Below, one piece after another: positions 1-64,000 of a stretch of DNA of 64,000 nt. Each line of letters begins with the position of its first letter. Positions within the stretch are counted from its first letter, which is position 1. The notes beneath the pieces were generated by a model. It saw only the letters and a list, made by a program, of their open reading frames with translations. It had not been told where the DNA came from and did no database searches. The stretch comes from Squalus acanthias (taxonomy: Eukaryota): contig CM059431.1 of assembly GCA_030390025.1 (NCBI GenBank), positions 108,936,001 to 109,000,000 on the forward strand. Direction: 5' to 3'. The position numbers and the translations under genes were made by a program.

Positions 1-99
1 CAGGTTTATTGCTCATTTCCTACCATGTCTGCTCCACTATCGTTAACTATTCTTTGAGACATGAAGCCTCGGCCCTTTGGAAGTCTCTTTGAAAATACC

Positions 100-365
100 T
101 TCACCTTACCGCCCCTACTCCCTGCCTTTAAACCTTTCAGCCATCCTTTCAGTCCATAAGCTTTGGATCTCCCTCCCTAAACCTCTCCACCTCCCTTTCC
201 TCTTTTAAAACCCTTCTTCAATCCCAACTCTTTGACCAAGCTGTTAATCACCCCTCCTGATGTCTCCTCCTTTGGCTCAGTGACATTTTTGTATGATTGC
301 ACCTCTATGAAGCACCTTGGGACATTTTTCTACATTAAAGGCGCTATATAAACGTGAGTTGTTGT
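100..365 (+). mobile_element. L2-clade LINE 3' end, degenerate
   Basis: ccctccctaaacctctcc...tttgaccaagct...aaaggcgctatataaa plus gttgttgt tail, shared with other copies in the window. Confidence 0.75.
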
Positions 366-411
366 GCCCTTTGACTATGCCTTCACCCCATTGCAAATTT
401 TTTGTTACCTT

Positions 412-1883
412 GGGCCAACACTTGCGATCGGAGGCGTCCCGCGGGCGGACGCCTCCGACCTGCAAAAATTCTAAAAATGTACCTGGTGGCCCGGGAGAAA
501 CGGAGACTCTTGATCCTGGGCCTCTTCAGGTCCGCGCGGGCAGAGCCCCACGTATCCCAGGGTGCAGGCGGTTCGTAGGCGCCCCTGGGATCACGTGGGC
601 CGGCCCAACCAATAAAAGAAGGGAATCCCCATTCATACTGATGCGAGTTCTGTCCGAACAGAACTCCAATAAGTATGAATGGGGAGCACTTAAAAAATAC
701 ACCAACACATGAAATAATTTTTTTTTAATTACATATTTAAAATTAATTAAAATGCCATTTAATTAAATATTTTAAACCAAAATTACATTTTTTGAAAAAA
801 AATTATGGGCCAAAAATTCATCCCGGTGCGTGAGAGTACGCACTGCGTACTCTCGCGTATTCCCACTCCAATTGCCGGTTTTCTGCATGCCCTGCGCATG
901 CGCTGAAAACCGGCAATTGCTCTTTTGAAAAGGAGGCGGTTCCTCGGTGCATCGCGTGCGCGCTACAGGCTGCGCGCACGCTGTGCACTTCATGCTTTGG
1001 ACGCGCAGGTAAGTACTGAAGATTTTAGAAATGGAAAAAGGAGGAGTAAGACCCACTTTTAACAAGGTAAGTAGTGAATTAAGTATTTTTTTGAATTTTT
1101 TTTAACAGGTATATCTTTTTTAGAGACTTTAAAGACAAGTAAGTTTATTTTTATAACTTTTTAAAAGATTTTAAATTTTTTCAAAAATTTAATTTTTTAT
1201 TTAAAATGGTTAATTTATTTAACTATACTTATTTTATTAATGTGATGGTTTTTTTTTAAATTTAATTGAGGTTTAGCTGTTATTTTGGGGGGGTGTAAGA
1301 TTCATAGATTTCACAGCATGTATGTGAAACTTATGAATGGAAGATGGTGTGCTGCCATTGGCTCTAACTGAGTCACGTGATCCCACAGCTCGCACGAATT
1401 CACTACGCTGGTGGGATACGCAAGCACTGCCCGGCTGATGTCTGGAACATCAAGTTCGTGCGAGCTGGATCTGAAAAAGCACAAGCGGAGTGAGAGATCG
1501 CGGGGAAGGCTTACCCCCGCGGGAACAGAGCGAGATCAATTTCTGGGCCTATATGTTTTTACAGGGCTAAAAATAAACTTACCTTATTGAAGAGTATTTT
1601 TAATTTATAAATGAGTGATAAAATGTTATTTATCTATTTTTTTAAACTCTTATGCTGGTAAAAGCAGGCCTTACGCGTAAGAATTTGATAGACATTCAGC
1701 GGGCGGAAGTTGTGCAAATAGCGCAACTCTCCACCAGCAGAGGCCCGTCTCCCGGGGATGCGGAGGATCTGTCAAGAGAATGCTTGACAGATCGCAAGTG
1801 CCGGGTTTTAGTACGTGCGCTTCGCATACCTAAACCCAGAAATTCGCGGCCCCTACGGGCGCGTACACGCCTCGTACGGCCCC
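412..1883. mobile_element. Non-autonomous DNA element (MITE-like) interrupted by a second MITE
   Basis: GC-rich hairpin-bearing ends (ggaggcgtcc/ggacgcctcc). The AT-rich core continues across the 807-1549 insert. Right terminus unclear. Confidence 0.6.
807..1549. mobile_element. PIF/Harbinger-type MITE, nested insertion
   Basis: Imperfect 19-bp TIR (gggccaaaaattcatcccg / cgagatcaatttctgggcc) and 3-bp TSD TAT at 804-806 and 1550-1552. Confidence 0.8.
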
Positions 1884-2980
1884 TTGTTTTCTTCTGCTGT
1901 GCGTCAACCTTTGTTTTCTACCTTGTCCTGCACTCCGACATTTAATTCGTGAGGGGTCCTATAGTAAGGTATTTGGTTGCTGATGGGTTTTAAAACAATG
2001 TTTTTGGCTCTAGTGTGGTTACAATATCAATTAAAAGGTGGATCGATCAGTGGGGCAATGATGCCAACTCATCAGTAACTTACATTTATATAATATTGCT
2101 CATGTAAAGAAAAATCTCAGAAGAGACAAAAAGGAGAGCAGGACAATGACAAAGAAGTAAGGGATGGAGACCACTGTTGAAGCAGTTGAAAAGCAGAGTT
2201 GAAAGACAAGCCTTTGAAGGCACAGGGAGAAAATGGTTTCATAACGGAATTCCAAAGGGCAGGAACATCATGGCAAAAAGAGTTGCCTTCAGTGGTGGAG
2301 TGGAGGGAGTGGGAGGTGAAAAGCAATCCAGAATCAGAGGCATGCAGGATGTGAGTCAGGACGTTGGGTGACAAATTCCAAAGAAGGTTGGCTTGAGACT
2401 GCGAAGGGATTTGAAAGGAAGGACAAGGATTTTGAAGTTGATTTTCCGGGCACTGGGAGCCAGTTGTGTCCGCCACAAAATATATACATTCAGCCATCTC
2501 TGAAAGCTGAAACTGTGCAGCTATGTCTGTGGTGAAAACGTTCCAATGAGACAACATGGCAGCATTTCAGTGGAGCTCCCAGAGCAGGCAGGAACTGAGA
2601 TGGCAGAAAATGCCACTTTAAAAGGAGAAATCCTAACAAGATATTTTACATTGTTGGGCATCTTCCATGCCACACAACCTTCCCAGATTGAGAGGAAAGG
2701 CAGACAAACAGATATTGCAGTCAGTCTTTAAATTATTCATTTATTTTAATTTAAATAAGGACCGTTTCTCTTACTTCTGTATTTTGATGCTCTTAGAGGT
2801 TTTAGAATATATACATCTCTTATTCAGGATCATACATTGGTGCCTACTTAAATAGTTCCAGCTCCAACTGGATATCCCTAGAAAGGCCACTTAAATCGTC
2901 TCTATCCATTGGAGTCTCCCTAAAAATAAATTGAGAAGTCGCACAACACCAGGTTATAGTCCAACAGATTTATTTAAAAT

Positions 2981-3016
2981 TACAAGCTTTCGGAGCTGTC
3001 GCCCCTTCCTCAGGTA
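2981..3016 (-). ncRNA. Minimal type I hammerhead ribozyme motif (DACH1 sense strand)
   Basis: Exact reverse complement of 3049-3084. Confidence 0.7.
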
Positions 3017-3048
3017 GAGTAACTGTGAGAGAATTACTCACAGTTCTC

Positions 3049-3084
3049 TACCTGAGGAAGGGGCGACAGCTCCGAAAGCTTGTA
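3049..3084 (+). ncRNA. Minimal type I hammerhead ribozyme motif
   Basis: UAC-CUGAGGA-A-GGGGC-GACA-GCUCC-GAAA-GCUU-GUA: core boxes, stem II, palindromic AAGCUU in place of stem III, 3-bp stem I. Confidence 0.7.
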
Positions 3085-5297
3085 ATTTTAAATAAATCTG
3101 TTGAACTATAACCTGGTGTTGTGCGACTTCTCAATTTTGTCCACCCCAGTCCAACGCCGGCATCTCCACATCATAAAAATAAATTGGTTGACTTTGTAAG
3201 AAACCAATTGGTCAACAACGGTCATTAAAAAAACAAGGCTTTTCCAATTTTGACTCCCCAAATCTAGCAGTAATGATAACTCCTTATGTTGAACAAAATA
3301 TTCCTTTTAATCAATCAGCCCTGTTAAGTAAACACTGTGGAATGTACTGGGAATTCAATGAGGCCTAAGCAAACGTTCCCTTTAAATGAACTTTCCCATT
3401 AACTGGACGGCTATTAATTAACTTGTGCCTTTAACCTTGAAATGATAAAAGGTTATAAATCCTTCCCAAGGTAGACAGGAGGCTTTGCTGTAACGCTCTG
3501 TATCAGGGTAAATCCTGCCAGATGTGCAAATTGTCAGGGCAGATACTGTGCGGACAGTAACTAATTTCTCGCAGGAACCAAAGCCATAAGGTATAATGTG
3601 CAAAGTGAAGCCAGGGTTACTGCTGAGGTCCTAAGAGGGGTACCGGGCAGATGATCTCCATGAGACAACAATAGGAAAGCCAGGTGCTGGCAATGGTGTT
3701 GTCATGTTAAAAATACTGCCCAAGAAATAGCAACAGCTTAGTTTATAAGGACAAGAGCTCTTGGAAGAGATATGTGGAAACCTGAGGTGGTATACTAACC
3801 AGAACGCAGCAATCCACTGCAGCCAATTGTATTGTTCCGTTTTTCATCATGCCACTGCCATTGGATGAGTCAGGTCCAGGAAGCTGAGAAGATCCTGTGT
3901 ACCACCACCCCCCCCCCGCCCCGCCCCACCCCCCACCTACCTCTGAAGTAAATTCATCTCCAGCGCACTACATAAAGTGCTTACTATGACCTTTCCTATA
4001 TTTGTGTGTCGTGGTCAACTTTATTTCAAAATGACCTGTATTATTGTAATTAGCTCTGTCTATAACGACATTGGGAGTGAATGTCTGCGGAGGTTCTCAC
4101 ACTTGTTCCGTGTAAGCAGCGTTTTTTTTCCAGGGTTTCCGTGCCTCGCCCTCCAAAGGTACAACGAACGAGCGGGAGAACCCTACCAGAAATTCACCCC
4201 CTTTCTACGTGTTGCTTCGCTCCTCTTTAAGAAGCGAGGAAATATCATTGTTGGGAGTGCATGCTCACCAGCAGATCAGAGTGCATCATCAGCAACGTAG
4301 TGTTCTCTGTTCCTGGAACTCACTGAAAACTGCAGCGTTGAAGACTATTTAATTGAAGCTTCGCAGACTCACAATAACCACCTGAGCCTTTGCACAGTGT
4401 TTTGTTATCCCTGCAGACATTATCTGGAGTGCACATCAATGAAATACTGCGAGAAGGCTAAAAGAGGGAGGGGGAAAACGCAGCACTTTTTAATTGATGA
4501 AGTCACGCCTCCATTTCTCCACAGCTCAGTATGCTTGCTACTACCACAGTGGGTCACTGTTCTAAAGGCGCCGAGATTCTTCAACTTCCTTTTCCTCGCA
4601 ATTTTCTCCCTTCTCGTTCGGAGATTGTTGCCTCTCTGCTGGGGTAGGGTTCAAGGGACAGCAGTCATTTTGCTCAAGTAGCTGTTATTCATTTATGAGC
4701 CTTGACAGTGAGTGGTGGCAGGCTATATGACTGAACTGGACCTTGACTTCAACTGAGCTGTCATGGAGGAAGGTGCTGAACGAGAGGCTAAAAGGTTCCT
4801 CTCAAGACAGGGAGGGGAAACCAGAGGGTCAAAGCACCTCAGATACTCTTGTGCACCTCCAAGCCATAAAGCAGCATTGGTGGATCTCCAACATTCCAGC
4901 CCACACACTCAATTTTGGTCTCCTGTGCCTTCAAATGCAAGTAGTTGTGTGTTTGCCTGATATTGGCAAATGAGGGGAACAAATTGACAGGTTTGTTTTA
5001 GTGGCAGTCATTAATTAATGGATTGACTTGCCTTCATTACATGTCAGACAGTTCTAGATAGTCAACGTTTTGTTGCCAAAAAGTAACATATCTCTGACAA
5101 CACTAACATGGTCGACTAAAGATGGACAACATGCAAACAGGCTAGAAAGGAGTTTATTTTTGCACTTACCCAGGCATCAAAAGAAACGTATATCGATATT
5201 ATATAAATAGGGTCTAGTGTGATATAATCCTGTCACCTGCAGTATCTAGAGCTATACACTGATCACTAGCTGAGCAAAATGCTCAGTAATGTTCAGC

Positions 5298-5828
5298 TAA
5301 GGAAGGATATACTTGCCATAGGGGGAGTGCAACAAAGGTTCAACTAGACTGATTCCTGGGATGAGGGGATTGTCCTATGAGGAGAGATTGATTAGACTAG
5401 GCCTATATTCCCTAGAGTTTAGAAGAATGAGAGGTGATCTCATTGAAACATATCAAATTCTTTAAGGGCTTGACAGGGTAGATGCGGCGAGGTTGTTTCC
5501 CCTGGCTGGGGAGTCCAGAACTAGGGGGCACAGTCTCAGGATAAGGGGTCGGCCATTTAGGACTGAGATGAGAAGACATTTTTTCACTTAAGGCGTTGTG
5601 AATCTTTGGAATTCTCTATCCCAGAGAGCTGTGGAGGCTCAGTTGTTGAGTATATTCAAGACAGAGATCAATAGATTTTTGGATACTAAGGGAATCATGG
5701 GATATGGGGATAGCATGGGAAGGTGGAGTTGAGGTAGAAGATCAGCCATGATCTTATTGAATGGCGGAGCAGGCTCGAAGGGCCGTACGGTCTACTCCTG
5801 GTCCTATTCCTTGTGTTCTTAGGTTCTT
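5298..5828 (+). mobile_element. CR1 LINE 3' fragment
   Basis: agaagaatgagaggtgatctcattgaaaca (RRMRGDLIET), WNSL motif, and 3' UTR gaatggcggagcaggctcgaagggcc with gttctta tail. Confidence 0.9.
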
Positions 5829-5869
5829 AATTCCATCATCGTGAGTTTAAAGCATCAATTAAAAAAAAC

Positions 5870-6130
5870 GTCCCTGTTGTGTACTGAGTTAGGTTTTTTG
5901 ACCTGGGATGGCAATAGATTTATTTGCTTCAGTCTTCCCAAGTTAATGAGGGGAGGGGGGGAATCAGTCAGGGTTCCCACTCCTGATCGCAATTAATGAC
6001 CCATGCTGAAAAGTACTTGTGTGAGGATGATTGCCGAGTACTGGATTGGACTGGTCTGCAATGCCCCCTGTGGAGGAATAGGCTGCTAACACTCGCTCCA
6101 GATGAAAGATGGCCACTTGCGTGACATTCA
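5870..6130 (+). repeat. Old degenerate SINE-like repeat; other copies near 19620-19860(+), 23550-23860(+), 24440-24750(-), 28130-28400(-), 51870-52230(-), 54880-55060(-), 60050-60460(+)
   Basis: Shared core resembling cagggttcccactcctgatcgc...tgctggaaagtg. Confidence 0.6.
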
Positions 6131-8245
6131 CCACTGCTTTCAGCAGAGGAATAAAAGAAAAGAGAAAGCAAGTAGCAGCAAAAATATCAACTTATAACAG
6201 CCCAGTAAATGGGTGCAACTTGTTGGCCAAAGGTTATCAAAAGGTCTCTTGTTCAGCAAGACAGTGAAACACTCGCTCAGAAAAAATGATCAACCCTCCC
6301 ATCGACAAAATGAAACCGTCGTCCAGTGTAGCATCCGTCAGAGAATTATCAACCCTCCGATCAACACAATGAAATGGCTGGAGCATGTGAGATCACTGTA
6401 TGGAGACAAAATATATATAGATTGGCAAATGAATAGCCTATTTATTCTGCCTTAAGCTGACTCTTTGAGGAGGTTCAGCTGCAGAAAGACACGAGCTGTA
6501 AAATGCATCCCTCACGGCTGTCTTTTCCATCCCTATCCCTTTTGGCCTGTGTTGGTTTTCGTTGAAAGTTTCTGCCCCCACCACCGCCTCCCCCCCCCCC
6601 CCCCCCACCCCACTCTGACAGCCTTTTATCCGCTAATATGTGAAACAATTGTAATGTAAAGCATGTGAGTGCGGAGTCTTTGCCACCGGGCTCTCATAAA
6701 TCTTCCCAGTTCCCAGTGAACAACACCAAATATTTGCAGCTGAGGAACATTTGGTCTGGCTTAAATTAACATTTCTCAGCAGTCAGAAGTCATTAGGCTC
6801 TGCCAGTGATTTGAAACCATTTTTCCATTTCAAAAAGCTACAGAGGCTGGCTGTGAAATTTGGTTTGGATGGGCCTGAGGGAGAAGGTGTGTGGGAGAAA
6901 ACCGTTAAAATGGATTTTGTAAGCACTAATGAAAAATCGCAGTAAGGGCCAAGAATCACGTTTAGCAGATTTGTTATTTAGACACTGTTGGCTTGCACAG
7001 CACATATGTAAATAATCAAAGGATTATTTTTGGTTGATACATTCTAAAGCAGGTGTTGAATTACACAGTTTGCATCTTGCCTCTTTTAAACGGTTAATTT
7101 ATCTTATTTCCTATCAGAGTTCATGTTTCCAAGCTGATCTTGTGCTCGCGCTGAATCCGCTCCACATCCGTACTGCATAAGCTTCCCCCACCGGCTCAAA
7201 CCCCTCCTTTCACACTGCCAGCAACATTAGAATGGAAAGCTACAGGGATTTTTTTTTTTGTTATTGAGCGAGTGCCTTCAATCTGCTTAAGAACCATTAC
7301 AATTATCATCATTCATTTCACTGCTTTGGTTTGTTTGCATTCCACCCAGAGCTGGGACAGACAGAAGTGAATAGCAGTTAAGCGTTGCCCGTGTTCCAAC
7401 GGCAGCACACATTCATTTTTAAACAGCGACAGTAATTTTGACAAAACAATCCAGGCCAGAAAAACTGACAAATTGCTTCAACTGCAAAAAAAAACCACGT
7501 CTGGAGTAAAGGGAGAGCCTTAGGAAAATTACTTTTCTTAAATCGTAATCTTCAACAAAAGTAGCTGTTATTTTATCTTTATTTTATCGTGGTAGCCCAT
7601 TCATATCCTGTGGGGCCTTTAGGACTGCTCAATGGCAAACATTAGCAGAGTTTAGATAGACAGGCATAATAGAGGACACAATGGATAATATATGAAGCAG
7701 GAAACAATCTACAACTGTGAGGTATTTTGTCAGGTTTACAAATCAGACTCAAGCCGAGCAATCAGTTCCTATTGAAAATACTGTCTTGAAAATTGCAGAA
7801 ATTCTTCGGCGTTTAACATTGTGAAAGGCGTTATACAAACGCAAATCATTCTTTTTATCTTTTATATAACTTCTCAAAACTTCATCGACATATTTCTCTT
7901 TTCTTTATACCTTTTCGGCAACATTTTCTCTTTAAACTAGGAGGCAACAGAATCTTGGGATGGGTTTAATATTTCCTGGGGAAAGGGGGAGATGGGGAAC
8001 TATCAGCATTTTCCCAAGTTTGACTGGCATGAAGTGCATCTTTGTGTGGGATAGGATTACATTCCCTCTCCCAATAACTCACCACTGTCCCTGCATCCAT
8101 AATAATTGTTGCCCTCACCCAAGTGGGGATAAAGAAAAAAAACACTTGCATTTATATAGCGCCTGTCACAACCTCAAGACGTCCCAAAGCACCTTTACAG
8201 CCAAGGAAGTACCTTCATAGGTAAATTTTACCTATAAGAGAGGTC

Positions 8246-8550
8246 ATGCCCCTGAGATATCTGCGCTCCTCTAATTCTGCCCCCTTGAGCATCCCTGATT
8301 ATAATCGCTCAACCTTTGGTGGCCGTACCTTCTGTTGCCTGGGCCCTAAGCTCTGGAATTCCCTCCCTAAACCTCTCCGCCTCGCTACCTCTCTTTCTTC
8401 CTTTAAGACGCTCCTTAAAACCTACCTCTGACCAAGCTTTTGGTCACCTGCCCTAATTTATCCTTATGTGGATCGGTGTCAAATTTTTTTGTCTTAAAAT
8501 ACGTTTTACTACGTTAAAGGTGCTAAATAAATATAAGTTGTTGTTGTTGT
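8246..8550 (+). mobile_element. L2-clade LINE 3' end
   Basis: Encodes LRSSNS...GGRTFCCLGPKLWNSLPKPLRLATSLSSFKTLLKTYL; (gtt)n tail. Confidence 0.9.
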
Positions 8551-8879
8551 AATGTAGCCCCCTTTGTTATTGAGCTGATGCAAGTGAAGCAGATTTAACA
8601 ATGCTGCTTTGCTTGTGCCAGCCAAGTTACCCTGGCCGTGCACACTGACACTCTAGCATGAGCCCACCCACTTCCCTTGGGCTGGCAGACGCGTGCTGGC
8701 AAGTAGGGGTTCAAAGTCTATACAAGCTAAGTGAGATGGGCACAAACACGGCGCACTGCGGTTTCCTTTGAAACGGAAACACCACTGCCGACGTGCAGAC
8801 ATTGGAGATTGCAGAGTGCAGCAGCCAAGCCTATCTGACATCATCAACTTAGCAACTATTCTAATGCTCTCGGCTGAGC

Positions 8880-9197
8880 AACATAGAATTGCACAGACTT
8901 TACAGCACAGAAACAGGCCATTCGGCCCAATTGGTCTGTGCTGGTGTTGATGCTCCACATGAGCCTCCTCCCACCCTATTTCATCTCATCCTATCAGCAT
9001 ATCCTTCTATTCCTTTCTCTCTCGTGTTTATCCAGCTACCTCTTAAATGCATCTATGCTATTCACTTCAACTATTCCCTGTGGTAGCAAGTTCCACATTC
9101 GAACTACTCTCTGGGGAAGGAAGTTTCTCTTGAATTCCTTATTGGATTTGTTAGTGACGATCTTATATTTATGACCCCTAGTTTTGGACTCCCTCAT
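8880..9197 (-). mobile_element. CR1 LINE 3' fragment
   Basis: Reverse complement of CR1 3' UTR (acagcacagaaacaggccattcggccc) and the RVVRMWNLLP region. Confidence 0.8.
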
Positions 9198-9849
9198 TAC
9201 TTAAATTAACAATTATCAGCAGGACTCATTATTATCCCATATCATTTAAGCAATTATTGTCAGGTCCAAAAACCATATCCATATATCCTCATTAGGATTC
9301 TACCTTCCCAATACTTAAAAAAATTTCTATCATATATATCTCAGTGTTAGAGAGTTAAGGCCATTTTCTCATGGATATCAAAAGGTTGAAGTCCCATTGG
9401 CACGAGCGAGAGGTGGGGAAGAAACACAGGCCCTGAACAGGCAAGAACAGAACAGAGGCCTTGGGGTGAGCAGAGAAATGGCCCAGCTGGAACACAAGCC
9501 AGACAAATGTTGTTAAGGGCCAGGATGGACCTCTCTGGCCCATTTTAACCCCTGCATATGCTGACGCAACAATGAATAGATCTCGATATTGCCATGGGGA
9601 GATTTTGTTTATTCAGTGGATATCCAGCACCTGGTAAGGTCTTGTGTACACTTCCTAAATGAATTCTGGAAGCCCGCATGACGTGATGTTAATTTGCAAG
9701 TGCAAATTGTCATTTTTGATTTCAAATGTGTGAAGTATTGATCCTTCAAGTAACAAAACAAAGAACCCAAATTGTAGAATAAATGAGTATGATTTGTCAT
9801 AAATGTCATCAAAGTTGAGTTTCACAGAGAGAATAGTGAATGTCTGAGA

Positions 9850-10195
9850 ACGATTATGAATACCTAACATACCTGGGAGTAATTTAGGAATGACAAATGG
9901 GTACCTGAGGGTGATTAGAGGGAGAATGGCGGATACACGAGAGTGCTTGGAGAATAACTGATAATACCTGGGAGTGAATAATGGATAGCTAGGAGGAATT
10001 ACAAAATGAATAATGGACATCCAAGAATAATTACAGAGGGTATAATAGTGATTACAGAAGAATTACAGAAGAATTGATATCTAAACCCGATCAGCGCACC
10101 ATTAATGGATATCTTGAAGCAATTACAAAGAGGGTAAGGAGTATTGTATCAGAGAATGATTATACAATAACTAATTATACATAGGAGTGATTATA
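9850..10195. repeat. Degenerate minisatellite-like tract
   Basis: Recurrent tacctgggagt, aataatggat and attacaga units. Confidence 0.45.
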
Positions 10196-10518
10196 GAATC
10201 ATGGAATCGTACAGCACAGAAGGAGGCCATTCGGCTCATTGAGTCTGCGCCGGCTCTTTCAAAGAGTTTATAAGGCATTAATTTCTTCAAAGAGTTCAGA
10301 TGAAATCCCAAATCTCCAAATCAAATGCCTTTAACTCTTCCGTGAACTGTAGTTCAGTCTTGTTTATTTACTGTGAAAACCATTGCCAGTAGATGCTCGT
10401 GACAAGTGTGCCATATTTCAATGACACACGGTGACACTAAAGGGTTAATAATTATGACAATCTCTGCGTGATAATCAGAACGCAACACAGACAGTATCGA
10501 CTGATGTGATTTATCCAG

Positions 10519-12090
10519 GAAGAAGATGCTGCCATAGACAGTGAAGGAGGAGGTGGAGGAGATACTGGATGGGATAAAAATTGATAAAGAGGAGGTACTA
10601 GAAAGGCTGGCTGTACATAAAGTAGATAAGTCATCAGGACCTGATGGGATGCATCCTAGGACGCTGAGGGAAGTGAAGGAAGAAATCGCGGAGGTACTGG
10701 CCATAATCTTCCAAACCTCCTTAGAAACATTGCTGGTACCAGAGGACTGGCGAATTGCAAATGTTACACCCTTGTTCAAAAAAGGTGTAATGATAAATCC
10801 AGCAACTACAGGCCAGTCAGTTTAACCTCGGCAGTGGGGAAGCTTTTAGAAACAATAATCAGGGACAAAATTAACAGTCACTTGGACAAGTGTGGATTAA
10901 TTAAGGAAAGCCAGCATGGATTTGTTAAAGGCAAATCGTGTTTAACCAACTTGATCGAGTTTTTTGATGAGGTAACAGAGAGGGTTGATGAGGGCAATGC
11001 GGGTGACGTGGTGTACATGGATTTCCAAAAGGCGTTCGACAAAGTGCCACATAATAGGCTTGCCAGCAAAGTTGAAGCCCATTGAATAAAAGTTACAGTG
11101 GCAGCATGGATACGAAATTGGCTAAGTGACAGGAAACAGAGAGTAGTGGTGAACGGTTGGTTTTTGGACTGGAGGAAGGTATACAGTGGTGATCCCCAGG
11201 GGTCGGTTCTAGGACCGACTTATATATACTAATGACTTGGATGTGGGTGTACAGGGCACAATTTCAAAATTTGCAGATGACACAAAACTTGGAAGTATAG
11301 TGAACAGTGGAGGATGATAGTGATAGACTTCAAGAGAACATAGACAGGCTGATGGAATGGGTGCATGAACAGAGAGACTTAGGGGTATATGTGCACAAAT
11401 CGTTGAAGGTGGCAGGGCAGGTTGAGAAAGCAGTTAAAAAAGCATACGGGATCCTGGGCTTCATGAATAGAGGTATAGTGTACAAAAGCAAGGAAGTTAT
11501 GATGAATCTGTGTAAAACACTGGTTCGGCCTCAACTGGAGTATTGTGTGCAATTCTGGTCACCGCACTTTAGGAAGGGTGTGATGGCCTTAGAGAGGGTG
11601 CAGAAAGATTTACGAGAATGGTTCCAAGGATGAGGGACTTCAGTTACATGGATAGACTGGTGAAGCTGGGATTGATCTCCTTAGAGCAGAGAAGATTGAG
11701 AGGAGATTTGATAGAGGTGTTCAAAATCATGAGGGGTCTGGACAGAGTAGATAGAGGGAAACTGTTCCCATTGGCAGAAGGGTTGAGAACCAGAGGACAC
11801 AGATTTAAGGCAATTGGCAGAAGAACCAAAGGCGACATGAGGAAAAACTTTTTTACGCAGCGAGTGGTTATGATCTGGAATGCACTGCCTGAAAGGGTGG
11901 TGGAGGCAGACTCAATCGTGGCTTTCAAAAGGGAGTTGGATAAGTACCTGAAGGAAAAAAAATTTGCAGGGCTACGGGGAAAGGGCGGGGGCGTGGGACT
12001 AACTGAAGTGCTCTTGCAGAGAGCCGGCATGGGCTCGACGGGCTGAATGGCCTCCTACTGTGCTTTAACCATTCTATGATTCTATGATTC
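10519..12090 (+). mobile_element. CR1 LINE, 5'-truncated, disrupted RT ORF2
   Basis: ORFs with KSSGPDGMHP, QHGFVKGKSCLTNL, YMDFQKAFDKVPH and LVRPQLEYCVQFWSP; attctatg tail; premature stop and an internal deletion near 11360. Confidence 0.96.
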
Positions 12091-13010
12091 TGTGATCTCA
12101 AATCTAAAATGAAAGGACAAACTAGAAAGCATTGAAGATTGTTGTTGTAGTTGTGAAATCCAAGGAACCCAAGAGTTAAATTAAATGTTATAGCCTCTTA
12201 CAATATATAACATTAAAGTGCTGACGAGAGACAGCTTCAGCAATGATGTGTATCTGAAATACTCCAGAATTTTTTAAAGCCATATTGCAAATGTCATATA
12301 ATAAACTGCTGAACATGTCACATTCTCTGGATACACCAGGATATATTATGTAAAGAAGAGACACACTTTACATAATAATGAATAGTAAATGGTTGGTTGC
12401 GCTGAAAATATGAGTAGGAAAAAAATGGATGTGTAATGATCAGGTATATGATTTAAAAAGATGGGCTGCAACCAAAAATATAAAGGCATTGATAGCAAAA
12501 AGATTATACCTCATTCAGAGGCGTGAGAAATAAATGTAAAATATGAAGTAGAGTGAGGACTTTTCAATATAGGAGGTCTTTTGCCCAGTTGTTCCTGTTG
12601 AGATGCAAATCAATGCTGCTTAATCATACAAAAGCTGGTGACAATTACTTTGAATGTCTTTCCACTGACATAGCACTTAAATGTTAACAACGAGAGCAGT
12701 GAACAAAAGGGATGCTCTTTGGAAACCTGAAACTTTAGAAAGGAAGAGGGGTCCTGCGCAAACTGGGAATAAATGGGATTATCACAGTAGACAATTTTTT
12801 TTAAATTGAAGTATAAAGTATTAAAGCAGCACAGTCTTCAAGGATAAGACCCAGAAAGTGTCATGTATTATTTTTTTATTGCAGTGATCTCAGCCTTCCT
12901 TTCTTCACTTACCCATGACACGATGATAGATTTAACATGATTTACTTTATAGTTTTTGTGTGTCTGTAAACAAACAAAAAAGATTTGAAACACCCTTTTT
13001 AGTGAAGGTG

Positions 13011-14778
13011 CTGGCCCCGATTTCTCCGACCGAGACGGGTCCAGGGCGGCTGGGGTCGGTGTCGCGGTCCCAGCCTGCTGCCTACTGCAGCCCGCACTCT
13101 CCAAGTGATTTTGCCCTGATTGGCCTTGTTAATCCCGCCCTGCGAGGTTCCCGGCCAATTAAAAGGAAGCGGGTCGGATGATGTCATTTGATGACGAGTC
13201 ATCAGTCGGTTTCCTTAAGGGGGCCATGTCCAAATTGATTTTGACAGTTGTGCTGTCAGTGTTCTACAGCATTGAGGTGCTGCAAACACTGACAAGCACT
13301 GCACAAAGGGGCACAGCTGCACCCAGGCTCTCCCATGACTCCCTCCATATGCTTAGGAAGGGAGTCACAGCAGGCAGGGAGGTTCTCTTCCCTTCCAATG
13401 GACGGAAGAGACCTCCCCAGGAGATCAATGCAGCCTGGTTACACATTACACAGGAGGACACAAGCAGGGATGTCGTCAGGAGGACCAGGCTGCAGTGGCA
13501 CAAACCTTTCAATGATCTCAGTAGATCACAAAACATTACTGCCAAGCCACACTCAACCTCATCCTGCTATGCCACTCATCACATCCCCATCACTCTGCCT
13601 TCCCTACCTTACTCCTGCACATCCTTACTCACACCAACTTACCTTGCACTTCCACCCATCCCTCTCTATCTACATTATCACATCATCATTTCACTAGCCA
13701 TCCCTCACACTCACCCTCATCCTAGTCCAATCATACCAACTAACAACACACAAGGGTAGGCACTTGAGTGGTTTAGTCAATGTTCATGTGAAGTTTCTGG
13801 TAATGTGCTGTCAAACATTGAAACCTTTATTTTCAGCACTTTGCGTTCTTGAACAGATTGTGTGCAGCTTTGGAAGTGGCTTAGTGAGTTGTAGTGAATG
13901 GTGAGACATAACTGTACCCCCTGCAATGGTGATGAGTGTGAAAGGAATGGCTTGGGCATTGTAGGGATGTTTTATGGTTTTGGTATGGGCTGGTGCCAAC
14001 CTGGTGCATCATGTGGCATCCAGGGTGTACAGCATCAAGTGAAGTAAATCTGGCCATGGTGAGGCTATCCCTGGCATCCTGGGCAGCAATGTGGTCAGGT
14101 GCTGATGATCTGTGTCCTGTGCAGCATCAGTTGATTGCGGAGAAGGCTGGTGTTGTTGTTGTTGCGGCTGGTGTGCCTGGTGAAGCTGGTGTTGGGGTTG
14201 ATCTTGGTGGGATTATGAGGACCAAGGTGAGATATTTTCAAGGGCAATGATGCTGATGGAATAGATGGCAGGTGAGGTTGAGATGACAGATGCGATCTTT
14301 AAATGGTGAGAGAGGTTGTTCCAATGAGGTGGCACTGGATAGAGAGTTGGCAGAAAGCTCAATATGTCTTCCAAATGCAGTAACCAACAGTTTCTGAGCT
14401 TTGAAAGTGAACAGCTGTAACATGAGATCTTTTATACAACTTTGGCAGCTGTCAGGTCATGAGATAATTCAATGCTGAATCCACTCACGACATGCTGAGC
14501 TGACGTGTTACCCGAGCAGCGGGTAACCCATGGGGGAGCCCGTAAAATTGAAATGTAGGCATAAAGTAACACTTAATTGGATGTTAACTATCTATTTAAT
14601 GATGTCAATTGCCTCCCCGCCGCTTGGTGTCGGGTCTGCTCAGCGCTGACAGACCCGACACCTGGGAGACTCGCGTGGAGGTGGGTTGACAGCGGATTCC
14701 CTACCCGCTGTCAATCTTTGCTATTTTGACAGCTGACCCACCTCTGAACCCTCTTTGAGCGCCAGCAAAATTCAGCCC
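13011..14778. mobile_element. Internally deleted PIF/Harbinger transposon with Myb/SANT remnant (+) and transposase C-terminal remnant (-)
   Basis: About 13310-13525(+) encodes AAPRLSHDSLHMLRKGVTAGREVLFPSNGRKRPPQEINAAWLHI...RRTRLQWHKPFNDL (Myb/SANT-like). 14041-14090(-) encodes IAAQDARDSLTMARFT. Right TIR aaaattcagccc; left TIR not seen. Confidence 0.8.
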
Positions 14779-15833
14779 ACTGCCTTTTTCAGTAGCTGCA
14801 GTTCAAAATGCATTAACTGGCACAAGCAGGAATCAATCTTGGTGCAAGGTGCTGCAAGTCGGTATTTGAATTGGTTTGATTTTCTTTTGTTGCATTTAAC
14901 ACTTTGGTTATGCCAGCCGGCTCGTGAATAGGAAGACATGCAAAGTGCTGCAGTTTATCCATGTTATGTCCAGTGGAAAGATAATTTGCTTACGTGTGCA
15001 AGAACTTTACGTGTGTGGCACTTGAGCAGCAGAATTCAGTCATCTATTAAATGGGTCTTGCGGCCTCAGGTTTTAGGCAAGTTCAGCTGCTGCAACAGCC
15101 AAGAACAGCACGCTCCGTAAATTCTGTTGCTGGTCAGGTATGTTGATCACCACAGCAACCTTAGAAAATGAGTATCTTTTTTAAAACTAGTCTTTCTTAA
15201 AATTAAAAAATTAATAAAGTGCAACTGCAAATATGATTGATATTGCAATTATCTCATCAGATAAAGATAATTTTCCTTCAGTTACTAATCTGTTTAAAAA
15301 AAAATAACTTACAAGCTATGAATGTCTCTTTGATATCATGTTTTACCTAATGTCTAGTAACACTACTGTTTTTTGTACTAACTTTACACAAGATTGTACT
15401 TTTTTTTCCTGGTGAGGCAGGCATGTAAAAACCAATCAATTTGTTTAACTGTCTCCAAATCAAGGTACTCAGAAATCCATGTGGGTAGCATTTATGTTTG
15501 CCCAATATTGGGTGCACACTCTCTCCGTAAGGACACACCCCATTTAACTCAGGCCAGAGATTCTTCGGCAGAAGTTTGAAATAGGCTCAGTGACCCCTAG
15601 TATTCATGAGAGCGCAGTTGGAGTTCAACTAAAACTGAACCTTTTACCAGGACAAAGTACTGGTCGACCTGCTGCTGCTTGTTAGCTAGCACTGTCATAT
15701 CACCTTAGGCACTGGTTTGCAGGGTTACCTGGGGCTGATTGATAAAAATAATATCCCCCATTTACAGATCAAACCGTCCATGTCCCACCAATAAGCCAGG
15801 TGAGCTGGCCAACTATCAAGACCACCTTGGAGT

Positions 15834-17519
15834 CTCTCTCTTAGGCAGTCCCTCGGAACCGAGGATGACTTGCTTCCACACTAAAAATTAGTTCTCAGGT
15901 GACTGATGAGTCCAATGCGGGACCTACAGTCTCTGTCACAGGTGGGGCAGACGGTGGTTGAAGGGGCGGGTGGGTGGGGTGCTTGGGTTGACGTGCGCTC
16001 CTTGCGCTGCCTGCATTTGTCTTCCGCTTGCTCCTGGCGAAGAGGCTTGAGGTGTTCGCCGCCTTCCCGGATGCTTCTCCTCCACTTTGTGCGGTCTTGG
16101 GCCAGGGATTCCCAGGTGTCAGTGGGGATGTTGCACTTTTTCAAGGAGGCTTTGAGGGTGTCCTTGAAACATTTCCTCTGCCCACCTGGGGCTCTCTTGC
16201 TGTGTCGGAGCTCCGAGTAGAGCGCTTGTTTTGGTAGTCTCGTATCGGGCATGCGGACGATGTGACCCGTCCATTGGAGCTGATCGAGCGTGGTCAAAGC
16301 TTCGATGCTGGGGATGTTGGCCTGAGCGAGAACACTGATGTTGGTGCGCCTATTCTGCCAATGGATTTGCAGGATCTTGCGGAGGCAGCGTTGGTGGTAC
16401 CTCTCCAGTGCTTTGAGGTGCCTGCTGTAAATGGTCCATGTCTCTGAGGCATACAGCAGGGCGGGTATCACTGCTGCTCTGTAGACCATGAGCTTAGTGC
16501 CGGGTTTGAGGTCCTGGTCTTCAAACACTCTCTTCCTCAGGCGACTGAAGGCTGCACTGGCACACTGAAGGCGGTGTTGGACTTCGTCGTCGACGTCTGC
16601 CCTTGTTGACAGTAGGCTCCCGAGGTATGGAAAGTGGTCCACGTTGTCCAAGGCCTTGTCGTGGATTTTGATAATCGGGGAGCAGTACTGTGTGGCGGGG
16701 CAGGTTGGTAGAGGACCTTTGTCTTACGGATGTTTAGTGTAAGGCCTATGCTCTCATACGCTTCAGTGAAGGTGTTGACGATGGTTTGGAGTTCGACCTC
16801 TGAGTGAGCGCCGATACAAGCGTCATCTGCATACTGTAATTCGATGACAGAGGATGGGACAACCTTGGATCTGGACTGGAGGCGACGGAGGTTGAACAGT
16901 TTTTCGTTTGTTCTGCAAATTAGCTCCACTCCAGCGGGGAGCTTATTGAAGTTGAGATGGAGCATTGCAGCAAGGAAGATCGAGAAGAGCATTGGTGCGA
17001 TGACACAGTCTTGCTTGACCCTGGTCCGCACGTGAATTGGGTCTGTGGTGGAACCGTTGGTCAGGATCATGGCTTGCATGTCGTCGTGAAGCAGGCGGAG
17101 GATGGTGACAAACTTTTGAGGGCAGCCGAATTTGGGGAGGACACTCCATAATCCCTCATGGTTGACAGTGTCGAAAGCCTTTGTGAGATCAAAGAAGGCC
17201 ATGTACAGCGGTTGGTGCTGTTCCCTGCATTTCTCTTGTAATTGACGCGCGGTGAAGATCATGTCCGTTGTGCCCCTTAGTGGGCGGAATCCGCGTTGCG
17301 ACTCTGGGAGGAGTTCTTCGGCCACTGGGAGAAGGCGATTGAGGAGGATTCTTGCGATGACTTTCCCTGTGGCAGACAGCAGGGAAACTCCTCTGTAATT
17401 ACCGCAATCGGACTTGTCACCTTTCTTGAAGATGGTCACAATTACGGCGTCTCGGTTCCACCACAGACCCAATTCACGTACGGACCGGGGTGAAGCAAGG
17501 CTGTGTCATGGCACCAACT
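15834..17519 (-). mobile_element. RTE-clade LINE, 5'-truncated, frameshifted RT with C-terminal zinc finger
   Basis: NYRGVSLLS, FFDLTKAFDTV, LQYADD, CPTCDRDCRSRIGLISH. 12-bp TSD ccaccttggagt at 15822-15833 and 17520-17531. Confidence 0.95.
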
Positions 17520-18234
17520 CCACCTTGGAGTACTACAAACCTTTCTGGTGCAGTCAGTCATCGGGTTAAGTATGACACTCTTGATACACATGCAAAACTT
17601 TGGGAAATTAGGTATAGATCAAGAGGTCAGGCACTGAAATCAAATAAAAATCAAGAGAAAGTACAAAGAGACACAAAAATATGCAATTATGCCACTGGAT
17701 AAAGCCATAAGACTTGGGTCTATTGAACAAGGAATAGAGATAAAATGCAAGTACACCCCAAGTGTGAAGTGGTATGAATTAGATAATAAATAAATAGGTA
17801 TTTCCATTCTGAACATTGAGCTCCAGGTGCACTTGTTCCTTAAAAAAACGTACAGTGTCATCAGTGAGAAGTCCATCAATGGTAGATGGTGTACTGCAGT
17901 TTTTCTGCGATTCCCAACTGTGGCACATCTTCTCTGTGGTGGGCTTAACCATCAACCCATTTTCCGTGTGCTAGCTTAGCTCTGAGGCCACATTCAGTCG
18001 TCATTACATGTCCCTTATTCTCTAAATATGTTTTCCTACACAGCAACAGTAACTGCATTTCCAAATCTAATTAATTGGCTGTGAAGTGCTTTGGGATGAC
18101 CTAAGGATGTGAAAGGCGCTATGCAAATGCAAGTTATTTCTTTTTATTCGTAACTGTTGGGTATATGACTGATTCCCTAGTATGATTTTTTTGGTGATCT
18201 CGTAGTGAGGATATGATTAGCTCTCTAATAATCT

Positions 18235-18660
18235 ATTCACCCATCACCTCTGTACTCGCTGACCTACATTAGCTCCCAGTCTGGCAACGCCTCTCTATCG
18301 CCTCACCCCTCCCCATCTCTGTAGTCATCTCCAGGCTACAACCCTCTGAGATCTTTGTGCTCCTCCAATTTGGACCGCTTGCGCATCCCTGATTTTCATT
18401 GCTCCATCATTGGCGGTTGTGCCTTCTGCTACTGAGGCCCTAAGCTCTGGAATTCCCTTACTAAACCTCTCCGCCTCTCTCTCCCCCTTTAAGACGCTCT
18501 TTAAAACCTACCTCTTTGACCAAGCTTTTAGTCACGTCTCCTAATATCTCCTTATGTGGTTAGCTGCCAAAGTTTGTTTGATAATCGCTCCTGTGAAGCG
18601 CCTTGGACAATTAACTACATTAAAGGCACTATATAAATGCGAATTGTTGTTATTGTTGTT
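18235..18660 (+). mobile_element. L2-clade LINE 3' fragment
   Basis: ccatcacctctgtactcgctgacctacatt...ctctggaattccct...aaaggcactatataaatg, followed by gtt tail. Confidence 0.88.
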
Positions 18661-20665
18661 ATGAGTCTAATTACTTCATGATCTTCTGATGGTTTCCCGA
18701 TTCCCTACAGCTGAACGTTGTGAATGCTGGTTTTCTAATAATCTAGCAGAATATGCATCCAATTCCTTTGCAATCTACTGCAGGATTGACCCAACCAAAC
18801 AGCAGCCTCATTTATTTGACCTTCCCCTTTGGATCTGAATTCTGGAGTAGTATCTTTGCAAATTAGCATTCCTGTGCTCTTCACTAAACTTTGCTGTACT
18901 GTAGTTTAGCTGAAAGTCAGATTACGAGAAATTCAAAGTCCTCTGTTGTTTACCCAGAGTAGGGCAAGCTGCACATTACAAAGTTATTGATTCCATTTCT
19001 TACAATGGGGCTCTTGTATGGTCATTGTTAACAGATCAGCAAGTGATATCACACCGTATACACCTAAGGTCACGCTGAAGATGCCTAATTGAACGTACAA
19101 AAATTCAAATGGACTTGGGCTCAATTACCCTTTCACCACCCAAAAACAATTCCACTGGGCTTGTAGTTTGTGCACGGATATGGGATCGACGGGAAACACA
19201 ATGTTGGCCTCTTTCACAAAATGATGCAATGGCATCAGTATTATCCTGGAAAGATAGCCCATTGATCTTTCAGTCTCATCTTTTCCTTCTTCTACCGTAT
19301 TAGATTAGCCTCTCCTTGCTCAAGATCTATGACAAAACTCTTTCCTTCAAAGACTATTTTAGCCTTTCAGCTGAAAATCTCCTGCAAAATGTGACCATAT
19401 TCTTTCAGGCAGAAATTTCCCAAAAGCAAAATTTCCCTGACCGTCTGAAAAGTGTATATATACAGTAGTATTTCCAATAGAATTTTTATAGCCATAGTAT
19501 AATATAATGAGCATTTCTATATGTGTGACAGACCAAATTACTTATGACTACATGTCAAAAGTGGAGATGATTTTCAATTCTCACTCCATGCTGAACTTGC
19601 TGATCTCATGCAGGGTTGAAATAGGCGGTGCTACAATTAATTTTGTTAACCCTGGGCTCGGTATGGAGGGAAAAAAGGTTAAGGGTTCCTGTACTTGATA
19701 GCTATCCAGTGACTAGCTGGAAATAGATGTATGGATGCTGAGGAAGGACAGAATTGGGTTCTGCGATGATGGCCCCACAGTTGCACTCATTGTCCAGATT
19801 GACAAATGGAGAATGGGCACTTGGGTGAGGAACCAGGGGGGCTGTTGCTACATGTGGAAATATACAGGAGAGGTACATATTTAGAAAATGAGAGAGAAAA
19901 TAAGGAATAAGCATAGCAACAGGAACTAGCACAGAAGGACAGCAGATTGGTGCCCCATAGTCAGTCACAAGAAGTAAGTTGCACTGTTGCAGTCAACCTC
20001 CTACTATGAGCAGGTTGACCACCTACCCTCTCAATTAGGCAACAAAATGCGTGATGAGGAGATCGGAGAAGGAGAGGGGATGTGTAAAATTACTTATAAT
20101 CCCCCAAATATGTAGAAATACAAGCGTGTTCAGTTCTGAATTGCACAGCTAAAGTATCCTCTCTTAAGCAGAGATTCTGATCCAGTTTATCTGAAGTCAC
20201 TACAGGTTTTGTGTTCTCTTTCAAATAAAAAGTAACCAGAGCCCTATATTCTGCCTGCAGTTCAATAGATTTTACTGAGACTACGCTCAAAACCAATTGG
20301 TCTGTCAGGAAATTGAAAGTATTATCTCTGAAACAGAAGAGAACAAGAAAGTCTATGAAAATATTGGTCTCCTACAAAACTTTTCATGATAGTTGCAGCT
20401 AGCGAATGAGACAGGGACTTAACTAGGCTTAGTCAGACTCAGACAATGTCAAGAGAGAGTACAAGTCAATACTGAAAAGGGCTTCCAATCCAATAACTCA
20501 CTGCAATGTGTCAGAAAAACCTCCGCTGAATCCCCAATGAGTCGCAGTAACTTCCATTGCTCATAGTTTGCATGTCTCACGTTGCTTCCTATTCTTCCTG
20601 TGCACTATACCTGTGGTCCTACTGAACAGGCAGATCAACTATTTTCTGCTTTTTATTTCCTCGGT

Positions 20666-21236
20666 AACAACAACAACAACTTGTATTTATATAGCGCCTT
20701 TAACATAGTAAAATATCCCAAGGCGCTGCACAGGAGTGTTACAAGACAAAAAATTTGACACCGAGCCACATAAGGAAAAATGAGGGCAGGTGTCCAAAAG
20801 CTTGGTCAAAGAGGTAGGTTTCAAGGAGCGGCTTAAAGGAGGAAAGAGAGGCGGATAGGTTTAGGGAGGGAATTCCAGAGCTTAGGGCCTAGGCAACAGA
20901 AGGCACGGCCGCCAAAGGCTGAGCGATTATAATCAAGCTCAAGAGGGCAGAATTAGAGGAGCACAGAGATCTCGGGGGATTGTGGGGCTGAAGGAGATTA
21001 CAGAGATAGGGAGAAGGCGAGGCCATGGAGGGATTTGAAAACAAGGATGCAATTTTGAAATCGAGGCGGTGCTTAACCGGGAGGCAATGTAGGTCAGCGA
21101 GCACAGGGGTGATGGGTGAACGGGACTCGGTGCGAGTTAGGACACGGGCAGCCGAGTTTTGGATCACCTCAAGTTTACGTAGGGTGGAATGTGGAAGGCC
21201 AGCCAGGAGTGCGTTGGAATAGTCGAGTCTAGAGGT
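20666..21236 (-). mobile_element. L2-clade LINE 3' fragment
   Basis: Encodes IQNSAARVLTRT...SPITPVLADLHCLPV; (aac)n tail on the + strand. Confidence 0.92.
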
Positions 21237-22258
21237 ACACGGTACATGGTTTCTGAAATTTCTACGAAAATGCCAGAAACACTATGCAGCCGAAGAAGAG
21301 AAAATAGAAGCATGTAATTTGTTCAGTAAAAGTAACGGTATCAAATATCCTGCACCGACCGGTTATACTACATCGTGCTGTAATTCCTCTAAAGCTAACA
21401 GATGATCAAGTCTGTGCAGTTGTTTGTTATCTTTTCATTTTATATAAGTTTTACATTTGGAAGCGTCACACCATCAGTCCAAGATGGACAAACCAACACC
21501 TCAAGGACTTCAAGACCAGATTTTGTCAGGCCACAGGTTAGGAGGTTCCAAATGTGAGCATTTTATTCAGAGAATACAATTAAACTACTAAAGTGATTCC
21601 AAATGTGTCTGCATATTGGACCTTATCCTGCATTGCTGATCTTAAAAGATGCATTACCCATTTTTATAGGCCCTTGCTGAATTCAATATAAAAAATAATA
21701 TAATGGAATTAAGTCGGGCAGTTTAACTTAATTCCTGATAGAGGTAGCCCTACAGCACAGAATTACCCACAGGTCTACTTGGTACGGAAATGCACGTGTT
21801 CCAGATTTTTACATAATAACTTGTATTTTGGGGCTGATAATGTGGTGTTTCAAGCAATGCTGTGACGTCAGTCCCTCATGCATGGTCTCTTACCAATCCG
21901 CAGTGGTCCTGGCACTATTATATAATGTCCTCATGTAAAAGAGATGGACCAAGCAGAAAGTAGGGAGACCGAAAGTATAGTTAAAAAGATTGTTTTTTCA
22001 GTAAACATTTGAATGCAAGTAAAAAATGGTTTCGAAAGAGAATTCCACTGAGTTTATTATTGATATGGTACAGGGACAACAGCGCTCAAGCTAATATTTT
22101 TCTTTGGTCAGCTTAACATCTGCCATGTAAGAAAAGTTTAATATAGTCAAGAGTCTCTAAACCAAGGTAATGATCAATCCACCTAGCTAGAGAAACTGTT
22201 TGCCCAATATATGGGAATATTTCCACCATTCAGTGTTTATGACTCGTTCTTCATACAT

Positions 22259-22720
22259 GTGTCAGCTGTGGCTCAGTTGCTAGCACACACGCCCGAGTCA
22301 GAAGGTTGTGGGTTCAAGTCCCACTCCAGGGACTTGAGCACATAAAGCTAGGCTGACACTCCACTGCAGTGCTGAGGGAGTACTGCACTGTCGGAGGTGC
22401 CGTCTTTCGGATGAGACGTTAAACCGAGGCCCCGTCTGCTCTCTCAGGTGGATGTAAAAGATCCCATGCACTATTTCGAAGAAGAGCAGGGGAGTTATCC
22501 CCGGTGTCCCGGCCAATATTTATCCCTCAACCAACATCACTAAAACAGATTATCTGGTCATTATCACATTGCTGTTTGTGGGACCTTGCTGTGCGCAAAT
22601 TGGCTGCCTTGTTTCCCACATTACAACAGTGACTCCACTTCAAAAGTACTTCATTGGCTGTAAAGCGCTTTGAGACGTCTGGTGGTCATGAAAGGCGCTA
22701 TATAAATGCAAGTCTTTCTT
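22259..22720 (+). mobile_element. tRNA-derived DeuSINE (SacSINE1-like), full length
   Basis: A box tggctcagttg, B box ggttcaagtcc, Deu-like core ggaggtgccgtctttcggatgagacgttaaaccgagg, L2-type tail aaaggcgctatataaatgcaagtctttc. Confidence 0.88.
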
Positions 22721-25618
22721 TAACAGTAGAAATCGTGCCCTATCAAGTGCACTTTCTCTTTCCATTGGAACATGCTCCACTTACCTAACTCCAGGGAGTT
22801 TAGGCACAGGTTGGCAATGGCCAACATTAAGGTCGCCCAAGTGTGTGCAGGAATAATGCTAATGTTTCATCAGTTAAGACAGCGTGCCAGAATTAGCATT
22901 GCTTGTTCAGCCAGGATCACCCTATTCATAAAGTTATCACCTGGTATGATTATAGGGGGCAAATTGAGAAGAATTGCAGCCTCCAGTGTTAGGTCAACCC
23001 CTCCAGGTCAATCATGAACAGTATCCTGGAGAACTGTAGGGCTGCCTGGGTCAGGAATCGGATTATGGAGTCTGCACCCGAGGGTTGATTCAGTCCCAGA
23101 CATGTCACCTTGGAGCAAAACTGACTCCAAGGAGATCTTGTTTACCTGCTACACCGCCGCTCCCCTCGCCCAAGGAGAATAGTATTAGTTGCTCATTAAA
23201 TAACTAACAAACACAGGCCTGAATCCTCCTTAAGTGGGCAACAGTTATCAGGAGCTCCTTACAAGTCATGTGGTGAGCAGAGCAACCCACCATAAAATGT
23301 AGCAGTGCATTGCCACTATTCTCCTGACCACGGCACAGATACACACCATATCCCACTGAATGCTGGTTCTACCAGTTGAAGGAATGGAGGTTCAGCAGCT
23401 ATTGCTTGCCCCAGTTATGACTCATATGGACAAAATGGGGGAAAACTATGTTCATAGGTCATATGTCTGAGTGCCAGTGTTATAGCATTAATATTAAAAT
23501 ACCTTTCTACTGTCTATTGAGGATAAAAGCAATACTTCTGGGTTCGTCCTATGGCTCAGCAGGTTTATGCCCTTGAGTAGCTGAGCCATGCAGGTCCACG
23601 TTCAATCCCTGATCTATACTGAGCTAGAGACAGGCTCAGCAATCCTACATTTATAGAGGGAAAAATTGCCATGGGTTCTCACTCCTGATCGTGATCCAGA
23701 AACTCTTCTGGACATGCACGTGTGGGCAGCAGGTGAGCACCGGGTCAGGGGCCCTTCTCCTCAACCCGAATGAACCTGCCTCTAGTCACTGTCAAAGAGA
23801 ACACGTGAAGAATGGGCACTTGGGCGATTGCTGCCTGTGGATCTGTAGACTAAGAGAGTCAACTTCTTCAATAATGGAAGGGAGGTGTGAAAATTGGCAC
23901 AAGAAAAAAAATATTCCAAATAATTAAAATCGTTTTCAATCCCTCCTTAAACAAATGAGTTATCACACCACATTATATTTAATTTACGTGCGCCTTCAAA
24001 GTGTGTAAAAGTGAAGAGAAATCAGTTGTACACTTATGGAGATCTGTACACTTCAGCTTTATTAACATTAATACAATCATTCTTGAATATGTTATGTGCT
24101 GGAAAACTTGTTCATATATTATAAGCTGATAAAGATCATTTAGCATTCTTAAGCTCTGTTTGTACAGGAAAACAGGAGTCTGTTTAAATCTGCTTAGTCC
24201 AAAGTAAATAATTTCATTTCACTTGCCTTCCATGGTTAACTATCTCCAGAAAATACAACTCAGTACAATCCTATAAGGAAACAAGCTTAGCTTCAGTGAA
24301 GCACAATTTCTTGTCTTCTCTCCCACCTTGGCATTTGTCCGATACTAAGGTCTCTCAATTAAAAAGGACACAAAATGTTTATTTAATTAAATGCCAAAGT
24401 CTGATTTTAGACATATAAACCACTTTTCTGGCCTATTTTCTCCTTTGCCCTGAAGGTATACACTCCTGCTTATTTGAATGCTAGCAGTCCTTCACGTCCG
24501 CATCCAAGAAAGCATTCTTCATGAGTAACCCTGACCACATTCTCAGCCACACATGTACACTTTCCAGTGGGAATCAATGGGGAGCAATTAGGAGCAGGAA
24601 CCCTGGATGATGTTTCTCCTCCCTAGTCCAGAGATGGTGAAGCCAATCGCAATATTTGTTATATAGCCTTGGCTGGGATGAACTAACTCAGCATGGAGCA
24701 GAAACTGGACCTGGGACACCACGCGGTGCCTTTATTCACTAAACCAATTGGGGCAACTACAAAATTGCATTTAATTGGATGAGATACATTGACCTGAAGT
24801 GGTGTCAGCTTCCATTAAACAGAACAATCCCTTAATCATCCTATTTATCGGAAGGCTTTTATCAACTAGCTTTAAAATAATCTGTGAAATAGAATAGATC
24901 ATTCCTCCAGCCTGTTCTCATGCAGCTGAGGTTTTGTACACTTTTGAATGGACAGTGGTTTTTGTCAGTCATGTGCTTGGAGTAGTGGTGTAATTTCCTG
25001 ACGTCTGCTGTATAGATGAAATCACAAATCTCATAATGATTAACATCTGCCACAAACAAAATCTGATTCATCCAATGACGATTCCTTATGTGTCAACACT
25101 CATGTCGCCTATTTTCATTCGACAAATCTGATCAATTGGTGTCTCAGAATTATTCTCTAAATTTGATTCAGTGAGAAATAAACTATGCTCTGCCCCTGCA
25201 TTACATCATGCAGTTAATAAAAGCCCACAACCAGTAGACGACAGAGTCATAAATACTAATTTTCATATAAATTGTGCCATATTTCCTACATTACAACAGT
25301 GGCTACACTTCAAAAGTACTTCATTGGCTGTAAAGCGCTTTGGGATGCCCTGAGAATGTGAAAGGCGCTATCGAAATGCAAGCCTTTCTTTTTTATATTA
25401 TTCACTTCTTTTTAGGAGCATGTGGAAATGCAAGGGGCACCACCACTGTAGCTGTTCATTTGATAATAGCAAAGCTAAGTCCAGTTTCTGATTACCTTCT
25501 ACCATACTTGTAAATGTGGCAATGGTTTCACCAGAACAGATTCTCTTTCAGTGTCCTTATGGTACAAATTCAACCTGGCACTTCTTCAAATTTCCCAGTG
25601 CCTTGCGATGCAACCACA

Positions 25619-26449
25619 GGGGAATTTTCCCAGCCCTGGGGAAGTGGGTATGGAGGTGGGACTGCCAGGAAAATGGCAGAAACTGGGAGCGGGTACCGAC
25701 CCTGCTCCCAAACCCGCCTCCGTGCCATCTTCCTGGGAGGCGGGTCCCCGACTCGCGCAGGGACCCGTCTCCTCGAGGCGGGAAGGGGATTAGAGCCAAT
25801 TAACTGCCTGTTAACAGGTAGTTAACAGGCAGTTTTGAGGCTTTTCCCCATTTTACCCCTGCGAGTGCGGGCTTCCCGATGGCTGCAAACCTCGCCAGGG
25901 TCAGTGAGGCGAGCAGTGGGTCTGCGGGGGTGAGAGGGGTCGAAATGTCAGCTGTAGAGGTGAGTAATGGGTACAAGTGTGGACAGGTAAGTATGAGTGA
26001 TGAGTGTAAAGTGTTGGAAAAAGTTTCCTTACCTTTGCTTCTTTCTGCAGGCTTCAACCTTTGAGGATCCGGAGGTACCTCATCTCAACGGCAGAGATGA
26101 CAGAATGGCTGCTACATTCTCAGATGCAGCAGCCATCTGCTTTCTGCTGAGGAAAGAGGTCTTGATGAGCCTTCTGTGCAAGGGCTCACCTTAGAACAGA
26201 GATCGTCAGTGTTTGACAGCTTCTCAAAGCTGTCAAATGCTGACAATTCATCTGTCAAAATGTTTTCGACAGATGAAGGGTCATACGCTGACGTCATCTG
26301 TCACCGGCTTTCCCTTAATTGGCTGGTAAGCCCGCAGGGCCAATCAAGGGAAAATATCGTGGGTTGGTCAGACATCACTGGGGGCAGGACTGAAACCCGG
26401 AAACCAGAAGTCCCGCCTCCAGCACGTCTCCATTGAGAAAATCCAGCCC
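25619..26449. mobile_element. PIF/Harbinger-type MITE (same family as 33375-34207)
   Basis: Right TIR aaaatccagccc, degenerate left TIR, colinear with 33375-34207. Confidence 0.8.
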
Positions 26450-26812
26450 TTTGGATCAATGCATTAATGAGTTTACTAACTGCCTCCACTGCTATGCTAC
26501 TTTGGAAGATCCTTGCAATTAATTTGATGTTGTGCACATTTCAGTTTAAGAATTTTGCATTCAGCACAGACTTTTCTTAGTTCACTTTTTTTTTCCTGAA
26601 TTCAAAAAGTGACTCTTCAATACATTTATTCCCAAATTCACTTATGTCTTGTAAAAGAATATTCCTCATGAGGGATCAACATCTTCATTAGTTGTACTGG
26701 GAAGCTCCACTTCCCCATGGAGTGGGCTAAATGTATTTCCTCGTAAAGTGTTCTTTTGTGAGAGCTCCAAAATGAATTAGTTGTTACATGTGCTGATAAA
26801 AGAAATAAGTAT

Positions 26813-27544
26813 GATAGCAAAATACTGCGGATGCTGGAAAATTGAAACAACAACAGAAAACGCTGGAAAAACTCAGCAGACCAGGCAACATCCATGGAGA
26901 GAGAAACAGAGTTAATGTTTCAGGTCGAAAACCCTTCGTCAGAACTGAGAAAAAAGCAGGAAATGAAACAGATAAAAAAGCAAGTGGGAGGCTGGGGGGA
27001 GGAATAAAAGAACAAAAGGGGTGGTCTATGGTAAGTAGAGACATTAAGAGATGCTCAAGGCAAGACGAGATGGTAATAGGACAGGTTAAGAAACAAAAGG
27101 TGGCTCAGAAGTGTGAAGTGTGAAATGCTGGCAGAATGAGAGACAGCTGCCGTGGGGGGAGAGAGAGAAAAAAAAAGGGAAAAGGCACAAACCAAAAGGG
27201 TGGATAAAATATATATATGGTGGGGGCCGAGGTTATGATCTGAAATTGTTGAACTCGATATTGCGTCCGGAAGGCTGTAAAGTGCCTAATCGGAAGATGA
27301 GGTGCTGTTCCTCGAGCTTACGCTGAGCTTCCGTGGAACAATGCAAGAGGCCGAGGACGGTGAGGTCTGAGTGGGCGTGGAGCGGTGAATTAAAATGACA
27401 AGCGACCGGAAGCTCGGGGTCACCCTTACGGACTGAACGGAGGTGTTCCGCAAAGCGGTCACCCAATCTGCGTTTGGTCTCCTCAATGTAGAGGAGACTC
27501 TGTTTCTCTCTCCATGGATGTTGCCTGGCCTGCTGAGTTCTTCC
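26813..27544 (-). mobile_element. Short Penelope-like insertion with GIY-YIG C-terminus and inverted terminal-repeat fragment
   Basis: Encodes LGDRFAEHLRSV...RKLEEQHLIFRLGTLQP. 27497-27544 is an inverted copy of about 26865-26912. Duplication aaagaaataagtatgat at 26799-26815 and 27545-27561. Confidence 0.92.
26910..26946 (-). ncRNA. Minimal hammerhead ribozyme motif, palindrome mutated
   Basis: AGUU-CUGACGA-A-GGGUU-UUC-GACCU-GAAA-CAUU-AACU. Confidence 0.55.
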
Positions 27545-28993
27545 AAAGAAATAAGTATGATCTGTTAAGTATTTACCAATGTCTTCTGATAAGTGCTATG
27601 TTTCACACACTAAGAGAGCTTTCGAAGGTTGCAAACGGTCACAATCTGAAGACTTTGGGGCAAATTCTGTCACGGCTCCTGGTACAGAAAATGACCACAA
27701 AATTGAGAGAAACCTGAATCAGGCGTGCTGAACTTTGCACCCAATTCTCTGATCAGTGCTTCAATCAAAGGAGGAGCTGCTTCAACCCTTCTCTCAAAAA
27801 ATTACCCTGCTTGTGTTTGGTGTTGTCCGTAATATGTCTTTACTGCATGGTGTTAGGGCACTGGTAAGTAATCATTGTTTCCCTACATTACAAACATTGA
27901 CTGCACTTCAAAAGTACTTAATTGGCTGTGAATCACTTTGGGACACCTGAGGTCGTGAAAGGTGCTATAGAAATGCGTGTTCTTTCTTTCTAATTTAGAA
28001 GATTAGCTAAGGAATTAATTCCTTTGATTTTACTTTTCATGTTGAAGGAAAATTTCTGATTAAATCTCGTCTCTGGGCAACAACAAAAAAAAAGCAACTG
28101 CCTTGTGCTAGATACAGTTCCATGACTGTTGGCAACACTCGCGCATCTTCACATGTGGCAAGTTTCAAATGTGAACTCAAGTCATGAGTCTCAACAGGCT
28201 TTTAGGCTAGTTAGGAGGTGGCAGGGAGGGGCAGGGAGAAGCTGGTGTGGGGGGGGGGGTGCATTGAGCAGGACGACATGATCCATCCTAGCCAGGATCA
28301 GCTAGCCTAGCACAGACTGGGAAACCAAACAAGTGCAGGACCTTCCTGGCCCGTATAGCCCAGTTCTATATAAGAACAGTGCATTTGCCCATTAAGTCAT
28401 TGGGTTGTTTTTTTTGCAAAAAATGTATGTAATTAAGTATTGAGAACTATCAAGATCTTAAAAAAGTTCTTAAGAAATGGAATCCATAACCTTTAACTGG
28501 AAAACTTGATACAGTAAATGTTAGAATGAGGAAATGGATAATCAGCAAATTAATGAAACGTGTTTGATATAACAGAAATCTAGCTGCATTGTAAACAATG
28601 GACATAGAATCTCCCAGTATTTGTAAATAGATTTTGTTCTTGAGTAAATTTGCAATTGGCATCAACACTGCCAACATAAAACTGGAATAAAAAACTCCCA
28701 TGTTAATTTTGAACAAGATATAACAAACAACAGAAAGAGCATGTGATTTTAAGGCAGTATAAAGGATTTTAATCTCAGGGTCTGTAAATTGCTTATAGAC
28801 TCCTCAGTCTTTGCTCTCAGTGTTTATCCGGTGATCTGAATACCTTCATTACGTTCATCCCAAAAATCCATAATCCTCTGTTTATTCTGTGGGTTTCAGT
28901 GAGAATTTTCAGTCCAAACTAAGTGTTAATTCATAAAACTGAAAGTAGAAATAATACTTCACACTTAAAATAATATTTTTCCATGGAAACCTT

Positions 28994-29754
28994 GGGCTGG
29001 ATTTTGTCTTGGGGTCGGGTTGGGGTCGTGTCATCCGCATTTCGTGTTATCCACCCGCCTGAAATTGGATGTGGGAGATTGATGCAATTTTCACTTAATT
29101 GGGCAATTGAGTTCCAGCATGTGGGAACCCATGAACCAATTAGTGGTTTCAGTCTGAAAATCGCCTCTGATGATGTCATTATTGTAGGTCAGAGACTGCC
29201 TGGTCTGGTCTCAGAGATTGCCTGGCCTTTGCTGTGAGAGGACCTGGATGCAAAATGAGCAGCATCTCAGAGAGAGAGAGAGGAGAGAGAGAGAGAATTT
29301 TTTTTTCCATCCAGGTCCTCCAAAGGCCCCGGCAGTCTCTGAAGACATTCAATGCAGCAGCATCAGAGGCGACTTTCAGACCTAATACTACTACTACCTT
29401 CATCACATCTCCGTTGTAATAGTGGACCTGCAGCTGATAGTCAGCTATCCACTTGTGCTCCCGCCAGGTTTCACTGGCGTGTTTCACATCAGGCGTGCTT
29501 CACGTCAGAAAAGGGTTAAACTAGCTAAAACGTTTCAAAATGGCATTACAGAGCCAATTTAGGGCTTGTTAAGGGCTTTAATAGCCTCTCCCGCCTCTTG
29601 GAGGCGGGACGGAGTCGGGAACACCGCACACAATTTTATCAAAATTGCGTGGAGGCGGGTTGGAGGCGGGATGGGGTCGGGACCCCCGAATCTGCAACTT
29701 TAACCCCCCACACGCCTCCAAACCCGACTCCACGGGTCATTGAAAATCCAGCCC
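28994..29754. mobile_element. PIF/Harbinger-type MITE
   Basis: Perfect 12-bp TIR gggctggatttt / aaaatccagccc and 3-bp TSD CTT. Confidence 0.9.
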
Positions 29755-30376
29755 CTTGTACTTGTACAAAAAGGAACTAAACAGATTATAATTGAGGGAT
29801 ATCACATTTCTAAATTCTATCAGGTGAGATGCTTAATATCTTCAGTGTTTTAATACTCAACATAAGAAGTGCAATTAATTAATACTGATAACTATTGATG
29901 ATTTGCCATATTTAGAAAGATTTTGTACTGTTGCTTTATTTTGCCAATGAAAAGTGCAATTCTACTTTACATAAATGTGATTTGGCAGCACGAAACATGG
30001 TCAAGTGCTGTGGGCTATTCACAACTTCATGAAAATTTATGTCCTTGCCTTTCATGGGTAAATATGTCAGAACTGTGAGCGTGCTGGGGAGCAAATGATA
30101 TCTTCCATCACAGTGAATTTCAAAAGTATTTTGGTCACCAGTACTGCAAAATATGACTCTTCAGTATTGATAACCCCCTGCGCTGCACGGGTAAACTCGT
30201 TTTCATTACAGGATGAAAGATGTAGAGTATGACTTTGATACCACCTTCAACATGACAGTATTGGCATTTCAATACAAGATAAACAAACTTGGCAGGGCTT
30301 GCAATAGTGCACTGCCGAAGGTAACAAAGCATCAAAATACAGCACTTGGCAAACACCAGATTGTGTGAGTACCACA

Positions 30377-30766
30377 CATAAGAACATAAGAACATAAGAA
30401 ATAGGAGCAGGAGTAGGCCATTTGGCCCCTCGAGCCTGCTCCGCCATTCAATAAGATCATGGCTGATCTTCTACCTCAACTCCACTTTCCTGCCCGATCC
30501 CCATATCCCTTGATTCCCTTAATATCCAAAAATCTATTGATCTCTGTCTTGAATATACTCAACGACTGAGCCTCCACAGCCCTCTGGGGTAGAGAATTCC
30601 AAAGATTCACCGCCCTCTGAGTGAAGAAATTTCTCCTCCTCTCAGTCCTAAATGGCCTAACCCTTATCCTGAGACTGTGACCCCTGGTTCTAAACTCCCC
30701 AGCCAATGGAAGCATCCTCCCTGCACCTACCTTGTCAAGCCCTGTAAGAATTTTGTATGTTTCAAT
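30377..30766 (-). mobile_element. CR1 LINE 3' fragment
   Basis: (cataagaa)n tail; encodes RTRGHSLRI...RRNFFTQRAVNLWNSLP. Confidence 0.93.
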
Positions 30767-30910
30767 CAGTGGCTAAAGAAAAACCAACTCAACTTCTATG
30801 TGATTGGAGAGAACCGCAATAATTGGGGAATTATCTTTATCGTGAATTTTGTTCTCTCAAAGTGAGAGTTTGACCGTGCTGAGAAATAGAGTCATAGTTA
30901 TAGAGTCATA

Positions 30911-31735
30911 GGGGGAAAAATTCGGTTGATTAGCGCCTCCTGTTAGCTCGCGAAATTGACCAGACATTTTGTGGCGGCACTAAACACTACCACCACGATC
31001 TCCTGCGCTGGCAGATCATGACATCAGTTGAGCGTGCAATGCCCCGGTAGCGCCCCGGACCGGATATTGAGTTGCGCCCCCTGCCTTTCCGCCTGTCGCT
31101 AGCAACGACAGGTAGAGGGGAATGTTTTGCAGTTGGGAAGGGACTGGGGAAGCGCTATTTAAAGGCGGCCCCTTCCTGCCTTTTTTTGTCGGCAACATTT
31201 ATGCACCACACATTCTGAGAGAGCGAGAGACTTCTGGAGAGATTCAACGCTGTGTGAAGGAGTTTTGGGTACTGAGCAGCACTTTGCAAGTTCATTTTGA
31301 TTTGACCTTCCTTGCATCGATTGAGAAGTGACTATGGGTGCTGCACTCTGAGCTCTTTCCCTGGGCCTCTCCATTGTTCTTTCCAGCAGAATTGATGTAC
31401 AGGTCTCTCCAGGCCGAGATTCAAGGCTGCAATGAGCAGGGTGTGGCTGGAGAGCAAGATCTACCCTCCCCTTTAAGAACTGGCCGACCCCAGTGTGTCT
31501 GTGTTCCATTGCTAACTGACATCACATGAGCTTCGCCAGCGCTCTGAGGTAGCGCCTCGCTCCTCGGCTTTAGCGCCTTAAGAGAGGTGTGTAGCGCCTG
31601 ATTTAGTGCTCAAATCACCTCCAGGGGCGATAGAAGCCAAGCTTGCAGTCGGAGGCGATAATTAGCGCCAGGCGCTAAACTTTGCGCCCGGCCGATAATT
31701 GCGCCCCAAACGGGGCGATACCGAATTTCTCCCCC
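30911..31735. mobile_element. PIF/Harbinger-type MITE inserted in a CR1 tail repeat
   Basis: TIR gggggaaaaattcggt / accgaatttctccccc, TSD ATA, many subterminal (t)agcgcc motifs. Confidence 0.88.
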
Positions 31736-32010
31736 ATAGAGTCATAATGGCACAGAAGGGGGCCATTTGGCCCATCGAGTCCGCGCCGGCTCTCTGTAGA
31801 GCAATCCAGTCAGTCCCATTCCCCCGCTCTATCCCCGTAGCCCTGCAAGTTTATTTCCCTCAAGTGCCTATCCAGTCTCCCCTTGAAAACACTGAGTGTC
31901 TCCACTTCCACTACTTCCGTCGGTAGCGAATTCCAGGTTATCACCACTCGCTGCGTAAAAAAGTTTTTCCTCACATCCCCCCCGTGTATCTCTTGCCCAA
32001 AATCTTAAAT
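31736..32010 (-). mobile_element. CR1 LINE 3' fragment
   Basis: Reverse complement of CR1 3' end; its agagtcat tail continues at about 30886-30910, left of the MITE. Confidence 0.85.
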
Positions 32011-33154
32011 AGAGTTCATCCCATTTCAGGCGCCCAGATTTAAAAGTAAGCACGTCCAGGTGAGGTGTAATAAAGTACGGGTGGATTCACATTTCAATTG
32101 TAACATTGGTGTAAGTACTTTTGCTTTGCACCAGCCCTGCAGCTATAGTAATAAATGTAGCCTGAATCCAGTAGCAGGGCATGGTCTAACACCCAAAGAA
32201 GGGTGAGTGAGATTCCCTGGAGGAGGGAGTCTTACTCCGCTTTTCTTTCTAACAGTTTGGGCTCGAACACTTGATTTGTAGTTGAAGTCCAGCATCAGTG
32301 CAAAGCAGTTTCGGTTTCACATAGAAACGAAACTTGTGGAGTGTGCACATACCTCTAGATGCAGTGTAAACTATCTGCTGCTATTACCCATCAATGTACA
32401 TTGGCCCCAAAACAACCCCCTAATGAACTAGTCTGGCATTTTTTTCCCATTTCCCACACAAGTAGTTTGGCAATCTCGCCTGCTGAAGAGTCAAATTGGG
32501 CGCAGTTTTGTGCTGTGACCTCGTAAAGCCAATAATTGCAGTGAGAGTTGTTGAACTCACTTCACATACAGCCAGCAAACAGTGCAGATTTTCATGCCAT
32601 CAGAGTGAGCTGGATTTGGAATCAAGGGCCCTGTCCCAAGGTGTTGGCTTGGCACAGTTGGCAACACTCTCTTCTGATTGAAAACCTAATTTTCACACAC
32701 AAGTCCAGTTCTACGAGATTGCTGCACTGTTGGCGGTATCATTCTTCGGATTTGAGGTCGTATCTGCCTGTTGCTGTGGTTCAGGTGGCTGTTAAAAAAT
32801 ACCCTGGTGCTATTTACAGAAGAACAAGGAGTTTGACAGGGTTCCTGACTAATAGACAGCGCCAACGACAGATTAACTGGTTGATCATCTCATTAGTGTT
32901 TGTGGGATCTTGCTGGCGCATTGCTTACACAACATTCACTGTCCTTCAAATTAACTGCCTGCGAAGTGCATTGAGATATTTCTGAGATGTGATAAAGTGC
33001 TTCTTGAATTTTTGCCCCTCACCCCGTAATCCAGCGTAACTTGGGAAGATGAGGGAAGGAATGTGAGTGGGAAGACGTTCTGTAGACTCTCTGCCATCCA
33101 ACGGTATTTCTGGGATTTACTACTAGAAGTGACATTGAGTGTCTAAAATGTCCA

Positions 33155-34535
33155 CCCTTGGTTAGACCACACTTGCGAGTACTGTACACAGTTCTGGTCG
33201 CCATATTATAAAAAGGATATAGAGGCACTGGGGTTAGTGCAAAAAAGATTGACATGGATGATACCAGAAAAGGATGAACAGGTTGGGTCTCTTTTCTTCT
33301 GAAAAGAGAAGGCTGAGGGATGACCCAATAGAGGTCTTTAAAATTATGAAAAGTTTTGATAGGGTAAACACAAAGGGCAGAATTTTCACCAGCCCGTGGA
33401 GACGGGTTTGGAGGCATGTGGGGTGGGAAAATAGCAGATTTGGGGGTCCCGAACCCATCCCGCCTCCATGCCAGTTTCACAGGAGGCGGGTACCCGACCT
33501 GTGCTGGGAGCCGCCTCCCCAAGGCGGGAAGGGGATTAGTAATAGTTAACTGCCTGTTAACAGGTAGTTAACAGGTAGTTTGTTGCCTAATCCCTATTTT
33601 TAGCCCTGAAGTGTGGGCTACCCGACGGCTCCAAACCACAGCGTTTTAATGAGGCGGACCGTGGGTCTGCAGGGGTTGGAGGGGTCGATATGTCCGGTGG
33701 GCAGGTGAGTGATGGGTGCATGTGTGCAGAGGTAAGTGTGTAAGGTAAGTGTAAAGTGTGGAAAAAAGTTTTACTTACCTTAACTTTCTCCTGCAGGTGT
33801 CAGCCCTTCAGGTCTCGGGAGTCAGAAATCTCACCGGCACAGAAAACAGAATGGCCGCTGAGCTGTCAAAAGCTGCAGTCTCTGCTTTCTGTGCTGGATT
33901 GATTTCTAACTGAGTCTAAGTACAGGGACTCACGTTAGAAATCATATTGTCAGTGTTTGACAGCTTCACAGAGCTGTTAAACGCTGAAATTTCATCTGTC
34001 AAAAGCTCTTGACAGATGAAATTTCAATGGCTGACGTCACCTGTATCCAAGGGACCCTTGATTGGCCTGCTGAGCCCGCTGGGCAGGCTTAACAAGGTCA
34101 ATCGAGGGAAAATACAGTGGGTTGGCCACAAGTCGATGGAGGCGGGACTACAACCCAAAAAGTGGGAGTCCCGCCTCCATCACGTCCCCAGTATCAAAAT
34201 CCAGCCCATAGAGAATGTTTCCACTTGTGGGGCAGAGCATAACTAGAGACCATCAATATAAGATAGTCACCAAGAAATCAAACAGGGAATTCAGAAGAAA
34301 CTTCTTTATCCAGAGAGTGGTTCGAATGTGGAACTCGCTACCACAGGGAGTAGTTGAGGCAAATAGTATAGATGCAGTTAAGGGAAGACTGGATAAGCAT
34401 ATGATGGAGAAGAGAATAGAGAGTTATGCTGGTAGAGTTAGATGAGGAAGAATGGGAGGAGGCTCGAGTGGAGCATAAAAGCCGGTATGAACTGGTTGGG
34501 CCAAATGCAGTATATTCTATGTAATTCTATGTATA
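33155..34535 (+). mobile_element. CR1 LINE 3' fragment split by a MITE
   Basis: RLGLFSSEKRRLRDDPIEVFKIMKSFDRV resumes after 34207 as MFPLVG...RRNFFIQRVVRMWNSLP. Confidence 0.9.
33375..34207. mobile_element. PIF/Harbinger-type MITE nested in CR1
   Basis: TIR gggcagaatttt / aaaatccagccc; cleanly interrupts CR1 coding sequence. Confidence 0.9.
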
Positions 34536-35581
34536 TATGGGTGATATGATAATAGGATACAAATTGATGGGATGACAACCTACATATTCCCCAGCCTTTG
34601 TGCCAGAAATGCTGGTATATTGCTGACATTCAGCGTTGCTATGGGCCACAGAGCAGGCTTTAAAATTTAAATGGCCTTTTGAATGAAGACAATTAATCAA
34701 TTGCATTACTCAACGTGGGAATTTCAAACATTTTAAGAACCTCAAACTTTCAGTCAACGCTGCCCGCCCCGCTACACTGCTGCAAGGTGTCTCAGCAATG
34801 ACCTTCCAGCCCCACCCCAGTGGTGCCCACTCCCCATTTCTAAATTACCCTGACCCCAGGGTATGGGCCAGGGTCAGAGGCGCAGGCAAGCGGCTGGCAA
34901 AAGTCCCACCCTGCCAAAGATCCACCGCTACTACGGCTGAAGGAAGAAATCCAAAGGTGACTGTCTGGCACACTCCACCGCCCATAATCAAAGCCAACAG
35001 GAAAGGTGCGTTCTAACTCTATGCTTAAAGCAGCTACGCATCGGCTCTTTCACTAGTGCATTACCAGCCTTCGTGTCAGTACACTGGTACTACAGCATAT
35101 TGCTTGGACAGCCATTTAGCCAGCTACACAAACTAGAGACATTATTGCATCAGTCTCTTGATTTGCAGGATGTCCCAATCAATAAATACAAATCAGAAAA
35201 AAAAAATAGTGGTTATGCTGCCTCACAGGTTGATGCAAACAGGACACACATCTAATTGTCAATGTGATTTCTCTCATTTAAAAGCAAATATGATGATAAC
35301 CTGTGCTAATCAGCTGTCTGTGCGTTCCTGCGCCATGCTCATCTCTAGACCAAATAAGAATATAGTACTACAGTTACAATGAACAGACTGTCGGGATTGA
35401 AATCCTGAGGTGTTTTTGAAGCTTCTACCAAGGCTTTTCCTGGAACAGAAGTAAATCTATATTGACAAAAGCATCGATGTCGATATAGGGGACAAAACGT
35501 TGATGAGAGTGGAAGGTGATAATTTGAGATGCCCAACGTAAGAGGTGAACCCAATGTATTCAAATACTATTACAGGAAGCA

Positions 35582-36275
35582 GCAACAACAACAACCTGCA
35601 TTTATATAGTGCCTCTAATGTAGTAAAATGTCCCAAGGCGCTTCACAGGAGCATTATCAGACACAATTTTACACCGAACCACATAAGGAGCTATTAGGAC
35701 AGGTGACCAAAAGCTTGGTCAAAGAGGTAGGTTTTAAGAAGCGTCTTAAAACAGAAGACAGAAGTAGAGGGGCGGACATGTTTAGGAAGGCAATTCCAGT
35801 GCTTAGGGCCTAGACAGCTGAAGGCGCAGCCGCCAATGGTGGGGCGAAGGAAATCGGGGATGCGCAAGAGGCCAGAATTAGAGGAGCGCAGAGATCTCGG
35901 AGGCTTGTAGGGCTGGAGGAGGTGACAGAGATAGGGAGGGACGAGGCCAGGGAGGGTTTTGAGCACACGGATAAGAATTTTAAATTTGAGGTGTTGCTGG
36001 ACCGGGAGCCAATGTAGGTCAGCGAGCACGGGGGTGATGAGAGAACGGGACTTGGTGCCAGTTAATAAATGGGGCAGTCAAGTTTTGGATGAGCTCAAAT
36101 TTATGGAAGGTGGAAGATGGCAGGCCAGCCAGGAGAGTATTGGAATATTCAAATCTGGAGGCAACAAAGGCATGGATGAGGGGTTCAGCAGAAGATGGGC
36201 TGAGGCAGAGGTGGAGATGGGCAATATTGCGGAGGTGGAAGTAGGCGGTCTTGGTGATGGAGAAGATAGGGGGTC
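35582..36275 (-). mobile_element. L2-clade LINE 3' fragment
   Basis: Encodes LADLHWLPVQQHLKFKIL...GGCAFSCLGPKHWNCLP...FKTLLKTYLF. Confidence 0.92.
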
Positions 36276-36636
36276 ATAACATGGAGTAATTCAGATGTGG
36301 TTCAGAAGCCATGAAGGTCAAAAGCACCCTTAATATTATATAAAGGAATAACTCACAGTTTTAGGAAAAGTAAAGATGCTGTCTAGTAAAACTTCTGAAA
36401 CAGTTTGAATGTAATTCTATTTCACATGGATGACAATATCGTACTACATCCTCAAATTGAAGGGCTATTGAGTGTTATTTTGCAGAGCGTCACACAAATA
36501 CAGCACATACCTGAATAAGCTTGGAATACAGTTCCGTTATGGGTTGAAAAATCACCAAATTAATCAAACACCAGCTAAATGCAATGGGGACAATAGCAGC
36601 CATATCAGCACTCATGGCTTCATGAGGGAAAACTTT

Positions 36637-37571
36637 GGCCTAGAAATTCCAGAGCGCCGAAAACCTGCCGGTGCCACCATGGGCCACAGTTAGTGGCCGC
36701 CGGAATTAGTCGCGCTGGCAGCACCGGTAATTTGGTGCTGCTTGCTAGTTAAAATTAGCGCAGCGCTAAACTTACCGTGCAAGGCTGGCTTTTGGGAGGT
36801 CGTCTCAGCAGGAGGCCCAATGTAGTGTGGCCCTGGCATCCCTGGAGCAAGAACAGCATTATCTGAAAGCAAGGCTGTCACTTAGAAAGCAGTGTCAACC
36901 CCTTAAAGGGGCACTGCCTTCTAAAATGAAAAAAATAAAAATCATTTTAAAATAGGCAGTTTTTAGCCCTTACAGCTCAACTGCCTTCTGAAGAAAAAAA
37001 AACATTAAAAAGAATCCCCAAATGGCAGTCTCCAGCTCTTAAAGCTGAACTGCCTTCCGCACCTAAAAAAAATATGGGAAAAGTGCTTCAGCACTAACAC
37101 AAATGGCAAGCCATGGAAGAGGCACCCAGGGTCTCACACACAGCACTTTAAAAACTTGAACATCTATTGCACCAGGCCACTACTTCATTAAAATATAAAA
37201 ACTCCAGTCCAAAAGCTTAAATGCAAACTTACCTGAAAGATGTGTGTGTTCCTTTAAGTAGCGCTGACAGCGTCTGTGTAGGTCTGCTGCACGCTTGCTT
37301 TTCAGAGCGAGCTTAGGACCCAGCGCTAAACTCAGCCCTAAGGCCCAAGTTCGCAGAGCGTGGCGTCAAGTCGGCTTTGCGCGACGACTGACGTCTCGCT
37401 CTGCAGATTTGCAAGTCTAGGGCCAGCGCTGTTAACGGCAACGCTATGGCCCTCACCAAACTGGCGGCTGCCGAGTCCCACGCCAGAGGCGGGCGGAAGT
37501 GAGGCGGCTGCCATTTATTTTTCATGAAATGGGCCTTAGCGGGAGGTGGTAAGTACCCGAATTTCTAGCCC
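36637..37571. mobile_element. PIF/Harbinger-type MITE
   Basis: TIR ggcctagaaattc / gaatttctagccc, TSD TTT, internal repeated aaggcagt/actgcctt motifs. Confidence 0.85.
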
Positions 37572-38667
37572 TTTGTTTCTTGTTGCGATTTTTGAAGTCC
37601 TGGATCCAGTCACAGTATACACGAGGTCTCCTATTGTCATTGAACTGTGCTTTCTCATGGAGCAGAGCATCAGAAACTTTGGCACAATTACAGGTCATTT
37701 CACTCACCCATAGATTGAGCACTGTCTTCACGTTGTGCTTGCACAGATGGCTATGGTCAAGCTGGCTGTGTTTGCAGTTGAGTCTAACCACTTCATCCGT
37801 TCTCTCCAGACGCCACAGCAAGTCAATGGCCCTAGCTGGAGGTCAAATTCAAACTGTGTACGTGATGAAAAATCTTGCGGTACTTTCGATTAGGTTCCAG
37901 ATGCACAGCTGACATTTCGGCACAATGGATCAAGTCTGCTTAACACCTATTAAGTCGGCTCCCTCTTCCTGGAAACCCGGCCAAATCTCCAGGTTTAAAT
38001 GCTGTGTTCAAGAAGGAACTTAATTGCAAACTCCTAGGCAATCAATAGAAGAGCTTCTTTTGGTCCATTGATTAAATTGTGAGGTGCATTTGTGGCAAAA
38101 GGGGAAAATGGGAATGAGGTCTCCTGCCTACACTAAACCCATTATTCAGCACCCTGAAAAGGGAGTCAACCAAATGGCAGGCATGTCTCCTTGTTCAGCC
38201 AGGAACATCACGCTCATTAAGCTTGGCAGGGTTATCTAGAGCAGTTTCAAATTTCCTATTGCCAGGTTATCACCTTGGAGCCACCTTGGCCCCAAAGAGA
38301 CCTTCCTTACATTCCCCCGAAGGAGGGGTGTCATTGATTGGGCATCAGCCAGTTGACAAATGCGGGGTTGAGTCCTCACTAGATGGACAGCAGGTACCAA
38401 GAGTTCCTCGTGAGCAGAATGGTGATCAACACTTCTCACCATTAAATGTGGAAAGTGCATTTCCACCATCCTACTGCTCATCGGAACAGCAAAATATCAG
38501 GTGTAAAAGGAGCGAAAATTACTTTCAGAACGCTCTGAGACCACTCTTTGTGATTGAATACCACATTGATGAATACATTGAACAAGATGGGTGACAATTA
38601 AAAAGACAAGATTTGGTTATGGACATAGTAACAATTTAAATGCTAAATAATTCCGCGATTATATCAA

Positions 38668-38782
38668 AAGGTCATCGACCTGAAACGTGAACTCTGTTTC
38701 TCTCTCCACAGATGCTGCCTGACCTGCTGAATTCTTCTGTTTTTATTTCAGATTTCCAGCTTCTGCAGTATTTTGGTTTTGT
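38668..38782 (+). mobile_element. Solo truncated Penelope terminal-repeat fragment
   Basis: ggtcatcgacctgaaacgtgaactctgtttctctctccacagatgctgcctgacctgctga; starts inside the hammerhead motif. Confidence 0.8.
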
Positions 38783-38849
38783 CTGAGATTATATTTGCAG
38801 TTATCACTAAGAGTTCATAATGTGGCAGATTACTGTAAATTGAGCCCAC

Positions 38850-39245
38850 GGAGGAGGCTGAGGGGAGACTTAATTGAGGTGTATAAAATTATGAGGGGCC
38901 TAGATAGAGTGGGTAAGAAGCACCTATTTCCCTTAGCAGAGAGGTCAATAACCAGGGGGCATAGATTTAAAGTACTGGGTAGAAGGGTTAGAGGGGAGTT
39001 GGGGGGAACTTTTTTCCACCCAGAGGGTGGTGGGGGTCTGGAACTCACTGCCTGAAAGGGTGGTAGAGGCAGAAACACTCATGACATTTAAAAAGTACTT
39101 GGATATGCACTTGAACTGTCATAACCTATGAGGCTATGGATCAAGAGCTGGAAAGTGGGATTCGGCTGGATGGCTCTTTTTCGGCCAGCGCAGACACGAT
39201 GGGCTGAATGGCCTCCTCCTGTGCTGTAAATTTCAATGATTCTAT
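38850..39245 (+). mobile_element. CR1 LINE 3' fragment
   Basis: Encodes RRRLRGDLIEVYKIMRGLDRV...TRGHRFKV, followed by CR1 3' UTR. Confidence 0.92.
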
Positions 39246-40002
39246 CACTTGGCTTACTGTAATGTAGTAAACTATAATGGTTTTTTTCTTGCAGGGTTCT
39301 AATAAAGATACTGTACTCTGAGTTTTGACCAACTCATTGGTAGATATTTATTTTCCTCTTGTCCTTTAAACAATTCCAATCAGTTTTACCAGAGACCATT
39401 ACATATCTCATGTAAGCATTGCAAATATGCTATCAACAAAGTTCCTTTATCACACAATAAATATTAACTGCTTTGGCATAAACACTGTAATTAAGCACAT
39501 CTATGTAGTAGCATACAGCTAGAATATTTTAAGAAAAACATCTTTGGGACATGTGAATTCAGCTTCCTCTTCAGCCAGGAATACCAGCTTACGATGGCTC
39601 GGACTACATTATGCTGCTGATAATGTAGATTTTCTACAAAGAAATCTCTCATCGCTTTGACTACCTCAGAAATTAAGACAGGAAATGGCCCTACAATGAG
39701 TTATGTACCTCATTTAACCACTGATTCCAGCACAAACGCTTACATCTGTAAAACACATGAGGGGCACTGGCCACAGATATTTCAGTGTTGTACCTCAACA
39801 TAGGTATAATCAACCCATCAGTCATTATGCAGATGCCTACATATGCAGCCAATGCTTCACTGTAATCTCTACTAATGGCTACAGAAGGTAATGGACTTTG
39901 CCTCTCTATTACTGACAGACTGCTCCGTGAGGTTTTTTTTTTCAGTTTTGTAGCTCGAGCATATGTCCAGCACTGGTGCTCAATAGAATATTATCAACCG
40001 TT

Positions 40003-40433
40003 TGGCTCGGATTTTGCTTTCAATGGATGTTAATACCAAGAAAAATGTCTACTTAAAAGTGCTTTTTACATTGCCGAAACAGTTTAAAATACGTGCTGGT
40101 TAATACAGTAGCCATCGCCAACAGTAAATAATGAGTGAAAAACGCACCTAAGTAATAAGTGGAACATAGTTTCTGACTGGCATCTCGTCCCTCCAAGGAC
40201 AGAAGTCCAAACTGGGTGGTGAGCAGCAGTACCGTCTTTTAAAAAGCAATGATAACTTGTGGCAGGGTGCAATTGCAGTATGACATCTGTTCGTAGGCAA
40301 TTTTCATGATAAATGTGGATGGGGGGGGGGGGGGGGAGTTGATGGCCATTAGCAAGTTGGCAGCCTGTTTTATGTCGCGCCCGATTCGCTATTGCCCGTT
40401 TTGCATTTTCACCGAAGACCAATTCTCTCCCCA
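40003..40433. mobile_element. Probable degenerate MITE
   Basis: Ends ggctcggattttg and caattctctcccc resemble the Harbinger-type termini seen elsewhere in the window. Confidence 0.35.
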
Positions 40434-40585
40434 GGGAATTTCTAATGAAAATATAAAAATAAGGACTTCAGCATTTTAAGGGGAAGGGGGCAGGCCAAAT
40501 TACATCTGCGCACTTTGGTCTGATTCTCCACTAAACATTCCAACCCTGTCTCACCTGGAAACTATACCTGGTCTGAACTCTGTGT

Positions 40586-41020
40586 AACAAGAACAACCTT
40601 GCAGTTATATAACGTCTTTAACGTAGTAAAACGTTCCCAAGGTGCTTTGCAGGAGCGTTATCAGACAAAATTTGACACTGAGTCACATAAGGAGATATTA
40701 GGAGAGCTGGCCAAAAGCTTGGTCAAAAAAGTTCAGTTTTAAGGGGTGATTTAAAGGAGGAGAGAGAGGTGGAGACGTTTGGAGGGGTGGGGGCGGGGGT
40801 GGAATTCCGGAGCTTAGGGCCTCTGCAGCTGAAGGCACGGACGCCAATGGCGGAGCAATGAAAATCGGGAATGCGCAAGAGGCCAGAAATGGAGGAGCGC
40901 AGAGATATCGGAGGGTTGTAGGGCTGAAAACGGTTACAGAGATGGAGGGGTGAGGGCATTGGGGGCGGGGGGGGGGGGGGCGGAGGGCAAGGCCATGGAG
41001 GGATTTGAAAACAGGAGAAT
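40586..41020 (-). mobile_element. L2-clade LINE 3' fragment
   Basis: Colinear with 35582-36000, with added G runs. Confidence 0.85.
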
Positions 41021-41697
41021 GATGCCACAGAAGATTGATGAGTAATAACAAATAATTGGGTAACGAGACCCCAACTCAAGACATTTAAGCCCAAAAATTT
41101 CAAATACCAATAGAAGTGAGGTAGGACTTCCACCGGACACAAGGTTGTGGTACTGTCCCCGTCGTAAATTGCAGGGTCAGTTAAGTTGAATATACAGAGA
41201 CTTGCAAGATGCCTAATTCCAGTCTATAATTCAGAGGAAGTTGAAAACTGGCTGAGAGACAGGAATTAGGCCCCAAATGGGCGGCAAGGAAGGAGGAGGG
41301 CAGAAAATAGCTGGATGACAGGCTACTAACACAGATATGGTGGAGGATCAGGGTTGGGGGTCGGAGACCCCTCCCCCCATCCCCCCCCCCGCCCCCACCA
41401 AAAAATGTGGTGTGCGTTTTGTGGAGGGAGATGACTGTGGCAGTGAATGCCACTTATTTCATGCGAAGGACTCCTTTGTAGTTCAGGTCAAAATTTAGCA
41501 ACTTCACTAGAACAGCCCAGGTAAGCTACCTTCTCCCCCTCTTCCTTCTTTACATGCATGGCACTCTTTCATTCATTACCTTCAACAGTGCCATGGGCAA
41601 CAAAGGTAAAACTGAGCTCTCACAGTGGAGAGAGGAGGCACTGTAAATGTCAGCCCCTCTAGCTTCCGAGTTTGTGAACTCGGATCTCTGGGTGTCT

Positions 41698-41955
41698 TAG
41701 AATCATACGGCACAGAAGGAGGTCATTCGGCCCATTATGACTGTGCCAGCTTGTTGAAAGAGCTATCCAATTAGTCCCACTCCCCTGTTAATTCCCCATA
41801 GCCATGTACATTTTTCCATTTCAAGTATTTATCCAATTTCCTTTTGAAAGTTACTGTTGAATCTGTTTCCATCACCCATTCAGGCAGTGCATTCCAAATC
41901 ATCACAACTCGCTGTTTAAAAAGATTTCTCCTCATCGTTCCTCTGGTTCTTTTGT
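41698..41955 (-). mobile_element. CR1 LINE 3' fragment
   Basis: Reverse complement of CR1 3' end (ggcacagaaggaggtcattcggccc...tcaggcagtgcattcca). Confidence 0.85.
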
Positions 41956-43469
41956 TCTTGCTCTAAGAAGGATGCTGAATGAGCATCACACTGTGGTGGC
42001 ATTTCGGAAGACCTGAGACAGACAGCGGAGGTTGAGGCAGCGTCCAATACAGTACCACCTAGAGTGAGTGGTGACGCCATGAACATCTACATCCATCCCA
42101 CTTGAGGTAGAGAAGCCTCCAGACTAGTCAGTGCATCCAAAGTAGATGTTTTGACCAATGGCGTTCAGGCCTTGGGGGACCATTTGGAGAGAATAATTGC
42201 AACTGGCTTCCGAGACCTTTGGGGAGCCATCTCTCAGGGTCTGCGGGACCTAGCTGATACCATGAGGTTTGCTCTCCCTCTGATCAGTGGGCACTGAGAT
42301 TCAAGATCCCTCACAAGTGGTTACGATCTGCCATCATTTCTCTTGATGACCCTCGTGCAACTTTTTCAGCCAGTGCTGCTCATGCTGTTGGCAGGATAGG
42401 AGACCAGGCTGCCCACACACCTGCCATGGTAAGATGGCCTGCTGAAGAGTTCTCTGGGAACTCAGACACCCAGAGATGATGGCCTCCCAAGAGGCTCATG
42501 ATACCATAGTGCATTCAAAGCCTGTGAACTCAACCACTTCCTGGCTGGATAAGTCATTCAGCTAACTTACCCTGCTTCTCTACCGGCTTCAGTTAAGTCA
42601 GTGCAATTCTGGCATAAATGGCTGAATTTCCGGGACCTCAGGTTTTGCCCTCATTATCCTGTCATTTGCATATCTGCACCAGTTTGTAGGTGGGTGTGGG
42701 GGGCAGTGGGTGCATCTTCTGCTAGCACCTAGATCCACCAGAATTTAGTGTGTATTTTAGAACAGTTTAAATCTGGTGTATCTGATTTATATCCCAAATT
42801 CCAGTCCCCTACGCCAAAATGACATCACTTTTGCCCCCGAACAATAAAGCAATTTCGGGTCCCAACACTACCCGCCTTCAAACTTTGGATTCTGTAGATA
42901 CCTGATGAGAGTAAAGCTCATTTGAGTTGGATTTGTGCACCTTATTATTTTTCCTCTGGCTTGATTGAGTGGGAAACAGCATATGAAGACAGGGCAAAAC
43001 TAGAAAGATACATGCATGAGAAAGCTGGCAAGAGTAGAAATGAATCATGATAAGTCAATGCATTGATTACCCCGAGTGCTGTGATCATACCTAACAATAC
43101 GAACTTTCACAACAGTGATGGGGACTTATAGCAATGCTTTCAAAACTGTAATGGGCACATAACTTACAAGTGACTTGGGGAAGAAATTAGTCTTACAGTC
43201 TAATGTCATCATTAGAGTGAGTTCTGGAACAAAGCTGCTGCCTTGCTTTCAACAGCACTGTCTCATTTATGTGCATGGGCAATTCCAAGACCAGAGGTTG
43301 CAAGAAGATTACCCCACATACTTCCATCTACCATCCCAGTGCCATTTCTCTAAATTGTCCTCTCCAGTACAAAACAACATCAACTGTGTCTGTGTTGTGT
43401 GCGCACTCACCGTACAGATTTTATTATTTTCTTTAAAGATGCAGCAGAACCCCTCGCAGCATTCGATCT

Positions 43470-44512
43470 ATCCACGCCCCCCCTCCTCTTTCTCATCCGC
43501 ATGCTGCCACTTGGCAACATTATCCACAGATATCAGGTCAACTTCCACCTGCCTGCTGATAACACCCAGCCCCCATCTCCCCACCACCTCTCAGGATCCC
43601 TCCAATGCTTCTGTGTTGTCTGGCTGCTTGTCCAATTTCCAGTCTTGGATAAGCTGCAATTTCCTCCAGTTACACATGGGAAGACCAAAGCCATTATTCT
43701 CGACCACTGCCGTAAACTATTTGACCTCAAGCTGAGCTTCCGACCACATATCCTCTCCATCACAAAGACTGCCTACTTCCACCTCCAGAACATTGCTTGC
43801 CTCCATTCCGTCTTACCCCATCTTCGGTGGAAAACCTCAGCCGTGCCTTTATCAACTCGACTATTCCAATATTCTCCTCGCCAGTCTCCCATCCTACACT
43901 CTGTGTAAACTTTAGCTCATCAAAAACGCTGCTGCCTGTATCATCTCCCACGCCAAGTCTCGCCAATTTTGAATATTAAGGGAATCAAGGGATATGGGGA
44001 TAGTTCAGGAAAGTGGAGATGAGGTAGAAGATCAGCCATGACCTTATTGAATGGCGGAGCAGGCTCGAAGGGCCAAATGGCCTACTCCTGCTCCTATGTC
44101 TTATGTTCTTATGTCTCGCTCATCCATGACCTCTGTTCTTGGTGACCTACATTGGCTCTCAGTCCTTCAGCGCTTATAATTTAAAATTGTCATCCTTTTG
44201 TTTATATCCCTTCATGGCCTCGCCCTTTTCTATTTTTATAACCTCCTCCAGCTTTGCAACAACACCCCTCACCCACTCCCCCCTTCTCCTCTGACTCTGA
44301 CCTATTTCGCAGCCCCTCCCTCCCTTTGCCCCACCATTGGCAGCTATGCTTTCAGTGGCCTAGGCTCCACACACTTGAATTCCCTCACTAAACCCTCTGC
44401 CTCTTCAATTCCTACCAATACTTTAAAAAAAAATCACTTTGAACAAGCTTTTGATCACTCCTCGTAATATCTCTTTCTTTGACTATTGTTTGGTTTTAAT
44501 TATGCTTCTTTG
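43470..44512 (+). mobile_element. Degenerate L2 LINE fragment interrupted by a CR1 3' end (about 43965-44113)
   Basis: MLPLGNIIHRYQVNFHLPADNTQ (decayed YADDTQ motif) and LSFRPHILSITKTAYFHLQNIA. L2 sequence resumes after the CR1 tail ttcttatgt. Confidence 0.85.
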
Positions 44513-44962
44513 AAGCACCTGGGGTTTCTATTCCTATGTTCAGTTTCCTATCTCGATGCAAGTTGTTGTTGCTGAAATAAGGTCACACTGCAAAAGTAAA
44601 ACATTTTGAACAATTTCTGCTGTATTTTACATTGACTGGAGATGGTGCTGACTTTGCTGCAACGTGGCATTTTTAAATTGTCTTCTACGCAAGCCAAGTG
44701 CACAGTCCCATGCATCAGGTCACAGAAAGTACCGAAAACATTGCATTAAGAAGGTACTGATGAATGTTTGAGATTGTAAGCTTATCCAGCAGTTTCACAA
44801 ACTCAACCCAGAAGTGGCGATGCCAAGGGGCAATCGGTCATGTGAGGTGATTCAAGTTTGCCCGTGTAAATGCAGCTTCTGACCCTTGTCACAAATTATT
44901 AAACGAACATACAGAAAGGCAAAACTCAGCAGGCCAGGCAACATCCGTGGAGAGAGAAACAG

Positions 44963-44999
44963 AGTTAACGTTTCAGGTCGAAGACCCTTCGTCAGAACT
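44963..44999 (-). ncRNA. Minimal type I hammerhead ribozyme motif (DACH1 sense strand)
   Basis: AGUU-CUGACGA-A-GGGUC-UUC-GACCU-GAAA-CGUU-AACU, with palindromic AACGUU. Confidence 0.72.
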
Positions 45000-45248
45000 G
45001 AGAAAAAAGCAGGAAATGAAACAGATAAAAAAAAGCAAGTGGGAGGCTGGGGGGAGGAATAACTATGGTAAGTAGAGACATTAAGAGATGCTCAAGGCAA
45101 GACGAGATGGTAATGGGACAGGTTAAGAAACAAAAGGTGGCTCAGAAGTGTGAAGTGTGAAGTGTGAAATGCTGGCAGAATGAGAGACAGCTGCCGTGAG
45201 GAAGAGAGAGAAAAAAAAAGGGAAAAGGCACGAACCAAAAGGGTGGAT

Positions 45249-45286
<38 letters not shown>

Positions 45287-45405
45287 GTAGGGGCCGAGGT
45301 TATGATCTGAAATTGTTGAACTCGATATTGAGTCCGGAAGGCTGTAAAGTGCCTAATCGGAATATGAGGTGCTGTTTTATCTGTTTCATTTCCTGCTTTT
45401 TTCTC

Positions 45406-45442
45406 AGTTCTGACGAAGGGTCTTCGACCTGAAACGTTAACT
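45406..45442 (+). ncRNA. Minimal type I hammerhead ribozyme motif
   Basis: Same sequence as 44963-44999 on the opposite strand. Confidence 0.72.
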
Positions 45443-45797
45443 CTGTTTCTCTCTCCACGGATGTTGCCTGGCCTGCTGAGTTTTTCCAGCGTTTTCTGTT
45501 GTTGTTTCAATTTTCCAGCATCCGCAGTATTTTGCTATCGTACAGAAAGGCAACTTTGCATCTCCTCTCAAACAGACACAATTAGATCTTTCCACTTGGT
45601 CTTCTGCTTGACTGAATTTAATTCTCCTGTGCAACAGAACCAGTTTATCCTGATGTCGGTATAGTATATCACCTACAAAAATTCAAGTTTCAATACAGCC
45701 AAAGAGAAAAAGCAATGTGTCACGCTCTCAGTTGACACAGTATAAAAGCTCATTTCTCTGCAAGTACCTCTGTGACTTGGAGAACTGTTGATTGTAT

Positions 45798-45952
45798 GGG
45801 AGAAAAATCCAACTTGGGCAGGGGGCACAAGATGGGCAGTAGCGGATTGACCGCCCATCATCGCTGCGCAGGACAATCGGGTGGGGTGTACAGCGGGCAG
45901 CCGGAGCGCTGTCGCCTGTTTTGCATCCCTGATGAAGTTGAATTTCATCCCC
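45798..45952. mobile_element. Short palindromic MITE
   Basis: Imperfect TIR gggagaaaaatccaactt / aagttgaatttcatcccc, flanked by TAT on both sides. Confidence 0.6.
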
Positions 45953-46070
45953 TATTTGTTTATGTCACTGTGATTAAATAGAACATTGAATTGTAAATGT
46001 TACACCCTTGTTCAAAAAAGGGTGCAAGGATAAACCCAGCAACTACGGGCTAGTCAGCTTAACCTCGGTA

Positions 46071-48018
46071 CAATAGCAAAATACTGCGGATGCTGGAAAT
46101 CTGAAATAACAACAGAAAATGCTGGAAGCACTCAGCAGGCAAGGCAGCATCCGTGGAGAGAGAAACAGAGTGAACGTTTCAGGTCTGTGACCCTTCATCA
46201 GAACTGGAAAAGGTTAGAGATGTAACAGATTTTAAACAGGTGCAGAGAAGGGAAAGGGGGGGGAGGGGAGGAAGGAATTGAAGGAACAATCTGTGCTAGG
46301 GTAGGAGGCAGGAGAGATTAAACGTTGCAAATGGGGATGGCAGAATCATCAACAGCCACCTAAAAAATGGGGGCAGGAGTTATAGTCTGAAATTGCTGAA
46401 CTCAATATCGAGTCCAGAAGGTTGTAAAGTGCCTAATCGAAAGATGAGGTGCTGTTCCTCGAGCTTACGTTGAGCTTCATTGGAACGATGTAAGAGGCCG
46501 AGGACAGAGAGGTCAGAGTGGGAGTGGAGCGGAGAATTAAAGTGACAGGCGACCGGAAGCTCGGGGTCCCCCTTACGGACTGAACGGAGGTGTTCTGCAA
46601 AGCGGTCGCCCAATCTGCGTTTGGTCTCCCCAATGTAGAGGAGACCGCATCGTGAGCAGCGAATACAGTATACTAAATTGCGAGAAGTACAAGTAAATCG
46701 CTGTTTCACCTGGAAGGGGTGTTTGGGGCCCTGGACAGTGGGAAGGGAGGAGGTAACAAAGCAGGTGTTGCATTTCCTGCGCTTGCATGGGAAGGTGCCG
46801 TGGGGAGGGGTGGGGCTGTTGGGGGTGATTGAGGAGTGGACCAGGGTGTTGCGGAGGGAGCAGTCCCTTCGGAATGCTAAAAGGGGAGGTGAGGGGAAGA
46901 TGCGTTTGGTGGTGGGATCACTTTGGAGGTGGCTGAAATGGCAGAGGATGATCCATTGAATGTGAAGACTGGTGGGGTGCAAGGTGAGGACAAGGGGAAC
47001 CCTATCGTGGTTCTGGGAGGGAGGGGAAGGGGTGAAAGCAGAAGTGCGGGAAATGGAACGGACATGGTCGAGGACCATGTCAACCACGGTAATGGGGAAT
47101 CCTCGGTTGAGGAAAAAGGAAGACATATCGGGAGCACTGGTATGGAAGGTGGCATCATCAGAACAGATGCGGCGGAGACGGAGAAACTGGGAGAATGGAA
47201 TAGAGTCCTTACAGGAGGCGGGGTGGGAGGAAGTGTAGTCCAGGTAGCTGTAGGAGTCGGTGGGCTTATTGTGAATGTTTGTCGATAGCTTATCGCCAGA
47301 AATGGAGACAGAGAAATCAAGGAAGGGATGGGAAGAGTTGGAGATGGACCATGTGAAGGTGAGGGAAGGGTGGAAATTGGAAGCAAAGTGAATGAAATTT
47401 TCTAGTTCAGGGCGAGAGCAGGAAACGGCACCGATACAGTCATCGATGTACTGGAAAAAGAGGTGAGGGAGGGGACCTGAGTAGGACTGGAACAAAGAAT
47501 GTTCCACATATCCCACGAAAAGGCAGGCATAGCTAGGGCCCATGTGGGTTCCCATAGCAATACCTTTAATTTGGAGGAAGTGAGTGGAGTCAAAGGAGAA
47601 GTTGTTCAATGTGAGAACAAGTTCAGCCAGGCGGAGGAGGGTGGTGGTGGATGGTGACTGGTTGGGCCTCTGATCAAGGAAGAAGTGGAGCACCCTCAGG
47701 CCGTCCTGGTGGGGGATGGAGGTGTAGAGGGATTGAACGTCCATAGTGAAGAGGAGACGGTTGGGGCCAGGAAACTGGAAACTGTTAAAGTGGCGGAGGG
47801 CATCGGAAGAGTCGCGAATTTAGGTGGGAAGAGACTGGACAAGGGGAGAAAAAATAGAGTCGAGATAGGAAGAGATAAGTTCCGTGGGGCAAGAAGAAGC
47901 TGAAACGATGGGTCTACCAGGGCAGTCCTGTTTGTGGATCTTGGGAAGGAGGTAGAAGTGGACTGTGCGGGGTTGGGGGACTATGAGGTTGGAGGGAAGA
48001 TCTCCAGAGGAGATGAGG
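46071..48018 (-). mobile_element. Penelope-like retroelement, 5'-truncated: RT, GIY-YIG endonuclease and 3' terminal repeat
   Basis: FYLLPKIHK...GRPIVS, MDVQSLYTSIP, GIAMGTHMGPSYA, YIDD, VYCIRCSRCGLLYIGETKR. 454-aa open frame at 46380-47744. Flanking tcggta duplication. Confidence 0.97.
46169..46205 (-). ncRNA. Minimal hammerhead ribozyme motif in the Penelope 3' repeat
   Basis: AGUU-CUGAUGA-A-GGGUC-ACA-GACCU-GAAA-CGUU-CACU; one stem I mismatch. Confidence 0.65.
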
Positions 48019-51000
48019 TCGGTAGTGGGGAAGCTTTTAGAAACAATAATCAGGGACAAAATTAACAATCACTTGGATAAGTGTGGATTAATTAAGGGAA
48101 GCCAGCATGGATTTGTTAAAGGCAAATCGTGTTTAACCAACTTGATCGAGTTTTTTGATGAGGTAACAGAGGATTGATGAGGGTAATGCGGTTAATGTGG
48201 TGTACATGGATTTCCAAAAGGCGTTCGACAAAGTGCCACATAATAGGCTTGCCAGCAAAGTTGAAGCCCATGGAATAAAAGGGACAGTGGCAGCATGGAT
48301 ACGAAATTGGCTAAGTGACAGGAAACAGAGAGTAGTGGTGAATGGTTGTTTTTCGGACTGGAGGAAGGTATACAGTGGTGTTCCCCAGGGATCGGTACTA
48401 GGATCACTGCTTTTCTTGATATATATTAATGACTTGGATGTGGGTGTACAGGACACAATTTCAAAATTTGCAGATGACACAAAACTTGGAAGTATAGTGA
48501 ACAGTGAGGAGGATAGGGATAGACTTCAAGAGGACATAGACAGGCTGATGGAATGGGCGGGCATGTGGCAGATGAAATTTAACGCAGAAAAGTGCGAAGT
48601 GATACATTTTGGTAGAAAGAATGAGGAGAGGAAATATAAACTAAAGGGTACAATCCTAAAGGGGTGCATGAACAGAGAGACCTTGGGGTATATGTGCACA
48701 AATCGTTGAAGGTGGCAGGGCAGGTTGAGAAAATGGTTAAAAAGGTTTACGAGACCCTGGGCTTCATGAATAGAGGTATAGAGTACAAAAGCGTGGAAAT
48801 TATGATGAATCTGTATAAAACACTGGTTCGGCCTCAACTGGAGTATTGTGTCCAATGCTGGGCACCACACTTTAGGAAGGATGTGAAGGCCTTAGAGATG
48901 ATGCAGAAAAGATTTACGAGAATGATTCCAGGGATGAGGTACTTCAGTTATGTGGATAGACTGAAGAAGCTGGGGTTGTTCTCCTTAGAGCAGAGAAGAG
49001 TGAGAAGAGATTTGATAGAGGTGTTCAAAATCATGAGGGGTCTGGACAGAGTAGATAGAGAGAAACTGTTCCCATTGGCAGAAGGGTCGAGAAACCAGAG
49101 GACACAGATTTAAGGTGATTGGCAAAAGAACCAAAGGCGACATAACAAAAAACTTTTTTACGCAGCGAGTGGTTAGGATCTGGAATGCACTGCCTGAAAG
49201 GGTGGTGGAGGCAGACTCAGTCATGGCTTTCAAAAGGGAATTGGATAAGTACCTGAAGGAAAGAAATTTGCAGGGCTACGGGGAAAGGGCGGGGGAGTGG
49301 GACTAGCTGAAGTGCTCTTGCAGAGAGCCGGCACGGGCTCGACGGGCTGAATGGCCTTTTTTCATGCTGTAACCATTCTACGATTCTATGATTGCTGGTG
49401 AGCTCTCTTACACCGGCTCTTCAACGTGAACGCCGAGGTTTAACAGCTATGTTGCTGGAACATTCCGCTCTCAACTGCGGAAAAGCGAAATGTCACCGAC
49501 TTTACAGGAAAACGGTATTGCCAAGTCTATGATTATATCGGGTATGGGGAAAGGATAAGGGAATGTGACTCAATGGGTTCATTCAGAGTGTTGGTGCAAG
49601 CACAATGGGCTGAATGGCTTCCTTCTGCACTGTAAAATTCTATGGTAGGCTTGCTAACTCACAGATATGTCTCCCTGATTTATGGTTGGCACCTTTTTCC
49701 AAGTCCATAATAGATCGGGTGACAGGGTGAGGCTCAGTTGTAAATCCCGTCATAATCAAATAGCTTGCCGACACTTGTGGTTAGGGCTGATGTATGAATA
49801 GTTGACACGTGGGCAAGGTTCCATACACCAACAAAGGAGTCAATGCCTTCAACAGAGGAAAGGCGGCGAGAACATTGGAGAAGAAATTTAGTGGAGGGGA
49901 GAGGGGGGGGGGGGGGGGGGGAGAAGAAACAGAAAAAAGTTCCAGACAGTCCACTCAAAATCCAGGCCGCCCTTCCTTGATTATTTTCATGACTGCCATC
50001 CCATGCAAAAAGCTCTTGGTCACTACCTAGTGATGCCACAGAAAGGTTGCCATGCAGGAAATGCTTGCCTCCGCTTGGCAGCACTCATAGTACCACTATC
50101 TCTCCAATGTCCCAGGACCAAATGCAAATACTTTCAGTCTTTGCCAAAGGGCTGAGTTATAAAATATGACACAGCAGAAACCCTGAAATCCGTGATTCCA
50201 ATTCAGACTTGCTTCGGACTGTTGATCACAATTTGAGCAGATTCGAAGAGGAAAGCAACATTCAGCTTCTAGTCATTGTTTAAAGAGGGTATATATCATG
50301 CTGCAAATATAATCAATTACACTAAAACTAGTCATTTGATGACATTTAAATAGAAATATTCTTGTTCCACTTAACAATGATAAAATATTTTGTTAAGTAG
50401 AACTAATCCATCCTGTAGGTTCTAATCCAAAAGTAGTTTCGGCATAAGTGTTTCAACAAATCTTCATTAGGAACTGTTTTCAGGCAATCAAATGCACTAA
50501 AAATAATGTTATAAAGCGCTGTGAAACACATTTACCTCAAGGGTTCAAGTCTCCAAAGGATGCAATGGAAACTTTTTTTTTTAAGCTGCTGGAAAGCAGA
50601 AGTCCATTTTTATGACAGACTCATTTACAATTCCCGACACAAAATGGGAATAAAGCATTCCCGAAACTGTCAGTGACTGCTCTCATGCAATCGCTTCCAT
50701 GGATGTAAATCACAGAACGTAGAATGGTTACAGCACAGAAGGAGGCCATTCGGCCCGTCGTGCCTGTGCTGGCTCTTAGAACAAACACAAATAAAGAAAG
50801 AACAAATCAGTGGGTTTGCGTTTAAGTCTCTTCAGCTCGCCGAGTTTGAATGTGCAGGGTTGCCCAACATGCCTGCAGTTGCACTGTAATTCCATCTAGA
50901 TAGGAGTGTGACTATCTCAGCCGTGTATTGGCGCATCCTTCCTCTCCTGTGGGAGAGCCATTGCCTCAGTGATGGACTACTGTGTTCTCGGGCAAAACAA

Positions 51001-51394
51001 AGAGCACTGTGATGCTCCCTCGATTTATGACCTATTAGCTTCACTAGGTTAAAGAGAGCCAGCTCCAAAGAAACTAGCACGAGTTAAGACACCATCCGCC
51101 AAATATTAACAATATCACTCAATATTCACCTGTGGAACAGATGTCACACACCTGACTAACTAACAATGGTATTACTTCTGTCTGCTATGCGTTGCACATT
51201 GTAGGGTAAGGGTGAGATTTGACTCTGATAATCATAATGGAAAGATGCTTCATGACTGGTCGTTAGATAGAACTTTAGATTCTTCACCGAGAATGAGACT
51301 TCTGGTTTACCACAAGCTGTCTTTTCTCAACCAACGAATGCTAGGGACCTTTCTGGACACCTGATACTGGCTTCCCTGAATCAACCAGTATTTT

Positions 51395-51632
51395 GTAGCA
51401 CCATGTAGTGTGTGACTGGAGTCACATGTAGGCCAGACTTAGTAGGGGCAGCGGGCTCCCATTCCTGAAGGACATTAGTGAACCAGGTGTTCTTTTTATG
51501 ATTACCTGGCAGCTTTCCTGGCCATTTTCTGGTGCTAGCCCACGAAAGACCCACGTTATTGAATTCAAATTCACAAAACTCAACCTGTGGGTCGCTACAT
51601 CAGTACCATAAACACTAGGCCACCATACTCAC
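51395..51632 (-). mobile_element. Degenerate tRNA-derived SINE-like repeat of a second family
   Basis: ctggagtcacatgtaggccagac...gaaggacattagtgaaccag, with a tRNA-like head at the right end on the minus strand. Recognised from memory of chondrichthyan repeats. Confidence 0.5.
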
Positions 51633-53346
51633 AGTTACAGCATAACTAGAGAATGAATTGTGTGCCGAAGAATCACTGAATACTGATTTACAAAGTTTCA
51701 GTTCTTTTGTGTCTGGCTTCAAGCTGCTCCCCCCACCCCCCCACAAACAGCACATTTTCCATATCTGAGTCAGACCAACTGAGGGCAGGTATTATACGCT
51801 GCCTGAAAGCTGCCACAGATGGTTTCTGGTATTTTAAGTTTTGGTTCTCACTAATTTTCCCCACTTGTGTCCTCCCCTTTCCCTCCTCTCCTGAAGCTTC
51901 TAATTCCTCACTGGACTACAGTTCTACAAGTAGCCCACTCATAGCTTCCTCCAAATGACCACTATTCATGCGTCAGCCTTGACAACATGAGCGGCCAGGC
52001 TCTTCTACCACAGGGACGCCACATAGTCCGATCTTGCGCTCACCCAGCATTATTACACAAGCACTTCAGCAGGGGTTGTAGGGTAGCGGTCAGAAGTGAA
52101 CACCCTGGTCGATTCCTCTCCCCGTCCCCCTCTCACTGGTCGAGAGATCCTGAAGACAAATGAAGGACCTTTGCCAGCGCCATGGCGAAGATTAGTTAAC
52201 TTAGCACAAACCCCGAGAGATTCCTAGCCTGTTTCCTCTTTAATCTTTGTGCAAACGGTAATTATGGAGCCTCCTTCTGTTTACATCACAAGTACTGCAC
52301 ACTTATCTCCAGTTACTAAAACAAGACATTTTGAGAATGCTTAATTACAATGTTTGCAGTCAACTGGAAGGGCAGCTGGAAAAATACCAGAACCATTTGT
52401 ATAAAATCACCAAGGGAACTATGAGTGTACCTAATGGCTAACCTATCACACTCTCCTTGGTACCCATAATCTGCCAATTTAATCTAGTTACGTATGCAGT
52501 GTTAGTTTAAATGTACTGGAATGAATGGTCAAAAGGTCAGAGGGACTCATAACTAGAAAATGCTCTCTGTTACCATGAACTACACAACAATGCATCATAT
52601 CCTTACAGTTGTGTGTATATTATAAATTTTATCCACCAAAAACACCCTCTTATCGGGATTACTTTATTTATTAGTTGATCTAATGTATTAGTCAACGCCA
52701 GATCCTGTTGTACAACCTTTTGCATAAACCCATACACGTTATTCAAATTGCCTCATTTGTTGTGATAGCAATCCAATGTAAATTGTCCTGACTGCTTGCC
52801 CTTCCACAGTACTCATTAGACTAATGAAAACCTTCAAACCAAAGAAAACCTAAACAACCTGCCAAAGAAGAGGTCTGAGCTTATTATGAAAATTGCAACT
52901 CTGGGAGCTGGTTGAAGATCTGTTCATTAATTCATCCTCAGCAAATTGCTAAGCAATTTACTTGCAGTCCTCTGCATTAATGGATTTTTTTTTAAACAAA
53001 ATTGTGTTTTTTTTTTAAAAGAGATGCACTTCTGCTGAAACAATTTCAGGTTATTCTAAATTATAATCATGTTTAACACTATTAGCAACAAGAAAACATT
53101 TGAATAATCATCTGGCTGTGAGGCTGAATGAAAATAATGAAATCCCGCAAGAATGTTTCCAGTCACATGGTGTTTACTCAGGGCATTACTTCAATTACAT
53201 TACACTGACTAAATTCTGCAAACCATAACCATTTTTATAATTAGGTTGCACGGTAACTAATGTACAGAACAGTCAAGAGTATATGGATGGGAAACAAGAA
53301 AACCTAATAGATTTCCCATAATGGTTTAGCAAAAGAAAAATAGCAT

Positions 53347-54105
53347 AGCCCAGAATTTGCTGGAGTGGGGCATCTCGCAACGTGCCCTCTTACTTATTCC
53401 TGCACCCTTCAGTTCAAAATTTTTTGCCCTGTAAGTTGCTGGAAGTGTGAGCTGATAATGCCGTGCCAAGGTCAACAGGGCATCTGGGACCTTGGTGAAC
53501 GATGGGACCAACAGGGCATCTCCTTTATCAATGAGATTTATAGATTGAGAAATAAACAGACTATGAAGGAGGGTGAATTAGAGTGGGTGAATTCAATGTC
53601 AAATCAGATACAGAAAAAGAAAGAAAGAAAGAGAGGGAAAGAAGATTAAGAGAGAGAGAAACAAAGTAAGAGACAGAAAGGAAAAGTAAGAAAAAACATT
53701 TTAAAAATTAAATTTGACAATTTTAAAATCTCCAACCTGAAAGAATGAGACTCCACAATTGTAATTGTTCACTTTCTGGGCCAGAGAGGTTGATTGGTAT
53801 AAATTAACAATCACCACATCGTTAAAAAGGTACTTATGCAATTAATTACTAGACTTAACTTTCTATGGCAAGTTTAGTGGGCAATTAGTGTGCAAATGCT
53901 ACAACTTCATGAAACCCATGGGGAGGTTAATTGTGAGATGCCATTTTCATGAAGTTAAAGGCGGAGCGGTGCAAATCATCCAGAAACCTCTGGTGATTCA
54001 CGATTCACGGAGTATCTCTTCCTCGCCACAAGTTGCTGGCCGATTTACAGATTAATATGGTGTACGTCGTTCACACGCAGTTATGTTTACAGCAAATTCC
54101 GGCCC
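53347..54105. mobile_element. PIF/Harbinger-type MITE; related partial copy at about 58652-58905
   Basis: TIR agcccagaatttgctg / cagcaaattccggccc; flanks cat and tat. Confidence 0.75.
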
Positions 54106-54292
54106 TATATGTTATTCTTTCTCTACCTCATGTTCTTCTTTTTTTTCTGTCCTCCTCTCCTGACTGATGATGGGGTACGGTTCCACTGGTGCCAATTGAA
54201 CCTTGGGTACCTCACCCAATGCTCAACTCTCATACAACCTTCACAGTAAGCATTGTGGGCTATTTAACCATTGAAAATAGCCCTCTTTATTT

Positions 54293-54846
54293 CAAGGGGT
54301 TGGAGTACAAGAGTAAGGAAGTCTTGCTGCAATTGTACAGGGCTTTGGTGAGACCTAAGGAAGGATATACTTGCCTTAGAGGGGGTTCATTAGATTGATT
54401 CCTGGGATGGGAGGGTTGTCCTATGAGGAGAGATTGAGCCTATACTCTACGGACTTTAGAAGAATGAGAGGTGATCTTATTGAAACATATAAGACTCTGA
54501 GAGGGCTTGACAGGGAAGATGCTAAGAGGTTGTTTCCCATGGTTGGAGAGTCTCGAACTAATAAGCATAGTCTTAGGTTAAGGGGTTGGCCATTGGACTG
54601 AGATGAGGAGAAATTTCTTCACTCAGAGGGTTGTCAATCTTTGGAATTCTCTACCCAGAGGGCTGTGGATGCTGAGTCGTTGAGTATATTCAAGGCTGAG
54701 ATCAATAGATTTTTGGACTCAAGGGATCAAGGGATATGAGGATTGGGCGGGAACATGGAGTTGAGGTCAAAGATCAGCCTGACCTTACTGAATGGCGGAG
54801 CAGGCGCGAGAGGCCATATGACCTATTCCTGCTCCTATTTCTTATA
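54293..54846 (+). mobile_element. CR1 LINE 3' fragment
   Basis: Encodes GLEYKSKEVLLQLYRALVRP and RRMRGDLIETYK, followed by CR1 3' UTR. Confidence 0.9.
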
Positions 54847-57800
54847 AAGTAAGCCTGAAGTTGTCCTCACCTGACATCCGTGCGTGAGCACATTCCATCA
54901 GGGATCAGCGAGTAGTGATGAAGGATGGGAACACTGGTTGATTTGCCCTTCACCCAGCCCATGGGTGCTGAGGCCAACTGTAGTGCCCCCATTGTTGCCA
55001 TGGCTGACATCAGCTAACTCTGCAAAGACTAGAGATCGAACCTGGAATCTCCATGAACCGTTAAAAATGGTTACATAATGGTTGAAATTCACAAAAAGGT
55101 ACGCAAGACCTCTGCAAGAATGAATATCTAAGGACCACGTGCAGAGGGATCCTTCCGTTCAAAAACTTGTCCCTGTTGCCCGCATCAATTCACTTTATAT
55201 AATAAATTGGAATTGCTTTGAACTGTTGTCGCTGGGCATGGAAGGGTGGCAGTGGTTTGACCACCCGTTTTACACCCTGCCCAATTTTCCTAGCCATTGA
55301 CTTCAGAGGGTGTAAAACGGCCTGACCCACTGCCACCCATTTCCCGACCCCATTCTCTTGCAGCGCTGTAGTGTTCCAGATTAAGAGGAGCAAGGTTCAA
55401 ATCCTGGCTCTTGCCCAGAGTGTGTCGAGGCATCAGAGCAGGACCGCAATTGCAGGTGGTAACATCTCCCTCCAAGGAAGAGGTAATGTTTGAGGAAAAT
55501 CAGCAGGGAGATTGATGCCTGAGAAGTTTGGCAGTGCTTGGGAGCAGACCATGAGTTTGCCCCATCAGCAGCAGAGTCACGTTGCCAGGTGGACCTCAAG
55601 ACGAGAGACAAGTAATAAAAACAACAAACAAAAAAAAAACATCCTGTTCTTTTAATAAGTACTCTGGTGTATTGTAGTTTTGGCTTTCTGCCTTTTGTTC
55701 TCTAAATATTTTTAAGTTCATGGCAGAAGCCCTTTCTTTTGCTTGATTTCTCAGTCTCTCGGGTGACTGAAGGTAGCACTTCTCTTCATCCATGAGTTCG
55801 CATGTGAGTGCCATCCAGCCCAAACCAAGCTGTTTTCTCATGGCCTCTTATGCTTCCATTGCTAGACAACAAAAAGCAGGTGAAGTGATGGGTAAGGAGA
55901 GCCCACAGTTTTCCTGACATTTGGATTGTCAGGCCTATGAGTTCAAGCTAGGAGTTAAACCTCTAGCTCACATCTTCTGAGTATCAGGTGACAGCAAAGC
56001 ATTAAGACTAGCCATGTCTTGCAGTCCTTCACCACCAAATGGAATGCTTTAGTGGAGGAACATTGCTCATCACCTGAGTGAGCACAAGAAGGAAAAACTC
56101 TTTAATGTTGGAATCTTAGTTCGGTTCCTTTTAACTTTGTGGAGATCCACACTGTGACGGATAACAACTACTCCATTATCGAGATGGTAAAATAAAACAT
56201 GTGAATTATGTATGATTTTTACTGTCTGGAGATTGGAGCAGATTTGAAATTCCAAATGGTTCAAGACACAAGCTGGTGTATGTAACATTTATACCAAGGG
56301 AGAATGATGCTGCTTTAGAGTTTTCATTTTGTAAGGCTCTATTCCTGGCATGCAATCTCACTGGATGGTAGTATGGATCAGAGATAGTCCTATTACACTA
56401 TAGGGCCTATTTTGGGATCCGTGCTTCCATCTAGCAATAATGCAAGCCAGGACTCTCACCTCCCAAAATTATCCTTCAGAAGTACAGCCAGGGAGATCAG
56501 AGGGGCTGAGGAATGGCTTACTTTTCATTGTCTTTGGCTGCAAACTATTTTGGCAAATACCCAAGCTAATGAAATAAGATTATACCAGTGAAAACACGGG
56601 TTTTTTTTTTTAAGAACTTGCAAGCACTGGAACTAACTTATTAGAAGGTGTTTTGTACATGGGAAAGCACACCTTGAATGCATTGTGGTTCACAGTCTGT
56701 TTTTGTCCAACCATTGGAACACAACTTCCTTTGCATTCCTATGTTATAAGATAAATATCTCCACAAGCGAGACTAACCAGATAAAACTTAATGAGCTACG
56801 GCTAGGATTGCAAGTGGAGATATTTATCATAACTCATGGCTGGATGAAATTTCATACTTGGAGTAAGCTTTCAACCAAAAAGAATTTTAATAAGCAGTTG
56901 AGGACTTGCTTTGTCATGTCATAGTGAAATCATACATGTAGAAATAGGATTTTATTTTCACTGGTTTTCCCACACATAAAGGTTGTAATTTGCAATACCG
57001 AATATAATTAGCGAACAGTAATATTCAAATAAGCACAAGAAAGCTTGGAATCAGCATAGGCCATTCAGCCCATCAAGCCCATTTTTCCCCTACAGTCCAT
57101 CGATATCTACCTCGAGCATGGGCTCTCCCATCCCACCGTGGATTTCTGATATTTTCTTCCTGACCCCCACATGAGTAAAACAGATCTATTACTATCTCTA
57201 TAACCCTCAATCCCCTTTCTCTTTAAAGGTTTCAACTGACTGAGAATTAATTACTTTTTTAGGAACAGAATCCTAATTGGTATAATGTGCAACACCATTA
57301 TGGTTAAGCGTGCATGTATGACTTTATATTCACTTAAGATGCCCTACACGAACATTTAATAAAAATGACTTACATGTTGTTGTATTTATAATCCTCAACA
57401 GTGTGTGGGAGCAAATGATTATTTCATTGAACTAGAATGCGATATACCCAGTGCTAATTCTCACAAGGTTTTAATATTGCTTTCATCGTTTTGAACCATC
57501 ACTGCATTAGGTAGCAAGAAATATTGCTCAGCCTCAGAACGACAAATGATTTCATGTTTTCTATTTATGTCCCATTGCAAGATCCTGGCAGTGATTTTGG
57601 CCTTTTCACTGCCCTAGGGTCAGGGAGAGGGGTGAGGGGAGGGAAATAGGAGGCCGTGGGGGGGGGGGGGGCAGGGGGAAATCGAAGGCCGGATCGGGGT
57701 AGTACGGCGGAGATTGGGGAGGGGAGAGCAGCGGCCTGCGTTCTTTAAAACGTGGGGCCGGGGGGGGGGGTGGACCAACCTTGCTCCTCCCGGCTCCGCA

Positions 57801-59102
57801 TTCAGGTACCTAAGTTTCAAAGCTCATCTATTTGGTAGCAGGCGGTCCTAAGGTCTGGTGTTCCTAAGACCAGCTGGCACCAGCTACATCAAGGCAAACC
57901 AATCTTGCAGTGGTGGTGGGGGGGGGGGGCCTCAAACAAGCGTTAGGCCCCTTTATTGTATATGCCAATGGGCTGTTTCGGGCACGGGCCTTGGACGTCT
58001 ATTTCTTTTCCTTCACCAATATGGCGGGTGGCGGACAGCGAACATCCTCCCAGAAATGTGCATGCGCTTCCTGCTCACCATATTGGGGCTGAGTAGACCG
58101 ATTAGCACCCGAACAATGACCACACATGCAGATATCAGAGGATTGCAGTCGTTCTGCTGTGATGATCACCATGTTGCAATGGTCGGCCAAAACCCACTGT
58201 CGAGGCTCACACAGGAAGAATGGTCTCTTGGTTATGTGGTAGATACAACAGACAACCGTGGGGCTGCCCCCTATCCAGGGCTCAGCACTTTCAGGAGAGA
58301 AGGATGGGAGAACATTATCCAAAAAAAGAAGCTTTGTTTTCTGTCACTTTGAACTTTATCAGATCATGAGTTACCTGAACTTTGGTAAAGTCATTCTGAA
58401 GGTATGGGAAACATATGAGACAATGGAATTCATTGTAACTAAACAGGTCATAAAATCATATGAAAGCACTGGCCACTGTATTTATTATACTCAGCCCATG
58501 GAGTTCCTGTTTTTTTTTAGATTGGGTAATGGTTCAATGACAGTATCCAGTCTACTCCCCTAAACAAGCACACTCCCATAAAGCACGGCATGCTCTGAAC
58601 ATTGTCCCATTCTGTTAGAGAATTATTTAGATGTAGATCATAGAACACAATGGGCTGAATCATGTTGGAAAAGGCGTGTTAACAACGTACGCTATTATTA
58701 ATGCGCAGATCAGCTAGCAAGTTCAGAGGATTAAGAGATACACAGCGAGTTGCGAATCTCCAGAACTTGCTGGTCGATTTACGCTGTTCTGCAATAAACT
58801 GCACCTCCTTTTTTTTTTAAGAACTTGCTGGATTTGCACATTAATTGTCCGTTAAACGCACTGCAGAAAGTTAAGGCTGGTAATTAACAGCGAAAATACC
58901 TTTAATGCTGAAGGGTGCAGGAAAAAGCTTAAGCTACCATTGTGCACCACAAGATGCGGCTCAATAAGAATTGTTGCTGGGGTTTAGAACAAAGCAGGTA
59001 TTAGCGCTGTGACAAGTTGAAAATAGGCCACCAGTAGAAGAATCTGCCTGAGTAAGTGCTGCAGTGAGTGCTGGAACACACATCAGGTGGACTGGATTTT
59101 AC

Positions 59103-59237
59103 CTTTTTCAGGGTGCATTCTTTTCGCTTCATGCCCTCCATCATGACAGGCAAGATCTCCTTCCTTGGGCCCAGGTAGGATAGTGGGGGACAACCCCAGC
59201 AAGGCCTGGTTAATCGACAATCCATTCTGATGGACAG
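59103..59237 (-). CDS. DACH1: Dachshund homolog 1, next internal coding exon (135 bp, phase 1 to phase 1)
   Basis: Acceptor ctttaactgatag, donor AAG|gtaaaa. Joins in frame to the previous exon: (P)VHQNGLSINQALLGLSPTILPGPKEGDLACHDGGHEAKRMHPEK(D), matching DACH1 PVHQNGLSMNQMLMGLSPNVLPGPKEGDLAGHD. Confidence 0.95.
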
Positions 59238-59515
59238 CTATCAGTTAAAGCAAACAATTTACTTTTCAGTAACCACGCAGTATAAAACAAGTGAGCTTCA
59301 GTAACACACCGTCGTCTCTGGGCCCTGTTTGGCACGATTTCCTTTGCACTAAGATTTTAATAAATCAAACATAATTACAAGCGTATTCCTGTCATTTTTC
59401 AGTTTTTCACAAACTGTGGGTGCTGATGACGTTGTTGGGTATACCATAGTGCAACAAAGTTGGGTTAATATTGGTAGCGAGGTAGCTTCACCTCGGGAGT
59501 CCCGTCACCACACGT

Positions 59516-59635
59516 GGACTGCAGTGGTTCAAGAAGGCGGCTCACCACCACCTTCTCAAGGGCAATTAGGGGTGGGCAATAAATGGTGGCCTTGCCAGCA
59601 ACGCCCGCATCCTGTGAATGAATTTTTTTTTTAAA
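59516..59635 (+). mobile_element. 3' end of a LINE, family not assigned
   Basis: ttcaagaaggcggctcaccaccaccttctcaagggcaattaggg (FKKAAHHHLLKGN*), recognised from memory as a common shark LINE terminus. Confidence 0.6.
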
Positions 59636-60706
59636 AGCTAGTCAGCAATCATTTAATTTCTTGCGCTCAGCATCCTGGCCAAGCCAATTGCCCTAATGGG
59701 GTCATCAGGACCCACGATTCGAACACAAGTATTCACAAAAAACTGAACAGAAATGGAGAATGAAAACAACATCAAAATTATGTAAATTTTTTCTTTTTAT
59801 CTGTTATTAAAAGGAGTCCTAATTGGAAGACCGTATTCACATATTGCTAGCTCCAGAGCGCAATGTTACGATACACATGGGCCACGCCTATTGATATTGC
59901 ACTTATCCCAGCATGTCGAAGACTTACTTCATATATTCCAGGACTTCCAGACTACATTGTTCATTATACAACAAGAACCCAGTGATTGTTGCGATTAAAT
60001 TAGTGGAGAACTTCCCCAATGGCCAAGTAGGTAAACTGGTGGGGGGCTGGGACCATAAGGATCCAGGTCCGATACCCCATTCTCTGCTGGAGCCGCAGTT
60101 TGGGGGCTACAGTTGTCTCAGCACCTCCAGACTAGGGAGGGGAAGAATCAGGCAGGGTATCCGACTCCATGATGCGCTCAACAGTGCCCCCCTCCTGGAA
60201 AGTCCACGTGCCCATCAGATAAGCTCTTATCCTCTCGATTGGCAATTAGTCCCAATGACATTCCGGGGTTGATTTTCCTGACCTTTGCCCCCTGGGGAAT
60301 GCAGGTGCGCTGCTACTATCCAGCATCAGGGCGGAGGGAGGCAAGGAAATATGCCCCTGCATGTCTAAGCTCACAGGTGAACAATGGGAAGGATAATGGT
60401 GGACTGCTGGCATCAGTGGAACCACATTCCAACAGCAGTCAGTGATTCAGGAGAGGAGGAAGGTAAAAAAAAATTAGGAAAAAAAATGACATTCAGATTC
60501 AACTGCAACGTAATCATTTCAAATACTATTGTGTCTTTATATTTGCTTTAGAATATGTAATCCCATTAATTTTATGTTACGGTGTTGATCTTCCTTCATC
60601 TTTGCCCTGTAAACCCACAAGTACACATACTGCATTGGAAGGATTCTTTAAATAAATTAGCCAAATGAAAAATTTAGTACAGAAAGTGTCGGTAGAAGGA
60701 ACTCAC

Positions 60707-60842
60707 GGATTCTATCGGAAGAGCTCTCAGTCCGAGCTGGCGAACTCGACACGCTGCTGCTCCGATGGGAAGAAGGATGACTCCCTGGCCGGCGGCCATC
60801 TTCCAGAGACGGAGCAGGCGACGGGCTGTCGGGAACACGTTC
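60707..60842 (-). CDS. DACH1: Dachshund homolog 1, internal coding exon (136 bp, phase 0 to phase 1)
   Basis: Acceptor ctgtcgttttgtag, donor gtgagt. Translation ERVPDSPSPAPSLEDGRRPGSHPSSHRSSSVSSSPARTESSSDRI(P) is near-identical to vertebrate DACH1 as I recall it; DACH2 differs in this region. Confidence 0.96.
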
Positions 60843-60946
60843 CTACAAAACGACAGCAGCAAAAGGTTGAAACAAGGAAGTGGCGAATGATACGGGCGCT
60901 CCGTGAGAACTAGGAAACTCAAGGTCTGAAACAGGGAGAGATTGAT

Positions 60947-61423
60947 AGAAAGAAAGAAAGACTTGCATTTATAGAGCACCTTTCACGACCACCGAACATC
61001 TCAAAGCACTTTACAGCCAATGAAGTACTTTTGAAGTGGAGTCACTGTTGTAATGTGGGAAACGCGGCAGCCAATTTGCGCTCAACAAACTCCCACAAAC
61101 AGCAATGTGAGAATGACCAGATAATCTGTTTTTGTTATGTTGGTTGAGGGATAAATATTGGCCAGGACACCGGGGATAACTCCCCTTCTCTTCTTCGAAA
61201 TAGTGCCACGGGATCTTTTACGTCCGCCTGAGAGAGAGAGCAGACGGGGCCTCGGTTTAACGTCTCATCCGAAAGACAGCACCTCCGACAGTGCGGCACA
61301 CCCTCAGCACTGCACTGGAGTGTCAGCCTAGCTTTACGTGCTCAAGTCCCTGGAGTGGGACTTGAACCCACAACCTTCTGACTCAGAGGCGAGTGTGCTA
61401 CCCACTGAGCCACTGGCTGACAC
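60947..61423 (-). mobile_element. tRNA-derived DeuSINE (SacSINE1-like), full length
   Basis: Reverse complement of the 22259-22720 family, with A and B boxes and (cttt)n tail. Ends about 105 bp upstream of the DACH1 acceptor. Confidence 0.9.
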
Positions 61424-63061
61424 TGACGCAAGAGAATAGCAAGAAAATATAGATAAATAATAAGAGGCATGTGAGGAACTAAATCCAATCACGGGGTTCC
61501 GATTACATCAAATCTGAAGCCATCTGTGAACGCCATTTAAATGGTTAGAACCCGATAGTGTTATACCACAGGTGCCAGTTGGACGCTGGCACCACCATAC
61601 ATCAATATGGATTTTGTAGTGCTAATTAATACCACTGTTCCTGCATCATTCTGGGTAGGCAAAGCAGAACACTCTGCAATGTGTAGACCTCTGCGTGTTG
61701 TTGCCCAAATGCCATTTAAATTGTTATTGTCACAAAGAGCTACTTTGTACCAGTTACAGCTCTACTATAGGTGATGTGGAGACAAAATAGCACGGGGCTG
61801 CCTCTTCAAAATCGATACAAACTGCCCAGTATAACTGGCCAGTTTCTCCTTCCCTTACATGTCTGCTATTTTATATTTATATACACAATGGAATCCTCAT
61901 ATGTAAATGCTTGGTATCTCAAATACATTTGCATTTCTCCATGAGCTGGTGAGGTTATGCAATTGCACTCAATGGTTGCATATCCAAAAAAAAATCAAAC
62001 CCATGTAGTTACATTATTTTCAGAGCCTAGTGATCCGTTAACAGTCATAGATTGCTTTTGGAACATGACTTTACCATGAAGAGCGACTCCCCCGCCTTAC
62101 ACTTTCACTCATTCTTTCCCAGGGACCACAAAACTGTGGAATTCCTTGCTTTCCTCAGTCTTTCCTTCCTTCTATAGCCCGTAGTTTCTTCTTTTCATAA
62201 ATCCAAGGTGAACATCAACTACTCATCTCTTCCTGATTCACCTTATTTTCTCTTTTCAACCTGTGATGGTGTCCTGTCCTATGGCCTTGGCCCTTCACTT
62301 GGGTTCCACAACCAAAGAAATATTTTTATCCATTATGGAAGGAGGAATGGCAAGAGGTATGGAGACAGACTTGGAGGACCAGCAAAATATCAACTCAAGA
62401 TTATATAATCGCACATACCACATTCTACATAAGCTCCACAAATTCCATTGCTATATACTAGGGGGCTGTGGCCAGAAAGCTACGCTCCTATATATATTCT
62501 GGATTCAGTCATTCTGGCCAGCAGTCCTAGAGGATAGAAGGACTATAAGCAGTCTTGCACTACAGGAGGAGGTATCTAGCAAGCAGAGTGAGGACACCCT
62601 ACAAATGTGCAGGCTAGCACTCTCCGACTACTAGCTGTAAGGTGCATCCTCCTCTGTGGCGAGTCATAGAGTTATCCAGCACAGAAAGAGGCCCTTCGGC
62701 CCATCGTGTCCGTGCCGGCCATCATGCCCTGTCTATTCTAATCCCATTTTCCAGCACTTGGTCCATAGCCTTGTATGCTGTGGCGTTTTCTCCTCAACAA
62801 ATAGGTAACTGAAGCACGTGGTGCATGTGTGGGACATATTCTAAATGGAAAGAGTCATATTCAGTCTCCACCGGGAAATGGAGAAACACCAAGCAGTCTG
62901 GGGCTCACTCTTGAAGGCTCACTCAGCGGAAAATGCCTTTCCTCCACCTCCCCACAAGCATAGCAATCGACCCATTGACCATGACGTGAAAAGACCGCAA
63001 CTGATATGATCACTAGTAAGCAGGGCCTCCACCCCACTTCGTTCCATCCTGGCCCCCAAAC

Positions 63062-64000
63062 TTAGGAGCATAGAAGCAGGAGTAGATCATTCAGCTCCTC
63101 GAGGCTGGTCCACCATTCAATGAGATCATGGCTGATCTGTACCTTAACTCCATCCACCCACCCACCCTGGCTCCATATCCTTTTATACACTTGTCTAACA
63201 AAAATGTATCTATCTTAGATTTAAAATTATTAATGAGCTAGCACTTATTGCTTTTTGTGGGAGTGGGTTGCACACTTCTACCACACTTTGCGTGAAGAAG
63301 TGTTTCCTAACTTCTCCTTTGAACGGCCTAGCTCTGAATTTAAGGTTATGGCTCCTTGTCTTGGACTCACCCACCAGGAGAAAAAGGTTTCTCTCTATCT
63401 ACCCTATCAATTCTTTTCAAAATCATAAAAACCTCAATCAAATCACCCCCCTTATCTTTTATATTCCAGGGAACACAAGCCTACTTTATGTAATCTCTCC
63501 TCATAATCTAAACCTTGGAGCCCTGGTAATATTCTGGTGAATCTGTGCTGCACTCCTTCCAAGGCCATTATATCCTTTCTAAGGTGCGATGCCCAGAACT
63601 GTCACCAGTACTCCAGATGTGGTCCAACCAGGGCTTTGTATAGCTGTAGCAAAACTTCCTCCCCTTTATATTCTAGCCCTCTAGTTATAAAGTCTAACAT
63701 TTCATTAGCTTTTTTGATTATTTATTGTACTTGACTACTACATTTTAGTGATCTATGTACATGGGCCCCTAAATCTCTTTGGACCTTCATGGTTCCTAGC
63801 TTTTTACCATTTAAATTTTTTTCGGATCTATCCTCTTTTGGTCCAAAATGAATGACCTCACACTTACCTACATTGAAATGCATACGCCACTGTTTCACCC
63901 ACTCATTTAATCTAACAATGTCTCTTTGCAATTTTATCCTCCCGCCTACACTACTTACTGTACCACCAATCTTTGTGTTATCAGCAAAATTGAATATATG
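63062..64000 (-). mobile_element. CR1 LINE 3' portion, degenerate, runs off the window
   Basis: Encodes FADNTKIGG, WRMHFNVGKCEVIHFG and QRDLGAHVH; CR1 3' UTR near 63065. Confidence 0.9.

What the first reader, a model, noticed from the sequence alone, without database searches (positions are those of the whole stretch)
2981..46205. Six minimal hammerhead ribozyme motifs in one DACH1 intron, four on the pre-mRNA strand
Seen: motifs at 2981-3016(-), 3049-3084(+), 26910-26946(-), 44963-44999(-), 45406-45442(+) and 46169-46205(-). Two dissimilar terminal-repeat families share one architecture: short stem I, CUGANGA plus an extra A, stem II, GAAA, then a 6-nt palindrome instead of stem III (AAGCUU vs AACGUU). 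Stem I is UAC/GUA in one family and AGUU/AACU in the other, so structure is kept while sequence differs. Known: Penelope-like elements carry minimal type I hammerheads proposed to act as dimers, and domesticated intronic hammerheads exist in amniotes. Inference: the same-strand copies at 44963 and 46169 are 1.2 kb apart and share AACGUU, so they could form a double hammerhead and cut nascent DACH1 RNA.
Basis: partly seen in the sequence, partly recalled or inferred. Interest (0 to 1): 0.72.

Follow-up and report, generated by a model that had tools for sequence, protein, structure and literature searches.

The report
Penelope transposon hammerheads in DACH1 intron
The six tiny hammerhead-ribozyme motifs are real but are end pieces of four ordinary jumping-gene insertions, present in tens of thousands of copies in this genome, and the pair proposed to cut DACH1 RNA is predicted to be locked up by a mirror-image copy lying between them, so they are likely passengers rather than a DACH1 control device.

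Summary
All six motifs are at the stated coordinates, in one ~84-kb intron of a minus-strand dachshund gene, best read as DACH1. They are not six independent features. They belong to four Penelope-like element (PLE) insertions, each between target-site duplications; one carries an RT plus GIY-YIG frame. Strict patterns give 16,120 and 5,072 copies genome-wide. Density in DACH1 (32 in 497 kb) does not differ significantly from a genome grid (16 in 400 kb, p=0.15), and there is no strand bias (18 sense, 14 antisense). The proposed 44963/46169 double hammerhead is predicted to fail: a 108-of-108 antisense arm of the same insertion is transcribed between them, pairs all 37 motif bases, and the dimer costs +78 kcal/mol versus +15 for a control pair. 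Both insertions tested, including the 44963 one, are absent in 3 of 3 relatives. 26910 has lost its palindrome. Minimal hammerheads in PLE ends are published (PMC4209133), and this scan has noted them before on other DNA (413 findings). Cleavage itself was not testable. Ordinary.

The parts
2934..3173 (.). Insertion A: 240-bp fold-back PLE stump (family A), two head-to-head arms of about 100 bp, 36-nt tail on the right arm only
   Evidence: 13-bp target-site duplication at 2921-2933 and 3174-3186; arms nearly identical; empty site in 3 of 3 relatives; 91% identical over 137 nt to the 3' end of a copy that follows a GIY-YIG frame in L022
2981..3016 (-). Minimal hammerhead, family A, sense to DACH1; predicted fully paired with 3049-3084
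3049..3084 (+). Minimal hammerhead, family A, antisense to DACH1
26816..27544 (-). Insertion B: 5'-truncated family B PLE (end of the GIY-YIG frame, 3' repeat, tail) with a 49-nt inverted arm at 27497-27545
   Evidence: 14-17-bp duplication at 26799-26815 and 27545-27561; tblastn 71% to ORF residues 361-478 at 27239-27538
26910..26946 (-). Minimal hammerhead, family B, palindrome broken (AACAUU)
44923..45540 (.). Insertion C: 618-bp family B PLE stump with an inverted arm; holds both 44963(-) and 45406(+); tail on the right arm only
   Evidence: 13-bp duplication at 44910-44922 and 45541-45553; arms identical over 108 of 108 nt; empty site in 3 of 3 relatives
44963..44999 (-). Minimal hammerhead, family B, intact, sense to DACH1; predicted paired 37 of 37 nt with 45406-45442
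45406..45442 (+). Minimal hammerhead, family B, antisense to DACH1; in the pre-mRNA it is the exact complement of 44963-44999 and is made first
46071..48018 (-). Insertion D: 1.95-kb 5'-truncated family B PLE, inserted into a copy of another LINE-type repeat
   Evidence: 6-bp duplication at 46065-46070 and 48019-48024; flanks 45988-46068 and 48019-48557 match the contiguous repeat at 10752-11361
46383..47819 (-). 479-codon stop-free stretch: RT, CX4CxxC linker, C-terminal GIY-YIG endonuclease
   Evidence: Pfam RVT_1 E=6e-5 and GIY-YIG E=6e-4, both below the curated cut-offs
46169..46205 (-). Minimal hammerhead, family B, sense to DACH1, U.C mismatch at the first stem I pair
59103..59237 (-). 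Dachshund (DACH1) exon whose donor opens the ~84-kb intron
   Evidence: exon identity recognised from recalled DACH peptide motifs
60707..60842 (-). Preceding dachshund (DACH1) exon

Best explanation
The six motifs are the minimal hammerheads carried in the terminal repeats of four separate Penelope-like retrotransposon insertions from two high-copy families, and they are likely inert passengers in the DACH1 intron. Shown: insertion boundaries, target-site duplications, one-sided tails, inverted arms, an RT plus GIY-YIG frame, copy numbers, absence of two insertions in relatives. Inferred: the element's RT copied its RNA into AT-rich target sites, often leaving a 5'-truncated copy with an inverted arm, so one event can place a hammerhead on each strand. 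The motif is kept by selection on the active parent elements, not at this locus. Predicted: when DACH1 is transcribed, the sense copies at 2981 and 44963 fold into 100-bp-scale hairpins with their own antisense arms; 46169 can pair with the same antisense arm (86% over 168 nt); whichever copy is left free has no partner; 26910 lacks the palindrome needed for a homodimer. The likely effect on the pre-mRNA is double-stranded hairpins, not cleavage.
For: Target-site duplications around all four insertions. RT, linker and GIY-YIG in insertion D; family A ends follow a related GIY-YIG frame in L022. 16,120 and 5,072 exact-pattern copies, 0 for the reversed control patterns; grid estimate 40 per Mb, 95% interval 23-65. 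DACH1 32 motifs in 497 kb vs grid 16 in 400 kb, p=0.15; sense 18 of 32, p=0.60; with the DACH2 stretch 21 of 39, p=0.75. Stem I pairing probability 0.0 for 44963, 46169 and 2981; dimer cost +77.8 vs +15.0 kcal/mol for a control pair. Empty sites with one copy of the duplication in runs X6, X8, X16 for insertions A and C, flanks about 93-99% alike. Core positions depart from the majority in 6 of 352 cells vs 139 of 1568 downstream in 32 family B copies, which fits selection in the parent elements. Architecture matches PMC4209133 and PMC8557442.
Against: No cleavage or RNA-end data could be obtained, so inertness is predicted, not shown. Folding is an equilibrium model of 0.4-1.4-kb RNAs without proteins. 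Insertions B and D were not tested in relatives. Counted as motifs, the window is borderline high (p=0.046) and DACH1 is 1.6 times the grid rate, though not significantly. In the dimer geometry the core that would cut at 44963 has a fully paired stem I; the 46169 mismatch only affects the other core. A lineage-specific insertion can still have an effect on its host gene.
Confidence: 0.9

Rival explanations
1. One reading: 44963 and 46169 form an intramolecular double hammerhead in nascent DACH1 RNA and cut it, affecting splicing or output.
For: Both are on the pre-mRNA strand, 1.2 kb apart, with intact cores and the same palindrome. The dimer can be drawn as a nested structure with one fully paired core. 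Minimal hammerheads cleave weakly as dimers in vitro (PMC4209133, results section).
Against: An exact antisense copy lies between them and is transcribed before 44963; dimer cost +78 kcal/mol. Insertion C is absent in 3 of 3 relatives. In vitro activity is low even for tandem constructs (PMC4209133), and the anole PLE hammerhead did not cut without the element's protein (PMC11167929). No enrichment or strand bias in DACH1.
Confidence: 0.03
2. Low-level, incidental cleavage: sense-strand intronic copies occasionally cut host pre-mRNA, in trans with PLE transcripts or helped by PLE protein where the element is active. It would be a genome-wide side effect, not specific to DACH1.
For: About 150,000 descriptor-passing motifs are estimated genome-wide. 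A better same-strand pair exists in DACH1 intron 1, 818 nt apart, both intact, dimer cost only +15 kcal/mol. Protein assistance is reported for an anole PLE hammerhead (PMC11167929).
Against: No depletion of sense copies in DACH1 or DACH2 introns (21 of 39), although the sample is small. At least 92% of family B copies carrying the post-cleavage sequence run through the cut site, so the parent RNA was mostly copied uncut. PMC11167929 found no RNA-seq reads ending at the cut site in anole.
Confidence: 0.06
3. The motifs are chance matches to a short consensus.
For: The loose core pattern is not above chance; no Rfam hammerhead match.
Against: 6 vs 0.08 expected with the full descriptor; two coherent families with over 21,000 exact-pattern copies; position at PLE ends as published.
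Confidence: 0.01

Closest known systems
Minimal hammerheads (min-HHR) in pLTRs of metazoan Penelope-like elements (Cervera and De la Pena 2014, PMC4209133)
   Same: Type I core, no helix III, palindromic 15.2-16.2, extra base between 9 and 10.1, short helix I, several families per genome, mostly in truncated copies; close pairs on opposite strands 100-700 bp apart are described there.
   Different: Family B has G.U or A-U at 10.1-11.1 instead of the conserved G-C; stem II is 5 bp. Sharks are not named in the parts of the text read (parts 1-3 of 4; figures and supplement not seen).
EN+ Penelope-like elements of the Neptune/Nematis type (Craig et al. 2021, PMC8557442)
   Same: RT with C-terminal GIY-YIG, CX2-5CxxC linker, 5' truncation, inverted 5'-truncated copy, 30-40-bp tail at one end only, variable target-site duplication.
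   Different: No full-length copy in the window; clade not placed on a tree; the family B one-sided extension in insertion C is longer (about 58 nt).
Anole Poseidon element PAc and its protein-assisted hammerhead (Frangieh et al. 2024, PMC11167929)
   Same: Hammerhead in the terminal repeat with about 100-130 nt beyond it up to the tail; AT-rich targets; uncut RNA as the main template, which fits.
   Different: Different clade (Penelope/Poseidon lacks the linker present here); no biochemistry exists for these shark-type families in the papers read.
Domesticated intronic hammerheads of amniotes (RECK, CTCL, DTNB; as summarised in PMC6155905)
   Same: Type I hammerhead on the sense strand of an intron.
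   Different: Those are conserved at orthologous sites across amniotes; these are high-copy, still inside recognisable transposon ends, and the two insertions tested are absent in close relatives.
Animal non-LTR retrozymes (bioRxiv 10.64898/2026.07.22.740005)
   Same: PLE-related hammerhead repeats; one chondrichthyan genome was among those sampled.
   Different: Retrozymes are head-to-tail tandem units; the copies here are single or inverted PLE ends with ORF remnants.

Membership tests
min-HHR of metazoan PLEs | Catalytic core CUGANGA ... GAAA ... UH | tested here: met
   6 of 6
min-HHR of metazoan PLEs | [quoted passage not shown] | tested here: met
   A in 6 of 6
min-HHR of metazoan PLEs | Palindromic 15.2-16.2 in place of helix III | tested here: met
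   5 of 6; 26910 has CA instead of CG
min-HHR of metazoan PLEs | G10.1-C11.1 pair | tested here: inconclusive
   Met in the 2 family A copies; the 4 family B copies have G.U, and other family B copies have A-U
min-HHR of metazoan PLEs | Short helix I (4-5 bp) | tested here: met
   4 bp in 3 of 4 family B copies, first pair broken in 46169; 3 bp in both family A copies, 4 bp in most other family A copies
min-HHR of metazoan PLEs | Located in the terminal repeat of a PLE | tested here: met
   Family B lies 3' of the RT/GIY-YIG frame in insertions B, C, D; family A end follows a GIY-YIG frame in L022
min-HHR of metazoan PLEs | Self-cleavage as a dimer | not testable with these tools
   Needs an in vitro assay
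EN+ PLE, Neptune/Nematis type | RT followed by C-terminal GIY-YIG endonuclease | tested here: met
   Both Pfam hits in order, each below the curated cut-off in this truncated frame
EN+ PLE, Neptune/Nematis type | CX2-5CxxC linker between RT and EN | tested here: met
   CX4CxxC in insertion D and in the family A frame of L022; feature as defined in PMC8557442
EN+ PLE, Neptune/Nematis type | Inverted 5'-truncated copy, one-sided tail, target-site duplication | tested here: met
   Inverted arms in A, B, C; duplications in all four; tails at one end
EN+ PLE, Neptune/Nematis type | Placement in the clade on an RT tree | not tested
   No reference PLE proteins were fetched
Domesticated intronic hammerhead (amniote type) | Conserved at the orthologous intronic site across species | tested here: not met
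   Insertions A and C absent in 3 of 3 relatives; B and D not tested
Domesticated intronic hammerhead (amniote type) | Able to fold into the ribozyme in the host pre-mRNA | tested here: not met
   Predicted stem I probability at most 0.0001 for all 4 sense copies; a prediction only
Non-LTR retrozyme | Head-to-tail tandem units each with a hammerhead | tested here: not met
   Self-comparison shows inverted arms and dispersed copies, no tandem units at these motifs

The most novel reading that the evidence does not exclude
With an estimated 150,000 intact-looking hammerheads in this genome, same-strand pairs that lack an antisense blocker cut host pre-mRNAs in cells where Penelope protein is made. 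Transposon debris would then be a genome-wide source of co-transcriptional intron cleavage in cartilaginous fishes.
Probability: 0.06. Interest if true: 0.6.

Novelty: new member of a known kind. Interest (0 to 1): 0.1.

Why it matters
As a DACH1 finding it does not matter: the motifs are young transposon ends at background density. The general lesson is practical. In genomes rich in Penelope-like elements almost any long intron holds several minimal hammerheads, so a cluster needs a density control, an empty-site check in relatives and a check for antisense arms before it is read as regulation. If sense-strand pairs did cut host pre-mRNA in vivo, that would bear on the open question of what PLE hammerheads do and how the conserved amniote intronic hammerheads arose; nothing found here points that way.

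Tried and rejected
Rfam scan: no hammerhead family at E<=1, two unrelated weak hits; read as a limit of models that expect helix III, not as absence. DNA search of the own genome with the repeat returned nothing because common words are skipped; pattern counts were used instead. Sequencing-run search: no RNA holder listed; all four runs laid were contigs, which cannot show RNA ends, so expression and cleavage stay untested. Run X5 (same organism, another sample) has contigs entering insertions A and C by only 21-24 nt past the duplication, too short to count as bridging. Joints skipping insertion D come from other copies of the surrounding multi-copy repeat and say nothing about this site. Idea that copies start at the cut site and so record in vivo cleavage: the inverted arm of insertion B starts 1 nt after it, and 5 of 70 family B hits start within -2..+3 (8 within -4..+3), but genome counts fall only 8% across the site (20,558 to 18,873) against 18% over the adjacent four bases (24,929 to 20,558). 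The two steps are not like for like (three degenerate positions vs none), so this is only an upper bound of about 8%; rejected as a main route. The core-conservation test was uninformative for family A (7 copies, p=1.0). Lunse et al. 2016 (dimer cleavage) is not held; I saw only its title and a review's summary. Two chance-like descriptor hits in DACH1 (window-relative 241479 and 439567) were dropped before the count of 32 (34 rows in the gene). A search for DACH1 + hammerhead + ribozyme gave 2 lncRNA reviews, listing only; Penelope + shark + genome + hammerhead ribozyme gave 1 review where 'shark' refers to the motif's shape.
Full report
Observation. The six motifs are present at the stated coordinates and strands. 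Each has CUGANGA, an extra A, a 5-bp stem II, GAAA and a UU cleavage end. A descriptor requiring core, stem II and GAAA-NN-UH finds exactly these six in the window, against a mean of 0.08 in 100 shuffles. The loose core alone is not significant and Rfam finds no hammerhead. Two details differ from the finding: 26910 reads AACAUU, so it has no palindrome, and 46169 has a U.C mismatch at the first stem I pair.

Host gene. The window is G000:C7:108936001-109000000 in a 3.7-Gb genome. A Ski/Sno/Dac domain lies on the minus strand 396 kb to the right. It scores 199 bits against PDB 1L8R 'Dachshund', while the paralogue on C6 scores 191; that 1L8R is human DACH1 is recalled, so DACH1 rather than DACH2 is likely but rests on this margin. 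Exons were traced with recalled peptide motifs from that domain through the window (60707-60842, 59103-59237) to an exon about 24.9 kb left of it. All six motifs lie in that ~84-kb intron, four on the pre-mRNA strand.

Anatomy. The six motifs belong to four insertions, each between duplicated target sites: A 2934-3173 (13 bp), B 26816-27544 (14-17 bp), C 44923-45540 (13 bp) and D 46071-48018 (6 bp, inside another LINE-type repeat). A is a fold-back holding 2981(-) and 3049(+). C holds 44963(-) and 45406(+), with arms identical over 108 of 108 nt. D carries a 479-codon frame with RT and C-terminal GIY-YIG, both below Pfam cut-offs, and a CX4CxxC linker. B and C keep the end of the same frame. 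Family A ends follow a related GIY-YIG frame elsewhere (L022). Inverted truncated copies, a tail at one end and the linker are the described marks of Neptune/Nematis-type PLEs (PMC8557442, passages).

Is the cluster special? Strict patterns match 16,120 (family B) and 5,072 (family A) places, with 0 for the reversed controls. The descriptor gives 16 motifs in 400 kb of evenly spaced stretches, about 150,000 genome-wide (interval 23-65 per Mb), 7 in 200 kb of DACH2, and 32 in 497 kb of DACH1 after dropping 2 chance-like rows. DACH1 is 1.6 times the grid, p=0.15. The intron holds 6 against 5.3 expected from the rest of the gene, p=0.43. Against the grid the window is borderline as motifs (p=0.046) and ordinary as insertions (4 vs 1.9, p=0.13). 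Sense copies are 18 of 32 in DACH1 and 21 of 39 with DACH2 (p=0.60 and 0.75).

The proposed double hammerhead. In the pre-mRNA the order is 46169 (sense), 45406 (antisense), 44963 (sense). Folding predicts that all 37 bases of the 44963 motif pair with 45406-45442, and stem I probability is 0.0 for both sense copies. Forcing the dimer costs +77.8 kcal/mol; the same constraint on a pair in DACH1 intron 1 that has no antisense arm costs +15.0. The antisense arm can also pair with the 46169 end (86% over 168 nt; duplex -244 vs -226 kcal/mol), so by inference one copy is trapped and the other has no partner. In fairness, the dimer geometry is possible on paper and the core cutting at 44963 would have a full stem I. 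The 2981 copy is likewise fully paired in its hairpin, and 26910 lacks the palindrome. These are equilibrium predictions without proteins.

Conservation. Contigs from three other organisms (runs X6, X8, X16; two studies) run straight across the sites of insertions C and A with one copy of the duplication, flanks about 93-99% alike. B and D were not tested. Across 32 family B copies the core departs from the majority in 6 of 352 cells against 139 of 1568 downstream (selection by alignment may inflate this), which fits selection in the parent elements. Family A gave no signal with 7 copies.

Does the parent ribozyme cut? At least 92% of family B copies that carry the sequence after the cut site run through it. 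Short copies pile up instead at the 5' edge of the motif: 18 of 70 hits start at -39 to -29, where stem I begins at -33. That fits copying of an uncut RNA whose 5' end lies just before the hammerhead, an idea taken from earlier notes of this scan and only partly tested here. It agrees with PMC11167929 (parts 1-2 of 4 read), where uncut RNA was the main template and cleavage needed the element's protein.

Comparison and verdict. Minimal hammerheads in PLE repeats, their extra base, palindrome, many families, opposite-strand pairs and low dimer activity are all in PMC4209133 (parts 1-3 of 4 read). Family B departs from that consensus only at the 10.1-11.1 pair. The amniote intronic hammerheads are defined by conservation (PMC6155905, passages), which fails here for both insertions tested. 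The 2026 retrozyme preprint (parts 1-2 of 5 read) concerns tandem units, which these are not. I found no paper on these families in sharks or on DACH1 hammerheads, but this scan lists 413 similar findings in at least 29 genomes and none near this place. Verdict: real motifs, new members of a known kind, likely passengers; interest 0.1.

Noticed in passing
   Followed up: partly
loci L009-L128 and window: Family B short copies start in a cluster at the 5' edge of the hammerhead (18 of 70 hits at -39 to -29 from the cut site), not at the cut site.
   Followed up: partly
window 27497-27545: The inverted arm of insertion B begins 1 nt after the predicted cut site; one other copy (L010:4624) does the same. 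Genome counts do not show this to be common.
   Followed up: yes
window 38667-38781 (+): A seventh, older family B stump that begins inside stem II and so lacks the CUGANGA box; 8-bp duplicated flank.
   Followed up: partly
window about 46100-46125 (-): Insertion D carries a pyrimidine tract ending in CAG on the DACH1 sense strand downstream of the hammerhead; it looks like a splice acceptor and could act as a cryptic one. The AG is changed in insertion B.
   Followed up: no
window 2934-3136 and 44923-45482: Both fold-back insertions would form 100-bp-scale double-stranded hairpins in the pre-mRNA, possible substrates for A-to-I editing (inference).
   Followed up: no
L049 (G000:C7:109200051-109203432): A longer family B copy in a DACH1 intron with inverted hammerheads 3.4 kb apart and ORF pieces matching residues 1-478 of insertion D.
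   Followed up: no
window 15884-17505 (-); 10752-12099 and 48019-49405 (+): RT-like frames of other LINE-type repeats; families not assigned by any search.
   Followed up: no
window 2997-3068: Weak Rfam mir-216 match (E=0.49, far below threshold) is just the fold-back centre of insertion A.
   Followed up: yes
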